This document shows, piece by piece, positions 1 to 64,000 of a stretch of DNA of 64,000 bases. The stretch spans positions 372,001-436,000 of the forward strand of contig OZ237747.1 in assembly GCA_965178125.1 (NCBI GenBank), read 5' to 3'. Positions within the stretch are counted from its first letter, which is position 1, and each line of letters starts with the position of its first letter. The notes below the pieces were generated by a model. It saw only the letters and a program-made list of their open reading frames with translations. It was not told where the DNA came from and did no database searches. The translations under genes were made by a program, and so were the position numbers. The DNA comes from Bilabrum cf. latius. Lineage: Eukaryota.

Positions 1-412
1 GTAGATCTACTTTTATTCGACACTTTGACGAATCAGCCTCTGGCTGCGTTGTACCAGCAACGCCACAGCCGTAGGCGAAAAAGAGTGCAAGGTGGGGGCA
101 CCTCTCAGTCGCCCTTATCAGTGCTACTGCCAGTGGACTCGACCTGCCTCGCCCCAGCCTTAGAGCCTTTAGGTTCCACGGGCCCTCGCACCGTCAGCAC
201 CTGCCCTTCGGCACACAGCCCTCCCAGATCCACCGACTGCGATCGGCTGTCCGCCAGCAGACCGTTGAGCACTGGTTCCCCATTGTGAGGTGGCCGCGCA
301 CCACCCCACAGCAAACCCCCTTCACTCCATTCCTCTCACCCCCCACATCTTCACTCCTCTCACCCACCCCCCCGACGGCGGGGGCCGCAACCGCGCTCCA
401 GCTTGGAGCACA

Positions 413-672
413 CACACTTTTGGTCAAGAAGTCCGCCTTATTCCAGCCGAATACTCTGCAATTTGATTAGAAACCTTTTTGCATTAGCAGATGCGGGTGC
501 TTTGTAGCAAGGTAGGCATAGCGCTTGCTATACTATCTGGACTCGCGCGCGGCTCTGCAACCGTGACACGAGTCGACATTGGCACGACTAGCAGTGGAAT
601 AAGCATGCTGGCTGATACAATTGATACCGTAGGATCTGAGCTCGGTAGTCTGGCTCGCGAGCTAGTTCTCAC
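413..672 (+). repeat. Copy 1 of a ~250-bp direct duplication: promoter-proximal DNA plus the first ~60 codons of the 1458..5996 gene (truncated copy)
   Basis: Near-identical to 1392..1639 (cacacttt.ggtcaagaagtccgcc...gctcgcgagctagttc). It encodes the same MRVLCSKVGIALAILSG... peptide and diverges after ELV. Confidence 0.9.
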
Positions 673-689
673 GGCGTAGCTCGTCCTCG

Positions 690-1272
690 TCATCGATCAG
701 CCCCTGCTCTGCTCGCAGCTTCCAGAGCATCATCATCACCAATCTGGTTCTCAAAATCACTTCCAATTTCATCTGGGTACATGCTTGGTTCCACTGGAAA
801 GTCAGCACAACTCGAGAAAGGGCGTCGGAGCTTGTCACACATACCGATCTTCGAAACTGCGATGTAGACTTCGCGGTCACATCGGGCCATTGCCTCAACT
901 AAAAAGCTTTTTTGGGGTGGTAGCCCCGTCTTCCTGTCGTCACTGCAAGCCTTCAACACCGCGAAGAGCCGCTCCACCTCGGCACGAGAGCGGCAGCATT
1001 AGGATGATCCGAACCATCTTAATCGCCGTCTGCATATTGCTGGCATTCTGCTTTGAGAATCTTCGCCTTACCTTGCCTACTACTCGAACTGGCCCTGCTG
1101 AAGCACTACTTTTTTTTCGAGATGACGCCACGATCACTGCCAACATAAGCCGCTCGGCCTCCAGCCTAAATGGCTCATCCTTGAATTTGTCGGCCTGCAA
1201 ATCTCCCCCTAAGCGACTAGTACACCGATTTAGATTTCTTCTTCTTGGTTTTCTACTGCTTCGGCTCTGCAT
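690..1272 (-). mobile_element. Degenerate hAT-family transposase C-terminal (dimerisation-domain-like) fragment
   Basis: Two minus-strand frames join across a frameshift at ~980-990 to give KQNASNMQTAIKMVRIILMLPLS / AEVERLFAVLK. This resembles the hAT C-terminal consensus L..LARI.L..P.SSA..ER.FS. No terminal inverted repeats identified. Confidence 0.55.
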
Positions 1273-1391
1273 CGATGGACCCCCTTTGGGCTAGGGGTCC
1301 CCTTTTGTTGATGAGACACCCCCCCGTGCTCAACCCCTTGGCCGGGCGGGGTCCGCCGCCCATTTTCCATTTTCCGTTAGGTCATTTTGGG

Positions 1392-1639
1392 CACACTTTC
1401 GGTCAAGAAGTCCGCCTTATTCCAGCCGAATACTCTGCAATACTTTTGCATTAGCAGATGCGGGTGCTTTGTAGCAAGGTAGGCATAGCGCTTGCTATAC
1501 TATCTGGACTCGCGCGCGGCTCTGCAACCGTGACACGAGTCGACATTGGCACGACTAGCAGTGGAATAAGCATGCTGGCTGATACAATTGATACCGTAGG
1601 ATCTGAGCTCGGTAGTCTGGCTCGCGAGCTAGTTCGCAC
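1392..1639 (+). repeat. Copy 2 of the direct duplication (the intact gene start)
   Basis: Matches 413..672. Confidence 0.9.
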
Positions 1640-4600
1640 TCCTCAGGGAGTATTCTTTGACGCATACAGCACTGCTGGGGGGCGTGAGGTTCACATGGCG
1701 ACGTGTAACGACAGCACAAATGTCCCGGCAGCTCATGTAACCCCTGTAGAGCTAAATCCGGGCTTGTTTGGAGGCATTGCACCCGACATGTCCCCTTCCC
1801 TTGTCGCCTCGCCGTCGCTTCAGCTGATAGCGTACTCTGGTACTCGCAAGGGCAAACGGTGGCCGGCCGTGATCAACACAAGCGACTCGAATTCTGTTGG
1901 CTTTATCGGCGACAATCATTTCGGCGAGGGCGATTTTCCTGCTTCGACGGTTTCGGCCCCCCGTTTCGTTGGACGCAGCTCCAGAGGGTACGCTGCGGAA
2001 ATCACGTTGGTGTGGCTTTCAGACGATGTCCTGTGCTTCGCGGACGAACTAGAGGATCTCGGTCAGGGCGCAGGAAAGTGGGGAATATGGTGCTGGGATC
2101 AGCGTCTTCCGGCGGGGGCGCAGCTCGTCTTCATCAATGGGTCTACTACGAGCAGAGTGCCGCCCCAGTTCCGGTACGGCCAGGCAGGTTGGGGATGTGG
2201 TGTAACCGCCCCCGAGGGTCCCCATGGAGCCGAGCCTGCCTGTTTTGACATGCGGATTCCATAGTCCACGAACTATTCCCAGATGCGTATGCTGATCGAC
2301 TTTGACGGCGGCAGCGGGGACAGCATTAAAAGCGGTAGTCGCGAAGGCCCCCGGACGGAGGTCAGCGTCGAGGATGTCGTGTGCTACTACACCTCTCATA
2401 ACGGCAATCGCCTCAATTGCTACCGCTTCTCCTTGGGAGCCTGGGTGGAGTCTGGAACAATGTCCGCCCAGCTGAACGCGGGGCCGATACCTGGCAAGAG
2501 GTCGATCCTCATCCGAATTTCCAGCAGGAGGGCTCAAGTACTCGACATGGAGAACATGGTGGCTCGGTCCCCGACCTGGAACTCTCCAAGTCTTCCAGAT
2601 GACTCGGTTCCACATGCGTCGAATAATTTTGCGAAGCACTTCACGGCAGCGAATGTTGGGATCGCAGGATTCGATCAGTACTACGCCCCGGAGCAAAAAT
2701 TGTATACTCTCCTCATGGCGGTCGATCCTCACACGGGCACCACTTACCCGCTTGAATCGTTTCCGAGATCCATTAGTGTGTACCAGTAGAGCATTGTGTC
2801 TGCGGACGAAGTGGTTCTGGCCAGCTCTCACGTGAGCCCAGGTGACAGCGGGTTGGTCCTTTTTGACTTCTCAGCCTTGCCAAATGTTACTAGCAACGCC
2901 ATTTTGGGCACGGTAGGCTCTGGCAAGATGTGGACAGAGCTGCATGCGCTCGGCAGTGGCAGTGGCGCGGCAGGATCTGGACGGCAGGCGACGGCAGCAA
3001 TTCACTCCAGCATAGGAAGCGACAAGGCGCTGTTCTACTGGAATGGGGATCTGGCTTCTAGCATTGTTGAAGTTACGGCACTAGTATCCAGACTCCCTGG
3101 CATCATGCTGCTGCCAAACTGCGACATGTCCACCCTGTTGTATATCGACGCGCCGCATGACGGGCAAGTGAGTTCGTATGAGCTCATGGTCAGCCACGTC
3201 CCGCGAAACGCGCCAGTGGACGCCTCACCCAGGTACGAGAAGCTGAACGATTTCACTAAAGACTCAAACGTCAGGCTCCACGAGTCGTTCTCCGTAAGTC
3301 GAAGCAATGGTGGTGGAGTCTGCTTCATCAACTCGGTCTTTGACAGCTGGAGTCAGATCTACATGACTGCCACGCTCAGCTGCGTGAGATCTTCGCAGCC
3401 CACGGTACTCGAATCGGTGTGGGACTACCCCGATGACCCGAGAAACACTGGAGACTATAGCGTGGACGTACAGCGTACCAAAACCGACACTGTGGTGACA
3501 ATGAGGGGCGACGGAGGTTTCCTTGTACTGCTGCAAAGTTCAACCGCAGTGCACGACGGCAGCGCGCACAAGCCGTACGACCCGTTTGCTACGAACGCGC
3601 AACCAGTCGGGGCGCTTGCAGCCGATCCTAATGAGGTCGTGAGCTTTGGTGGCCTGTCAAAAGCATGCGCTGCTGCTACTGCGTTCACTTGGAACAACCC
3701 TTAGCACAAGATGCTGTACATGGACTTCTCATCGGGTGACAGCGCCGTGTTTGACCCCAGTTCAGGCAGTGCCGACCCAATGACGAAGGTTGTTGGTGTA
3801 GCCACCGATACAGTGTGCGTGTTTCTCTCGCGCGAGAACGCGGCCAACTACACCCTATGGACTTGGGAGGCGGCCACTGCTACTTCGGCGAATCCGGTAC
3901 CGCACGCCATGCCTTTGCTTGAGGAGATTACTTCTGTTCACCAACAGCCTGGTCACCCATTCTTTGCCATCTCCGGGTTGCGCAATGGAGGGACCGAGAG
4001 CGTGTGCTTCGGCGTAGCAGTAGATCCGGCGACTGGGGCTGTGACTGTCGGTGCCGAGTGGGATGGACAGGCTGGGCTCGTTTCGACGAACTCAAGCGGC
4101 GTGTCAAAACCTGCGGACATGCAAGTCGCACGGACGTCCAGATCACTCCCAGCAGGCATCCAGCTGCATGAAGGCTAGGATTTCCTCGACGGTGCGGCAG
4201 CTACTCCGCCTCCGTCACTTCGAGAACTCGGGTCTCCGAACGTCACCGGGGTTATTGGCATGGTACAAGCCAGCATGCAGCTCGTGGTGGAAGCCGAGTT
4301 CCCGAATGGAACCCACACACTGATGACTTGGCCCTCGAGGTTTTCGTCTGCAGGCCGCATGCCAGCGTTCGTCCCACATGACGCAAACCTAGGTCCGAAC
4401 GGGGGAAGGGCAAGAAGAGTACAGGCAGTGAACCCAGACAACGACACACTTTGCTTCGTAAACGATGGTATCGCAACCGAGAGTAGCCTAGGCACCGAGG
4501 TAGCTTGCGTGATCGATAACGATCGAATCCAGGAGGCATTCGTGTTGGGCGATTTTGCGGAAGGTACTAATGACGTACGCGGCCTGGTCAACAGATGGGA

Positions 4601-5996
4601 CGGACAGCCAGGCGTGGCTGCTGGAGTAAAATCGCTACAATTTGGGTACGAGCCTACCATGTTCCAGTGGATCCTGCCTTCCGCGAGCCCATCGCCCACT
4701 CCATCCATGTCGTCAACGCCCACTCCGTCTGTGTCGGGAACACCCACCCCATCCAGCAGCCCGAGCAACAGCCCCACCCCCAGTGTGTCTGCAAGCGTCA
4801 GCAGCAGCCCGTCCACGTCGCCCACTGCGAGCGTCAGCAGCAGCCCGTCCACGTCGCCCACTGCGAGCGTCAGCAGCAGCCCGTCCACGTCGCCCACTGC
4901 GAGCGTCAGCAGCAGCCCGTCCACGTCGCCCTCTGCGAGCGTCAGCAGCAGCCCGTCCACGTCCAGCAGCCCCACCCCCAGTTTGTCGGCAACACCGGTG
5001 AGGCGAAGCATGCTAGGCTGCAGTCGTTTCACCGGTATCCCATCTTTTTCACGCACTCATTTTTTTCCCGCCCCCACATTCATTCTTGGACCCCGCAGAC
5101 ATCTACTGCATCTACGACACCCTCACCCGTGAGAAGAAACACCTGCCTTCATGCCATGATCCAGAGCTAGCTGCTCGGGGCAAGCTGCGGCAACCAGTCT
5201 TGCGACCCCAACCCCACAACTTCTGCCAATTCCCGCGTATCTAGCTTCTCAATCCGCGCAGTCGAGCCCCGTCAGTGGTGCACAGCCATCCAGCAGTCCC
5301 TCTTCTAGCGGCGGAACGGGAGACCCCACGACCAGGAGAAGGCGCAGGGGGAAGTCAGCCCCAAGCCCAGAGAATACTTCGGCCGCGACGTGCACCGACG
5401 CCCTGACCCAAGAGGCTGCCACCGCACCGGTGCTCGTGCAGTCCACCGTGACTGTGTCCGGCAGTGCCCCCAGTGACGTGGGATGTGCGAAAGCGGAGGC
5501 CTTCGTCTCCGCTGCAGTAGCTCCCGCCGGCCGAGAAGCCGATGACGCAGTCTTCTGGCTAGAACTAAGTTAGGACGAGGTAAGCACAATCCTCGTCATC
5601 CAGCTGCCCGCCGACTCAGTTGACGAGGCGGAGGACCTGCTGCAGCGCATCGAAGCGCAGCTGAGCAACGCTACAGCGCTAGCTGTGCTCGCGGATGGCA
5701 CAGGGGGCACGGCAGCGTACTCGAACGATGCGAACGTGGTGGACTCGCCCTACATCGAGATGAACTCTGGCGATGACGACAGCGACGGCCTGCCTCTGTG
5801 GGTGATTGTAGTCGTCGTGCTGGTGGCAGTGGCCACGATGACTGGGGTCGCGGTCATGTGCTGCTGTGGCTGGTGTGCATGCCTGCTCGGCAGAAGGCGC
5901 AAGAAGGAGGAGGAGCAGGATGAGGTGAAGAAGGAGGGCAGCACGAGCAAGGATGCAAGCATCACGGCTCGTGTGCAAGCTGCAGACCAGGTCTGA
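1458..5996 (+). CDS. Large type I membrane/cell-surface protein: signal peptide, beta-rich ectodomain, Ser/Pro/Thr stalk, one TM helix, short tail
   Basis: ORFs 1458, 2283, 2796, 3711 and 4260 share one frame and are separated only by TAG (2262, 2787, 3702, 4176); another TAG lies at 5571. Intron 4998..5098 (GTGAG..GCAG) and probable intron 5129..5261. TM segment LPLWVIVVVVLVAVATMTGVAVMCC followed by RRRKK. Ends in TGA. Confidence 0.8.
4791..4970 (+). repeat. Coding 36-bp tandem repeat (ASVSSSPSTSPT) x ~4-5, mucin-like stalk
   Basis: Unit gcgagcgtcagcagcagcccgtccacgtcgcccact repeated head to tail. Confidence 0.9.
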
Positions 5997-6448
5997 GGCG
6001 CTGGCCACGCGCCGGTCGCTCCTGCTCTTGCGTAGTCTACTGGTCCGGGTGGGAGCACTTGGAAGCGCCTTGCTGGGTTTCGCTGGCGATCGCACTGCGA
6101 CCGATGGACAGGTGCAGAGGTTGGGTGACACTAGCCGACGCCCTCCTTGGCCATGGCGGAGAGGTCCATGTGCTCTTGACCGGTCAAGGTTCACGCACAT
6201 GTACAGCAATTCCAGGTCTGATTGAGTCGAGAGACTAGGTTCGCATGCACAATCGCATTTATCACTTCGTGACATCCATGAGCACCACATCTCTCAAGAC
6301 CTTGCTCTTTGCCCGGCTATCCAATGGAATTCACAGCAGAACCTTACAAACATCCTTGATAATAGCACCGGACAAACCTGGTATGGAATTATATCATGCT
6401 TCCGTGCCCTCCAGCCCGCCACGCCAAGCCAACAGTGGGCTAGTAGTC

Positions 6449-7930
6449 TCAGCTTCCGGCGCAATGCGATCCAGCCTCCTTGCATGGGTAGGGGCACATC
6501 ACGCGAGCTGTGCTCTGCGTCCCCTCGGGATCATCCAGCCAGTGCCCCACGGCCTCGGACTCGGACACACCCTGGATGCTCACCCCGTTAATCTGCCAGT
6601 AGCTCCCGTCCGTCTGGCAGTGACCGTTGCACGAAGTGATGAACGCGCTGTGGCGGGGACCTCCAGCAGATGGGTGAAGCACTGGATCAAGCACCCCGAG
6701 GTACCTGTCATGGTAGCCCTGAATGAGCTGCAGCTGCGTGGCATTGCAGTCCTAAAAGTTCCGGTTGCACTTGGCAAAGGCCGGCAGCAGGTTGCCAGCA
6801 TCGTCCACGGTGAACACGTTGTCGAGCTGCCACTGGTCGTACCTGCGAGCGATGCATTTGGGCAGAGAGGGATGCGTTTGGGTGTGATTAATGGCGTCGG
6901 CAGCTCCCGCCGCGATCAGAGCGCAATAGAGATCGCAATAGAGATCGGGCCCGTCCCCGTCCCCATGGTTCTCACCCACTGTTGAGAGCAAAGATCGGCG
7001 TGTGCAGGTGCGGCACCGTGTACTGGGCCATGTAGCACTGCCACTCGTCCGGAGTGCCTTTCTTGGCTGCCATGCAGGAGGCATCCACGCCCCCGGTAGC
7101 GTTGTTCTGCTCGTACACCCACTGGAACATGGTCCGGATCCAGTGCTCGCCGCCCAGGTTTGCCATATCGGGAAAGTAACCCGCGTCTGCGATGCACTGG
7201 GTCCTGGCGTTGCTGTTCAGTCCGTGCACGTAATCCGCGAACTCATCGCAGTGAAGATACGTCGCCAATCCTCCCGCCGAGCAGCCGGCCAGCACGGGGC
7301 GGGCGTACTTGGCCAGGTCGTATTCGTTCTTGAGCGTGTCCAGGATGGCCTCTAGGATCTTGTGTCCCTTGAAATGCAGCTGGGTGCCGTTGTAGATCGT
7401 CTCTGTCATATTGTTTCCGGCGAAGGACCCCCTGCAGTGGTATAGAAATGTAATAGTTGCAAATGTACAGAGTCGCGATGGAAAGTGTCTTTGGCAGTCG
7501 CAACCTACAAAGAGCGAAAGCTTGGCGCACGCAACGCTTACCCGTCGCAATATCGTGCATAAACCATTCGTGCCTTGTACAACTCGCCCCCCGGGTTCAG
7601 AGTAGCGTTGCTGCTTAGCATGCCGTTCCCGCCTTCATAGCTCGGCGACCACTTAGACGGGTAACTCTTCGAGCTGCCAAGCTGTCCCAAACTTCGCCCA
7701 AATGCCGCCTCAATGCTTCTTGCCCAGCCTCCACCTTCAAAAAAGAGCACAAAGTGGTCTGTATTGGCCTCTCCTGGCCAAACATAGAATGCTCCGGGCG
7801 ATCCATCGAGGCATTTAGCTTCAGGGTACTTCACGAGGTCGAGCTTGTGAAGCGTAAAGAGCTACTCCGCCGCAGTACTAGTAAATAATTGTACTAATAC
7901 CATACCTAGTACTAAATGTCCACCCTTCAT
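6449..7930 (-). CDS. Pectin acetylesterase/Notum-family secreted esterase
   Basis: Motifs CLDGSP, FEGGGW, RYCDGGSFAG, GCSAGG (nucleophile) and NSGYDQWQ. Signal peptide MKGGHLVLGMVLVQLFTSTAA. Intron 7432..7541 and a second at ~6843..6975. In-frame TAG at ~7862 and 6752. Ends in TGA. Confidence 0.88.
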
Positions 7931-8020
7931 CGCAAGATACACAAAAACCTGAGTGGAATTGATGCAGCGGAACCTTGCATACTTGGATATGCGCGGCGCC
8001 GTGGTTCAGGCTCGTTGGAA

Positions 8021-10381
8021 CAAGTCTTGAAGGGACGCTTGGAAGAGACGGTGGTTCAGGCTTTTCGCCTGGCCTACCTGGACCCAATCAGTGCGCGCGC
8101 ACTGTTTGCCCGGTGCGTTGTGCCGGCGTGGACGCACGTGCACAGGAGCGGGTGCCTCTTGCCCGAGCTCAAGGACGGGGTGACACCCCATTTGAAGGAG
8201 GTGTAGGGAGCGTTTCTGGAGTTCCTGACAGGGATGCGTGTAAGCGCTCTCTCGCAGGCCCAGAGACAGGTGTTGGACGTGCTGGGTCCGCTATCCGTTG
8301 CCCGTGGGGGCCTCGGAGTGGGGCTCGTGCCTGCCGATTTAACCCGGGAGGCAATGTGCGTCGGGGGGTTGTTGGATGTGTGGCCCTGGTTGGCGAGGGT
8401 AGCACGCGACTTCAACCTGCCACACCTGCAGGTGGCGCTCAACCAGTGGGACCCGGCGGAGGAGGTCGGGGAAGGTGCGGCGGCAGGTGCCGGGGAGGCA
8501 CCCCCTCTGCTGAACCCACTGCGAGGGCGCACCGCGCGCCTGAACTCCCTTGTGGACACTGTGATGACCGCAATCTCGAAGTACGGGAGACTCGTACAAG
8601 AGGGGAAGCAAGACAATTTCGGGATGGCTGGTTTCCCGAGTCCGTTGCTTCCACTTGTTCCGGAGGCTGACGTCCCCCCACGCTATGGTATGGTGTGGGA
8701 CACAGCCCGCACTTCGGAACTCCTGGGCAGCCCAGCCGAGAAGGCAGCCCGTATGGAGCTGTGCGGTGGGGCCACTGAACCCTGGCGCCTGGAGGTGAAG
8801 GACCTTCGGGCATGGGTGACGAGGCAGCTGGCTGGGGAGCAGCCGGCACCCACCGCATCGCAGGCGGTTATTCGTTTTCTCGAAGGTGCCGCAGGAGGGC
8901 ACAACCAGAGCCATGTGACGGCACTGGCTGAGCGAGTGCAGGTGGAGAGGCTCCTCTGGGATGCCTCATCTCCGCTTGCGCACGACAGACTCGCTCCAGT
9001 CGATGCAGTCACCAGAGAGTACGCAGGAGTGGCGCGAGCCACAATCCGCGCCGCCAGGTCCCAAGGAGCCGGGTCTTGGCTGCATGCGCCGCTCTCTGTC
9101 CTGAGCCGAGTCCAGCCTGAAGATGCCCGGGGCATGTTCTGCCAGCGCCTCGCCATCCCACAGCCGTGCAGCTGTCCCCCACAACCTCTTGGGGCAACGC
9201 ACGGTGCATGTGGGGAGGCGTGGCGCGTCACGCAGATCTGCCCGGGGTGCCGGAAGCAGGGCAAGGTAGTCGAACTGATCTAGTCAGTTCGCCACGGTGC
9301 CACGTGCAAGGACAAGCGTGTCTGCGGAGGCCTTCCAGGCCGCAGGCACTTCCGGGTGCTCAACGTGCTCGAGCAGGTGGTCCGCGAGGCCACGGGCAGA
9401 CGCCCTATCCGGGAGCCAGAGGGCCAAGTGGCCCGGCTGCCGGGTCGGCGCGGTCCGCTCGTGCCACGAGGCGACCTATTCTTTGAGCACGAGGGGACGG
9501 CTTATCTCATCGATGTCACGGTGGTTGATTCCACTGCGGCAACTTACCGGTGGGACCGCTCGTCGTGGAGGATTGGCAGCGACTGGCAAGAGGGGTCTGC
9601 TCTGCGGGCCGCGCATGCCACGAAGCTGGCCAGCTACGGCAGGCCCGTCGACCTCGGAGCGCTCGGCGTCCGGATCGGAGGAGAAGACAAGTGGTGTCCT
9701 GGGACCGTGAGGACGCAGAAAGGGGCGGTACGCAGTGGCGTGCGGGTCGTACCCTTTGTGGTGGACGTGTTGGGGGGGATCGGGGAGAAGTCGGTCGAGT
9801 TCCTGTAGGTGCTCGATAAGCTGCGGAAGAAGAGGCAGGAGGACAAAGGGCGGCGGGTTCCGACTCGTCCGGCCAACGCGCGCCTCTCGTGGTCTTCCGT
9901 GGCAAAGGCTCGCCTCTCTGTTGCCGCCTAGCACCAGCACGTGCGCGGGGAACAGCGTGTGTACCACACTATGTACTCACGGGTCATGCAGGACCACTCA
10001 AGGATCCTCGATTTTGTCTCGAAGGGATCGAGGAGGGCTGCAGCGAAGGCCAAACGGGCGCTCGCAAGGGCGATCCGAGAGGACTTTGCCAGCCTGGCTG
10101 TAGGGGCAGCCGAAAACAACAACCTCGCCGTGGCGATCGCCAACGTCAAGGCAGGGTTGGCTCAGAACGGGCAGCAGGACGGGGTGCCGGCAGCGGGCGC
10201 CGGAGGGAACGTGAATGCTGACGCTCTCCATGGGGAAATGGGTCCCCAGGGTGGAGCTTAGGTGGTTTAGGCCATTGCAGCTGAAGCGTGAAGTCTGGTA
10301 GGTCCCGGGCCCTCGTTCCAGATGTTTCTTCGTGATAGCGTGCGCTTTTGAGTTGAGTCCACAAAATATCAGATCCCCCCC
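8021..10381 (+). mobile_element. 5'-truncated non-LTR retrotransposon with restriction-like endonuclease (CRE/R2-group-like), flanked by an 11-bp target-site duplication
   Basis: One frame to TGA at 10291 with TAGs at 8204, 9281, 9806, 9929, 10259 and 10268. Contains RT-thumb GGLG, AGSWL, CCHC knuckle CPGC..H...C, RH..V, DLFF...IDVTVV, K..SY and VPFVVDVLGGIG. No RT core (YxDD). GCTCGTTGGAA at 8010-8020 and 10382-10392. Confidence 0.85.
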
Positions 10382-10775
10382 GCTCGTTGGAAGTCTCACA
10401 CGATTGGGACGATACTGACGTTTCATGGAGCCAGTCGCCGGTAATAGTATTTTACCGCAACAGTTGACGCCCGAAACACAATCGTCTCGTTCTCACTCTG
10501 TCAAAGTGCACCGTACGCCCGGCAAGTTTCGGGATTTCACGAAAGACGATGCGGCCCTCAGGAGCAAGAACGGAGACTGCGACAACCGTCGGGGCGCAAT
10601 AGAATCGCAATAGCCAGTGCGGCGGACTCCTATTCGTGTGTCCCATCTGGAAGACACAGACCGGCCAGCTGTGACTGCGGCTGGTCACGCCAGTTCGTCT
10701 GAAGTAATAGAACCTGCCTAGGTGCCTGCAACCCATGAATCGAAGCGGTCATAGATTTTGAAGCCTGGCTCTGGA

Positions 10776-13700
10776 ATGAGCCAGGCGCCTCTGATGGTCT
10801 CTGCATCAGCTAGTTCTAGTGAAAGAAGTCAGCTTGGTTCATCAAATGCAGCATTGGCTACTACTGCTGGCGAAGTATGCACTAGACAAAGGAGAACTTC
10901 GTCCACTGCGTCATAGTTCAAGTCATCTGTGATCTCACCGGGCGTCTCCGGGGACGGGATGATCGACGACGGCTCGGCGCTGAAGCGAGCAACCGGCAGC
11001 ACCAGCGGCACGATCGGCCAGGCAGGGGCTATGCTTCCCGCCGCCCCCGAGGGAGTGTCTGCTCAAGACCACAAGATCGAGTTGGCAAGCTCTGCAGCAT
11101 CTTCGCCGGCAGCTACTGCGGCCTTGCAGGAGCCTTCCACGCCAGAACCCAGCAAGGCCGCGCAGACTAGCCTTGAAATCCTGCGGTCGCCCGCTGAGCA
11201 GCTCCAGATCAGCCTCGATGCGGCCAGGACCACAATTTTCGAGGGTGGCTCGCTCCAAAAGATCCCGTTTAACAAGCCGGGGTACATCCACGCGCGGCAG
11301 TTCCAGGTGGTCATCGACCAGCATTACCGCGCAGTTGCCGCCAAGCGGGAGCAGGACAGGCTCGCCGCCATGAGGGCGCATGGGTGGGCCAGCCAACAGG
11401 AGGTAGAGGCGGCATTGGGCCCGGCCAAGCGCAGGCGAGTGGCCCCTAGGAGGCGAGACAGGGCCATGGTGCGGGCCGATACAGCCATGACCGCTGGAAT
11501 CCAGCGCGGTGAAGGGGGCTGGGAGACTCTATCGCTGACCTGGAGGGAGCCGCCCAAGGCAGGCGCATCCTTGCTGCCATTCAGCTCGAGCGGCACGAGA
11601 TCTGTGTGTCTACTGCAGGCAAGAGAGGTCGTGCTGGGCCACAAGACCCCTGCATTCCGAAGCCAGAAGGCGCGAGGCAATGACAGAGTGCCGCCGCCAG
11701 AGCAATGCCTGAGTCTCATGTGCGGCGACCGCACAGTGGATCTCGCGGTGAGCTTGCGTCCAGACCCATGCCCGCCCCGATCCGATTCCAACCGCGTGTA
11801 CGCGTCTGCTCACTATTTTGCTGGTTTTGCTTGCTTCCCATCTTCATTCCGTATCGCAGTGTAACTCCAAGCTAGAGCGCGACCTGTGGGCGAGAGGCCT
11901 TGCGTGGGCAATCCGGGAAGCCAGATGCATAGCCTACTATGGGCTGCCTCCAGTGGAATCCAGCAGCAGCGAGGAGTCAGAGCCAGAGCATAGGTCCAGC
12001 AAGAGAAGAGGCAAGGGGGGAGCTAGGCGGGTCATGTACGACGAGGATGGGGCAAGCGAGGCGGGCTCTTCCAGCAGTGATGATGGTGGTGACAGCGCGG
12101 GTGCCCGAGCATCCGGTCGCAAGCAATCGTCCAAGCGTCGGTCCTCGGCTGACCCCGGTCGGGGTAGAAAGCACACTGCCTCAAGGGCTCTAGAAGACGG
12201 ATTCAGCGAAGACAGCGAAAGCAGCAGCGAAGGGGCATCACCGGTCGGTCGAAAATCCTCATCGCGTGGCCCTGGAAAGACTGGTCGATCGTCTGCGCGA
12301 GGGTCCAAAGCACGTCTAGGTTCCAGCAGCAGGCGCGACACATCGGGGGCACGGGGCTCCAGAGGTACTCCTGCAAAGACACCCCGTGCCCCTCGTCCTG
12401 CGAGAGCGGTGCGAGATGCGTGGTTCCGCGCGGTGCGTGGAGGCAGGACGGGCAAAGTCCTCCAGCTGCTCAAGCAGCACCCTGGTCTACGGGAAACCGA
12501 GGAGAAGAGAACGAAGGACACGGCCCTGCTGCTCGCGTGTCGACTCGGTGCGGTGGACATGGTGGAGGCCCTGGTGAAGCAGCGGGCCAAGTACGACCCT
12601 CACCCCCTGCACGGACACTCGGCCGTGCATGCCGCGGCAGCGTGCGGCAGGGCCGAGTGTCTCGCTGCACTTCTGGAGACTGCGAGCGCGAGCGGGGCGG
12701 CCGGCCGTCTAGTGGACTCGATGTGCCTGGACGATTTCGGGTGCACTGCGCTGCACATGGCGTGTTCCCTGGGGGATGACGAGTGCGTTCGGGTCCTGCT
12801 TCAGTTCGAGGCCAGCTGGAAGCGGGCCAACGACCTGGGGAGGACCGCCCTCCACGCTCTGTCGGGCGGATGCGAGCGATCCACGAGAGTCGGCATGCCA
12901 GACTGCTGGCGAGGCGAGGAAGAGACGTCTCGTGGCTCTGTGGCAGCGCGCCGGTCGCTGGAGCTGGAAGCTGCTGGTATGGCCCCCTCAGGCAGCAGCG
13001 CAGTCCGGAGCATGGCAGCCCGCATCCCTGCCGAAGGCATGCCTCCACTCTCCCGCAGGCCAGCTCGCTACTCTGAGTGTCTCGAAGCCATATGGAAACA
13101 CACGCTCGCAGAAGCAATCGCGGAATCTGGCGTGGAGATGCAGTCGGGGGGGAGTGAGATGTCACAGACCCACCGCACGGAGCTTGCTGCAGCAGTGGCG
13201 CTGGGCCGAGATACGATCCGCAAAGAGCTTTCGCGCGGTGACGCCTTCGGAAGGACCCCTCTCCACTGGGCGGCAGCTCGCGGCATGAAGGGCCTAGTCG
13301 AGCTCATGCTGCGGATGAAGGCCTCTGCCATGCTGCTGGACGCGGGTGGTCGCTTGCCCAGTGCGATGGCGAGGGAGCAGGGGCACTCCGCGATCGAGAG
13401 ATTGCTTGCAAGCGCCGAGAGGGCGGCAGCAGCAGAGGGTGACCGGCAAGGTTACGCAAGCATCTGGAGCTAGGAGGAAGACGCCGCTGCAGTCGACAGT
13501 TCATCGAGGGAACCGTTCGACAACCTTGGTGCCGCAGGAGTTGGTCGAGCCCTTACTCCACGAGATGCGTCTTCCCTAGCTGGTGCTAGCAGTACAGTAG
13601 TTGGAGCGAAGTAGGCAGGAGTGGGAGCGGCGCAGGATTGGGGCCCGAGTACCGCTGCAGTCGCGCACACGGCCTCAGCCGCACCTCCGGTACCCGTACA

Positions 13701-16700
13701 CCAAGGCAGCTAGCAGTATGGTAGCTGGGCGGGGCAGCAGACGTACGGTGGGCAGTATGCCGGATATGATGCAAGCGGGCAATACATCCCGCAAGCTGGC
13801 TACCAGCAGTCATACGGTGGGTATTCGGGCACGCAAGCGTAGTACGGTACCGAAGGCCACCAGGGCATGAGCAGTCAGCAGTAGGCAGGCGAATACTCGT
13901 ACTACTACGACATGGCACAGGCGGCTGCCTTGCAGGCCGCTGAGGCACGAGCCGAAGAGTTTCGCCAGCAAGGCTTGAAGGCAGCCGTGTGGGTGCTCAT
14001 GTACGGCCCGGATGAAACCGGGACCATCCATCCGTACTACATGAACGCTGCCACAGGTGAGACATAGTGGGAGAGTCCTTACGAGCAGCCGGGTGGGAGC
14101 GCCGGGCAGGAGGTGTACACGGCAGAGGAGGTTGCGCATGGCTCGCTGCAGGCCGGGGACATGTCTGCATTCTTGCGTGCAGGGTACTCATTGGAAGAGG
14201 CAAACTATGCAGCGAGACAAGTGTCCTACCAGTATCCTGCAAATGCAGCGTCTGCCTAGTATCCAACGGGTACATCCCATGGGGCTTCCAGTCATGCCGC
14301 GAAGGTGCAACAGGCGTAGGGCGTTGCCACTCACCATCACAGTGCAGTGGCATTGCAACCTGCAGATGCTAGTGGTGGCAGAGCACCGCCAAAAATTAGC
14401 GTATAGCACGGTACAGAGTCCACAGCAGGTGCAGCGGGCCCGCAAACTCCGCCTTCAGACATAGACGACGATGACCAGTAGAGCGCGCCGGGCGTGCCGA
14501 ATGTGGGTGCAGCTGCAGCACCGAACCACGGATCCAGCCAACCGTTGCCTCCACCACAGGCTTCTTCTCAAATAGATGTGGGCAAAGTCAATTCGTCTAC
14601 CGGGGGGCACACCATCGATGAAGCAGCCAATGCGCCTGCCGTCCATCGCACAGCGCCAGGCACGGCTGGGTCAACAACGCCAAAGTCGGCGGCACTGCCG
14701 GCACATTCAGGTCAGCAGCAGCCGGTCGGTGCTGCAGAAGCAGGTGCCTCTCCGCCCCCTCCACCGCCTCCGCAGGGAAAGCAGAAACTGCCGAAGCCGA
14801 TGTCCCCATCCCCAATGAAGCCGTCTGCAGTCCGGGCGCGAACGGTTTATGGGCCGGCTGCGGAGTAGGAAACAGAATCATCGCGATCCCGCCCGTTGCC
14901 CCCATCGAGCATATCGGCCCAAGCGATGCAGGCTTCCGGAACCTTAGTCGATCCAAAGCCTAGCAAGGTTGAGCAGCAGGCCTCCAGCACGCCTGGGAAG
15001 CAGTCTTCAGACGTGCAATCAGTTCAGTCCCCGCCACCCACCATGGATGCCACGTGCATCAAGTACGCCAGAGTGAAGAGAATGGGCGTACCTCTTGCAG
15101 AGGTTCGCAAGCGCATGCAAATTGAAGCTGTCCCTGTGCAGGAGCAGCTGCGGATCCTCTGCTCGATTGCCACTGTCAAGGAATTGGAGGCTGCCGGGAT
15201 TCGCATCGGAGAGATCGCGGCCGGTGCTGCAGGATCAGCCTCGAGCAGCAAGCACGCCCAGGCCTAGGCAGCCTCAACACACTAGGCGCACGTTGTGGCA
15301 GCACCAGGTAGACCGGGACGACCAGGAAGGCCCGGACGGCCGGGTCGGCCATCTGCGAGCAGACCTGACCGTCCCACCGCAGGCCCGGTCCCTGGCCAAG
15401 CCGCTGCACGGCCAGCTGTACAGCCACCCAGGCCGGGCCCCGCAGCTGCCAGACCACGACCGGGGCCCCGCACACGTCCAGGTCCGAGACCTGGCCCGGG
15501 AGCGGCTAGGCCGGGCCCGAGGCCTGGACCACGGGCAGGCCCGGGCGCTCGCCCAAGGCCACGGCCACGGCCCCGGCCACGACCAAGGCCCCGCGCAGGT
15601 GGCGGTCGCCCCCGGCCGCGGGCGGGTCCCAGAACTGGGCCGACACCCGAGCAAGCCGCGGCCGCGCAGCGCCGCTCACGGTTGAAAACCCTCAAGCTGC
15701 ACTGGGACGTTCTTCCAGCGCATCGCTTGGCGAACAGCGTGTGGGCCGGAGATGTTGCCGAGGTGGGCCAGCAGGGCGTAGACGCGCTCGAGGAGGACGA
15801 AGTGCAGGCGCTTGCCTCCATGTTCAGCGCCAAACCCGCCGCGAAACCAAAGAAGAAGCGTCGCGCATCCCAGCGCAAGCCCAAAGCAGACGGCGCAGAG
15901 AGCGGCACGGACGCGGGCGGCTCTGGGTCCGAGTCCACCGGTCCCAAGCCAGGCTCTGTGGCCATGCTCGACCACAAGACTGCCAACAATTTGTCGATTG
16001 CTCTGTCTCAGTACAGGCGATTGGGCCCGCCCCAGAACATCATGAGGGCCGTGTGTCGCTCGGTTAAGGATGGCTCGTCGCCGGAGTCGAGAGACCCCGA
16101 GGATGACCCACTGGCGGCGCCTGCGCCTGGATCCAATGGCGCTGCGTCTGGTGCTGGCGCTGCTCCCGGCATCGCCTCCGAGGGCTCCATCTGCGAGCTG
16201 ACCTCGGAGCGACTGCAGAACCTGCTGGACAACATGCCCACACCGGAGGAGGCCGCAGGGTGCGGCGCGTACCCCGGCAACCCGCGCGACCTCCGGGGGC
16301 CCGAGAGGTTCTACTGGGCCGTGAGTCGGACTCCCAGGGCTAGAAGGAAGGTGGAGTGCGCCATGCTGACGAGACAGTTCCCCAATCTTGTGGCCAACGC
16401 AGAGAATCAGCTAGACGGAGTTGCGTAGGCGCATCGTGCTGTGAGTGGGAGTGATGCATTGCGGTAGGTCCTCAAGGCTGTGCTAGCCGTGGGAAACGCC
16501 ATGAATGAAGGGACGAGCAAAGGTGGTGCCAGCGGGTGCACGCTCGACTCTCTGCTGCGGCTAAGCTCAACCAAGGCGAGGGACAAGAAGACCACACTGC
16601 TCGACTACGTGTCCGAGGTGCTGGCAAGGCGGGTGAGGCGGAGGGGCAGCTCGAGAGACCTCATCCTGGGCACTGGGTCAGACAAGGAAGGAGACGCCGG

Positions 16701-17337
16701 AGAAACGACATCCACGGATGGCACGACTGGGAAGGCGGGTGCTGACGACACTGGATTCAGCTACGAGGGATTCTCGGAGCAGCTCGTGGCAGACATGAAG
16801 CCGGTCTCGGATGCGAGGCGGATCGTCCTGGGAGAGGCCGTGGCAGAAGTGAAGCGGCTGGTTCGTGGAGTCGAAGCTGCCAAGGCAGAAGTCGAAGCGC
16901 TCGAGAAAGAACAGGCTTAGGGTCGGGCAGCGCCAGGCGCAGTGGCCGTCGCCCCCTCTGCTCCGCTTGAGCCAGAAGACACCAGGGTGATGCTGCAGGG
17001 GCTTCGCGCATTCCTTACCACCGCTGGCCCGAAGGCAGAGCAGCTCAAGAAAGCGATGGAGGATGCTGAAGGCGCCGGCAAAGGTCTGGCTGATTTCTTC
17101 GGCGAGGACAGTGCTAAAGTGGGTCCGGATGAAGTGTGCACAATGCTGCAGACATTTGTGGATGCGTTCAGGGATGCTTCAAGGAAGGCCGCAAGCAGGT
17201 TAAGAGCGGGTGAGCATGGAACTGGGGCCTCCAAAGACAAGGGTGGGGCCGGTGCCGCGAAAGGTGGTGCTGACCGGGACCGCCGCAGGTCCACGAGAGG
17301 CCCGGCTGCCCTGCCACCCCGACTGCCGGGCACTTGA
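10776..17337 (+). CDS. Multidomain formin (~2149 aa): PH-like domain, ankyrin repeats, WW, Arg/Pro-rich FH1-like region, FH2
   Basis: Intron 11748..11859 joins DRTVDLA|CNSKLERDLWARGL (PH end). Ankyrin motifs TALHMAC and GRTPLHWAA. WW YYMNAATGET*WESP. FH2 motifs LKTLKLHW and VLAVGNAMNEGTSKGGASGCTLDSLLRLSSTKARDKKTTLLDYV. Exon 2 is a single frame interrupted only by TAG. Ends in TGA. Confidence 0.88.
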
Positions 17338-17472
17338 CGTCTTGACGCGGTGTGAAGATGGTGTAGCGCTTCCGGATCTATCCGCGTTTTGTGAGCATCG
17401 CTGCGCAGATCATTCATTGTCGTAGGTACGTTTTGCGTTTGTTCAACCGGGTGCAATACCTGAGGTTCCGTC

Positions 17473-20400
17473 TCATCGTCTCCGACGCACAGTCGATGCC
17501 CCCCTCCTCGCCGATGCCGATGCAGCGCGAGGGTCCAGAGGCTGCGCGCCAGAGCGCATCGCACCAAGCAGCTTGCTCTAGAGAGACTTACCCTTCCCGC
17601 GCCGATGCTAAGCGCCACCCTTGCCACGGCCGGCATTTTCGAAGTCTTCGTCCTCCTCGTCAAAATCATCAAGTCCTCCCGCCCCGGCACGTCCAGCCCG
17701 ACGAGTACTCGCGACAGCCCCAAGCTCCTCGACTTCGTCTTCGTCCTCATCGCTGTCAATATCAAGAGAGCCGCCCCGCTTCCCAGCCCCGGTTGCGGAT
17801 CCCAGCTGCATCACTTCGTCGTCGGCCATGTCCTCATCTTCCATCGCGTCGTCCTCGTCGTCCTCGTCGTCCATGACACCAAGGGTAGTAGCTCTTGCTG
17901 CCTCATCCATCGCAGCCACTACATCACCGCCGGTGCTTCGTGTGCTCTTTCCTTTCCTGAGATACCGTTGGGGCAAACCTGCTCCGAACAGCTGTTTCGA
18001 TGACCCTCCGGCATTGGTCTTTCGGCCCAGGAGGCCAACGGCTGGCTGCTTGGACTTCCCACGGCCGCGACCGGTCGCACCGTTCGGAGCCTCGATGGCA
18101 GCCTGGAAGAGATCGTCTGCCTCCATTTCCTCCTCCTTCTCAATTGCATCTACCTCGGCTTCCTGGTGCGTTGGAGCCACCAAGTCGTCGTCCATGTCAT
18201 CGAAGCCGTCAAAATCATCGTCGTTCGTGTCGCCTCCTAGAATCATACGCTTAGCCAGCTCGGCCTCTCGATTGGCTGCCCCACCGCGGCTGCCTTGCGC
18301 TGCATTCACCGTGGAGCCCTTTGACTGACGCTCGACCCTGCGCCGCTTACGGGAGGCCTGCGCATCCAGGAACTCAGTCGCATCAGCGACTGCGCCTGAA
18401 GCCGTCGTCACGATCGCAATAATGGGGGTGCCAGCGGGTGCCTGATTGGATCCTACACTCGGGGCAACTCCGCGCGGAACGAATGCCTTGAAGTTCCTGC
18501 AGCCATCGTCCAGCTGGGCCCCTGGCCTAACCCATGTAAGGCTGGACTTGCCCCCGGGAGGATAGTCCCCGTTGTGTCCAGTCGCGCTGTCCTCATCGGC
18601 CGCAATATCTCCGGACTCCTGTCGCAGACGACCAGTCCCCCAGTAGTACAGCTCCATGCCTTGCGGTGGCGGGGGGGCTAGCTGCACCGACAGAGGGACA
18701 GGGACCTCCATAATTGATTCGCTAGGATCGGTCGATGCTCGCGTTGGTGTGCTGTCGGCAGCATCACCGTCCTTTCGACTCATCAGCATGTCGACATCAG
18801 TCGCGACCAAAGGGCCTCGCCACGCACCAGACTAGCCACCTTCTTCGTCTTCATCACCCTCCGTACTTTCCTGAGCGTCGCTGAATCCTAAGATGTCATC
18901 ATCTACGACTATCCTGCTCGCTGCTGCTTTGTTCCGCCTGCGACGGGACTGCGCGCCGCCAGCCTGCTCTACCGTCTGCTGGTCCTACGCCTCTTCTTTT
19001 TCCTTGGCGTCGGCCTCGGCCTGCTTGGCTTCCTGCTCCTTCTTGGCCTCTTCCAGGAAATCATCCAAGAGAACCACAGCGTCTGCCCCACGTTTGTCCC
19101 GCCCATTCGCCAGCACCCAACCGCCAAGTGCGTCGGCGGCGGTTGCAACTGGGCTGGTAGATCGTGCCACCCGCGGCGATTCTGGCGGTGACATCTCGCG
19201 ATTGTCCGGGTCAACCTCTGAGCGCTTGCGCTTCCGCCCTCGGTGGGCTGTGGGAGGGCTGGTCGCCGCAATAGCTCCGCCGGCATGAGCACTGTTCGAT
19301 CTAGCGGCTGCGGGGTCCGGCTTGCCTAGAGGAGGCGAGGCGGCTGAGTCTGGCAGGTCGTCATTCTTCTGATCGGCAGGGCTGTCAGAGCCATTGGCGC
19401 TATCTCCTATGCTTTGCTTCCCTTTCCCGTCAGGTGAGAGGCGTCGCTCCTAGCTAGTCTGACTCTGTGCTGCGGGCGAGGCCGCTGCTTTCAAATTCAG
19501 GTGCTGTGGGGATGCATCGGACTGCCCCTTTCCTGAAGCTGGCTTGTCGCTGCGTTGGTGCTGCTGGTCATGGTGCTTGCTAGAATTGGACCGCCTGGGC
19601 ACTGCCTCCACATCTGCTGAAGGTGAGGCAGGCTTGCTGCCTGCGTGTGCGTGCACGAGCTCCAGGTCCTGTCCCTGATCCGTGGCAGTCCCCTCTGACG
19701 TGCTGCTGCTGCTCCCAGGAAATGCATCTGCAGCGTCGTTGGGCCGCTACTGTTCCTTTCCTGCGGCACTGGATGCTTTCGCTGGCAGTTGCCCGCTAGC
19801 GTCGTGCTACTCAAGTGCGCCCATCGATCCAGTCGCACTCTCGGTGCCCATGCGCACGCCAGACGACGAGCCTGGACCGCTCAAGCTGGAGCTGGCACCG
19901 TGGCTGCCTCTCGGTCTGGAGTTATCGATCCCATCGTCCATTCCAAACAACACCTATGTCTGCAGCTGGCTGTCAGCCTGCACCGATTGCGACTCGCTGG
20001 CTGACCCCGTACCAATACCGGCCGGTGCACCCGACGCCCCCACCGGCAAGCCCGTCTCTCTATCAACACCCTTTGAAGTCCGGCCCACACCCTCGGCAGC
20101 ATCTGCTTGCACGCGAGCGGCCTTCTGCTACTTCTTGAGCATTCGTTTCCTCTGCATCTCGATCAGCTCTTCGCCCAAGCGCTTGCACATCGCAATGCAT
20201 CGCGCCACCGCAATCTCACGCCCCAAAGGGACGTCCATCTTGGAGAGCTCTTTTGCCCTGGCCTGAGCCAGCTGAACCCCATCTGCGCCAGAGTCCAGGC
20301 GGGCATGGGGTATCATGATCATCGCTCCGGCGTGCTACGCCGTTAGCGACCGCAAATCTGGGTGGGATCGCCCGAGAGCGCCTGCACCCGAAGCAGCCCC

Positions 20401-21680
20401 CGCAGATGAAGAGGACGCTTTCGATGAGGCGGTGGGAGCATCGGCTGCTTCACGCAGCAGCTGCACCGCAGACACCCTCCGGATCGCTTCTGCCTTTGCC
20501 TCCCCGTATGCCCGCTCGCTGGCCTAGGAGAGCACCACCACCTTGCACCCCGCCGCAGCTAGAAGGTCTTGTCTGGGCTTGCTCAGCGGCTGGAGCACAA
20601 ACACGGTCTCCCCTCTCAGTAGGTCTGCTCGGCGCGAGTCCACTCCGAGCTGAAGGGTTCCCTTCGGCGCTGTCGCCAGGATGTGCTCGCTGGCTGCAGC
20701 TGGCAGCAGAGGCGGTGTGGAGATGGACCGGCCGGGCGCACACAGTGCGTCAAGAAAGGTGTTTCGCAGCACGGGGCGGCCCTCCACCAAGCACGTGAGA
20801 AGCTTTGGCGGGGCCGCGTCACCAGTCTGGCTGGGTGGCCACAGCATGGCCTCGGAAATGGCGGGTCTCCAGTCCCTCTCGAGAACCACGCCAGATGCCA
20901 GGCACCGCTCCAGCAACTTGTCGACCTCCGGTCTGCTCGTCGGCAGCCTCAGAATGCACAGCCGGTAATCCACTTTGGCGATGCTGCAGCGGATAGACAT
21001 TCTAGAGAAGGCTATGTGTGCTCGTAAGCGAGTGGAACGGAAGTAGTTTCATCATTTAGACCGAGGGTACTCGGCTTCTCTGCATGGCAACGTAATGGAA
21101 TGATCCACTCACCTGAGCACTGCTGGCGGGACCCCATTACCGTCCAAGCTGCCAAAGCCGCAGTGGTTACACTGATTTCTAGGATTAAAATCGGCTGCAA
21201 CAGCTTCTCGAAAGGTTGTACTGCCATGGCTGGCCAACTTTAAGCTGGTCCCGCGCTCGACGTGCTCCCAACTGGTTGTACTGCCATTCTGGATCCTTAT
21301 CCACGTCTGCAATGCTCCACATACACACATAACATCTATTTAATTCTCAACGTCGGGAAGAACCAGTTAAAGTAGAGTAATCCGCTCACCGAAGCAGATC
21401 CAATGGCGTGCAAATCTGCCGCACCATCGAGGGAGAAAGATAGACGGGCTTGCTTCCTTGAGAACGCGGTGGAACCAAGATTTATATCTGCACAAAATTA
21501 CATGATATGAGAGTGAAGGATTGTTGTTGAATTCCCCCATACTTATATGAAATTTCGAACCAAGCGGCATATCTCACCAGCTCCTTTTCTCCCGATCTAA
21601 ACGGTTCCAGGTCTGAGCCAAAACGTCTCTCGTGATGCTCCATTCCCTGAGAAGCTCAAATCGGCTCGGTAAAGTGACAT
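17473..21680 (-). CDS. NBS1: Nibrin/NBS1-like DNA-damage protein (FHA, BRCT, Mre11-binding motif)
   Basis: Spliced N-terminus MSLYRADL..TV*IGRKGA|DINLGSTAFSRKQA (FHA GR and SR motifs). BRCT-like KLLTCLVEGRPVL..FL and RADLLRGETVFVL. RNFKAF at ~18481-18498 matches the KNFKxF motif. Three 5' introns. ORFs 20524, 20128, 19450, 18985 and 17608 share one frame, joined by TAG. Ends in TGA. Confidence 0.75.
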
Positions 21681-21831
21681 TCAAGGCAAAATGTGGTCAG
21701 AACTGTTCGACTGGGTACTTGCTCGTGCAGATGTTGATCTGCAGTGCAATAAATTTATTGTGACGTGCAGTTAATGAAATCACGGTATCTCTTCTTTCGG
21801 CAACTCAAAGCCACCACACCGCTCAATCCAA

Positions 21832-23700
21832 ATGATCAACTCTTTGTCGTTGCTTGTTGGCCTAACGGTATTGGCTGCCGCTGATCCATCCGTGGTTCAT
21901 GTCAAGAACGGGGACATCCAGGGTACCGTGACGGACTTGGCTCGGGTGTTTCGCGGGATCCCGTATGCAAGCCCTCCGGTTGAAGCGAACCGCTGGAAGT
22001 CGCCGCTGCCTGCTGCACCGTGGGCCCCCAAAGTACTCAGCGCCCTCGAGGATGGAGCTGCATGTCCGCAGGTGAGTGCGTCGCCCATAGCGGCGATTCT
22101 TGGGCGGTTGCATCAGCTTGCTGCCAGCTCCGGCGCACTTGCTGTTCAACAGACCCAGACATTTTCTAATTTCTCTCGCAGGCATGTGCCTTGCCGCCGC
22201 ACGCGTGCCCTACTAAGATCTCGGAGGACTGCCTATTCCTCAACGTATTCACGCCGACCGATGCCGAGGCGGGCAAGACCAAATACCCCGTTATGATGTT
22301 CATCCACGGTAAGAAAGTCATTTTGTGTCAGTTGCGAAGCCAAAGCTGGTTTATTTTGCTGCGCGGCGACTCTGTGACACGGTTCCTAGATTCGTTCCCG
22401 AACCGCAGGCGGCAACTTCAAGCAGGGGTACGGCGGCGGCCCGCTTTACGACGCGAGCAACATGGTGAAGCGCACCGGGGTTATCGTGGTAGCCATCAAC
22501 TACAGGCTGGGCGCGCTCGGCTGGGCCTACACGAGCAACGCCGACGGCGGGATCCGCGGCAGCTACGGCCTCGAGGACCAGCGGCTCGCCATGGCTTGGA
22601 TCAAGGACAACATCGCGGCCTTCGGAGGCAACCCCGAGGGCCTCACCCTGTTCGGACAGAGCGCCGGCGCGTCCTCCATCGCGGCCCACATGATCGCTCC
22701 CGCCTCGGAGCCTCTCTTCGCCAAGGCGATCATGGAGAGCGACCCGACCTCCAACCCCTTCAGGAGCGCCGCCGAGCAGATCGACCTCTCCTCCGCCATG
22801 GCCACATATGCAAACTGCACGGACACAAAGGCACCTGGCGTGGACGAGTGCCTGCGCGCCCTGACCGCGGATCAGATCGTGGATGCACAGGCGCAGGCGG
22901 AGAAGGACATCCTGGCCTCCGTGGCACACCTCCTCGAGATCTTCCTCCCGTGGACTCCCACGTTCGACCCCACCGGGGCCACGCCTGCTTCGGTCCCTGC
23001 GCAGCCCGTGAACGCATTCGCGGCCGGCAAGGCCCAGAACAAGCCCCTGATCATCGGCAACGTGCAGAATGAGGCGCTGGTGTTCATCTTCGAGGCCTTC
23101 ACCAAGCCGGCCGACTCGCTCGAGTACTACGCACTGCTGGCCGCCATCTACGGGATTGATGACGCCCTCAAGATCGCGGAGAAGTATCCCCTGCCCGACT
23201 CGGAGAAGAACGACGTGAGGCACCACCTGTCCGACATCGGGACGTACAGCATTTTCGTGTGCCCGTCCAGGTACGCCATCGCGCACAGCCAGGCAGCGGG
23301 CACCCGTACGGCCCCGTCTTTCCTGTATCGTTTCGACCACAAGATGTCCTTCAGCAAGCAGGGGTGGGGCCCCAACTTCTCGGCGTGCTACGACTACGTG
23401 TGCCACGGTGGCGAGCTCCCGTTCGTGTTCAACTCCCCCGAGATCCCCAAGTTCAACATCACGTTCACCCCGGGCGAGGTGACCATGTCCAACTCGATCC
23501 AGGACTACTGGAGCTCCTTCGCCAAGTTCAGCGACCCCAGCGGAGCTGCTGTGCGACCCGATTTGCCCCAGTGGTCGGCCTACAACTCGACCACCAAGGC
23601 TAGCCTTCGGTTCCTGACGCCGACAGACGTGCCGCAGATGCAGAACCTCACGTCGGAGTGCGACTGGTGGGACACAGAGGTGGGCTACAACTTCGCCTGA
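21832..23700 (+). CDS. Secreted type-B carboxylesterase/cholinesterase-like hydrolase
   Basis: Motifs FRGIPYASPP, SEDCLFLNVFTP, FIHGG, NYRLGALG, FGGNP, FGQSAG and CHGGEL. Introns ~22072..22181 and ~22308..22408. No in-frame TAG seen. Ends in TGA. Confidence 0.93.
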
Positions 23701-23974
23701 GCTTGAGTTAAGTAGTAGACTCTCTATGTGAAGACGTGCAATACACACCAGGCGCATGCTGTCGGGCTCTGGCTCGTGCAGCCAGGTGCTCGTGCAGGCC
23801 AAGATTCCCTCCATCATTCCGGAGAGTGTTTGCCTGTGCAATGAGTGCCTTGCTGTGCGCTGACCCGGCTGTGGAAAACCCCGTGATTGGGCACATCTGG
23901 ATTGTTCTTTGTGTGTTTGAGTTCAATCGTTGAGCTTCAATGACTGCAGCAATCCGCAGGCAATCTGACCAGAT

Positions 23975-26900
23975 TTAGTTATGATTATAGGGCCACCTGC
24001 CGTCCGGGCTCCGCCCAGCATGCGGCAGGTGCGACCGGCGGTCTAGGCCGCGCCAATCGCTGGCCACACCTCCACCGGCACTGGAACCACCCGGGCGGTC
24101 ACGGCCCAGCGCACGCCGCGCTTCACGCAGCCGCCCAACACCGTCCACGCCCGGATCCGCTGCCGCGCCGCGGCCCGCCCCAGCAGCGCCAATGGACGAG
24201 GGCCCAGTCCTTGACCCCGGCAGGGCCTAGCTTGGTCGTGCGGCCGAAGCACCCGAATATCTGCTATCCGCTACGATCCGAGCACCAGTCACAGCTCCAG
24301 TCGTTCTGCGAGCTCCTGCTGCCTAGGTACGGCCAGCGGAGCCGGAGGCCCCTCTGTATGCCACGCCCCCGCCGATCCCACTTGCGCCCGTCGCTCCCCC
24401 ATGGTGTCCCCCGGCATGGACAGTTCCTGCCCCCGTGCCACCCTACCCATGACTCGCTGGCGAACGGGCAGAGCTCCCAGCGCCCCCAAGGCGAGAGCTT
24501 CTGCTACCCGATGGGCTGTGACCAGTGGCCCTGATGGGGCCGCCTGGCCCGGCGTGTCCGCCGCTGGGACCAGCCCAGGCACTGCCACCCGGCGAGCGAC
24601 CCGGTGACCCGGCCAGCGCGCCACCGGAAGCGCCCAGCTGAGTATCCATGGCATAAGTTCTGGACGGCAGACCAGCTGCGTGCCGATTGTCAACGCCGTG
24701 CTGACCCACGCGGCTGCTGCTACTGCTGCTGCTTGAACTACTGCCGGCACCGTGCCGGCCAAGGCCCGCGCCCCCAAGCCCACCAACTATCCCAGTGCCC
24801 GTACCATGCCCACTAACTATCCCAGTGCCCTTGCCATGCCTACCAAATGCCCCTTCCCGTCCTCGCCCACCACCCGCGTCTACCTGCTCTGACAGCTGCC
24901 TAGCGAGGGCCTCGCTCTTTGCCTCCTCTTTCGCCCGCTCATCGGCCTTCTTTCGAGCCTCCTCGTCCTCGCGCTGTAGCTCGGCCAGCAGCCGCGCAGT
25001 TGCCTCGTCTACAGGCTCGCCAGCACCAGCACCGGCACCAGCACCAGCACCGGCACCATCACAAGCACCAGCACCAGCACCTGCTGTGCCATGTGCGGAA
25101 CCTGAGATACCACCGCTCCCACTACCATTGCTGCTGCCACCCCCCGTAGCCTAGCCCGCAGCGGCAGGGGGCAGTGAAGGAGGTTTCACAGGCCTCGGCT
25201 CGGGCCAGGGCGTGTGGGCGTACCTAACCTGTCGATACAACCGGAGGCTGTTCATCCGTTCGAGCTGCCTAGCAAACTAGCGCCTGGCCTCGGACATCCT
25301 ATACGCTTTCCAGAGGGGGTAGTGTTCTGGCCCAACCGGATCGAGTTCAAACTTGCGTTGGAAGAGCAGCTCTGTGGGCACCATCCTTCCGTCCAGGCAC
25401 TTTCGCTCCACCTCGCGCCAGTACAGCGGGCCGCGGATCACCCCATCGTCGAACTGCATCCACCCGCGCTTCTCCGGGTTGTACGCATAGAAGATGTAGT
25501 GGTTCAGGCCAAAGCAGATCATGCCTGAAAGCCAGTATCTGCCAAACACATAGCCATCTGGACCGAAGCGGGACTCCTGACCGGGCTGCACTCTGAGTGT
25601 GGGCCACATCTTATGAGGACGAATGGTGCTGCTGCACCCGTCACCGCGTCCACCCAGCAGCCTCAGCAGCTTGGTCAAAGATCGTGTGCTGATGTTCCTT
25701 CGGGGCAGCACGATCTGCATCAGCAGCGCCTTGGGATTAGAGTCCAGCTCCCTGCGGCACCATGCTGGTGGAGGGGGCGGCCCGTCCTTGGACCCACTCT
25801 CGCCGGGGCCCGTCTTGCCGTCCTTCGTCTCCGTCTCATGTTGTCCTGCTGCTCGACTGGGGTCTGCTTTGCCAAAGTCCGCCCCTGCATCCGCTGCTGC
25901 CGCATGCACCGGCGGCGCTGGGCTTGCAGAAGCATCGGCCAGTCCCTCCTGCACTGTCCCATCGTCGTCATCCTCAGCGTGATTCGATGACATTGTTGCG
26001 GATGGTGCGCGGGGGGCCGGTGATGGCGCCGTAGTCAGTACCTGCCTCTACCTCGGAATCAGGTCAATTCCGTACGATAGTCTTGGCTTGGCGCATATTT
26101 GGTTCCGGCAGATCGTGCGCGCGTATCCGTAGCTTCCCTTGGTAGTCACCTGCCCGCACGCCGTACACCTCCAATCGCAGTTCCTGTACTTGAAACTGGA
26201 CTCCCAGTAGCACTTGCTTGGCTCCTCCTCGATCACAGTCTCGAACCGCGGGGCAGAGTCCGCGATCACACCAGTATCAGCACCAGTCCTACTACCTGTG
26301 GGCAACGAAGAAGTGCCACGAGGATGCGATCCGTCTCCAACGAAAGCACCAGCGCCAGCACTAGCCCCGGCACGACTACCAGCGCCAGCACCGGCACCGA
26401 CAGTGCTACTGCTGCTGCCTGCCGCAGCGCCGCTCCCACCCGAAGCAGCACCCCCGGAGGCTTGCGTCTCGCCCGCCTCGGAAATTGTCTTGGCAGCCTC
26501 CCAGGGAGACCTCGGCATGACACCATCTTCAGACAACAGGAACAGAATTCCGCGCTGCATATCGTCTTCCGATGCCTGGCCGTGCACAGCGAACGCGATG
26601 GCTTCCTCGAGCGGAGTGAGGCCCGGGACATGCCAAGGCCTCCCGGCTCCGTGCTTGGCACTGTCATACGATAAAAACATGCATGCATCGACGTTCAGTG
26701 TAAATCCCCACTCGTATGCATCCTTCTTGTACTCTTGGAGACCTACAGAGCGAATTTTCTTGTCGCATTCATCGGTCAGCTCCCACGTGATTCCAGTCCG
26801 TGTTCGCACTGGGGCTGCCTTGTAGTCATACAGCCCCCATTTTAGTCCAAACGACACAAACGTGGGATCCTCGGCTGACGAAGGGACGTCTACAGTGTGC

Positions 26901-27392
26901 ATGTCGTACAGCTTGAGAAGGTCCTCCCCGTCCATGCCAACCGTGACTCCCTTCTAGCGCTCTTTGTCTCGAGCTTTTGCGGCGACAACATTCTGCTCAA
27001 AAAGCAAATGCAGAACCTTATCGAGGGCTTCGCTTGGGTCCCCTTCCGTGTCTGCAAGAAGAGTCTCGGCGGCAAGAACAGCGCAGTTGCAGAACGAGCC
27101 AAGAACCATGAGAAGTGGCCACTGAACACTTACCCGGCATGAATGCGGTAGGGAAAATGCTACCAAGAGTATCTCTCAGCATGCTTGCATCGGCTTGAGT
27201 CGTGCACATGTAGCCGAATATTTCGCGGATCTACTCTGCGATGTCCAAGCCATCGTAGACGGCCCATGTCCTGCAATCCAGCAGGAGTTTACGGAATTTT
27301 TCGCAGTGGAACAGAAGCTGTAGGGCAGAATTCACATAGCATAAGTTCTACCCAGTGCCGTTGCGCAATGATCCAGCAGGACGACTGCTCAT
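23975..27392 (-). CDS. Uncharacterised protein with a RanBP2-like zinc finger, a USP53/54-like peptidase His-box segment and a Gly/Ala-rich tail (start uncertain)
   Basis: WRCTACG..ICRNQIC and YWLSGMICFGLNHYIFYAY..WMQFDDGVI..W..V...C. ORFs 26954, 26048, 25277 and 24443 share one frame, joined by TAG, to TAA at 23975. 5' exons inferred from splice signals. Confidence 0.6.
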
Positions 27393-27588
27393 GCCGTCCA
27401 ACTGGCCAATCCCCACAGCGGTTGACTGACCATTTATAGCGTGTGGTTATGACATCCAGTTGTGTGACGAGCAAAGCTTGCTCGAGGTTCAGATGGCTCC
27501 GTATCGTTACTACTACTCGCTTAGTCAATATTCTGTAGCTATTCTGGGGAACTAATTTGTAATCAACGACCACTGGCCGGCTGGTTAC

Positions 27589-29325
27589 ATGGGGTGCGGC
27601 GCTAGTTCCCAATGTGAGTCCGATCGATGTTTCCGTTTTTACTCTTTGGTTCTATTTCTGCAGAACTTGGGAGCTTTGTCGGGAATGTTTTGGGTCTTCT
27701 GTGCATGAATTAGTAGGTGGATTAGTTTGCTTTGCCATGACAGGAAGATCAGGCCTGTGGTTCAAGCTGTGCTCCAATGTAGAGTATACCCCCTGAAGGG
27801 TCGCGACTTCTTCGCCGAGGGCAGTGAACGCTGGTCGAGTTGAGACTCACTAGTGATCTTAGTTCTCATGAAATAACTGCAGTCAGCTTTATTTGCCTTG
27901 TTGCACCTATGCACTCTGCACCAATTGTCCGCAGCGCCGGATGGGACTGACAGGAAGGATTCAGCCTAGGTTGTCCCAGTAGGATCTAAACCACGAGCGC
28001 AGCAAGTAACATTGTCAGAGCAAGCGGGAGATTCTCCTGGTACGACCGCAGAGAGCAAAACAGCGGCTGGCTCTGCGGGCGAGGGGCCAGCAGGCAGTCC
28101 CGGCCCGAACCGGAGGCTTTCCCTGGCCGGTGGGATTGCGCCAGCCAAGACAATCTCGCAAGCAGACGACGCCAAGCGCAGGCGACTGTCGGTCGCGACC
28201 ATTCCGAGCCAGTACGCCAGGCAGGTGGTGGAAGACAATCGGCAGGAGGGCATGGATCCCAAGACACCCGTGCGGGGGCCAGACGGGGGCCGGAAGGCCG
28301 TGCAGCTGCCCGTGGTCTGGGGCCAGTACTCGCGCCCAGGGAACGATCCCATGAAGCGAACCAAGGAAAACCAGGACAGCTTCATCGTGGTTGACGCCTA
28401 CGCGAACGTGAGCGACCAGATGCTCTTCTCGGTGTGCGACGGACACGGGCCCATGGGGGCCCACGCGAGCGCATTCGTCACGCGCCACCTCCCCGCCTCC
28501 TGGGATACCGAGCTGCTGGCCAAGCAGCCGTTCCTTGCGATGAACCAGGGCTGCCTGAAAACCAACCAGCAGCTCTCGGTGAGCGGAATCGACGTGTACG
28601 TCAGCGGAACGACCTGCATCGCCAGCTACCTCAAGGGGAACGTGCTGCACGTGGCCAACGTGGGGGACTCGAGGGCGGTGCTGGGCCGCATGGAGGCGGG
28701 GGGCACCATCCGGGCCATCGACCTGAGCCACGACCAGAAGCCGGACAGGCCCGACGAGATGGCTCGGATCGTCTCGTCGGGTGGACGGGTGTTCGAGTGG
28801 GGCGTGCCTCGGGTTTGGCTCAAGGATGCAGACATGCCCGGCCTGGCCATGGCCAGGTCTTTCGGGGACCTCGCCGCGGAGACCGTCGGCGTGTATGCCG
28901 AGCCTGAGCTGGCCCGCGTGGAGCTTGGCGAGCAGGACAAGTTCGCGATCTGGGCCTCTGACGGGATCTGGGAATTCATCAGCAGCCAGGAGGCCGTGGA
29001 CATAGTGGCGGAGCGCGGGTCTCTGGGCCCCCAGGCCTGCTGCGACGCTCTCGTCAAGGAGAGCACGCGGCGGTGGAACCAAGAAGAGGACGTGGTGGAC
29101 GACACGACGGTGATCGTGGCCTTTTTTGCGTTTGGAACCACTGCATCTGCGAGAAGCTCGCGGAAACCCCCGGTGAGGCGGGCAGGCAGCCAGCGCGCGT
29201 TCATGGATGAGAACGACACGAGCGGAGCGCCCGAGCGAGGCAGCACATCCGGCGAGCAGATGGCGATGCAGAGCATAGGGTCGGACGAGGAAGAGAGATA
29301 GGCAGGCGGGGGCGCCCAAGAGTGA
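27589..29325 (+). CDS. PP2C (PPM-family) protein phosphatase with N-terminal MGCGASS acylation motif
   Basis: Motifs NQDS, VCDGHG, SGTT, ANVGDSRA, DQKPD..DE..RI, GLAMARSFGD, ASDGIWE and DDTTV. Exon 1 27589..27613 (GTGAGT donor) spliced to 27935. TAG at 29299 is followed by 7 codons and then TGA. Confidence 0.88.
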
Positions 29326-29525
29326 GCCAGGGCACACCCCCACCCCGAGCAGCGGCAGTCCTCGAATGGGCAGGAGGTAGCAGGGGACGGCAGCGATGCC
29401 CTCCCCTTCCATCCTATGGATTAAACGAGATTTGTGTTTGTTTCTACTTGGAATGCAACCTAGCACTCTATCGCCCAAGCAGCACCCGGGTGCGGTACTC
29501 ACGATGCTCATCATCACGCAGCCGA

Positions 29526-32363
29526 TCATCCCCGGTGTCGTCGCCTGCGCGCACCGCCGCCGGCCCCGTCCCCACCCCTGCTGCCCCCGTCCCGCGAGGA
29601 CCCGCTCCCCCGCAGCGCCCCTCTCTCCCGCTCCTGCAAGGCCCTGGCTTTGGCTCGGTCCAGCTCGTGCATGTCCACGCTGCCTCTCCTCCTGCGCTCC
29701 CTCGCGGCCTGCGCCATCACCTCAGCCTGCAGCGCGGCGAGACCATCCGCGGCACCGGTGGCACCGGCACCGGCACCGGCGGTGGACTTCAAAGACCCCG
29801 CGCCCGCCCCTCCCGCCGCCACCCTCCGGATCCCGTCCGCCTGCCGGTCCCACTTGTCCGCCTGGCTCCTGCGCATGGCCTTGAGTGCCTCGAGCTCCAT
29901 GGTGACCTTGCGCTCCATGCCCTTCAGCCGCTCCCGCCGGTCGGGATCTGCGCTGCCGACGACCCCTCCACTGCCCCGCCGGCCGGTGCTCGCTCTCCGC
30001 GAGGATGGCCTGTTTCGGCTCTTCGGCACCGTGGCTGTTCCCCGAGCCCTGCCTTCGTCCCCAGAGGCCGAGGTGGCAGGCGACTGCAGCGCCGCCTCCT
30101 GCTTGCGCTCGCCCTCTGCCCCCCTGCCGCGCCTTCTCCTGCGGTGGTTGGCAGCCCGTCTGATGTTCAGGCTCTCCGCCGCCTCGTCCTCGTCGTCCAC
30201 GGCCGGGCTGCCGCTGCTTGTTGTGCCGGTGTCCGAGTCCACCGATACCCCTCGTCTGCTCTGTGTCGGCCTGCCTGTCCTTGTCCTGCCCGTCGCAGAT
30301 CCCCGCCTATCGGGACCTCCCCGCTGCACAGCCGACCCCCTCCTTGCTGGGCCTGCAGCACCTCCGCGACTACCACCGCCTCTGCCTGTGCCTCTGCTCT
30401 AGTCCTCCCCGAAGGCGAGCGTGGCAGTCGGGGAGCCGAACCCATCACCCCCGGGGACCCCCGGCACCTTGGGGGTGAATGACCCCATCATGGGGGGTGA
30501 CCCAGACCCCTTGCCGCTGTGGCCAGAGGCAGACCGGCCGTGGCTCCTGGTCTTGGGCGACGGGGGGCACGGCAGCTCGCCCTCCGCCGCGAGGTGCTCG
30601 TGGATTCGCTGGGCCACGTCCCAGGACGCCGACTGCCCCATGCAGAAGGCGTGCCCGTGCCCCACCGGGTCGATCAGAACCTGCGCCTTGGGCAGCGCCT
30701 GCATGATGATCTCCGGCTCCTTGGGGCGATTCCACTGGTCGCCCACCCCCATGAACATGAGGGTGCGGTCCTCGAAGGCGGAGTACCTTGGCGCGTCCAT
30801 TGCCTGGAGCTCCTTCATCTCGTGCCAGGCCAGGGTCAGAGCGTTCTGAGGGACCCTTCTGTGGAGGAGGGCGCGCATGGCCGCCATGCCCTCTGCAGAA
30901 GGGTCCGCGTACCCGGCCTGCTTGAGGTAGAACAGGGCCAGAGCGTCCAGCAGCATCGGGGGGACGATCGACAGCAGCGATGCGGCGCACCCGTGCGCCT
31001 GCCTGTACCACGTCATGGTGGGGAACAGCCTCACGCCGTTGGGAGTCTCCCCGATGTGCTCCACGGTGGGATACAGACCCACCACCCGACCGACCGACTC
31101 CTCACCCACCGCCCTCGCGCACTCCTGCGCCATGTGCGCCCCGATGGAGTGCCCGCACAGCACCAGGCGGGCCCTCGGCTCGGCGCGCAGCAGCTGGCGC
31201 AGGTACAGAACCTTGTGCCTGATCTACGCTTTGAGGTCCAGCCGCGCGCACAGTGGCTCCGAGGTCCCTGCCACGGCCCTGTCCGGCCCAACGCCGCGCC
31301 TGCCTCGCGAGAGGAAGGGCAGCCAGCTCTGCAGGCCCGTTTCGCCATCAAAGCCGTTTCGTATCATGCCGGTGGACGCTCCGACCCTGTAGGCCACCCG
31401 CATGGTGACCCGCACCGCGGGCCGCAGCACCCGCTCCGTCAGCCAAGACTTCCACCCCACGACAGAGCCCCGTGCGCGTCCCCCGGTCTTGCCCGAGGAC
31501 TTGCTGCCCCCCTTGCCCCGGTCCGGAGTGTCCAGGGATGGAGACTGCCCCGGGGTCTGCTATCCAGAGGATGAGCCGAAGACGGCCCGCAGCGGTGTGA
31601 GCAGCGCAGCTGCCACGGACTCTCCGACGGTGGCGCTCGCGGCCGATCCCTTGCCGCTGCCCCCGCTGGGGGGCTCGTCCGTGTCCATCCCGTACATGGC
31701 CTGAGAGGCCTCGCTACTGACCCCTTCTCCGTGCAGCGCATCTGCGGGAGGGTGCCTGTCCAGCCCGATGGCCGCCATGCACGAGGCCGCCGTCTCGTCC
31801 GCGTCCGCCAGGTCCTCAGCCATGCAGCTCGCCGACGTGTGGCCGACGTAACCGACGCAGTGGACGTGCACCGCCTCCCCACATAAGAGCCATAGGCGAC
31901 GGGTGAAATCGGCGTAGAAGTGCGGCGCACCAGGATTGCCAGGGATCACGACGACGTGCACGGGATCGACACGTCGAGACCTGGAAGTCTTCGCTGACCT
32001 TGCTACGAGGACCTCCGTTGGCCTGCCCCCCACGTCTACAAGTTCAACATGAGGTCCGTGGACTTCGGCTTCTGGCTTACGCTAGCCTTGAACCCATGCA
32101 CGGGAGATAGGCCATACCTAGGGGTCGCGAAGCATGCGACCGCGCGTGCAATCCCAGGCGCATGAAAGCAACTCTACCGCAACCCGGAGCGGCAGCAGCA
32201 ACACATCAACCAGAGACGCGACAATGTAAACGATAAAGGACACTGGGACGTGAATCATGGTGTTCAAAACCGTCTCGTCGAGGAACCCGTACCCGAATTT
32301 GAGCGAGCGAGGATTGGTGGGTTGGTCCTTAGCTTTGGAGCCCGACGGCCCATCCGCTGACAT
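29526..32363 (-). CDS. LDAH: Lipid droplet-associated hydrolase (LDAH/DUF2305 family) with low-complexity insertions and C-terminal extension
   Basis: Motifs VIPGNPG..FY..F, L..*I.HK, CGHSIGA and LYPTVEHI..TPNG. ORFs 32118, 31560, 31224, 30399 and 29526 share one frame, joined by TAG. Ends in TGA. Confidence 0.82.
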
Positions 32364-32537
32364 TCTGTTAGCAAGTGCGGAAGAAATGAATTACTACTTG
32401 ATGAGAAGAACGCCGCGCAGTCGTCAATGCAAAAATCGGTTTGCGTACATGTGAGCGAAGCTTCGATTTCCGAGCAGCGAACCTGAACCGGGACTAAGCG
32501 CCCGAACTGATAGACACAAAACAATCGCATTCAAACG

Positions 32538-33395
32538 TTAGGATGGAGCGACATCCATTGATTCAACCGCATCGGTGCCCGCTGTAGTCGCCCCTTTCAC
32601 CACAGCGCTGCTCTCAGCACCACCACCGGCAAGGACGGTACGCCCGGGGGCCTCACCCGCAGCTCCATCAGCTACCGAGGAAGGCATGTCTGACTTGAAC
32701 CTTCCAGTTGAGAACTCTACCCCGTCGGTAGCTCGGCCCTATCCACCGATGAGGGCGCCAGCAAGAGACGGTGCGGCTGCGGTAGCAGGGAGATCCGTCG
32801 GCGCCGCCCCCGCGCGCCTCCGGTTGTCCCAGCTCTGCTTCTGCTCTTCAGCGATTCGGTGCAACTTTGAGAATGTTTCAGTGCCTTCCTCTGTCTTCCG
32901 CTTCATAATCTCGCGCCAGCCAGATGCCTGGTGCTCCGCGACGGCCTCGTGGGCCAGCGCTCGCTCGTCCTGCGCCCGTCGCGCCATCAGAGTAGCGCAG
33001 CCCAGCCGCCGGTGCCTACGAGCCAGTTCTAGCGCAGTGTATCCACCATTATCTTTCACAGACGGGTCGGCCCCGGCACGAAGCAGGGCTTGCACCGCCG
33101 ACTCTCGCCCGGACCAAGCAGCTTCGTGCAGCGGCGTGTAGCCTGACAGCCGCTGCTTTGTGAAGTCGGCCCCGCTCGCAACAAGATGCTGAACAATCTA
33201 TCTGCTTGAATTCAGTACGGCCAGATGCAATGGTGTCGACCCGTTCTTTGTTTGGGCATCGAGCAGTTGGGGATGATCACGAACAAGGCGAACCACTAGC
33301 CCCACGTCATTCCGAAGTACTGCCTCATGCAGCGCAGTGCCCCCTGCCAGCCTGATATCTTCATGTACATCCAAGTAGTCCATTGAAGCTTCCAT
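32538..33395 (-). CDS. Ankyrin-repeat protein
   Basis: Motifs GTALHEAV, GSTPLHLAV, GYTPLHEAA and GYTALELA. TAG at 33198 (inside a repeat) and 32739. Ends in TAA. Confidence 0.85.
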
Positions 33396-33526
33396 ACTGG
33401 AAAATGCAAGGGGAGTCGCTGCTAGGCTACGGAACCGACGCCGGCGGCCCGGCCACGCGGCGCCTTCCTGTTGCCAAGAAAACTTCGGATCAATTTTGCA
33501 AGTGTAGTTGACAACCTGCGGCTGTA

Positions 33527-36500
33527 ATGGCTGCACGCTTGTGCATAACTGCAATTATGGCAACCTGGGCTGCCACCCGATGGTACTCTTCAGTATCATC
33601 GGGTGGCAAGGTCCGCGGTACAACTAGTAGTAGCCGTGACGTGTCCGCTTCAAGACTTGGCAAGAATTCTCAAGGCCTCTCTGCGCACGACCTTGGGCTG
33701 AAGGATTTGCTTAGTGTGGTTATTAAGGCAGACAAAGACCAGTAGCAGTCACCGGCAATTTTATACGATTCAGGGACAGTTTGGTACGCTGCTGCAGCAT
33801 CACCTCTTTCTAGGGGGTTTCTTGACAGAAGATTATCGCGGCATGATCTACCAAAGCAACATCAATCAGCAACTTCAATCCAAAGTTATGGAAGCACGCA
33901 TCCTGGGTCGTCGCCAAGCTCCTCTGGCTTCCTCCCGGATAATACGTGGGTGGATTGCGCACAACCAGGAAGAAAACAGGCTTTCGAATTGAAGACAAAC
34001 GTAGACCAGCTTCAGACTAGCTTCATTAGAACAGCCGACATGGCTGCAGCGTGCAGAGTGGCGAAGTAGGGCGGATCCGGCGAGCCTGGCCCACCAATGT
34101 CGACGCCTGCGTCGGTGCCAGTGGCCGTAAACCCACTGGCTGCCCTTGGGGATTCACTCCATCGAAGCAATGCAGCTATACCGGATAGCGTACTGTGGGA
34201 TAACGAGCAGGAGAGTGGCCTCCACGAGAGGCACGACAACGCAACCGCCACCCCCCGCGGGTCCTCCCGAGCTGCGCACATGGCGCAGTGGGTCTTTGGC
34301 AGCCCTGACGCCGAAACCATGAGCTGTCTGCAGGATGTCAAAGCGAAGTACAAGTGCGATGCAATCGGCTGTGACGACCAGGTGCAGGGGTTCGTCAATT
34401 ACCTGGCCACGCACGAGTGCACGCTTGGCGGCGCAAGCCTGCAGTGGATTTCGTGGGTCTTCATGATCACATGGCTTCTGTATTTGCTTTACTTTTTAGG
34501 CGATACGGCGGACGAGTTCTTCTGCCCCGTGCTGGACCAGATCGTGATCGTCACTCACATGTCCCCCAACCTCGCGGGAGTCACCTTCCTGTCTTTGGGC
34601 AACGGAGCGCCCGACGCGGCTGCCTCCATCGCCGCCACTCTATCGGGGCAGCTGGACGTGGGCGTGAGCGCAGTGCTCGGTGCTGGTGTGTTCGTGACCA
34701 CGGTGGTGATTGCAATTGTCATACTGCAGGGCGAGGTGACCCTCAACCGGCGGCCCTTCCTGCGGGACACCATCTTCTGCCTGGTGTGCACTCTCTACTT
34801 GCTGGTCTGTTTCGCCGACCAAAAGGTTCGACTGGGCGAGGCGCTCGGGTTTTTGGGGATCTATATCGTGTTTGGTGCCGTGGTGGTGATTGGCCGTCAA
34901 GTGTACTAGGGCAGCAAGCAGCACGCAGACGGCGGACTGGAGGCACCGGCCATGGCGAGACTTGCAGGCGAAGGCGAAGTTGGAGTTGGAGACTAGACCA
35001 AAGCTGCCGCCCCGTGGCAAGCCACAGTAGCGGGTCTGCTCGTTCCCCTGGAAGCTAGTGGGGCCGCTGCACCGCGAGGCCCAGCGCGCAGCCGTGCCCT
35101 CTCGGACGAATGGATGGCCTCCGAACGAAAGACTGAGGTTGTTGCCCGCTTGCACCAAGCCGTTGAGGACCGCACGCTGGGACGTGGGCATGACGCGCGG
35201 CTAGACAGCAGCACTGGGAGCATGCGAGTGGGTACGAGGAGCCCCTTGCTTGCATAGGACAGCCTGTTAGGAGAAGCCGAGATGCAGATTGCGGGCGCAG
35301 GCGCTTTCGCTGACGACCCGGCAACGAATGCCACTGACCGGACACCAGACGCGGCTACAAGGATCCGCAGTGGAAGCATGGTAGAGCGGGGTGACGGCTC
35401 GAACGTACACGGTGCGGTTTCTTCTGCCATGTTTGGCCACCACGAGGCGCCCCGGGCCCATCTCGCCAGCCATGGGTCGGACGGCTACCACGGCCCCGAA
35501 GGCTATTTCCGCGCGCATGGTCGGCGCGCGCGCATGTGGATGCGATTCATCGTGGACCGGGACAGCGGCGCCATCGAGTACTCGCGCCAGGCCCGCTCCA
35601 GGATCGCGCAGAGGAGGAGCGAGCGGCCAGCTGCAGCCAGCGTGAACCTGGAGCTCTCCAAAAACCCTCCTTCGAGCCATACTGGGGCCCCGCTGCTTCC
35701 AGCTGCAGCTCCCGTAGAGTCTCTGGCTCAGGATAAGGCCGACATAGACGAGAACGAAGGCTTTTGCAATGTCATTTGTGGAGAGGATACGGTGCTAGGC
35801 AAGGTGCTGTTCGTGATCTTGTTCCCCAGCAATCTGCTCAGGCAGATCACCGTGCCCTTGCTGGACGAAGACAACTACGACTACCGCTTCGTGGCCCTGA
35901 CATCGCTCTTTGGGCTGCCTTTCATGGCTGCCGTGAGCTTCCAGACCGTAGGTGTGCACCTGCACAGGCTCGTGGAGCCTATCCTGCCGGGTGCACCTGC
36001 GGGGCTGTGCATGCTGCTAGTGCTCGGGCTCACTGGCCTAACCAAGAGCGTGGTTATGTTCTTTACGCTGCCGAGGAAGGAAGTCCCCTAGAGTGCCTGG
36101 GTGGTCGTGCCTCTCCTCATCTTTGGGTTCCTAACGAGCGTAAGCTGGATCATCTTGGTCGCAAACGAGATTGTGGGGCTGCTGGAGGTTCTCGGCCTGC
36201 TGCTCAAGGTGCCGACCAGCGTGCTGGGGCTCACCGTGCTGGCCTGGGGCAACTCGCTGGGCGACCTGATCGCAGACATGACCGTGGCCAAGGAGGGCAA
36301 GCCGGACATGGCCATCGCGGGTGCCATCGCAGGACCCGCTTTCAACGTTGTGGTCGGGCTCGGGCTGAGCCTGATCATTGGCGTGACAGACCGAATGGCT
36401 CAGCACGCCGAAGATCCGTCGATCAAGCCGTACATCGACCTGACGAACCCCGACAACACGACCCCGCTGCCCCAGGCGCAGATTCGGGTCGTGTGGACCC

Positions 36501-36670
36501 TTTTCGGTTTCTTCATCCTCAGCCTCATATCTCTCCTCCTCGTGGTGCCGCTGTCCAGTGACTCATCCTCCGGCAAGTACACCATGCCGAAGTGGTTCGC
36601 TTGGTACCAGCTTGGCTGCTACGCCGCCTTCATGGTGCTCGCATGCACCTTCACCTTCGTGGAATTCTGA
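33527..36670 (+). CDS. Cation/Ca2+ exchanger (CCX/NCLX-like, CaCA superfamily)
   Basis: Alpha-1 repeat AGVTFLSLGNGAPD and alpha-2 repeat LGLTVLAWGNSLGD, with multiple TM helices. Single frame from ATG 33527 with TAGs including 33743, 34067, 34907 and 36089. Ends in TGA. Confidence 0.9.
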
Positions 36671-37073
36671 GGGTGCAGCGAGCTGGTGCCCCTCGACCAA
36701 GAGCTGAGGGATGGCCGCACGCACACCCGCGTTCGTTTGTATGCGGCCCTACATTTGTACAGAAATTTATTTCGCCGAGCCGGTCTTGCCAGGTGGCAAT
36801 GCCGGGAACCTGCTGCTGCGGGTGGCGCGCCTCGAGGAGGGATGCGTGCTGCTCGGTCAGTTAAGCGGCCTTAGTGGAATTTCATTCCAATAGGGCTTGG
36901 AGCGGATATTCGTGCGTACGTTGCAGGCATACTTGTCAACGTCTAATTGTGTCACCATCATGCAAATAAGCAGCCACAAGTTGTGGCCCACAACACCACC
37001 AATCGGCAGGCGAACCTTCGCATCGAACCTGCTTGTTCCCGATCTCTGGGCTCGACATTTTCAGACGCATACC

Positions 37074-38837
37074 ATGGCAGCGAGCGGCGAAGCTTCAGGT
37101 ACCGCCGGTGGATAGGAGCCAAACCCTATTGTAGATAAGCCAGATGAGACGGTGGAGCTAGAAGGGGCTGCGGTAGTCGCGGATGATGCCCACACGGGGT
37201 TGGAAGGGGTGGACGATTCGGAAGCTGATGATACCGTCGTTGAAGGAGCCAGGGCAAAAATATCGGAGGAAGACCCCGATGAAATTGAGGATATTGCCGT
37301 GGTTCGATTTAATGGGCATGAAGACAGCGTATACTCGGCTGCGTTCCACCCAACCCTGCCGGTGATTGCGTCCGGTGACGGCGACGACACCTTGCTGGTG
37401 TGGGATGCAGCCAGGGGAGAAATCGTGCAAAGGGATTCCAAGTCCACGCACAAAGACACTGTTATGTTTTCGTAGTTCTCGCCCGATGGGAAGTACCTCG
37501 CAACCTGCTCCATGGACAGCACCATCCAGGTGTTCAAGGTGCACCAGGGGCCAGAGGCACCTGCTCCGGCTGCTGGGGGCTCCAGCGGCGCATCTGCAGG
37601 CTCCTCTGCGCCATCAGCATCAGCGTCCTCCTCGAAGCCAAGCAGCGCCCCTGCGGCGGAGGGGAGCGGCCAGGTCCGCCTCACCAAGGGCAGCGCTCTG
37701 GTGGGGCCCGGCGGCGACTTCAATTTCGCCGCGTGGCACCCGTCGTCTCCCGCCCTTCTGGTGGGTTCTGAGGACTGCATGGGATGGGTCTTTGACGCCA
37801 GGAACGGGAAGCTGCTCGCTTCCCTGGCCGGGCACGACGCCGGCGTGCTGTGCGGGTGCTTCTCACCCAGGGGGAACACGGTGCTGACCGGGTCGGTGGA
37901 CGGGACCGTGCGCTCGTGGCACGCTGTGACGGGCGAGTGCAAGCAGGTCATCCAGGGCAGAGGGTGGTTCTCGGAGGGAGAGCCTGTCCTCACGCTGGCG
38001 TGCCACCCGAGTCAGCCCCTTGTGCTGGCGGGGGCAGCGGACGGGACGGCCCGCCTGGCCAACTACAAGACGGGCAAGGTCATCGCGACGTACTCCCACA
38101 CGAAGAGGATCGGGTCCACGGCAGTGGGAGGGTCCGGTGCCGATGCCGGGGGCGTGCGTGCCCTGACTGACGATGGGGATTCTGCCGCGGCTGGGGCTGG
38201 GGCCGGGTCTGGCGCAGGGACAGGGAAGGGGCAGGGGAAGGGCGCGGAGGCAGAGGCGGGCGGGGTCAAGACCTCCGACTTGCACGACGGTGCCGCGGAG
38301 GACGTCGCCGTCACGGTGGAAGGCGTTGGGTTTTGCACATGCGGTTTGAATTGGGCAGCAACTGGCGCGACCGACGGCTCCCTGTGCATCTGGGACCTTG
38401 GTTCGAATTCGATGCGGAGGAGCTTCGTGCAGGAGGGCAGCATCACGAGGATCCAGTGGCACCCAGAGCTGGCTTGCGTCATCACGGCCGCGGCGGACGG
38501 GACGCTGCGGGTGTTCGATGCGCGGGCCGGGAAGGAGCTCTCCAGGGTGGCCGCGCACAGCGGAATGGTCCTGGACATGCAGATGTGGAGGGCACCTGCA
38601 GCGGTCGCTGCAGCGGCTGGGGAGGCGGGAAAGGAGGCAAAGGCAGGCGGCACCGACGCGGATCCAGGAAAGGGGGCCGCTTCCGGTGCTGGGGCAGGGG
38701 CAGGGGCGGCGGCCGGGGGGGACGACGTGGTGGTGACAGGCGGCGCGGATGCGGCCAGCAGGTTCAAGCCGGGGCAGTTGTACATCCTGACCGCCGGCGA
38801 TGACCACTCTTGCGCCGTGTTTGAGCTGCACGGATAA
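37074..38837 (+). CDS. AAMP: WD40 protein, AAMP/Sqt1-like ribosome assembly factor
   Basis: Acidic N-terminus; motifs FNGHEDSVY, SGDGDD..VWD, HKDTV...FSPDGKYLAT..MD, WHP, GH..GV.CG.F and G.VDG. TAG at 37113 and 37473. Ends in TAA right after the last WD strand. Confidence 0.8.
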
Positions 38838-38959
38838 TGTTTCGTCGCTGCGCATGCCATCCACGGGCGGGTTGAATTGGCGGCCCGCCGCCGCCGGCAA
38901 AGCCGGAACCGCCGGGGAAACAAGAGCCAAAAAGTTTCCACCGCTAGTTGCCCGCCACC

Positions 38960-39931
38960 ATGGACATCACAGAAGTCGATGCGTTCGTTGACAAACACGC
39001 AGATACTGGGCTTGCATTTCTTACGGTTGGAACCACGTCCTTTGACGACTTAGTGAGCGAGGCCTGCACGCAAGCTTTCTGCAAAACAGCCAAAGAGAAA
39101 CACAGAATATCGGGTCTATTGGTACAGCTTGGGCGAGGTCATTGGCCAGAATGTTTTATTAATGATATTAGTGACAGCCACAAGACTGTATAGGTCAGGG
39201 AAGTTCGAAAGGAGTGCCGGATAGCGGAAGGCTTGGGTATCGAAGTGCTTGGATTCACGTTCAGGGCAGGTATTTCAGACTTGTTTGCGTCGGCCAAGCT
39301 GGTCATCAGTCATGCAGGTGAGTCAGAATGCATTCATCTACTTGGTCAATGCCGAATTAACGAAATATTCCGCTGTCGAGCAGACCCCACACGTTCGACC
39401 ATCGCAGGCACTGGCAGTATCTTCGAGTCTTTGCGTGCTGGCAGACCGCCGCTAGTGGTAATCAATGCTTCGCTAATGGATAATCACCAATTGGAGGTGG
39501 CAGAGGCATTGCAGAGCGCGAAGCACTTGCGCCACTGCACACCGAGCTCTGTGACCGAAGCCCTTGGTACATTCGACCCCGAGGCGCTCGAGCCCCTGCC
39601 CCCCTCTAACACCAGCATCGTAGTTGCAGCTTGTCGTGACGAGGCAGGGCTCGTGCCGCTCGACCTGATCGACGACGTGGAGGAGGAGCTGAAGCGGCGC
39701 AGAGTTGGCTTGCCGAGCTCGGCTGCAGCAGCAGCCGAGGGCTCCACGGTCAGGCTGGCAGGGGCGGCTGGGGAACAGGCAGCCAGCGGAGGGGCCAGCG
39801 CGTCTGCCACGAGTGGCGGCAGGGCGTCAGGGTCTCTGCGGTCCCGAGGGAACGCGTCAGGCAAGAACAAGAGCACGAGGAAGGGAAGGAAGAAGAAGGG
39901 TAGGGCGGGTAGGGGTGCTGGCGGCAGTTGA
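38960..39931 (+). CDS. ALG13: UDP-GlcNAc transferase catalytic subunit ALG13
   Basis: Motifs FLTVGTTSFDDL, VQLGRG, VISHAG|TGSIFESL and VVIN..LMDNHQLEVA. TAG at 39191. Intron 39318..39407. Ends in TGA. Confidence 0.9.
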
Positions 39932-40186
39932 TGTGATGGGTAACTGCAGCAAACGTGCCTTCCATGACGCGATACACGCGCGTGAGCTGCTTCGTGGCTA
40001 CAGACACTAAAGACGACATTCATGAGACTGTCTGTTGTTGGCAACAGAAGCACTCTACACGGCGAGAGCAATCCGCAGTTTGCACCTCGTAACCCGCCGT
40101 GTATCATCTCCAAGACACGAACACGTCTCGCCACCAGGATGCACCCTACCTCAAGCCCTTTCAGCTGGCACCGATAGAGGGCCGGC

Positions 40187-40817
40187 TCAGTTCTTGATGT
40201 CGATCAGCTCCACATCGAACACGAGCGTAGACCCGGCGGGGATCTTGTCTCCCATCGCGCGGTCGCCATAGGCCATGCCGCTGGGGATGGTGAGCTTGCG
40301 GCGCTCGCCGATGCACATGTTAAGCAGGCCCTGGTCCCATCCCTTGATCACCTGGCCCTGGCCGAGGGTGAACTCGAAGGGGGTGCCGCGGTCGCGGGAG
40401 GAATCGAACTTTGACCCATCAGTCTGCGAAAACGGTGGGATTCCGCGTGGTGTCGGACGAGTATTGTGGACAAATATATAGATACGGTAATCGCAGTCGT
40501 CCTAAGGTGGTCCTATCTTACGTAAAGAGTACCAGTGTAATGCATCGCAAGCTTGTCCCCGCTTTTGGTCTTGCGGTCGCACTCGTCCTTTGCGACACGC
40601 TTCTTTACCCCGATACGCAGCTTTCCGTCCTGCAAATGAAAAAATGATGAGCCGCAATAGCATCCTTGCGCTGCATGCCGCAGAAACCGGTCCAAGGAGA
40701 CGCACAACGTGGCACTCTACGGATCTTGCCGTAACTTACGGCTGGCAGGTTCTCCTTTCCGAATGCAAGGCCCAACAAAGCAAACAGCGCGATAGCTACG
40801 AACCTAGTTACTGCCAT
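40187..40817 (-). CDS. FKBP2: ER-type FKBP peptidyl-prolyl isomerase (FKBP2-like)
   Basis: Signal peptide, then [22 protein letters not shown]|..[42 protein letters not shown]. Two introns. Ends in TGA. Confidence 0.92.
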
Positions 40818-40972
40818 TGCCTTTCTTCCTTTCAAAATGAACTGCGGGCCACAAGTTGCCGCTTTGCGCAGCAAACCAGACACGATCCACAAAATGCACG
40901 CAACCATAAACCACCATGGGAACCTGTTTGACCTGCGGCTCTGGTGCCCGGGCACGGACCATGTCCCCTTCC

Positions 40973-43446
40973 TCACGCCTGCTTGCCCTCTCCCGCATCC
41001 GCGGCCTTGATCTTGTCGATCACCTCCACGGCGGCCTTGGGGATCCGCGTCCCTGGCCCGAACACGGACGCCACACCGTGGTCGTACAGGAACTGGTAGT
41101 CATCAGGCGGGATCACTCCGCCGGCGATCACCACGATGTGCTCGCCGCCCATCTGCTTGAGGCACTCCACCAGCTGCGGGATGAGCGTCTTGTGCCCCGC
41201 CGCCTGGGAAGAGATCCCCACGGCGTGCACGTCGGCATCGATGGCCTGCTGCGCCACCTCCTCGGGCGTCTAGAAGAGCGGGCCCACGTCCACGTCAAAG
41301 CCCATGTCGGCAAACCCGCTGGCGATCACCTTGGCCCCCCGGTCGTGCCCGTCCTGGCCCATCTTTGCGACCAAAATGCGCGGCCGCCGACCCATGTCCT
41401 CCACGAACCGGTCCACCGCACTCGTCACGGCGTCCATCTCGTGCGCGGCGGACGAATCGGTTCCGAATTCCTGCTTGTAGGCCCCTTGCACGACCCCGTC
41501 CTTGAGCACGTGCCTGCCCCACACGGCCTCCAGAGCGTCCGAGATCTCGCCCACGGTGGCCCTGGCCCTCGCTGCCTCCACAGCCAGGGCCAGCATGTTC
41601 ATCGGGTGCTTGCCGCTGCCAGTCGACTCGGTCACCTTTGCCGACTCGGTGAGCTTGGCCAGCGCGGCATCCACCGCCGCCTGGTCTCTCTCTCCCCTCA
41701 CCTTCTCCAGCCTGGCTGTCTGCCCCTTCCTCACTGCCGTGTTGTCCACGTGCAGCACGTCCACCTTCTCGGGGTTCTCCACCACGTACTTGTTGACGCC
41801 CACGATCACTTCCTGCCCCGAGTCGATCCTCGCCTGCTTCCTCGCCGCGCTCTCCTCGATCCTGAGCTTTGGCATCCCCGAGTCGATGGCCTTGGCCATG
41901 CCTCCCAGCTCGTCAATCTCCTCGATGATGCCCCTCGCCTTGTCCACAAGGTCGTTCGTCAGGGACTCCATCATGTAAGAGCCCCCCCACGGGTCCACCA
42001 CCTTGGTGATGCCCGTCTCCTCCTGGATCATCAACTGCGTGTTGCGGGCGATCCGCGCCGAGAACTCAGTGGGCAGGCCCAGGGCCTCATCGAACGAGTT
42101 GGTGTGCAGGGACTGCGTGCCTCCCATGACAGCGGCCATCGCCTCCACCGCCGTCCTCACCACGTTGTTGTAGGGGTCCTGCTCCGTGAGAGAGTACCCC
42201 GAGGTCTGGCAATGGGTCCGCAGCAGCCAGCTCTTGGGATCCTTTGCGCCCACCTTATCCCGGAGGAGCTCGGCCCAGAGGGTGCGGGCCGCCCTCAGCT
42301 TGGCCACCTCCATGTAGAAGTTCATCCCGATCGCGAAGAAGAAGGAGAAACGCTTGGCCACAGAGTCCACGTCCAGACCCGCCTTTTGAGCGCACTGCAC
42401 GTACTCGATACCATCTGCCAGGGTGAACGCCAGCTCGAGAGCTGCGTCGGCCCCCGCCTCCTGCATGTGGTATCCAGAGATGGAGATGCTGTTGAAGCGG
42501 GGCATGTGCTCCGCCGTGTACCCGAAGATGTCCGAGATGAGCCTCAGGGATCCTTGCGGGGGATAGATGAAGGTGTTGCGCACCATGAATTCCTTCAAAA
42601 TGTCGTTCTGCACTGTGCCTGTGAGCGCCTCCTGAGAGACCCCTTGCTCCTCGGCCGCCACGATGTACATGGCCATGACGGGCAGGATGGCGCCGTTCAT
42701 CGTCATGGAAACGCTCATCTTGTCCAGTGGGATCCCGTCGAAGAGGATCTTCATGTCCTCCACCGAGTCGATCGGCACTCCGGCCATGCCCACGTCTCCC
42801 TGCACCCTCGGGTGGTCCGAGTCGTACCCCCGGTGCGTCGCCAGGTCGAAGGCCACAGAGAGGCCCTGCTGGCCTGCCGCGAGGTTCTTGCGGTAGAAGG
42901 CGTTGCTCTCCTCGGCCGTTGAAAAGCCCGCATACTGCCGGATCGTCCACGGGCGGTACGTGTACATCGTGGCGCGAGGACCACGGGTGTACGGAAAGTG
43001 CCCACTCAGCTACGACACCGATAGATCCTGCGATGCAACGGAGAGAGCAGATGTAGCAGCCGACAAGTCGGGCGGAAATTCTATGAACGCAGTGTTTTCG
43101 TATTATTCTGAGCACCCTGAGGCCAGCCAAGGCAAAAACAGGCACGTGTGCGCTGCCACATCACCGCATGATCACACCAGCGCAAGACGCGCAACTGCTA
43201 TATTCTGCTTACCTTTGTATCATCCTCTGTGTAAATTGGCTTGATATCTATTCCCTCTGGCGTTCTCCAGACGAGGTCGTCAGCAGACTTCTTGCCACGA
43301 AGCTCCTTATCTGCCAGCTCCTGCCATTCCTTGGGGAGCTCCATGCTAGACATTCTGGGAGAAGCAGTGGAAAACACGCGCCTTGTGCAAGAGAGACCAT
43401 AAAGTCGTCTGCTCAATCGCCTGGATTGCCGCATCATGCTTTGCAT
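40973..43446 (-). CDS. MUT: Mitochondrial methylmalonyl-CoA mutase (B12-dependent)
   Basis: Motifs [31 protein letters not shown]12-binding GQDGHDRG and GPLF*TPEEVA. Arg/Ser-rich transit peptide. Intron 43028..43212. TAG at 43010 and 41270. Ends in TGA. Confidence 0.96.
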
Positions 43447-43787
43447 GGTGTGCTGAGAGCCCTTTTGTATGCATCGCAGCTCTGGCGCGGGCGGTTGTAA
43501 CCATTCAAGTTGAAAATGGGTCGCCGCGCGTTCGGTTCCGCTGGAGAGCGTGTCTCTCGAAGCGCGCTGCGACGAATACAAACGCCGGCTATCCAGCTGC
43601 CAGCGCGAGGTTTCCCGTATTTAGGCCAGCACAGGTCTGTATACACGTATTGTTTTGCTTTGAAAGCGCGTTCACGCTCCGGAATCCCTCGAAGCAGGCG
43701 CAGCAGGTATTCCAGAGCTTCGTCGTTCCTGACGTTTTACGATTGGCTGACGCCAATCTTGCGCGTTGATTCATTGTTATTGACAAA

Positions 43788-45418
43788 ATGTCGGATGATG
43801 GGAGGCGTAGAAGAGCAAGAAGCCGCTCGTACACTTCGGAAGAACTTATTGCTGACATTGACGGGGGTGTATCAGAATCACCGCCAGTAGCGGCAGCATC
43901 GGAGGGAAGCGCGCCAGGGCTGCCGCCTCCAAGAGCGCGGAGCGGGAGTTAGAGCTCTGGGAGCTCTGGAGGCAGCGCTGGGAGAGGGGCGGCTGGAGCT
44001 AGCTCGAGAAAGGCGCCAGCCCTGAGCTAGCGCACCAGGAATATCCTGTCCCTGCAATCTGATCCTCGCGAACAGCACATGAGTCCCACCAAAACAACAA
44101 GCGCATTCGAACAGGCTTATGGTGATGACGACGAGGAAGAGGAGGCCAGGTACCATGAATCCACGCGAAGACGAGCAGAGGCCGAGGCGCAGCGCTCCTC
44201 CGCGTCAACCACCGCCTCCGGTGCGACCGGAGCCCCGCCTGGTTCGGCCGGGGGCGGGCCAGCCACTAGCTCGGGCGGCGCCTCTGCGAGCACAGGTTCC
44301 TCCGGAGGCTCCAGCGGGAAGGCTCGAGCCCCGGGCGAGTTCCTGCTGGAGCGGATTCCTCGCCGCCCGGGGGAGGAGGCCCCCAAACATGACCGTCAGA
44401 TCAAGCTGCTGATGCTGGGTGACAGCGGGGTGGGAAAGACCAGCCTGCTGATGCGGTACAGCGAGGACAAATTCATCGAAGGGGTGCTGTCTACTGCCGG
44501 GTGAGTCAAGTCAAGTCAAGTCAAGTCAACGCCAGCCCCACAGGATTGCGGGGGTATCCGATTGCACGCGTGCAGCCATGCCCCGGGTCCCAGCGCGCCT
44601 GATCCCCCGCCCCGCCCCCGCGTTGCTGCCTCCGATCCATGCCTGCGCAATATCAAATCGAAGCCTTCTCTTGGTTCACCATATCCATTCGTATACTCTA
44701 GGTACATCTCATCTCTTCGTCCTTCCTCCTCTCGCAGGGTCACGTTCCAGACGCAGTACTTCAACGCAGAGGGGCTCAAGATCCGGTGCGATTTCTGGGA
44801 CACTGCGGGCCAGGATAGGTTTCACGTGATCACACAGGCGTACTATGCCGGGTCGCACGGTATCATCCTTGTGTACGACGCTGCCGACCACTCCGAGCAG
44901 TCGTTTCAGAGTGAGCTTCTCTGCACGATCTGCGCGCGAGTTCTCGTGCGCTTGAGGAGACTACCCCCGTGCTGCCGCTTTAGATGCCGCTTTTGACGCT
45001 TCAGTTTGGTTCAATGATAGTATAGTCGTGTGCGCTCCTCACCCGCTTTCCTCGCTCGCTTTGCCCCATCGCCCCTCGTCGCGCAGATGTGCGGTACTGG
45101 ATGGACAATATCCACAAGCACGCGAGCTCGAACTGCGTGAAGGTGCTGCTGGGGAACAAGAGCGACCTGCCCGACAAGGCAATTTCCAGGGAGCAGGGCC
45201 AGGAGGTCGCGGACGAGTACGGCATGGCCTATTTCGAGACGAGCGCCAAGACGGGCTTCAACGTCGAGGAGGCCTTCTTTCAGATCGCGAGGACGGCCAT
45301 CGCAAAGCAGGTGGAGGTCGGGGCCATCGCGCTGCCTGATGGGATGAAGGCGGCGGGGGGTGGTGCGGGAGCTGCTGGAGGGAAGAAGGGCAAGGATGGG
45401 CCGTGCGTGATCTCGTGA
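43788..45418 (+). CDS. Rab GTPase (Rab8/RabE-like) with ~200-aa low-complexity N-terminal extension
   Basis: Motifs [24 protein letters not shown] and C-terminal CVIS. Introns ~44501..44737 and 44911..45086. Two TAGs in the extension. Ends in TGA. Confidence 0.87.
44504..44529 (+). repeat. Intronic pentanucleotide microsatellite (AGTCA)5 next to the splice donor
   Basis: gtgagtcaagtcaagtcaagtcaagtcaac. Confidence 0.85.
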
Positions 45419-45801
45419 TTAGATCGTGTGAGTCGTGATGCCCTCGCCCAGGAGGAGCACGAGGCCGACGTTGAAGTGGTGCATGTGCGGTGTGGAAGGC
45501 GACAGGACGGAATGGCCCGAACTTACAGCTGTGCGGCGTGCTTGTAGCACCTGTGCTGAAGGTTCCGGGCCTAGCTCCGGGCCTGCCGGTCCAACGATTG
45601 TCCCGCTGCGTGGCCCCAGCGGTACTGGCCGTGGGTGTCCCGCGGCATATTTCGTGCATTTCCTCCCGTGATGCTGAGGTCAACCATGCGTATTAAGTAA
45701 TATAGGAAACATATATTGTTGCGCCTCAAGCCCAAATGCCAGAATAGCCTGGGTCTGCTTCGCGACCGGCTTGCTTTGCTCGTGGCTGCACACCCCATCG
45801 C

Positions 45802-47442
45802 TCACGCCCCCAGCCTGGCGAACACAGCTGACCAAGCGGGCAGCTGCACAGTGCAGCTGTTCAACGCAACTCCCTTGGCCTGAATCGCAGGAGCCGCCCC
45901 GTCGATGCTGTACTGGATCTGGTTTCCGTTCAGCTGCACTCCCGGTAAGCTGACGTTGCTCGCATCGGGGTATGCCTGCAGGCTCCACTGCATTCCAGAA
46001 ACGGCTGAGGGTGTCCCCGCGCAGGGGTTGCCTCCTCGCAGCCCGGACCCGCGCACGGACACGTCAATCTCGGCCTCGGCGCCCTGCAGGTTAAGCGCCA
46101 TCACGATGGGGCTGCCGCGTTCGCTTGAGAAGGCGTACACGCGCACTTGCTCCGGATTAGAGGCGAGCACACTCGCAGGCTCTCCTGCAACGGCTGCAGG
46201 GCCCCTCGAAGTCTTGTGTGGGCTCGTAACGGACGCGGCATAGACCGGTGCCCCCGTGACGATCCGCTTGAAGGCCAGCAGCCCCATCACGGAAGGCTCA
46301 ACGTAGGAGAAGGTGCCAGCGGAGTAGTTTTTCCCCGGCCCCGGCTCTTGTATGATAAAGTTGGGGATTTGCTGCTGTGCTACCATGTTGTGGCCAGTGG
46401 CGAAGGCTAGTCCCAGCCGGTCGAGCCACACGAGCAGCCCCGCAAACCCGTCGTCCAGCCCGTGGAGGTGCTGCCCCGTGGGTCCCCTTGGGTTCGAGTC
46501 GCTGTTCAACTCGATCCCGGACTCTCCCAGCCAAAGCATTGCGGGCTTAGTCCACGCCGGCGGCCGTTTCTTGTTGAACCCGCCGACCGTTTGGCTCGCC
46601 ACCTGCGTGGACTGGGCCGCCTCGTCCAGCACGTTCGCACTGAGGTACTCCGCGAGTGTCTTGCCCGGAGGGAGGTAGTAGTGCCAAGTCACCGCGTCCA
46701 CTGGGCCCTGCGAAATGCCCTGGGATCCATTCTACAGGAGCGTATTTAGGTATGTTTCCAAGTAGGTCTCGGCCGACGAGCCGCCGTCTGACGAGATCAA
46801 CGCCCGGTGCGTCACATCGGGGCCGATGCGCCAGGGACTAGACGGCGTGCCCATACCTACACTACCTTGCCCATAAATAGATGTCAACAGCTCGCCAAGC
46901 TGCAGCGTGTGACCGGCGTTCAGCCCTGGAGAGAAAAGCTTGTATGGTGCGTTCAGCTCGTTGCCAAGCTCCCAACCCGAAACGGGGCATCCTATTTTTC
47001 TCGTATACTCGATCAAATTGCGAGCATTCGATGGATCCCAGGTGTGCCCGGCTGATTCATTGAAGCCAAATCTCGCGTTGAGACCAAAAACGAGGGTGCA
47101 GTTGGATGCTTGAGCAAGGGTGCACACCTCGCCCCACTGAGGCTTCGTGACGTTTCCTGGCTTCGGATCGCCCTAGTAATTATCCATATTATAATACAAC
47201 CAATCAGCTGCAGTGCCACCGACCCGCAGTACAGCAGGGCTGAGACTGCGAAGCACAGCCTGTGTTGCTTGGTCGCGGGGGTTGAAATGACCGCTTCGAA
47301 ACCAAACAGCATCATACGTCATACCAACAGACCAAGACATCAGTTCGGAGACAACCTGCGATTCATCGATCTGCACAGGAAGGCATGCTGCCAGCAGTGC
47401 TTGCGATCCGAAAGCAAGTAGAACTTTTGCCGATGCTCCCAT
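45802..47442 (-). CDS. Glycoside hydrolase family 79 (heparanase/beta-glucuronidase-like)
   Basis: Motifs LSPAVLRVGGTAADW, LVFGLNA, WELGNE (acid/base), TWHYY, WLGE (nucleophile) and WLDRLG. TAG at 47173 and 46732. Ends in TGA. Confidence 0.88.
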
Positions 47443-48850
47443 GCGATCAATGCTTGAGCACGTTTTGCGCAAACAAGTCAACAAGATATGCGCTCAAAAT
47501 TCTGTCGCTTCGGCCCTGCTGGTCACTATGCTGTGAACGAGACGACTGAGGTGGCGCGCACGCCAATCGTCACTGCAGGCAGCATCGCGGCAAGGTGCAT
47601 ATCAATCATTTCTTGAGATCAGCGCGGGCAGATATGGCCATTTCGCAATAAGGCACCGTCTCGTGTCGTGGATAGCAGTTGTAAGTAGGCGCTGGGATGG
47701 GGTGGGTTGAGGTAGCTCGCGGTGCGGCCGCTAGCGTGGTCCGCCGCATTACGGTGCACGCATCGCAGCTCATAGTCTTTCGAACCTCAATCCAGACTCG
47801 CGTAGCTAATCATCATAGAATGTAAGGTAGATTCAAATGCCTGCAAGCGCTACCTTGCCCTTGAGGTGCACCTAAGTGTGCCCGCGTTGAGGTTGTCCAC
47901 TGGCAGGCGTAGCGGATGAGGGGTCTGCCGCGCAATGCGTTTCGGCAGTATGAGTGCGGGATTATCGGTGTTACTTCATAATAAAACTATCGATTTCGAC
48001 AGTGTTTCGCCCCTTTCCAGGTTTTACTTGCGTGAGACGCGTCCAGAATTGGGAACCGGTAGCTTGGAACTGCTACCCCTCCGAGGAGTCCACCCTTGAC
48101 CCAAGCAAGTGCTCACTGAGTACGGTTGCCTCTGTATAAACTCTTCGCCTCAAAAATGCTGGTCCGCTGTCCTTACGTCACGTGTCAATATAACTATAAA
48201 TACTTTTGCTGCACTGCCATGGTCAGGTGATGCGTGTGTGGCACGTAGCACGGCCGTCAAAATCAACGAGAGTGGCCGGCCGAAATAACCATTTCAACCC
48301 AAAATGCACGGACATATCAGAAATCTTACCAATCTAAATGGTTATCACGTAGTAAAAAGAGTATGCAACAAAATGATTGTAGGTGGTCCGCGCCTGGGGG
48401 GCCGGTACACCTCTTGGTGTGATACATATTTTCGACATCGGCTGGAGACCAAAACTACACGCAACATTGTCTGATTTCTCAACCCAAAGTTGGGACAAAC
48501 TTTGAACCGGATTACTCGTGTTATTTGGTGTACTCTACACTCTATATCAAAGTTTGAGAATTAAGTTGCATTCAAAAAGTTCTGCACGTTGAAATTGCTG
48601 TAAGTTATCATCTGGTAAAGCTTCTGGAGCAGCCATCCTTTTGTGTGTAAAGAAAAAGTACCGAGGAGCATACAGAGGTCGAATAGAAGCTAGCAACCGT
48701 ACGTATATTGCTCAATATGGTATACACGTAAAGTTTGGCTTGCTATTCAACGCATCTCGCAGGGTTGCCTACGACCTGTACTCAACACCCACAGCTGCTC
48801 AAAACTTGGAAGTCTACGGACCATCCTTAACCTGAAGCACCCCATAGGCA

Positions 48851-51800
48851 ATGGATAAAACTCCAACTGCAAGAACTACATCGCGCACAGCTACCGGGCG
48901 ATCCGCTAGCAATGCTGGTGCAAACTCTGGCAAGCTCTCTGGGGGTCGACGGAGGCACCAAGGCTCTTGGCGAGGCATTCTGTACGCATCGGGCATTCTG
49001 GGGCCGGTCAATGCTTTGACTGTGAACCGATGCTGTGAAGTGGGGTTGGAGCCACCGGAGTGTCTCCCCCCAAGGCTTCCGCCAGCAGTACCGCAGGAGT
49101 CTGCGGGACACTTGGTCCGTGCGCGGGTGGTCGCAAGGGCCAGCCAGGATCCGGCCCACTTGAGCAGCGACATTGCCATGTTCCGCCTCCCACACCACGA
49201 ATCACATGTCTCACTGGGCCGGCTGCCTGACCCTGTTGATCCCCCATGCATCCGGTTCGACCCTTCGGAAGGCAGTGCGGGTGCAAGGGCGCACAACGCA
49301 GCTGTGTTCCAGAGCTACGGCGTGAAATACGGCTAGCAGGCGGCCCAGGCCCAGGCATCGGCTGCCAGCTCATCGTACACGGAGTGGATGGTGCGTCCGC
49401 CGCCCACACGGCTTTAGCTGGAGAGCCGAGGCAGGGCAGGGACTGGAGCCGGCAAGAAGCGCGCTAGGCAGGGGCATTCTGCCGCCTGGTCCAAGGGCCC
49501 AAGCAGCGACACGGTGCAGCTGCCCGTGCTGCCCCCGGGGCTGAGGTACGCCATCGATGCGGTTTACGCTGAGCAGGCTTGGCTGCGGCTGGGTCCTCCG
49601 AGACAGGAAGTGCTTGCCGCGATGGACGCTCAGGCGAAAGCAGCGGCACGCCGCGGGCCCAAACACTCCCCTGGGGTGGACCTGGGCCGACTGAATAGAA
49701 TGCTGGACGACGACACCTTGGACCTGCTGGAAGATGACATCGATGACGCTGCATACGATGCTCATGCCGAGGCGCGCGGGGGCGATCCGAGCGGTGCCAA
49801 GGATACAGCCGGCCTCGATTCCGCGGAAACGGACGAGGAGTTCGATGACAGGATCAAAGATCGGCTGGCGAGGTTTTGGGAGCGCGGTGTGGGTCCTTTC
49901 TTCGCCCCATTGTGCTTTGGAGTGCTGCAGCCGATCGTGTGGCATGCGAGGCGAGGTGCCAGGTCGGGGCAACCAGCCGGGGCCGCGAGCAGCAATTGGC
50001 AGTATGCTTAGCAAAGCAGTCTGAATGACGTGCTGCTGGCGAGTCGGTGCGAGGAACCCTGTCCGTGGCTGGGACCTGATGCACCAGAAGACGATGAGGG
50101 TGCAGCAGGCGGTGGCTCTGGTCCCGGCGACAGGCTGAGCTGGGACGATCCTGCCTCCATTGCAGCGGGGTGCCTAGTGCCGTTCGTTGGTGATCCTGTG
50201 CGGCCGCGCAGTGCACCTGAGTGGGACACCCCCTTCAGGGGTACTCCTTCGAGCAGCAGCAGCGCAGTCGCTCGCAAGCTGGACGGACACGGCAGCCAGT
50301 CTCACGAGGATTGGCCCCCTGCCTGGCTGAGTGACACTCCCCTCGAGGACGGGCAGCCAGTGGCGGGCTCGTTCGCGGGAGTGGTGAGGCAGGGCATCGC
50401 TCGGGTGTTGATGCAGCGGAGGGGGCGCGCAGGCGTGGCTGCGTTCAGGGTGACTGCGCGTCGGGAGGGTGCCTCACAGAACGGATCCAGTGCAGCTGAG
50501 CTGCTTTGGTGGAAGCCCCTTGTGCCAGACGTTTGGGCACTGCGCACGTCGCCCGAGGATGGGGGTGCAGATGACTGCGAGGCGGATGACGATACGGTAG
50601 ACCAGACCGAGGATGAGGCGTATGAACAAGCAAAGGACGAGAATGAGGACGAGGACGAGGACGAGGACGAAGATGCAACCAGCTAGCCATCAAGAGCTAG
50701 GACTGTGGCCCCTAGCACGGCCAAGTCGGGGCGGCAGAGCGCTCGCAAGCGCTAGAGCCGCACGCCAAATCCGCGCACGCCGACTGTCCCGACTAGAGAA
50801 CCGAGGTCGCGCCGCGCCGCCGCGGCGTTCTCGACCGGGACGCAAACCGATGGCAAGGAGCGTGCAAGCGGGTCTGTGAACCTGAGCTATGACTCGTCTC
50901 CCCTGTCCCTTGAGCTTGCAACGCTGCTTGCTCGGCTGGATACCCTGCAGAAAAGCAACGATGCCATGTGCAGGGAGGTTCTCGAGCGGGTGCATGCCTC
51001 CGGTGAGGCCAGGTATGCGCGATCGAATGTGGGCTGTGGAATGCCCGAGGTCGAGACGGCCCCGCAGGATCCGGTGGAAAAGCTCTTGGAAAGCAAGTGG
51101 CCCGACCACAGGTACTCGCCGTACGCCACCGCTGGTGGCTTGCCGTTGCCGCCGTCGCTGCCCCAGTCGTACCTGAATCGGTACGCATGGGAGCCTAGCC
51201 GCGGTGCAAGCGGTTCGACTCCACCTCTACCTGCCCGACCTGACCCTTGCTGGGCCGCGGAGCAGCGCGACGGCCTTGAGATGGAGGAGCTCGGCAGGCC
51301 ACGCAAGCGAGTCGGGGCGCCGATTCCCTGGCTACCACGCAATCTCATGTGGGAGCTGGCGATGGAGCGGGAGTGGCTGAACTGCGAGTCTTGGCTGCTT
51401 GCTCGATCTAGCATATTTAGGGGCGTACGGGATCGCGTTGGCGGGTTTAACAAGAGGCGGGCGGAGATCGTGCCGGCCAGCTGGGCCATCCGCACTGAGG
51501 GCAGGCCCACAGCGGAGCAGCTCGCTGCGAAAGCAGCGGGCAAACCGAAGCAAGGCCAGGACTCCTCTGGTGCAGATTCGTCAAAATCGAAGCCGGGTCT
51601 CAGCTTTGCGGCTCCGGGCCTGGCGAGCGATGAGGCTGTGAATCGAGCGGCTGAAATGGCCGCAGGCTTGGCTGTGCATAGTCGGTCCGGCTTGGCGCAC
51701 AGGGGCGGGAAGCCTGGCATGCCGCTGGCCGAGGCCCTTGACGAAGGCAGGCAGGTAGTTGCGGGTCTGAAAGACGGTGATGAGCTTGCATCCGCGGAGC

Positions 51801-54800
51801 CACATGTTGCCAACGCTGTGTGGGGGTTCCGAAAGGTCATGACAGACGCGAGCAATAAGAGAAGTGGTGGAGCTATCGGTGGCAGGGCCACTGGCACCAG
51901 TGGTGATGCAGAAGCAGGCGATGGCAACGGGAGCGGGGTCGTGAACTCTCGGGACGAAGGAGAAGACGACGTAGTGTGTAACGTCTGTTTCGATGGCAAG
52001 TCCTCGCCCAAGAACCAAGTCGTGATGTGCGACCGGTGCGACGTCGCAGTACACGCGGCGTGCTACGGAGTTGCTGAAATCCCCGACGGACCATGGCTGT
52101 GCGACGTGTGCCGAGAGGCAAAGCGAGCGCAGCATCTCTCGGGAGGAGGACCGGTGGGTAAGGCGCGCGCCGCTGCCGAAGTGCTGCTGGCCAGATGCTG
52201 CCTGTGTGAGTCGCGAGGCGGTGCGCTAAAGCTCACAGCGGACGGCAGATACGTCCATCCCATCTGTGCCATAACTTCGCAAGGCGTATGGATCGACGAC
52301 TTCTCCGAAATGAGTGGGATTGTGGCTCACAGTAGCGCCTCCGCCACAGTCAGGCGTGCGAGGCTGGCAAGCAGCGGACAGGCTCGCTCGTTTGCTAGGT
52401 ATGGATTTCGGTGCCGCTCCCCGGGCCACGTGCTGCGTCTGCTAAACGCCTCCCACAGCGCTCAGGCGGACCCAGGATCATTGTCACAGCATGTATCGGG
52501 TGCGTGCGTATCTACAGATGAAATGGGGGCGGCACTGAATTCGCCGATATGGACATATTCGTGTGGAGTGCTGCTGGGAGCAGGCGGCAAGAAGGCTGTA
52601 GAGGAGGTCCTCGCTCCAGATGATCACGAGATGAACCGAGATGCCAAATACATGAAGCAGAGAGCTATTGCCTACGCGCTTGCGCCTCCGGCACTGCCGG
52701 CGCAGCGGATGCTGACTGGGCAGGAGCTCATGGAAGGATCGAATGCGAGACCGCTCATCGAGACGCTTGGCGAGGGATAGAAGAGATCGAGAAGCGGTTC
52801 CTTGTCTCACGCCGTTCATACCGCCTCCAGAAGCAGCGCCCAGGCGACGAAGCAGTCTCATAGGCCTAAGAAAAGCAAGCAGGTGCCATCCAGTAGCCAC
52901 AATGGGGCATCTTAGCAGGCCCCGTCGCCAGCAAGCACCCCAAGCTAGAGCTCGCAGACAGTGGCGCAGCAGCGACTGTGGAAGGTTGTTTCCGAAGAGC
53001 CTATTGGGCTGGATATATTTCACCCTGAAGGAGCCTTGCAGCGACTGGTGCCTAGATGGCTCAAGCTCGACGACGATTCCGCGACCGGAACCATCCCAAA
53101 GGTCTCGGAGTCGCAGGCTATCACGATGGCCCGCGGCGGCCAACGCATTGGGATGCGGTACTCGTTTCCTAGCGAGGCCGTGAGCAAGTCGTCGGAGTAC
53201 TACCAGGGCTTGGAGCATGATGGTCCCTACTTCACGCTCGGTATGGACGAGATGAAAAAGTTTTCCGCGTGGCACCCCCCTCGCCGTTTCTTTGCAAAGG
53301 TCATGTTTGTGTTCCACAGGGATGAGGACGATGCGAAGGCGCGGTAGGAGAGGCTCGATCAGGTCGCGGCCGAGTCTGGCATCGCTGCCATGACCGGGGT
53401 GCCCACTAGTTTGGCCAAGAAGGAGCTTAAGGCGGTGGATCAAAAAGCTGACGGGAGCACATCGCTTCCAGTGAAGCCTGCATCGGTGTCAGGGTGCCCA
53501 AAGACCGTCCGCTTGGTGTTTCGCGTTCCGCCAAAGCATGTTGCTTCGACTATGCATATGGCGTGCAGGCAGAGGCCAGAGCAGGATGATATTCATGCCA
53601 ATGTCACCAGAGTAAGGCTGAAGCTCAACCGTGTGTTGCCGGATGTTCGCGCCGAGCAATCCTCAGCGCTTGCCAGCACTCCATCTGGGCGAGGGAGAGG
53701 GGGTCCCAGGTCAGCAGGAGCCGGGCATGGCGGTCGCTCAGATTTTGTGCTGCCGGACTCTTCTTTAGGCAGCAGCAAGCTGCAAAACGAAGGGACCTCC
53801 CTTGCTCGTGCATTCCGCAGCAAAATGCCCCAGCCCAGCCAGGAATAGCTTCAATTGAGGCGCAAGGAGGGATCTCTCGTCCGTCCACAGCGCGGTCTTG
53901 GGACGCACGAGCTCGTCCTGGCGCGCAAGCATAGTCGGTGCGAGCTGTGTGGCAGCTGCGAAGGCAGCATTGTTCTCGCATCTAGGGGAGGCCAGCCCGC
54001 ATCAGCGCCTGTGCATCTGCTGTGTGCTTGGCTGCACGGCTGGTACATCCGCTCTGGACCCATGTATCCGTCCCCAACCGTGTGTCCTGGGCTGCCGAAG
54101 CCGTGGTCCGACCCGAGGACGGACCTGGTAGGGAAGGTGGATAAGTTTTGGAGAATTGTAGGGCAGCCTCGACTGCCAAGAGTACCGCCAGCTTCCCAGA
54201 TGGAAGACGTCGTATTCCCTGGCGGCGGGAGTGGGCTTGCGCTGCAGGTGCTTGCACCGGCCAGTTCGGCTCAGTCCCAAACTCTGGCCAACCAGCAAGC
54301 TCTGATTCGAAGGGCGTACTTTCACAAGCCCAAAGAAGTTTGGATGCTGTACGCCGCTCGAAGAGATCACCTCAAGACCTCTGCAGCGCGTGCAGCATAG
54401 GCCATCGCGGATGCTCTGCATATGTAGCGCGTGCCTGTGCACAGTGTGCCGAGCATGAGCAAAGCATCATTGAGCGCCGCACCGTTATCATTTGCAGAAG
54501 ATTCGGTTGCGCCCAAAAAGTCCAAAGCGGTGACTCCGTCTGGCAGAGGCAAAACCAAGGCCGGTGGAAGGCCGAGTGGATCGGCTGCGTCTCACACGAA
54601 GCAAACGAAGCAAACGAAGCAATCAAAGCCGTAGAAAGCTAGCGAGCAGCAAAGAACTACCAAACAGGCAAGGAAATCATCAGAACGCGACCAGCATGCA
54701 GCAACCTCTCGGGCTGTGCCCGATGATGGGGAGCGAATCAATAAGCTTTTGCTCGGCGACCCCCGGCCGTAGCCGAGGTGGCTTTCGCAACCTGCATCCG

Positions 54801-57800
54801 CTGGCGCTTACTTGCTCTCCACGACTGCCATCAAAGATATCGCTGATGCAACCGATAGCGTGCCCGCTGCCGCCGTGCAGGCGCTAGGCGAGGCTCGCGG
54901 CACTCTCTTTGCACTGCGATTGCAGCTAGAGCAGGCACACAGGATGATGGAGCTTGTCGAGTACAGGGAGCGGCTGCGGATGGCATCTTTGGTCAATGAC
55001 GATCTCTGGTTTAATGAAAGCATCGATCGGGAGATCCACTTGGCTGGCGGTTAGGGTAGTCCCAGCAGCAGTAGCGGCAGCAGCCCCAGCAACAGTAGCA
55101 GCAGCAGCCCCAGCAGCAGTAGCAGCAGCAGCCCCAGCAGCAGCCCCAGCGGCAATAGCAGCAGCAGCCTCAGCGGCAGCAAGAGGAGCAGCACTACCAG
55201 CGGCGGTCAGAACGGCGAAAGCGAACTCGGACTCACTGTCCGTGTGTGCCCACCGCGTCATGTGCACCGACGGATCGCGGCATCTCGAGCGCCATCCGAT
55301 GCTGCGAGTGCCACTCTAGGCCGGCGGTCAAGCCCGGCGGAGTGTCAATCTGCCATCCAGTCGTACATGCAGTCGCGTTCTAGTGCGCTTCATGGTCTCA
55401 AGCACGCACTTGGGTCTCCCGTGCTTCGCCGGGCGCGCGATTCTCAGTCCTGGCGATATCCAGACCAGGACCGCTTGCCGGTGGGACCTGAAGCCGTGGT
55501 GCAAGCTGTAGGACAACGCGGAGTTGCGCTGCGATAGGTTGACCGCAACGATTCTGTAGGTGCTCCCAAGGATGCGGCCGGTCGGTCGGCTCCGTCTGGG
55601 ATGCAGGCGATGCTAGACGAGTCCGATGGCGAAGACGGTGGCGATACCGATGACAGCTCTGACGTTGACGAAGGTACTGCCTTCACCAGAGCACCGCTGC
55701 TCGCACTTGATGCTGAGCTCGCTGTAGCAAAGGATCTGGATCGCGATCGTGCTCTGGGCCATCCACTAGAATGGCCCCTCCATTAGGCTGGCGCAACGTT
55801 GGGGAAGTACCGTACAGATCGTCACGTCCGTCCGTCTGGTTTCGATCCAGCCGACTTCCGGACTTGGGCTCGCGAGGGATAGGTACGAGCTTCTCTTAGT
55901 CGGCTGCCGCGCTGGATACAACCGGCTTCATCGCTTCCTAGCGAGCAGAGCGCATCGGAGTATACCGTTGACGCTCACAAGACCCGAATGGCTGCTATGG
56001 GAGCTGCTTCGACTCGATAGGCTGCCATCGTGAATGCAGAGAACGAACGAGTGCCTGCGATGGGCTCGAACCCCGCCGCCGGCAGCACTTCAGCAGCTTG
56101 GGCCGGTTCAGGCGGAAATGGAAAGTCCAAGCCACCAAGGTTCGCAGGCGGCATCTGCATCGGGCCGCGCTCCTTCTCAGGGATCCCAAAGGGGCATGAT
56201 GAAGCATTGCCTTCGCACGATGATGTCCCCTTTGGTAGCGCCTTCGAGCAGCTGGGCAGCTAGCATGCCACGTTGGAGGCTGCGTTGGAGTCTTTGAAGC
56301 CTAGGTCGCAGGTTTCCTCAGCCAGCAGCAGCAAAAGCAGCAGTAGCAGCAGCAGCAGTAGCAGCAATGGTGCACAAGCAAAGAAGCCCAAGCGGCCCAA
56401 AGCCAGCGCCATGTGGGACGGGCCTCTACCTGACAGACATTTCACCCTGGAGCATGACGTGCTGGGAGCGGTGCGGCCCCATGTGGGGCCGACTAGCGGC
56501 TGCCAGCTCGTGTAGATGCCACGTTCCTTCGAGCAGCATGCGATCGCGACCAGCAAGCTTACCAAAGAGTAGCTTGCGAGCGAGGCCAGGGCTGCTCTGC
56601 TCATTGCTGCTATCGTGGACCTATACGACCCTGCAGCCGCTGCCATGCATTGCATCAGACGCAATTCGGTGGAGGTTGATGAGGCAGCCATGGCAAGCAA
56701 CCAAGTGACAGGCACCTCTGTGGGTGATGATGTCGCCGATGAGGCTGTTTGCAAACTGTTTCGGCTGCCCAAGATGGACGAATCGTTTGAGAGCTTGTCG
56801 GTGCCGAGCAAACGAGCCGCCGCGATCGTTGTCGGGGCATCCTACATGCTGGAGATGCCGTGCATTCCTGAACTTGAAGACGACTACTAGAGAAGGGTGT
56901 GCGACAGGAATCCGCTGGGGCAGGCTGCGTGGGTGCATGTGCCTCCTGGTCGGATGCCAGTGTACGAGCTGTGCCTGCAAGAGGCCAACACATCCAAATC
57001 GAACGACCCTTGGGACAGGCCGCCGCTCTAGTCCTTTGGCTCGCTGGTCCAGAGGCTGCAACTGCATGGACTCACGGACTTCGACGCCACTCACGAGCAG
57101 ATGTAGTTTTCTCTGCATGCAGTGAAGGACGCGACCCCGGTGAAGCATCCAGTGCACCGAGCGGCCTACATTGCAATTTCATCGTTCAAGCACGCCGAGG
57201 ATCGTACCGCTCATATGGCCGAAAGCTCCTCGCATAGCAGCTTCAACGCGTATGCTCGTCCCGGGTCTGAAGAGGCCATTTCAGCCAGTCTGGTGACGAA
57301 GCACTCGAGTAGGAGACAAGACTCCATGGCGGGCGCGGCATCGCCGCGGAAAACTGGCGCCGGAGCAATGCAGCGTGGACCACCCGGCGATACCTGGGAG
57401 TCAACCGGTGGATCAGCTGCATCTGCTACGAGTGGAAGCGAAAGCCCGCGGCAGCGCGGCAGCGGGTAGGCTGCAGCGGTCGGGACCCCGAAAGGGTACT
57501 CTGAGCTTGTCGGGGAGCAGGTACAAATTGGGAAGCGATACATCTGGAGCAAAAAGGTGCTTGCTCAGCTAGAGAGCATGGAGCGAAGCAAGGAGGCTTC
57601 AGCTGCGATGGTTCGAGCGTGTCTCGATGCCGGTTGGCCCAGACTAGATGGAGATCTGAGAGGGCTGTGCACGAAGCAAACGGAGGCCTCGAGGGCTGCG
57701 CTGCTGCAGGCCTCCAAGGGATTGTCATAGTCAGGCGGTGTAGGCTTGCTCTTTGCCAAGTGCAGTTGCTGCAGTTGCGTGTACTCTCTGGATGCACTGA

Positions 57801-58603
57801 GGGACGCCAACTCGTTCTACGGGTCACCTTAGGCCAAGCACACCCAGTGCTACCTCCAGGCCATGGGCCGGCTGCAGAACTCCTACTTTGACATCAGGAA
57901 CGAATCTGTGCAATGCAAGGCTCAGATAGATCCGAAGGTTGACGTGCTGCAGCACAGCGGCACGGATCGCATCCTCGGCGCGCCTTCAGAAGATAGCCTG
58001 CCCGGCCACTCTGCCCCCGGCGATGCCAGCCTAGTGATGTACCTGCAGCCGCTGTCGCCGGCATTGTCGCAGGAGTCTCCCGAGTCCGTGGTCATGTATG
58101 GTCTGCTGTCTTGCAACGACACATTCGTTTAGCACGCATGCAATGCTGGAGCGGCTCCCGAATCGTCGAGTGCGAGTGGCAGCTCTGGCAGCGGCGACAG
58201 CGAGTCCCTCGTGTGGCACAGGGACTGGGTGTGCCCGGCCTGTATTCACGGGCAGGGCCAGCAAATGGAAGGCAAGACCTTCTGGCTGCGGTCCGGCACG
58301 TACGGGATGCGGTGGCTGAAGGCGACCGCGTCGTAGTTTGAGGAGAGGAGCAGAACACACAGGTTATGGGTCGAGGTACCAGCCGATGCAATTGGGCACA
58401 CATCGCACGAGGATCGATCGCATGCGAGCGCAAGCAGTGCAAGTGGGGGCGATAGTGTCTCCAATGCAGCAACATCTGCCAGCAAACCCGACCGGCCAAT
58501 TGGAATGCTGGCTGTTGCTGCCGAGCGCGGCTGGAGTGGATTCTGGGACGTGCTAGACCTCTCCATGGTAGACGCCGTGTGGGACAGCGACAGCATTGCA
58601 TGA
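48851..58603 (+). CDS. Giant single-exon (3250 aa) BRPF/JADE/NTO1-like PHD (PZP) chromatin scaffold protein
   Basis: Continuous 9753-nt frame with ~29 TAG by my count and no TAA/TGA until 58601. PHD CNVC..MCDRC..VHAACYG....PWLCDVC, knuckle CCLC..RGGALK.T.DGRYVHPICA and the LRLQLEQAHRMMELVEYRERLR helix. Confidence 0.82.
55058..55182 (+). repeat. Coding Ser-rich imperfect repeat (agcagcagcccc / agcagt units)
   Basis: Repeated ccccagcagcagtagcagcagcag units in the frame of the PHD gene. Confidence 0.75.
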
Positions 58604-58765
58604 TTGGGGTGTGCCTCTGTCATACCTAAGTCAAATACCCAGCAGTGCCAGGAGGCTCGGGGGATCGATGTGATGCAAGATCGGGTTGCGGCACTTGGCC
58701 GGGGAGTTATCACCCTTGACATGCAAAAAAAAAAGACTTTCAAGATGAACGCAATTTCCTCAGGA

Positions 58766-61700
58766 TTACTTCCAATCGAGCACATCCTCGTAGAGACCAA
58801 GCACCCTGCCAACAGTGGTGCGATTGGTTGCCGCTAAGGGGCCATCCGTGCTGAGAACCGCGCGAGCATCGTTCGCCGCCTCACCAAGGTCCGTCCGAAG
58901 GCTGCTTAGTGTCGCAATAAAGTCGTCAGCATCGTTATCCTGGTGGTATTGCTCCAATTCAGTACTCGCAGCCCTGCTCACCAGTGCACCGGGTGACGCG
59001 GCGAGTCGCCAGCCAGGCCCAGCCAGCCGCCTTCCTGCGGCCCCCACGAGCTGCGTGCGGTTCAGGTAGTGTTTCATCTAGGAAGGAAACACCTGCTTGT
59101 CAATGACTCGCTTGATGAGTGCCCCACGGCGAGCATACCCCTGAGCGTACTGCAGAGAAGAAGATGCAAAGGCATCTGGAGAGTACCCGGAGTCTCGCAG
59201 CTTGCCACCAGCTGCATTCCACTCGACTCTGACAGACCCCACGAGGATATGCTCGTCGTACGGCTGCACCACTGGCTGTTGCAGCGGAGGGGTGAGTACG
59301 GTTGCCACTAGATTGTGACCATCATACGTGTACCAGCTCTATTCCGGGGATGTCTCTGGGTGCCTGACGAACGGCAGGTCGATTGGCTGCGTTGCGCCTG
59401 CCGGGCTCACCGCAGCTGCGCTGATTGGCATGCACGAGATCACTTCGATCTAGAACTATCGATCGCTGAGCATCCCATCATAAGACCCATTCACGAAGAT
59501 GTCGATGAACATGGACGCATCGGTTCGGTTGCGAAGCTAGAAGCTCGTCCAGCTGGCTCCCGCCGGAGCAGTCGCTGCTGCTTCCACGCCCCTCAGAGCA
59601 CCACCCTGCTCAGCGGTATCGGCAGCGTCGCCCGAGCTAGCGATCGGCGTGGTTGTGTTGGTCCACGCAAGGGTCACCCCATCGTCTTCGTAGAACGCGG
59701 TGGAGCCTGCCGCAGCTCCAGGGTACACCCGCACACCGACCCTCGGGTAGAAGGACCGCGTGCCGACCCCAACGGTGTCCATCGGGTCGTATGGCATGAA
59801 AGGCACCAGCGCGCCTGCGCGCACAAACATAGGTACCTCCGATACGTCCACATGCATTGAATGAAGCCCGCCACCGTCTTCGTGGAGAGGGACGAACGAA
59901 TGGCTAGCCTGTAGGATGGTGCTGCCGTTCCAGGCAGGCGAGCTGGCGCTGGCGTTCTGGAGCGAGGAAGGCCGCACCATGCCGCCCTGCAGCAAAGAGA
60001 ACCACCACTCTTCCGATGCACGCTACGACGCAGACGGGATATCGCCATGAAGCTCAACTGCGTTGCCTAAGCCGCTTCCAGGAAGCCACACCGACCACAA
60101 GGCCAGAGAGGAGTTCGGGTTCGATGGTGAGGTCACTGGGGACACGATCATGTCGGGTCCGAGCATGTACTGCTGCGTCACAGTACCATTCCTGTACGCA
60201 TCTTTGGCGAGCGGGTAGTGCAAGTACATGGGTCGGAGTGGTCCAACCCCGGTGTCATGCTGCACCCTCCACAGCGAGTAGTGCACGGGCAGCATCTCGT
60301 GTCGGCGAATCGCTGCCTCGCGCATCGACTGGTACTGCTCGTCCGGGAATAGCCAGATCACAGGCATGAATTGTCCCTGCCAGTCCCAGCCGCCCGGGAG
60401 GGGAATGCCAGACCCGTGGGTGCGGTACATGGCAGATACAGTGGCGGCCTGCACCCACCTCACGTTGAACTCCATCGCGCCCGGTATACCACCGGCGGCG
60501 TCGTGCGTCCACTGCCAGTAGGCGTTGGTTGCCGTCGAGGAGAAGTAAGGCAGGAACCGCAGCGAGTGCCACGACCGCTCGTAGTCGCCGCTAAACCCGA
60601 GCGTGCCGTCACGATGCTGCCCCATGCCCCCGTACCGCGACAGGCTCCAGCTCCGGACGTTCTCACCGCGCCGAGCCGCCGTGCTAGACCGGACGAAGTT
60701 GAGCAGGTAGGTTGGACTCCATCCGGGTATGCTCACGCCAGTGGATCCGCCTTGTTGCCAGTCTGTCCACTGCACTGCGGCGCCTGCACCGACCAGCCGC
60801 TGCACAACGATGTCCTAGAGCGCAAGCATGTAGTCTTCGTCGGTGGCGTTGAAGCGGATTGGATCGTTGTACGTCGGTGGCAGGCCCAGGGCCCGCTTCA
60901 TGGCCTAGTACTGCTCTTCGCACGGGTGCACCCCGTCCGCGTCATGAAGGTTCAGGCCCACCTGCAGCCCCCTCGCCAGCAGCTGGGCCATGGAGTCGTT
61001 GAAGCCGTACGGCGGGGCGAATGTGTTCGAGTCAGGCGTGTATCCCGTCCATCCGTTCGGTCCGACGCAGTCGCCGTGGAACTCCATATCGATGATGAGC
61101 ACGCTCAGTGGCCTGCGGGGCAAAAAAGGGCCGGAGCTTGCTAGGCAGGTACGGGCAGATCCTGTTTGAGGGGTCAGGTTTCATTTGCATGCGACTTACA
61201 GTGACCGCAACTTGTGCTGCTGCGCGATCTCCACGGCGTCATCCGCGCCAATGTCATACCACCTGCAAAACATGACGTCCAGCGGCGCGCGGGGTGGCAT
61301 GGCGGTCCTTCCAGACAGCCGGGCGAACGCCTTCAGAGCCCCCATGTAGTCGGCCCCATGCAGGGATATGTAGAAATCGAGTAGGTCGGTTCCGTTTGGG
61401 CTAGCACGGCCCTCGGCTGGCGCAGCAGGCCAGCCCGTTTCCGTCGCAAAGCGCGGGCTCGACGTGTCGTCGAGAACGAACCAGCCCTGGCTAGAAGGGA
61501 TTCCAAGCGAGCAGTGCAAGTCCTCATTGTGCGGCAAGACATCGCGATTTTGGCTGCAGTTCAGGTCCAAAAAGCCGCTCAATTCGTCGAGAGTCCTGAC
61601 AGTCCCGAACATGTTGCCTGACGCCGTCTAGCCGAGGCGCCAGGTGAACGGAGATCCCGAGATAGGATCGACGGACTCCGCTGAAATCGCAACTCCGTTT

Positions 61701-62035
61701 CCGTTTTCATCGCTTTGGTGGATATATATGCTCGACTGGTTCGTGTGTACTTGGAAGGTGCCGTTGATCGCGCGTGATTCGAAATGCACCGGCGGCACGT
61801 GCCGGTTCACGATAGACTAGGACTGCCTGTCGTCCCATTGTCCAGAATCATCTGATATCTAGACTCTGAATAGGGTCTCCCCAAGCACAGAGATTCTGTA
61901 TGCTCCGTGCACAACAACTTGATCCTACGGAGTCTTTGGATCCAAACCTGCAGGCTCCCACGTCGGAATTAGCGCGGATGCTACCTCCCAATTCGATACA
62001 CAAATCAAGTAGAATATATATGCCACGCCGTACAT
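58766..62035 (-). CDS. Secreted glycoside hydrolase family 31 (alpha-glucosidase/xylosidase-like, WxDWQQG type)
   Basis: Motifs GNMFGTVRTLD, PLSVLIIDMEFH, WTGY, LNLH, WTDWQQG, SRYGG.GQHR..GFSGD, YR.H, GPLRPMY and QYMLGPD..VSP. Intron 61113..61199. Many TAGs. Ends in TAA. Confidence 0.87.
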
Positions 62036-62474
62036 TGCCGTAATTGTTCCACGCGTGGTGCAGAATGCAGTTGCAGTTTCTAGGCCGTGCATGCACTGCA
62101 CGGTGGTGTCCGCCACGCGCCGTCCTGCTGATCCGCGAGCTCCCGTTCGGGACGGAGGAGGGCTTCCCGTAGTCGCAGGAGGAGCACGAGGCCTTGGTGA
62201 AGCAGGTGTTGGGGGCCAGGTTCGTGCCGGGGATGGGACCAGTGGGAAGGAGGAGGAGTTGACAGGAGTGGAGGAGGCAGGCTACGATTCGGGCGGGGTG
62301 CCGTTCGATGAGACACGCGCGACTTCGGTTCCGCAGCTTTCAGATAGGAATCGATGACCGATTAAGGTGTGGCCCACAGTGTGTGGTTGATGACTCAGAA
62401 TTAGGTTTTTGTATAACCCTTTGAAGCTTGGAACTGGACTTCCACGATAGATTGCTTGGAATCAAATACGCGGA

Positions 62475-63185
62475 TTACGACGCAGCGCTCTCCAATCGGC
62501 GAGTATGCACGCTCACTAGTGATATGCCCGCAGCAACGAGCGAGCATGCAGTAAGCAAGTGCCACCACGCGTGGAGCTGAGGGTTGAACCCAAGCGTTGG
62601 GACGATGAGTCCGTGAACGATTACCTAGCACCCGAAGAAGTCCACGAGCCACAGGGCGAAGCCACCGACGGCGGTGCCAACAGCCGCTGCATGTGCACCC
62701 TTGGACTCGCTGTCCCCATGCCTCTGCACCACCAGGTGAAGCCTGTGTGCAGCCAGCACGGCGCATGCAATCAGGTGGAGCTCGCACACAAGCTCCTTGA
62801 CCAGCCAGACAAACGGTAAAATGAGCACCCAGTGCACGATCGACGTGGTCACTACAGACCATCCGTCTCGCGGTGGCTTGGATGCCATGAGCTCCCCCGC
62901 CCAATGCAGCAGCACGATTACCGCCAACGTCTCAAAGCTCTCGTCGAGTTTCTGCTAGTAGTACCGTAGATCGGCATGAAACCACGCTGACGTTACTCCA
63001 GTGAGCGCTACAGCCCATGCAAATGCATGTTTTTGGGCCCTATACTCGTGCCGCATCCCGAGGCCTAAAATAGCCGCAGCGGCTGCCACATACAGCAAGC
63101 TTGAGGAAGTATTCCACGGCTCCACCCGCTACGTCTGCCCAATACCTGCTTCGCACCAGTCAATAGGCGATGCTTGGTCGAACAT
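62475..63185 (-). CDS. Alkaline ceramidase (CREST superfamily), 236 aa
   Basis: Motifs SPIDWCE..EPWNTSS, SAWFH.DL.Y..QKLDE and NPQLHAWWH. TAG at ~63129, 62955 and 62625. Ends in TAA. Absent as a unit from the ORF track. Confidence 0.85.
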
Positions 63186-63345
63186 ATAAATTCAGAGCGC
63201 TGCTTTTGAAAAGTCTGATAGGGCGGCGCACGATCCGGCCAACTTTCAATTCGGAGCAGATGTGCAACTGCGACCATAGGCTCTATCGCAACCCGGGCAA
63301 AACAAACACGCACCTGGACATAGCTTTATAAAGTTTATAGTCTGT

Positions 63346-64000
63346 ATGTCGTTTGCACGGCTGGTCTTTTGCCGTCATGGCTAGAGCGAGAACAACGTTT
63401 TGCAAGATATTTCTCACGATCATTACAAGAAGCACAGATTAGCAGACCCAGACCTGACACCAACAGGATTCGAGTAGGCCAAGGCGGCCGGTGATGAAAT
63501 TAAGAGATTGATTGAAAAGACGAAGCCTGCTAGAGTACTGCTCTATGCTTCTCCGATGAAGAGGGCCCTCAGGACGGCGCAGCAACTTGCACTTTCGTCC
63601 AAGGTTCCGATTCGCATCGCCCCAAACGCCTTCGAGGCAGGTGGAATATTTAGAAAAGAGGTTGCCACCACTGCAGGCGCTGCAATGGCTGGATCCGCGC
63701 AACCGGCCTCGGCCTCGGTCTCGGGCCAAGCGCCACCGGCAGCCGCCGCGCCGCTCGAGCTCACCCTGGAGAAAGCGACTCATCTCGTGCCCGAGCTGGA
63801 CCGCGACCAGGCCGCGATGATTCTTTCAGAAAAAGGCTGGTACCACGACAAAACGTACTGCAAGGAGCCCTGCAGCAGCACTCTCAAGAGGGCTGCGAAA
63901 GTCGCACGGTGGGTGCGGTCTCTGCAGCCGATGCCGGCGCCAGAGAAAACGAGTGCATGCAAGCAGGAACGGGGCGGTGGGGCCGCTGTGTCTCCTTCTG
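63346..64000 (+). CDS. Histidine phosphatase superfamily (phosphoglycerate mutase-like) protein, running off the window end
   Basis: MSFARLVFCRHG*SENN..DPDLTPTGFE*AKAAG..LYASPMKRALRTA; frame open to 64000. Confidence 0.88.

Follow-up and report, generated by a model that had tools for sequence, protein, structure and literature searches.

Evidence that UAG is read as glutamine, with UAA and UGA kept as stops, in nuclear genes of a GC-rich eukaryote

Introduction

Which termination codons still end translation in the 64,000-nt stretch of DNA analysed here (the window), and what does the one that no longer does so encode? An earlier note had claimed that almost every gene of the window is interrupted only by in-frame TAG, that UAG encodes Gln and that UAA and UGA remain stops. 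The reading we propose, to which we assign a probability of about 0.88, is that the window belongs to the nuclear genome of an aerobic eukaryote with introns and a high GC content (about 60%), in which UAG specifies Gln and termination relies solely on UGA and UAA. This decoding pattern is that of NCBI table 15, a code already known from a few lineages.

Results

Reading frames and distribution of TAG

Under the standard code the longest frames of the whole window reach 674, 670 and 579 aa. When TAG is read as sense they reach 3255, 1861, 1315, 1191, 1066, 1052, 954, 804 and 791 aa, while reading TAA alone as sense produces almost no gain (693, 674 and 579 aa). The 15 main stop-to-stop ORFs, delimited by TAA or TGA and comprising 15,442 codons, contain 115 TAG in frame and neither TAA nor TGA, as had been claimed. 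The positions named in the earlier note also hold, namely TAG 41270 on the minus strand in the methylmalonyl-CoA mutase (MUT) gene, TAG 14065, 63382, 63475 and 31224, and the triplet series CAG CAG TAG at 13876-13884. In these ORFs TAG occurs 115, 114 and 115 times in frames 0, 1 and 2, and TGA 0, 257 and 259 times. TAG is thus unconstrained in coding sequence, its in-frame frequency being equal to that off frame. From the off-frame rate of TAA plus TGA (1.95% per codon, arithmetically derived from the frame counts) about 63 such codons would be expected in the 3255-codon frame, where none is observed beside its 31 TAG. An ambiguous code with all three stops reassigned, of the Condylostoma, Blastocrithidia or Amoebophrya types, was considered and rejected on the absence of in-frame TGA and TAA from the 15,442 codons.

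At least one TAG is present in each of about 20 gene candidates, the exception being a carboxylesterase, and conserved domains follow TAG codons in several of them: the B12 domain of MUT, the second Na_Ca_ex domain of the exchanger, the FH2 domain of the formin-like gene and the GTPase domain of the Rab-type gene (Table 1). UAG is an ordinary Gln codon present in essentially every gene; in the window ORFs it supplies 0.74% of all codons and about 17% of those for Gln.

Table 1. Genes and ORFs of the window, with TAG read as sense
Feature	Coordinates	Strand	Codons	In-frame TAG	End	Remarks
ORF, no Pfam family	1185..5132	+	1315	6	TGA	C-terminal Ser/Thr/Pro-rich repeats
ORF, no Pfam family	7916..10291	+	791	6	TGA	
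Formin-like gene (ankyrin repeats, WW, FH2)	11752..17337	+	1861	16	TGA	TAGs include 13882 (after CAG CAG) and 14065 (WW); 13 TAGs upstream of FH2
ORF, no Pfam family	17473..21048	-	1191	11	TGA	
ORF	23975..27175	-	1066	7	TAA	
PP2C phosphatase ORF	27877..29325	+		2	TGA	
Lipid-droplet hydrolase (LDAH) ORF	29526..32390	-	954	5	TGA	TAG 31224 within domain
Na/Ca-exchanger gene	33512..36670	+	1052	6	TGA	
WD40-repeat gene	36708..38837	+		3	TAA	End a few residues past last WD repeat
Glycosyltransferase-28 C-terminal (Alg13-like) ORF	38876..39931	+		2	TGA	
MUT gene	40973..43437	-		43010, 41270	TGA 40973	Met 43437; intron 43027-43211 (GT..AG on minus strand); most of B12-binding domain past TAG 41270
Rab-type GTPase gene	43788..45418	+		43950, 44028	CVIS + TGA	TAGs upstream of GTPase domain; introns 44500-44736, 44911-45086 (spliced contigs)
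GH79-like glycosidase ORF	45802..47493	-		2	TGA	Spanned by an unspliced transcript-sized contig of run X5
PHD-finger ORF	48836..58603	+	3255	31	TGA	No TAA or TGA within frame
GH31 glycosidase gene, two ORFs (58766-61180, 61196-62461)	58766..62461	-		8 + 5	TAA	ORFs presumably joined across short intron
Histidine-phosphatase gene, cut at window end	63190..64000	+		63277, 63382, 63475		

Retention of TAG in independent reads and spliced contigs

Systematic C>T error, editing of UAG to CAG in the RNA, splicing-out of the TAG codons or a pseudogene tract could each give rise to interrupted frames. The earlier note had named the C>T error and transcript editing or splicing as explanations that could overturn its reading, and both were looked for. 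The DNA run X1 shows no difference from the window, and four runs from four studies carry the same letters, with no differences in long contigs. Contigs of runs X5 and X7, from two other studies, skip 43027-43211, 44500-44736 and 44911-45086 exactly at GT..AG, defining introns of 185, 237 and 176 nt, and their exons show no other letter over TAG 41270, 43010, 43950 and 44028. That the record type of these two runs is RNA is a guess, X5 being flagged as 'probably DNA', and both were treated as transcripts because their contigs are spliced. UAG is retained in the mature mRNA of the MUT and Rab genes. Because the spliced MUT and Rab contigs keep their TAGs unchanged, sequencing error, editing and splicing-out are ruled out, and these two of the objections foreseen in the note leave its reading standing. 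In the runs, contigs and relatives compared, no evidence supporting an artefact of any of these kinds was found; the interruptions affect about 20 unrelated genes and consist of TAG only, never of TAA, TGA or frameshifts, and in L001, a relative from a separate metagenome, TAG occupies one exchanger codon that is TAG in the window as well as further codons. An artefactual origin is therefore exceedingly improbable.

Identity of the amino acid

Glutamine was examined at conserved columns of distant homologs and in alignments with close relatives. Residue 611 of MUT, encoded by TAG 41270, is Gln in human MUT, and among 120 homologs the column holds Q in 57 and S in 50. The exchanger column 466 (TAG 34907) holds Q 62, E 12, R 11 and K 7, with gaps in 32 of the 149 homologs. 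At TAG 63475 of the histidine phosphatase, Q stands in four of the five printed PDB alignments, the fifth being a chance match to GAPDH. At MUT 41270 and phosphatase 63475 the alignments bear out the statement in the earlier note that TAG falls on conserved Gln; the statement failed at phosphatase 63382, which is opposite Glu in all three phosphatase alignments, and at the WW site (TAG 14065), where Q appears in one of nine printed WW alignments. The TAG sites of the FH2 domain lie opposite A and S in mDia1, and at eight TAG sites of the GH31 gene Q was found in none of six distant homologs. The likelihood summed over the 11 alignable TAG columns is highest for Q; that of Ser is lower by 0.21 log units and that of Glu by 1.61. 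By themselves, distant homologs do not separate Gln from Ser.

The alternative that UAG is a sense codon for another amino acid (Ser, Glu or Leu) was weighed. UAG is read as Glu in some ciliates and in Blastocrithidia. The small likelihood distances of Ser and Glu, the abundance of S in the MUT 611 column and the Glu opposite phosphatase 63382 are in its favour, but comparison with close relatives goes against it. In the exchanger, where L001 and the window share 485 of 839 aligned residues, TAG stands at codon 466 in both; at codon 811 the window has CAG (35942) and L001 TAG, and at codon 860 the window has TAG (36089) and L001 CAG. In fragments from a relative about 92% identical to the PHD-finger ORF, the residues opposite six TAG codons are Q, Q, Q, H, K and W. 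The informative sites, with TAG on one side and a sense codon on the other, thus read Q in five of eight, the rest being H, K and W, and S, E or L stands opposite TAG in none of these eight. In the same ~92% identical fragments Q is present at 43 of the 47 Gln columns encoded by CAG/CAA and stands opposite just 4 of the 1266 remaining, non-Gln residues; S, E and K columns are conserved at about 90% (S 121/135, E 66/70, K 43/47). A point against Gln is that conservation in the close relative is lower at the TAG codons (3/6) than at CAG/CAA (43/47). In favour of Gln, the gene calls P0136, P0287, P0284 and P0134 of relatives halt exactly before a window TAG or before a window CAG codon for Gln, and among the residues adjoining TAG the strongest enrichment is that of Gln (31/458, 1.88x), as in the CAG CAG TAG series. 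As a control, the homologous exchanger ORFs L002 (581 codons) and L003 (713 codons) from other organisms contain no TAG. Reading UAG as Ser, Glu or Leu is accordingly very unlikely. The assignment of UAG to Gln, as predicted from sequence comparison, is supported by the conserved columns and more decisively by the exchange of TAG and CAG with close relatives, and the claim of the note in this respect is upheld; overall, the reading of UAG as Gln is largely supported.

UAA and UGA as terminators

The ORFs end at TGA (n = 9) or TAA (n = 5, one of which, at 61196, lies inside a presumed intron). The Rab-type gene ends in a C-terminal CaaX-like motif, CVIS, followed by TGA; in MUT and in the exchanger TGA lies at the point where homologs end, and the C-terminus of the exchanger is identical in placement to those of L001 and P0130. 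UAA and UGA are excluded from the frames and found at frame ends, which supports that both remain terminators, in agreement with the earlier claim.

It could be argued that both UAG and UAA encode Gln, as in NCBI table 6, that UAA is merely rare owing to GC richness and that UGA is the sole true stop. TAA is scarce everywhere (184 in the whole window, compared with 511 TAG), and it stands at just those five ORF ends. Nevertheless, TAA is found in frames 0, 1 and 2 of the 15 ORFs 0, 34 and 51 times, while from CAA:CAG = 138:419 about 38 would be expected beside the 115 TAG. Adding TAA as a further sense codon leaves the lengths of the four longest frames (3255, 1861, 1315 and 1191 codons) unchanged; the TAA that ends the GH31 ORF is followed, after one codon, by TGA; and past the TAA of ORF 23975-27175 GC3 drops from 0.65 to 0.49 over 88 codons. 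We consider a table 6 code very improbable here.

A further question is whether UAG, besides encoding Gln, also terminates some genes. As the ORFs were delimited by TAA or TGA, a terminal TAG before an open 3' UTR would go unseen, and homology or a motif together with RNA support is available at two 3' ends only, those of MUT and Rab. On the other hand, the ORF ends that could be judged, e.g. those of MUT, the exchanger and Rab (CVIS), are TGA or TAA near the end of homology, none of the ORFs requires TAG as its terminator, in-frame TAG is undepleted, and in MUT, the exchanger and the formin the homologous region reaches past the final TAG. Such dual use of UAG is unlikely, and UGA and UAA are probably the only stops.

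Discussion

Cytoplasmic ribosomes of this organism would decode UAG as Gln, and UGA and UAA alone would end translation. Decoding would fall to a tRNA-Gln(CUA), which differs from tRNA-Gln(CUG) by a single change in the anticodon and by Watson-Crick pairing would leave UAA unread, and the N-domain of eRF1 would have lost recognition of UAG and retained that of UAA and UGA. No tRNA genes were found in the 64,000-nt window, nor in L001, L003 and L011, and the eRF1 gene is absent from the window.

In the account of Panek et al. 2017 (PMC5304391), the fornicate Iotanema spirale reads nuclear UAG as Gln and terminates at UAA and UGA, and its eRF1 carries the change T32G in the GTS motif. As here, UAG alone is reassigned, to Gln, and is a minority Gln codon, at about 8% in Iotanema and about 17% in the window. 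The anaerobic metamonad Iotanema is represented by a transcriptome, whereas the MUT encoded in the window is mitochondrial and B12-dependent and carries a presequence, and the window has ~60% GC and introns of 176-237 nt. The MUT tree was unresolved, with the MUT of the window grouping with no sampled clade. The code may, as the earlier note suggested, have arisen independently in this organism.

According to McGowan et al. 2024 (PMC11687900), UAG is read as Gln in the phyllopharyngean ciliates Hartmannula sinica and Trochilia petrani and in Protocruzia tuzeti, which share with the window the reassignment of UAG only, its widespread use as sense and the retention of UAA as a stop. In these three species the same source gives UAA as 86.9-98.3% of stops and UGA as the least used, whereas in the window more ORFs end at TGA than at TAA (9 and 5). 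The window gives no sign of a ciliate origin: the genes are long, and the best protein matches are stramenopile and other non-ciliate.

Both UAA and UAG encode Gln (NCBI table 6) in many ciliates, ulvophyte green algae, hexamitids, Streblomastix and Amoeboaphelidium, as listed in PMC11687900. The code of the window resembles these in the amino acid and in its presumed origin, an anticodon change in tRNA-Gln together with a relaxed eRF1, and differs from them in that UAA is not sense. The same publication reports UAG as Leu in the rhizarian exLh and in TARA phyllopharyngeans and as Ser in Scotinosphaera; there, as in the window, UAG is uncoupled from UAA, but neither Leu nor Ser was found opposite TAG in our close-relative comparisons. 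The crAss-like and other phages described in PMC9523058 use code 15 with TAG as Gln in a viral or prokaryotic context, while the genes of the window are spliced and nuclear.

Literature searches returned no report matching the present lineage as a user of UAG for Gln. The window thus looks like a case of a rare code variant, apparently in a lineage without an earlier report, and the trait is common to at least two related organisms.

Reading frames and codon usage

In essentially all genes of the window translation continues through UAG, which acts as a synonym of CAG, and the frames are delimited by UAA and UGA. We consider it very likely (probability close to 0.9) that this is a real variant nuclear code with UAG as Gln and with UGA and UAA as stops. 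The GC content of the window is 56-68%. Between stops, no frame exceeds 674 aa under the standard code; when TAG is taken as sense, the top frames reach 3255, 1861, 1315, 1191, 1066, 1052, 954, 804 and 791 aa. Taking TAA alone as sense changes almost nothing (693, 674 and 579 aa), and the four longest frames keep their length when TAA is made sense together with TAG. With TGA as sense the top frame measures 1298 aa, far short of the 3255-aa frame, and some lengthening is expected here because the commonest stop triplet of GC-rich DNA is dropped.

Counted over frames 0, 1 and 2 of the 15 main ORFs (15,442 codons, terminal stops excluded), the triplets number 115, 114 and 115 for TAG, 0, 34 and 51 for TAA, and 0, 257 and 259 for TGA. 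The absence of in-frame TAA and TGA follows from the ORFs having been cut at them, so that ORF length is the remaining statistic. At the off-frame rate of TAA plus TGA (1.95% per codon) about 63 would be expected in the 3255-codon frame, which holds none of them, versus 31 TAG. The 672 Gln-type codons comprise 419 CAG, 138 CAA and 115 TAG. Among the residues up to two positions away from TAG, Gln shows the strongest enrichment (31 of 458 neighbours, 1.88 times background), and the Gln enrichment around TAG exceeds that for any of the 20 amino acids. The run CAG CAG TAG that the earlier note had read at 13876-13884 is present in the sequence.

Genes and their ends

The ORFs are real genes with recognised Pfam families, as compiled in the table. 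Functional domains lie 3' of TAG codons in several of them: the B12-binding domain of methylmalonyl-CoA mutase (MUT) mostly follows TAG 41270, and six, 13 and two TAGs precede the second exchanger domain, the FH2 domain and the Rab GTPase domain, respectively. TGA closes nine and TAA five of the 14 complete ORF ends. The TGA ends of MUT and the exchanger coincide with the ends of their homologs, and that of Rab follows a CaaX-like CVIS. These ends, the lack of in-frame TAA or TGA in the 15 ORFs (frames cut at both) and the unchanged long frames with TAA as sense bear out the proposal that UAA and UGA remain stops.

Features of the window with their positions, recognised families and ends
Feature	Position	Strand	Remarks
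Formin	11752-17337	+	Pfam: ankyrin, WW, FH2
Lipid-droplet hydrolase (LDAH)	29526-32390	-	Pfam
LDAH, C-terminal extension	29526-30640	-	outside the Pfam model
Na/Ca exchanger	33512-36670	+	Pfam; ends at TGA
WD40 protein	36708-38837	+	Pfam; TAA end just past the last repeat
MUT	40973-43437	-	Pfam, E 9e-230; ends at TGA
Rab-type GTPase	43788-45418	+	Pfam; ends at TGA
Giant protein with PHD finger	48836-58603	+	Pfam; PHD-finger / HC5HC2H protein
Acidic GAG/GAC-rich repeat	50634-50675		short
Glycosidase GH31	58766-62461	-	Pfam; TAA end, TGA one codon further
Histidine phosphatase	63190-64000	+	Pfam
Glycosidase GH79			Pfam
PP2C			Pfam
Carboxylesterase			Pfam
Alg13-like glycosyltransferase			Pfam
Pectinacetylesterase-like protein			Pfam
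ORF	23975-27175		TAA end; GC3 0.65 before, 0.49 after
TAA end	61196		in a presumed intron
Ser/Thr/Pro repeats ending a 1315-codon ORF	4700-5132	+	ORF without Pfam family
ORF next after the 1315-codon ORF	5160-5996		transmembrane-like segment
Segments skipped in X5 and X7	43027-43211; 44500-44736; 44911-45086		GT..AG on the coding strand
Region 3' of MUT, with the MUT contig of X5	40128-40972	-	

Retention of TAG in spliced sequence

Among public sequencing runs, the MUT stretch is complete in four runs of one sample, and 92-93% of its words occur in three runs from two other studies. Four runs were compared with the window over 40901-60900. The long contigs of the DNA-like run X1 cross this stretch with 0 differences. 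The contigs of runs X5 and X7 are gene-sized, lack three segments and have 0 other letters in their exons, which include TAG 41270 and 43010 of MUT and TAG 43950 and 44028 of Rab. Joined at the contig joints, the exons yield a MUT that opens with an initiator Met and whose N-terminus resembles a presequence, and a 405-codon Rab whose end is CVIS plus TGA. For X5 and X7 the type of run on record is a guess, X5 being labelled 'probably DNA', and the run search with the MUT stretch returned no matching run recorded as RNA; both are read as transcripts because their introns are removed exactly. With X5 and X7 so taken, the TAGs are neither an artefact nor edited nor spliced out, and the retention of TAG in mRNA is confirmed by spliced contigs that keep four of them unchanged. 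Run X8, considered as a possible relative (0.21 of words), actually contains this very organism at low depth, together with unrelated MUT genes.

Identity of the amino acid: distant homologs

The earlier note had placed TAG at conserved Gln positions in several families, and these fared differently. In MUT, TAG 41270 is opposite Gln in the human enzyme (PDB 8gju, 2xij), as claimed; among the 120 listed homologs this column reads Q 57, S 50, A 7, R 3 and others 3. The column of TAG 43010 is variable in the same 120, with Q still the commonest (Q 31, D 23, E 18, gap 17, S 12). The exchanger alignment contains 149 of 150 listed representatives, one of 4202 aa being left out; in it column 466 reads Q 62, gap 32, E 12, R 11 and K 7, column 860 is variable (R 33, K 28), and columns 78, 186 and 495 are mostly gaps. 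The phosphatase has no PDB match at E <= 0.01, and its alignments come from a looser search with the exon. There, the claim holds for TAG 63475, which faces Q in four of the five printed alignments (5zkk, 5zr2, 4ij5, 4ij6; the remaining one is a chance GAPDH match), but not for TAG 63382, which faces Glu in all three that cover the RHG motif. The WW-domain site does not bear out the claim of a conserved Gln, since its column is variable and Q appears in one of nine printed PDB alignments. In GH31, Q was found at none of the eight TAG sites among six distant homologs (26-34% identity, variable columns). The FH2 sites face A and S in five printed PDB alignments that all represent one protein, mDia1, and TAG 37473 of the WD40 gene faces A in generic or designed repeats, which is uninformative.

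A likelihood was computed from the 11 TAG columns that are at least 50% occupied, the substitution frequencies being estimated on the same three alignments. Q came first, with S 0.21 and E 1.61 log units behind; given the small distance to S, distant homology alone leaves Gln versus Ser unsettled.

Identity of the amino acid: close relatives

Comparison with close relatives, by sequence, is the decisive evidence on the amino acid. Protein searches returned short fragments 71-96% identical to window proteins. A metagenome scan with one such fragment, P0136, gave 19 contigs with exchanger homologs (L001-L019); the same scan with the window's exchanger protein as query gave no match. Contig L001 (GC 0.58), the source of one fragment, encodes an intact exchanger ortholog when TAG is read through, ending at TGA. 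In the codon-level alignment with the window (839 aligned residues, 485 identical), TAG 466 is TAG in both, window CAG 811 is TAG in L001, and window TAG 860 is CAG in L001; four more TAG pairs (R, G, G, R) fall where low-complexity sequence aligns poorly.

A second relative, about 92% identical, is known from fragments that match a portion of the PHD giant (1218 identical residues among 1319); there, six TAGs of the window are opposite Q, Q, Q, H, K and W. As a control, window CAG/CAA Gln codons face Q in 43 of 47 columns, and of the other 1266 window residues, all non-Gln, only 4 face Q. A single base change separates TAG from the codons AAG (K), TGG (W) and CAG (Q). Over the well-aligned sites of both relatives at which TAG faces a sense codon, Q accounts for five of eight and S, E and L for none. 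The five informative Q sites, which include the TAG/CAG exchanges with L001, sustain the earlier assignment of UAG to Gln. Four standard-code gene calls of the relatives end right before a TAG or CAG-Gln codon of the window (P0136 at TAG 466, P0287 at TAG 1504, P0284 at CAG 1296, P0134 at CAG 778), as expected if the relatives carry TAG at those codons. TAG sites are kept as Gln in the 92%-identical relative less often than CAG/CAA sites (three of six versus 43 of 47, a small sample); judged from these sequences, the positions of TAG may be under less constraint, or TAG may have a faster turnover than CAG/CAA.

As a further control, no TAG occurs in the exchanger ORFs of two unrelated organisms, L002 (581 codons) and L003 (713 codons). 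L003 (1-5350, a 68% GC metagenome contig) carries a more distant exchanger homolog and, next to it, a papain-type cysteine protease gene that also has no TAG. Its source may serve as an outgroup with the standard code when the reassignment is dated.

Lineage, known codes and mechanism

The best MUT matches listed are 77% identical, none being near-identical, and are mostly stramenopile (oomycetes, Hondaea, ochrophytes). In a quick IQ-TREE search on 41 rows hand-picked from 120 listed homologs the window sequence falls in an unsupported polytomy, and no placement is claimed. Compared with Iotanema and ciliates as described in print, a mitochondrial MUT with presequence, 60% GC and GT..AG introns of 176-237 nt would be a poor fit.

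The pattern equals NCBI table 15. Nuclear codes that split UAG from UAA are very rare; McGowan et al. 2024 (PMC11687900) list only one fornicate, one rhizarian, one green-algal genus and a few ciliates, with UAG alone read as Gln in Iotanema spirale, Hartmannula sinica, Trochilia petrani and Protocruzia tuzeti, as Leu in a rhizarian and TARA phyllopharyngeans, and as Ser in Scotinosphaera. In Iotanema, according to Panek et al. 2017 (PMC5304391), UAG makes up about 8% of Gln codons and eRF1 has T32G in its GTS motif. A full-text search, mostly outside subscription journals, returned no report of the code in a stramenopile, a labyrinthulomycete or another GC-rich lineage that is neither ciliate nor fornicate. 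The kind of code is known and the lineage appears to be a new instance.

From established knowledge of decoding, a tRNA-Gln with anticodon CUA would read UAG and not UAA, and eRF1 would have lost recognition of UAG. No tRNA or Rfam RNA was found in the 64-kb window (ARAGORN, Rfam), and no tRNA in contigs L001, L003 and L011 (ARAGORN).

AT pressure is the driver usually invoked for codon capture. We give about even odds to an independent, unreported UAG-to-Gln change in a GC-rich, aerobic, intron-bearing protist lineage, without supported affinity to sampled clades and with best matches mostly in stramenopiles. This change would be common to at least three organisms (about 60-92% protein identity) and would have arisen under GC pressure, with TGA and not TAA as the main stop, TAG sites seemingly faster in turnover than CAG/CAA, and L003, even more GC-rich, free of in-frame TAG. 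Codes that split UAG from UAA bear on how eRF1 discriminates the two codons and on whether reassignment needs AT-driven codon loss. A further GC-rich lineage, with public genomic and apparently transcriptomic runs and with relatives sharing the trait, would offer a new comparative system in which the change could be dated and the tRNA and eRF1 changes identified. Moreover, standard-code gene calling shatters the genes of Bilabrum cf. latius, and the database proteins of its relatives are fragments ending at Gln positions; hence, unless code 15 is applied, annotations of this lineage and estimates of its MAG quality will be in error.

Observations on individual genes

MUT (40973-43102) has high contig depth, two TAGs in 709 codons and GC3 near its end of 0.91; the PHD giant has low depth, 31 TAGs in 3255 codons and GC3 of 0.63. 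TAG may be a non-preferred codon, contig depth being a poor gauge of expression. The spliced MUT contig of X5 extends about 770 nt past the left end of the compared stretch, so that either the 3' UTR is unusually long (about 850 nt) or the transcript overlaps that of the convergent Alg13-like gene.

The PHD giant is one unbroken frame, most of its length without a recognised domain, and gene-sized RNA-like contigs span the parts shown without joints. At its acidic repeat depth spikes in every run, and dozens of contigs end loosely or have 'go back' joints; the pattern suggests a low-complexity Glu/Asp repeat common to many genes and not a rearrangement. The formin has a seemingly unusual domain order: N-terminal ankyrin repeats, a Gln/Tyr/Gly-rich tract, WW, a long Pro/Arg/Gly repeat and FH2. 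In LDAH the hydrolase domain is followed by about 370 in-frame codons, Arg/Gly/Ser-rich and coiled-coil-like. The tandem repeats closing the 1315-codon ORF are mucin-like units of about 12 residues, and this ORF and the next may form one surface glycoprotein gene.

Follow-up and report, generated by a model that had tools for sequence, protein, structure and literature searches.

The 64-kb stretch of genomic DNA analysed here (hereafter, the window) very probably follows a nuclear code that reads UAG as sense, most likely as glutamine, and terminates at UAA and UGA only, the pattern described by NCBI table 15. The finding that UAA terminates while UAG is read as sense supports a decoupling of the two codons within these 64 kb. 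The sample was small, comprising about 21 genes of the window and a 10-kb relative, the syntenic metagenome contig L001, with about 69% protein identity to the window. Judged from its sequence, this diverged relative is at least one further genome with the same code, which makes the code a property of a lineage rather than a trait of a single strain. The window genome is that of a GC-rich, intron-poor protist, probably a stramenopile related to Cafeteria. The positions of the features discussed below are given in Table 1.

Table 1. Window features bearing on the reading of TAA, TAG, and TGA ("TGA end" denotes the end of an ORF or terminal exon)
Feature	Position	Strand	Observation
WD-repeat ORF, TAG read as sense	36708-38837	+	ends in TAA
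WD-repeat (AAMP/Sqt1-like) CDS, 587 codons from first supported ATG	37074..38834	+	Pfam WD40 1.8e-39
WD in-frame TAG, codon 134, conserved WD blade	37473..37475	+	Q in P0001 (97% identical) and P0002; CAG in L001
WD TAA terminator	38835..38837	+	...TTT GAG CTG CAC GGA TAA (...FELHG, then TAA)
GH31 glycosidase ORF	58766-61180	-	ends in TAA
GH31 TAA terminator	58766..58768	-	next in-frame TGA after 1 codon
Non-stop TAA in GH31 intron donor	61196..61198	-	minus strand ...TCA CT / GTAAGTCGC...CCCCGCAG / G CCA CTG
Alkaline ceramidase ORF	62475-63191	-	ends in TAA; Pfam Ceramidase 2.4e-29
Ceramidase TAA terminator	62475..62477	-	P0122 (51% identical) ends 2 residues later
Ankyrin-repeat ORF	32538-33554	-	ends in TAA 32538..32540
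"USP-like" ORF, 1066 codons	23975-27175	-	ends in TAA 23975..23977; no Pfam family
481-codon ORF just upstream of formin gene	10419-11864	+	TAA 11862..11864; total coding score 46.8; no homologues, no Pfam family
TAA-ended ORF without homologues	63423-63779	-	ORF end
Methylmalonyl-CoA mutase (MCM) in-frame TAG	41270..41272	-	opposite Q of human MCM (GPLFQTP); column Q 60, S 49 of 120
MCM TGA terminator	40973..40975	-	113/120 homologues without a residue beyond the last residue of the window protein
Ras-family GTPase TGA	45416..45418	+	directly after C-terminal Cys-Val-Ile-Ser (...GPCVIS); Pfam Ras 4.1e-18
unk1	5132		TGA end
unk	5996		TGA end
PAE	6449		TGA end
unk2	10291		TGA end
Formin	17337		TGA end
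unk5	17473		TGA end
Carboxylesterase	23700		TGA end
PP2C	29325		TGA end
LIDH	29526		TGA end
Na/Ca exchanger	36670		TGA end
GT28	39931		TGA end
FKBP	40187		TGA end
MCM	40973		TGA end
Ras	45418		TGA end
GH79	45802		TGA end
PHD	58603		TGA end

UAG as a sense codon and its amino acid

Under the standard code, the longest ORF of the window reaches 674 aa, whereas opening TAG alone yields ORFs of 3255, 1861, 1315, and 1191 aa. The ORFs opened by TAG carry Pfam domains, including FH2, MM_CoA_mutase (9.3e-230), Na_Ca_ex, WD40, LIDHydrolase, GH31, and Ceramidase. Among 14,723 in-frame codons (15 ORF parts), 109 TAG, 0 TAA, and 0 TGA were counted, and TAG, common inside conserved and expressed genes, was present throughout them, including near their 3' ends.

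Such codons might in principle stay untranslated, as in pseudogenes, in a faulty assembly, or at mRNA positions edited to CAG. This is a general possibility only, and public gene calls made with the standard code do truncate these genes (P0002, for example), but we consider the chance of it negligible. About 109 in-frame TAG against no TGA and no TAA is not the pattern of pseudogene decay, and, over the compared part of the window (23500-43400), four DNA-like runs and three runs with spliced contigs agree with its sequence. The latter (X5-X7) were treated as RNA-containing on the basis of GT..AG / CT..AC joints that are absent from X1, no run being recorded as RNA. Their contigs, which over the WD-repeat gene start at 37073-37102, match the window letter for letter (0 differences) at the TAG codons of the WD and MCM genes, including WD codon 134 (X5 record 12) and the MCM TAG listed in Table 1 (X5, X6, and X7), so TAG is not edited away. 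Moreover, TAG positions vary between the window and L001 despite the conservation of the proteins.

The amino acid was approached through aligned positions, at which UAG pairs by preference with glutamine, in a small sample with exceptions. When window and L001 codon pairs with TAG on one side were collected (n=17), the partner was CAG in 8 and CAA in 2, that is, a glutamine codon in 10/17; the proportion was 7/9 in pairs with at least 9/13 identical neighbours. In each of the two MCM columns that hold TAG, glutamine (Q) is also more frequent than any other residue (32/120 and 60/120 homologues), and close relatives carry it opposite WD codon 134, ceramidase codon 77, and GH31 codon 122.

A sense UAG with another meaning, such as leucine (as in the rhizarian exLh), serine (as in Scotinosphaera), or glutamate or lysine (as in some ciliates), would find some agreement in the seven remaining window/L001 partners (GAG twice, and AAA, AGG, CCC, AGC, and GCG once each). 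The same can be said of T, K, and A opposite TAG in close GH31 relatives, of K in the ceramidase relative P0122, and of S in the second MCM column, where it is nearly as common as Q (49 vs 60 of 120). In contrast, no amino acid other than glutamine recurs opposite TAG more than twice in the 17 pairs, no leucine, serine, or tyrosine codon is found there in a conserved context, and Q leads both MCM columns and occupies three more TAG columns in close relatives. We therefore regard a meaning other than glutamine as very unlikely and retain glutamine as the preferred assignment.

UAA and UGA as terminators

The initial annotation held that UAA remains a true stop, on the strength of five TAA codons, all of which were confirmed to close long ORFs that are open only with TAG as sense. 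Three of the five stand at homologous C-termini, exactly in the WD-repeat and GH31 genes (in the latter in two relatives) and within two residues in the ceramidase gene. The WD stop lies in the alignment column where P0003, P0004, and P0005 (Cafeteria roenbergensis), the closest homologues with readable ends, also finish, and the L001 orthologue (69% identical) reads ...FELHG followed by TGA at that column. Some WD homologues are named "ribosome assembly protein SQT1" in their sources; when the WD protein was searched against PDB sequences, the matches were generic WD40 repeats only and were silent on the C-terminus. At the GH31 stop, which 3/6 aligned relatives reach (distant homologues align only to residues of about 20-370/500), P0129 (89% identical) and P0130 (35%) finish level with the window protein, and P0131 continues for another 7 residues. 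The ceramidase stop was compared with P0122, and distant ceramidase homologues differ in length.

Coding score falls past the TAA of the WD (0.409 to -0.170), ankyrin (0.231 before, -0.053 after), and GH31 genes just as it does past TGA stops. The drop is weak for the "USP-like" ORF (0.066 to 0.011) and the ceramidase gene (-0.006 to -0.154), in the low-complexity tails of which this GC3-type score is itself weak. For the ankyrin and "USP-like" ORFs, the evidence for a TAA stop consists of the ORF end and the coding score only. The L001 ankyrin orthologue ends in TGA, with C-terminal tails too diverged to align, and the GT28 tails of window and L001 are likewise too diverged for a comparison of stop positions. 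An RNA contig over the "USP-like" TAA continues into the converging carboxylesterase gene, which ends at 23700, and is hence uninformative; more generally, the contigs are unable to show transcript 3' ends, and none of those listed spans 38667-38911. The label "USP-like" itself, given by the initial annotation, found no Pfam support at E <= 0.001.

Two further TAA codons were considered as gene ends and rejected. The TAA closing the PAE ORF at 7538-8005 on the minus strand was discarded because the Pfam PAE match continues in another frame of the same strand, the ORF being merely exon-bearing. The TAA at 61196-61198, within the GH31 gene, belongs to a GTAAGT splice donor; dropping the inferred intron of about 87 nt joins both ORFs in frame, and its donor and acceptor match those of six introns shown by spliced contigs. 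The 481-codon ORF upstream of the formin gene may represent one more gene ending in TAA, which would be the sixth, or else a 5' exon.

We also weighed a reading in which UAA and UAG are both reassigned, as in the ciliate-type code (UAR = Gln, table 6), with TGA as the sole true stop and TAA scarce in coding sequence owing to high GC. The genome is indeed 56-68% GC, codons ending in A are the less used ones (CAA/CAG 0.305, TTA/TTG 0.128), and the frames past some TAA stay open for 37-108 codons. Nevertheless, if TAA were used like CAA (CAA/CAG = 122/400, CAA share 0.234), about 33 in-frame TAA would be expected among the 14,723 codons, against 0 observed, a zero that is partly built in, as the ORFs are delimited by TAA. 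The chance of all 109 codons being TAG is (1-0.234)^109 = 2.5e-13 at this CAA share, and it is still only 1.9e-6 when the share is set to the smallest observed for an A-ending codon (TTA, 0.114); the TAA pattern thus exceeds chance.

Two lines of evidence are independent of the ORF boundaries, namely the homologous C-termini described above and a six-frame test of flanks, in which a codon between two open coding-like flanks was found in 0/381 cases for TAA, 57/953 for TAG, and 4/1531 for TGA. Opening TAA as sense barely alters the ORFs (longest 693 aa vs 674 aa). The WD and GH31 TAA codons coincide with homologous C-termini, and L001 carries TGA at the column of the WD TAA. In addition, 18 TAG and no TAA occur within the L001 ORFs (CAA/CAG = 39/58), and one of them (GT28) terminates in TAA. 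Reassignment of both codons is therefore extremely improbable, and the exclusion of this code proposed in the initial annotation holds for the window, where UAA is best read as a stop.

UGA is likewise retained as a stop, with 0 in-frame TGA in 14,723 codons and 16 TGA ends, including those of the Ras, FKBP, and MCM genes; the Ras TGA follows Cys-Val-Ile-Ser, which we take to be a CaaX prenylation box. Over the window inventory, gene ends (ORFs or terminal exons) are TGA in 16, TAA in 5, and TAG in 0. The earlier count agreed in that no gene needs TAG as terminator, but it gave 15 TGA ends where the present inventory gives 16.

In a context-dependent code, UAA (or UAG) would be sense or stop according to position, as in Blastocrithidia, Condylostoma, and karyorelict ciliates, and such codes do exist (PMC12153298; bioRxiv 10.1101/2022.04.12.488043). 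In a set of about 21 genes, an occasional internal TAA or TAG terminator would be missed, and the ORF at 7916-10291 has TAG at 7 and 10 codons ahead of its TGA. On the other side, internal TAA and internal TGA both number 0 in 14,723 codons, no gene needs TAG at a homologous C-terminus, TAA or TGA closes all six genes whose ends could be compared (WD, GH31, ceramidase, MCM, Ras, and FKBP), and TAG is spread throughout genes, 3' ends included. We give such a code little credence; as the initial annotation stated, no sign of it was found in these genes.

Possible mechanism and comparison with known codes

The discrimination between UAA and UAG could be accounted for by a glutamine tRNA with anticodon CUA, the C34 of which would be unable to pair with the A of UAA, by the lack of any tRNA with a UUA anticodon, and by a change in eRF1, the single eukaryotic release factor, which would have lost or weakened its recognition of UAG and kept that of UAA and UGA. 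We infer the tRNA(CUA), the missing UUA isoacceptor, and the altered eRF1 from established decoding rules, along the lines argued for Iotanema in PMC5304391, which presents CUA as the only possible anticodon together with an altered eRF1. No tRNA gene was detected by ARAGORN in the 64-kb window or in L001, and neither encodes an eRF1 gene.

This code variant is rare, yet already on record in other eukaryotes, and the decoupling of UAA and UAG is itself not new, having been in print since 2017; the novelty implied by the initial annotation was thus set too high. The closest parallel is Iotanema spirale (Metamonada: Fornicata; Panek et al. 2017, PMC5304391), in which UAG also means glutamine, UAA and UGA are terminators, and a tRNA-Gln(CUA) is likewise inferred, along with an eRF1 that recognises UAG less well, the eRF1 change T32G being reported. 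Unlike the window, Iotanema belongs to an unrelated supergroup, its evidence is from a transcriptome rather than from genomic DNA, spliced contigs, and a syntenic relative, and its primary stop is UAA, whereas TGA prevails in the window (16 TGA, 5 TAA).

In ciliates, McGowan et al. 2024 (PMC11687900) describe UAG as glutamine with UAA as a stop in two phyllopharyngean lineages and Protocruzia tuzeti, and attribute several independent origins to this UAG-only reassignment; the window proteins, by contrast, are closest to stramenopile ones. The rhizarian exLh (UAG = Leu) and Scotinosphaera (UAG = Ser), cited in PMC5304391 and PMC11687900, resemble the window in that UAA is still a stop and the codons are decoupled, and differ in the amino acid, the window partner being glutamine in 10/17 pairs with no leucine or serine in a conserved context. 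The UAR = Gln code (NCBI table 6), listed in PMC11687900 for many ciliates, hexamitin diplomonads, ulvophytes, Streblomastix, and Amoeboaphelidium, shares glutamine at UAG with the window but also assigns glutamine to UAA, which the window never carries in frame. NCBI table 15 (TAG = Gln) is the same codon table as that of the window and serves as a formal description, not an indication of lineage; genetic code 15 is also predicted for some phages (PMC9523058), with biology unrelated to that of the window.

Lineage and consequences for annotation

The window proteins are closest to stramenopile ones, considering the best named matches only. In the literature covered, with most subscription journals falling outside it, no nuclear stop-codon reassignment was reported for any stramenopile or bicosoecid. 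We tentatively suggest, with the balance tipped slightly against it, that the reassignment of UAG to glutamine with UAA kept is the first change of a nuclear stop codon to be seen in stramenopiles, that it belongs to a heterotrophic lineage for which one gene gives Cafeteria as the nearest named relative, and that it is old and clade-wide, the code being shared by at least two members, the window organism and that of L001, whose proteins are about 30% diverged. If so, the change arose in a genome of 56-60% GC, in which codon loss through AT mutational pressure offers no obvious route, and public DNA and spliced RNA data would allow direct identification of the tRNA-Gln(CUA) and of the eRF1 change that lets UAA and UAG be told apart.

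UAA and UAG usually change meaning jointly, and the decoupled cases are few (Iotanema, a rhizarian, Scotinosphaera, and some ciliates). Every independent decoupling implies an eRF1 and a tRNA pool able to distinguish UAA from UAG, and if the decoupling arose once more in another supergroup, in a GC-rich genome that is poor in introns and has a diverged relative with the same code, the tRNA and eRF1 changes responsible for it could conveniently be sought there. For annotation, table 15 is the appropriate choice, as public protein collections cut genes of this lineage at TAG: P0002 ends exactly at a TAG of L001, and P0175 stops at a position where TAG stands in the window.

Gene ends at TAA

The WD-repeat gene (AAMP/Sqt1-like) closes with GCC GTG TTT GAG CTG CAC GGA TAA (38814-38837, plus strand). 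In the initial annotation this TAA and those of four other genes were regarded as true stops. A search with the 587-residue WD protein returned 428 matches at E <= 1e-10, and 15 of the best 120 were aligned. The three closest full-length homologues at moderate distance in this alignment (P0003, P0004, and P0005; 39-41% identical; source name of P0005, Cafeteria roenbergensis) stop in the column where the window protein stops (..FEVGI, ..LELEL, and ..LELGI, respectively, vs. ..FELHG), as does the 97% identical P0001. The homologue P0002 is truncated, and 10 of the 15, more distant Sqt1/AAMP-type proteins, extend 11-18 residues past this end. The orthologue on the syntenic metagenome contig L001 (68-69% identical) ends in GAC CAC TCG TGT GCC ATA TTC GAG CTG CAT GGA TGA; the last residue is identical in both proteins, followed by TAA in the window and TGA in L001. 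Judged from the aligned sequences, 38835-38837 is the terminator, the TGA opposite it being the cleanest evidence.

The C-terminal region of GH31 is reached by three of six aligned relatives; P0129 (89%) and P0130 (35%) share its end column and P0131 extends 7 residues beyond, with a TGA lying one codon after the TAA. For ceramidase, P0122 (51%) ends 2 residues further on, while tails vary in five more distant homologues and P0121 is truncated. The ankyrin tail does not align with that of its L001 orthologue, which ends in TGA, and here the coding score falls across the TAA from 0.231 to -0.053. The 'USP-like' ORF matched no Pfam family, the coding score drops weakly across its TAA (0.066 to 0.011), and its putative stop is placed by the ORF end itself.

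Two further TAA triplets were rejected as gene ends. That at 61196-61198 is probably part of a GTAAGT donor within GH31, where splicing out about 87 nt, with CAG as the acceptor, would join the two GH31 ORFs in frame. The TAA-ended ORF 7538-8005 (minus strand) bears an exon of the pectinacetylesterase gene and no gene end, as the Pfam match goes on in other frames (6975-7634 and 6452-7216, the latter ending in TGA).

Features of the window and of contig L001 (window coordinates unless marked L001)
Feature	Coordinates (strand)	Stop	Remarks
WD-repeat gene	36708-38837 (+)	TAA 38835	coordinates of the ORF; 587 codons from ATG 37074
Ankyrin gene		TAA 32538	
'USP-like' ORF		TAA 23975	
GH31 gene		TAA 58766	
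Alkaline ceramidase gene		TAA 62475	
ORFs without homologues	10419-11864 (+); 63423-63779 (-)	TAA	possible gene ends
Formin	11752-17337 (+)		N-terminal ankyrin repeats, weak WW match, long Pro/Arg/Gly repeat, then FH2 (3.7e-56); 16 in-frame TAG
ORF without Pfam family	1185-5132 (+)		1315 codons; C-terminus a long Ser/Pro/Thr-rich tandem peptide repeat
Tandem repeat of this ORF	~4700-5050 (+)		units like SPSTSPTASVSS
Na/Ca-exchanger gene	33512-36670 (+)		between ankyrin and WD genes; missing there in L001 (2256-5110)
FKBP-type isomerase gene	40187-40850 (-)		small; introns 40424-40521 and 40629-40738
Methylmalonyl-CoA mutase intron	43027-43211 (-)		185 nt, near the 5' end
Splice joints	27051/27134, 27613/27935, 39313/39404, 40423/40522, 40628/40739, 43026/43212		bounded by GT..AG or CT..AC
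Protein-kinase gene	L001 5623-7572 (-)		after the WD gene; only in the L001 arrangement

TAA and TAG inside coding frames

With the standard code, stop-to-stop ORFs in the 64-kb window (GC 56-68%) reach 674 aa at most. With TAA alone opened the maximum is 693 aa; reading TAG alone as sense yields ORFs of 3255, 1861, 1315, 1191, 1066, 1052, 954, 804, 791, and 709 aa. Pfam matches in TAG-open ORFs are to ordinary eukaryotic domains: formin, methylmalonyl-CoA mutase (MCM; 9.3e-230), Na/Ca exchanger, WD40 propeller, lipid-droplet hydrolase, GT28, GH79, PHD fingers, GH31, alkaline ceramidase, pectinacetylesterase, carboxylesterase, PP2C, FKBP, and Ras-family GTPase.

Fifteen ORF parts, each running to its stop from the first ATG or from an exon edge, total 14,723 codons and include 109 TAG, 0 TAA, and 0 TGA, a count that is partly circular in that the ORFs are delimited by TAA. 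Were TAA used like CAA (CAA/CAG, 122/400), its expected number would be about 33, and 109 TAR codons would all be TAG with a probability of 2.5e-13, or of 1.9e-6 at the lowest A-ending share seen (TTA, 0.114). Because of the circularity, every TAA, TAG, and TGA in six frames was also judged by the codon-usage score of 50 codons per side and termed internal when both flanks were coding-like and contained neither TAA nor TGA. Internal triplets numbered 0/381 for TAA, 57/953 for TAG, and 4/1531 for TGA, the last four being false positives of the test. Together with the WD and GH31 ends shared with homologues, these counts confirm the earlier observation that UAA is still a true stop and support its interpretation: UAG is translated, while UAA and UGA both serve as terminators. 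Every testable feature of a code with UAG as glutamine and UAA as stop was found in the window, whereas the defining feature of codes using both UAA and UAG as glutamine was absent, which excludes the common ciliate code for the window.

L001 (10,448 bp) was the single relative from one scan of metagenome contigs. It shares with the window the gene order lipid-droplet hydrolase, ankyrin, WD, then GT28 and FKBP. Its ORFs contain 18 TAG and 0 TAA (CAA/CAG, 39/58) and end in TGA in four cases and TAA in one (GT28). The FKBP counterpart is 91% identical over 78 residues and lies on the opposite strand relative to the WD gene.

Codon-level alignment of three shared genes gave 21 columns with TAG on one side, 4 of them facing gaps. 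The partner in the remaining 17 was CAG (8), CAA (2), GAG (2), or AAA, AGG, CCC, AGC, and GCG (1 each), and in the nine pairs where 9 or more of the 13 neighbours are identical it was CAG (6), CAA, AAA, or AGG (1 each). TAG 41270 of MCM aligns with Q of human MCM, and across 120 homologues the two MCM TAG columns hold Q most often (32, then D 20 and E 20; 60, then S 49). In close relatives Q stands at codon 134 of WD, codon 77 of ceramidase, and codon 122 of GH31; at codon 186 of ceramidase they have K, and at three further TAG columns of GH31 they have T, A, and K. Glutamine is thus the best reading of TAG, on a sample too small for a final word.

Lineage, relatives, and known codes

Cafeteria roenbergensis was the only named close WD match among the best 120 of 428. 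Stramenopiles make up most of the best named MCM matches (71-78% identical), among them oomycetes, Hondaea, Ectocarpus, Heterosigma, Nannochloropsis, and Blastocystis; the top match is labelled Symbiodinium (78%), and fungi account for a few at 70-72%. Similarity alone points to a heterotrophic stramenopile near bicosoecids. Relatives exist, since public protein fragments 81-97% identical (P0001, P0121, P0128, P0129, and P0175) and a lineage at about 70% (L001/P0002) were found. The boundaries of several of these fragments fall at TAG positions of the window or L001: the public predictions P0002, P0175, P0129, P0001, and P0121 begin or end at or near TAG, P0002 ending at a TAG of L001 and P0175 just before GH31 codon 548 (TAG in the window). 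This is the pattern expected of a standard-code gene caller facing a UAG-sense code, and such calling cuts the genes of relatives at TAG.

Only the anticodon CUA would let a tRNA read UAG and not UAA, and eRF1, ordinarily a reader of all three stops, would have lost UAG; no tRNA genes were found in the 64-kb window. The same tRNA(CUA)/eRF1 argument goes back to 2017, when decoupling of UAG from UAA was first reported, in Iotanema (UAG=Gln) and the rhizarian exLh (UAG=Leu), and the eRF1 changes T32G and Ala at position 69 were noted (PMC5304391). In Protocruzia tuzeti, and on two occasions among phyllopharyngean ciliates, UAG is likewise reported to mean Gln while UAA remains a stop; in Scotinosphaera UAG is reported to mean Ser (PMC11687900). 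The kind of code is therefore already known, and the window adds a further case. We found no stramenopile nuclear case in the literature, of which our coverage was incomplete; in a 2024 stramenopile review 'genetic code' appears only in a reference on mitochondria, and as the runs date from 2025 a description may be in preparation or already published. The case would be a further independent origin of UAG-only reassignment, in a new supergroup and a GC-rich genome, and public material for finding the tRNA and eRF1 changes is already there.

Transcripts and introns

The region 36000-44000 is present, whole or in part, in 16 of 17 public runs, and contigs of four (X1, X5, X6, and X7) were compared with 23500-43400. 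X1 contigs are colinear with the DNA. X5, X6, and X7 contain spliced RNA, as read from the joints alone (no run is recorded as RNA), because their contigs carry six joints bounded by GT..AG or CT..AC (Table). Introns are few and short, with donors GTAAGT, GTGAGT, or GTAAGA and acceptors ending in CAG. Across the WD gene, contig X5 record 12 (37102-38667) has 0 differing letters vs. the window, as do X5 record 14, X6 record 20, and X7 record 26 across the MCM gene, including the in-frame TAG at 37113, 37473, 41270, and 43010; TAG is therefore kept in transcripts, not edited.

Given its intron, the first MCM exon lies beyond 43212 and presumably holds the mitochondrial presequence; position 43102, where the stop-to-stop ORF opens, does not mark the beginning of the protein. 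Within the compared region, contig coverage in X6 and X7 is deepest over the FKBP gene, and in one X7 contig 20 loose A stand behind 40837 (plus strand), between this gene and the MCM stop. At 24828-25491 the summed contig depth is several hundred times that of neighbouring bins in all four runs (e.g., X5, 8427.9; X1, 7682.3), and loose contig ends are plentiful at 25016-25085, inside the 'USP-like' gene; the segment looks like a short repeated or low-complexity element within that gene. Within 34555-34666 of the Na/Ca-exchanger gene, a single X6 contig departs from the window sequence at 16 positions, spaced mostly by multiples of three, pointing to another allele, a paralogue, or a related strain in X6.

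Follow-up and report, generated by a model that had tools for sequence, protein, structure and literature searches.

At positions 41270-41272 on the minus strand, in the reading frame of a gene for methylmalonyl-CoA mutase (MUT), the sequence reads CCG CTC TTC TAG ACG CCC GAG GAG. The locus raises the question of whether the gene is broken or the TAG is read as an amino acid and, if so, as which one. The gene lies in a stretch of 64,000 nucleotides (the window; G000:C13:372001-436000) from a eukaryotic assembly of 48.6 Mb in 111 contigs, and the coordinates of its features are collected in Table 1. The answer proposed here from sequence comparison is that the nucleus of this relative of Cafeteria very probably uses a genome-wide code in which UAG is an ordinary third Gln codon, with UGA (preferred) and UAA as stops.

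Table 1. Features of the window; positions are counted from its first letter.
Feature	Positions	Strand	Remarks
Frame of an ankyrin and FH2 formin protein	11752..17337	+	1861 codons, 16 TAG, TGA end
Frame of a Na/Ca exchanger	33512..36670	+	1052 codons, 6 TAG, TGA end
Frame of a WD40 protein	36708..38837	+	3 TAG, TAA end
MUT exon 2	40973..43027	-	Mutase domain PF01642 and B12-binding domain PF02310 (about 41042-41380); TGA end 40973-40975
In-frame TAG, probably read as Gln, in the B12-binding domain of MUT (PLF-Q-TPEE)	41270..41272	-	Sequence, homologues; spliced RNA contigs carry it unaltered
Second exonic in-frame TAG of MUT	43010..43012	-	6th codon of exon 2; variable column, commonest residue Gln
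MUT intron	43028..43212	-	185 nt, GT..AG, ends GTAAGCAG...CATCGCAG; joint in contigs of X5, X6, X7
MUT exon 1	43213..43446	-	First ATG at 43446; X7 contig extends to 43457
Frame of a PHD-finger protein	48836..58603	+	3255 codons, 31 TAG, 0 TAA, 0 TGA
Frame of a GH31 protein	58766..61180	-	8 TAG, TAA end

The MUT gene consists of two exons and one intron, and its product scores 763.5 bits against the mutase domain PF01642 and 62 bits against PF02310. The N terminus, rich in Arg and Ser, may be a mitochondrial presequence. An earlier note on this DNA had placed the TAG within the B12-binding domain, which the sequence and the Pfam match to PF02310 bear out, and had described about 99 intact, conserved codons behind it; there are 98 sense codons, followed by TGA. 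The protein aligns without gaps to residues 590 to 730 of human MUT, its C terminus is intact, and it contains the DxHxxG motif, which we take to be the cobalamin motif of MUT. Downstream of the TAG it matches 34 of the 34 columns with at least 90% conservation, and its identity to homologues (0.666) equals that among the homologues themselves (0.666); upstream, the two values are 0.736 and 0.732. With constraint downstream normal and no relaxed selection at the amino-acid level, MUT is not decaying, and the earlier view that it is no pseudogene is supported.

Assembled contigs from four runs of three studies contain the TAG at 41270-41272. Those of X5, X6, and X7 (two studies, three samples) have the MUT intron spliced out and cover the TAG without a differing letter, while that of X1 covers it unspliced. 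X5 to X7 are taken as RNA solely because their contigs skip GT-AG introns, and as assembled contigs they speak at the consensus level, rare variants being dropped by assembly. Since the spliced contigs carry the TAG unchanged, it is exonic, reproducible, and unedited in the assembled consensus. Conservation and the spliced contigs together rule out MUT as a pseudogene and the TAG as an intron or an editing site.

The column itself does not have the character that the earlier note ascribed to it, that of a near-invariant Gln and hence a diagnostic site. Among the 120 closest homologues it holds Q in 57, S in 52, A in 6, R in 3, and L and N in 1 each. Q is found in Cafeteria, Platysulcus, and Blastocystis and S in Pythium, Hondaea, Mucochytrium, and Nannochloropsis. 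Among solved structures, the four best alignments have Q (human, two sequences), A, and S at this place. When the residue at the TAG was set in turn, the Pfam model gave 67.5 bits for Q, 66.5 for S, 65.5 for L, 65.2 for E, and 64.9 for Y, a spread of less than 3 bits. Taken alone, the site counts against E, L, and Y, and Q and S are inseparable at the level of these comparisons. As about half of the homologues have Q and half S, the column is ruled out as diagnostic for Gln, and the meaning of TAG has to be taken from other genes. MUT also contains a second in-frame TAG, overlooked in the earlier note, at a column with Q in 37 of 120 homologues, a gap in 18, D in 17, S in 13, and E in 12; Cafeteria has Q there.

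TAG is found in frame throughout the nuclear genome. Reading through TAG only, in this window of about 60% GC, opens frames of 3255, 1861, 1315, and 1191 codons, and reading through TAA gives almost no gain in frame length. Over the longest of these frames, the other five frames contain 3 to 10 TAA and 30 to 70 TGA. Of 28 matches to the dynein domain AAA_6, 12 contain stops, and all 20 of these stops are TAG. The 65 matches to the Ras family contain 48 TAG, 2 TGA, and 1 TAA. Nineteen 10-kb dynein stretches were read, and 18 hold one open frame of about 3270 to 3330 codons, with 271 TAG in the main frames of all 19. For a broader sample we combined the window, its flanks, the dyneins, PRP8, and eight blind-picked 10-kb stretches on eight contigs (404 kb). 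Here, TAG is present in 58 of the 60 non-overlapping frames of at least 500 codons, which together have 605 TAG, 3,924 CAG, and 858 CAA, so that TAG makes up about 11% of the Gln codons, with just 3 TAG in PRP8. The two TAG-free frames have no Pfam match and are probably antisense shadows. Across the 60 frames, the share of TAG correlates with that of CAA (Spearman 0.68) and inversely with GC3 (-0.64), which is the pattern of a rare synonymous codon. A sense role was ruled out for TAA, as read-through opens nothing new, and also for TGA, as the mid-sized frames gained by reading through it (up to 1299 codons) overlap genes in other frames and the 28 dynein matches contain no TGA.

The 19 dyneins were compared with 269 homologues and also with the 40 best homologues per gene. 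At columns conserved to at least 90% among the 269 homologues, TAG stands at Q in 15 of 17 cases, with one each at E and V; at the same threshold, 173 of 187 CAGs and 21 of 23 CAAs are at Q. When the top 40 homologues are used, 22 of 28 TAGs are at Q, 5 at E, and 1 at V, and none of these 28 conserved columns has Y, W, S, or L. A comparison with 120 homologues placed TAG at Q in 30 and at E in 8 of 48 (CAG, Q in 346 of 532). Over 173 dynein TAG sites the mean log-odds reach +1.09 for Q, while all other residues are below zero, E being next with -0.88; the CAG sites have +1.33 for Q and -1.02 for E. Small GTPases gave the same answer at DTAG-Q, presumably a Ras motif, which the genome's own paralogues also display: by eye, Q is encoded by TAG in 8 genes and by CAG or CAA in 13, and a stricter script counted 4 and 8. 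In the gene for the release factor eRF1, a TAG falls at Q44, where 89 of 94 homologues have Q. By these comparisons of dyneins, Ras GTPases, and eRF1, TAG very probably means Gln. The preference for Gln over Glu, Leu, and Tyr expressed in the earlier note thus stands by way of these genes, and the MUT site from which it was drawn cannot tell Q from S.

We looked for termination at TAG where gene ends can be identified from the protein. Ras proteins may end in Cys prenylation motifs of the classes CC, CxC, CCx, and CaaX. Such a tail was found at 20 of 30 Ras loci; directly behind it stands TGA at 16 of them and TAA at 4. A script reading through TAG found no tail before TAG among these 20 ends, which are motif-marked Ras ends only and a small sample. 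The 40 long frames with closed ends have TGA in 32 and TAA in 8, some of these ends being intron edges; the stop is TGA in MUT and TAA in eRF1. No gene end that could be identified has TAG, though with 20 motif-marked ends a rare use may escape notice.

A tRNA gene with the anticodon CUA is located at G000:C23:907607-907679 on the minus strand. It is single-copy, folds into a full cloverleaf, is followed by a run of T, and has an Rfam score of 69.8 bits, which ranks second among 48 matches (scores were computed for 63 of 780 candidates). No nuclear tRNA with a TTA anticodon was among the 65 matches of a pattern allowing TTA, which intron-containing tRNAs escape. ARAGORN labels the tRNA-CUA as "Pyl," which appears to stem from the anticodon alone. 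We compared it slot by slot with 31 other distinct nuclear tRNA sequences, a set in which the His, Leu, and Glu(UUC) genes are missing. The closest is tRNA-Tyr(GUA), with 48 of 70 places identical, 12 of 15 in the acceptor, and the same variable loop of 5 nt. Gln(CUG) and Glu(CUC) agree at 41 of 70 places and Gln(UUG) at 40; Trp (36) and Asp (32) are not close. The kinship with tRNA-Tyr is a lead only, because a count of 48 is also reached by 21 of 385 unrelated tRNA pairs and the missing genes could not enter the comparison. The tRNA-CUA retains C1:G72, carries U35 and G10, and has a D stem of the Gln/Glu type as well as G73 and G2:C71 where tRNA-Tyr has A73 and U2:A71. Its D arm shares 16 of 19 places with that of tRNA-Glu(CUC), and C38 is common to the two tRNAs. 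According to the available text of PMC9976931, C1:G72 and A73 are eukaryotic Tyr identity elements, the Gln identity of Escherichia coli lies in U35, the 10-25 pair, acceptor pairs, and the discriminator, and several amber suppressors accept Gln; on these grounds, it is plausible that a tRNA of Tyr descent was remodelled to Gln. The Gln identity of the tRNA-CUA is one that we infer from the codon columns only. Glutaminyl-tRNA synthetase (GlnRS) may charge it through U35, G2:C71, G10, and G73, and the charged tRNA would read UAG and not UAA. The GlnRS gene was located and has no TAG in its 751 codons.

The eRF1 gene (G000:C35) contains two TAGs in the part encoding the N domain, so that eRF1 is made only by reading UAG. 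The protein, with exon joins inferred from the alignment, was compared in human numbering with 95 full-length homologues of 118, fragments shorter than 395 amino acids being dropped. Six positions are unusual: G29A (G in 84 of 87 homologues), N30D (N in 79 of 87, D in none), S60V (S in 89 of 93), L69Q, encoded by TAG (L in 89 and Q in 6 of 95), N129S (N in 91, S in 4), and K130H (H in no homologue). T32, S33, E55, NIKS, S70, Y125, C127, and F131 are retained. Unlike this protein, Cafeteria eRF1 has the usual G29, N30, S60, L69, and N129. L69 and N129 are tied to recognition of a third-position G, and N30A was without effect in yeast, in the available text of PMC4381064. In section 9 of PMC5304391, as far as its text is available, T32 is described as contacting the third-position G, and the changes L69A and T32G are given for the eRF1s of the rhizarian exLh and of Iotanema, respectively. 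Position 69 is thus changed here as in exLh, whereas T32 is kept, in contrast to Iotanema. The available text of PMC12440015 says nothing on the eRF1 positions that we looked up. We propose that the grip of eRF1 on a third-position G may have been mostly lost via L69Q and N129S/K130H, to which S60V and G29A/N30D would perhaps contribute. With UAG left to the tRNA, ribosomes would insert Gln at 41270-41272 and full-length MUT would be made.

It is very unlikely, in our estimation, that UAG is ambiguous, meaning mostly Gln and partly Glu, with the tRNA-CUA charged by both GlnRS and GluRS. With the top 40 homologues, TAG is found more often at conserved Glu columns than CAG plus CAA are (at 90% conservation, 5 E to 22 Q against 14 to 318, Fisher p=0.009; at 75%, p=0.0008), examples being WMYL*PIF and LFA*GF. 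In one Ras gene (L086), both the Q and the E of DTAGQE are TAG, and the Glu-like D arm and C38 of the tRNA would fit as well. However, the excess is not significant with 269 homologues (p=0.37, 0.056), and the Glu log-odds at TAG lie between those at CAG and those at CAA (-0.68). CAA alone has a similar Glu tilt (4 E to 31 Q), and we read the excess, because CAA tilts likewise, as recent Glu-to-Gln changes by one substitution: GAG to TAG is a single change, and recent substitutions of this kind would be rich in TAG. UAG as plain Gln thus remains the preferred reading.

Less probable still is a context-dependent UAG that means Gln inside genes and stop at some gene ends. The T32 kept in eRF1 speaks for it, given the contact described in the available text of PMC5304391, and some termination at UAG may remain; against it, none of the 20 prenylation tails ends in TAG, and MUT and eRF1 end in other codons. 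The least probable explanation, to which we give hardly any weight, is either an event specific to MUT (a nonsense mutation, a sequencing error, an intron, or editing) or another meaning of TAG, such as Ser, Tyr, Leu, Trp, or pyrrolysine. It can point to the Ser permitted by the MUT column, to the ARAGORN label, and to tRNA-Tyr as the closest tRNA. A MUT-specific event is contradicted by the hundreds of TAGs in intact genes on many contigs and by the exonic, unedited codon recovered from several studies. Pyrrolysine, Tyr, Leu, Trp, and Ser were ruled out by the conserved dynein columns and by the presence of TAG in ordinary genes throughout.

The homologues of the proteins are stramenopile-rich, and the nearest named organism is the marine flagellate Cafeteria. 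It gives the best named match for eRF1 (69%), compared with 88% identity for the eRF1 labelled P0399, and belongs to a cluster of 78% identity for MUT; with identity this moderate, the organism belongs to a distinct lineage. In a dynein tree (FastTree, 36 rows), the query is sister to a clade holding Cafeteria, with an SH-like support of 100; a MUT tree of 44 rows (the top 29 matches and named ones) gave no firm placement of the query. The organism is thus probably a bicosoecid of a lineage distinct from Cafeteria, a placement made from one resolved gene tree. Contig C111 (38.4 kb) is mitochondrial and has in-frame TGA and a tRNA-UCA, as reported, in the available texts, for Cafileria and Cafeteria; TAG showed no sign of being a sense codon on this contig.

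To our knowledge, UAA and UAG nearly always have the same meaning. The code found here is that of NCBI table 15 (UAG = Gln; UAA and UGA stop), of which the genome displays widespread in-frame UAG, UAG at Gln columns, termination at UAA and UGA, no UAG at any of the 20 motif-marked gene ends, and a tRNA-CUA. In the available text of PMC11687900, codes splitting UAA and UAG are called rare, and UAG-only Gln is listed for the ciliates Hartmannula sinica, Trochilia petrani, and Protocruzia tuzeti and for the fornicate Iotanema; PMC5304391, as far as available, describes nuclear UAG = Gln in Iotanema spirale with a cognate tRNA that is predicted only. Iotanema, a gut flagellate, and the three ciliates agree with the present genome in reading UAG as Gln independently of UAA, with no stop use of UAG seen. 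In contrast to them, this genome belongs to a different supergroup (stramenopiles) and is GC-rich. UAA is the dominant stop in phyllopharyngean ciliates, and no suppressor tRNA was found in H. sinica or T. petrani, according to the accessible part of PMC11687900, whereas here TGA is the main stop (16 to 4 at Ras tails, 32 to 8 in long frames) and, compared with Iotanema also, a tRNA-CUA gene is in hand.

UAR = Gln (table 6) is attributed, in the same available text, to many ciliates, hexamitid diplomonads, ulvophytes, Streblomastix, and Amoeboaphelidium. These codes have in common with ours that TAG would be Gln through a tRNA-CUA. Table 6 was ruled out for this genome, however: TAA is not reassigned but remains a stop, being absent from the long frames and found at the end of eRF1 and of 4 of the 20 Ras genes, and the pattern matches included no tRNA-UUA. 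The nuclear codes with UAG = Leu (rhizarian exLh, TARA phyllopharyngean MAGs) likewise decouple UAG from UAA but differ in the amino acid, and the short variable loop of the tRNA-CUA is no Leu-type long arm. Cafeteria roenbergensis/burkhardae is the closest named genome, and its mitochondria likewise read UGA as Trp; the available part of the Cafeteria genome paper mentions a non-standard code for mitochondria only. No nuclear stop reassignment in a stramenopile was found in the literature searched, a scope mostly outside subscription papers and supplements, and a report may exist; the available texts of PMC6723347, PMC6972860, PMC11412368, PMC12220804, PMC12153298, PMC13524828, PMC13768787, and PMC12574857 contain none.

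A rare code that is already known thus appears in a new lineage, and this is apparently the first case among the stramenopiles. A fuller account can be offered only tentatively, and we consider it rather doubtful as a whole: this may be the first stop reassignment of a stramenopile nucleus, in a GC-rich, TGA-preferring genome, in which a duplicate of tRNA-Tyr(GUA) (G34 to C), and not a tRNA-Gln, was remodelled to Gln (A73 to G, U2:A71 to G2:C71, and a Gln/Glu-type D stem), while eRF1 would have lost UAG via L69, N129/K130, and S60 with T32 kept, its own synthesis needing two UAGs.

The finding would add an independent origin of the UAG = Gln code in another supergroup, the stramenopiles, and AT pressure is no explanation for the change of code in a GC-rich genome with TGA as its preferred stop. 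If this genome or metagenome bins related to it are annotated with the standard code, most of the long genes come out truncated. Both the tRNA-CUA and the altered eRF1 are visible in a contiguous assembly, and Cafeteria is a close standard-code relative for comparison, which opens a test of how eRF1 may stop at UAA and UGA and yet ignore UAG, a standing question whose answer also bears on amber-codon engineering in eukaryotes.

Several further features of the Bilabrum cf. latius assembly are described here, and their positions are collected in the table below. The frame that closely precedes the window on its upstream side, which we label a Pol zeta-like family-B DNA polymerase, carries a C4 zinc finger. 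Within the window, a direct repeat whose two copies are nearly the same (99% identity over 196 nt and 98% over a further 50 nt) duplicates the beginning of the 1315-codon gene about 970 bases upstream.

Location of features (G000, B. cf. latius assembly; C, contig; L, extracted stretch)
Feature	Location	Strand	Size and content
Family-B DNA polymerase frame	L054 2-9307 (G000:C13:362001-372000)		3101 codons, 37 TAG
Direct repeat	window 413-672 and 1392-1639		
Long frame	window 7916-10291	+	791 codons, 6 TAG
Mitochondrial genome	G000:C111 (L050-L053)		38.4 kb
Second 18S rRNA gene	G000:C95, L056 1501-3302; also L147		1802 nt

The eRF1 fragment P0399 (JGI) shares 88% identity with the B. cf. latius eRF1, and a related species is therefore present in metagenomes. 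Three further homologues, P0402, P0404, and P0405, have Q69 and S129 in common; judged from these sequences, they might mark relatives that are candidates for the same nuclear code. The mitochondrial genome contains in-frame TGA codons and a tRNA-UCA. We infer that TGA is read there as tryptophan; the organelle's code differs from the nuclear one.

Both nuclear tRNA-Ile genes recovered (L009 and L044, on C32 and C4) have a GAT anticodon, the usual one in eukaryotes being AAT. The body of a multicopy tRNA family with a CAT anticodon (L023, L036, L040, and L047 to L049) resembles the tRNA-Pro(TGG) of the same genome at 49 to 52 of 70 positions; it may represent the initiator tRNA, a further case of tRNA remodelling, or a repeat of tRNA origin. 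The second 18S rRNA gene, on a 17.9-kb contig with low-complexity sequence on the gene's flanks, shares only 77 to 83% identity with the 18S genes of 1700 nt that are arrayed in tandem on C12. It has what we take to be a diatom-like look and probably derives from a contaminant or prey.

The 791-codon frame gave no Pfam match. It contains Cys/His and RH..GDL..IDVTV motifs, by which it may correspond to the part of a non-LTR retrotransposon that carries the endonuclease. If it is one, it would be a mobile element adapted to the code of its host.
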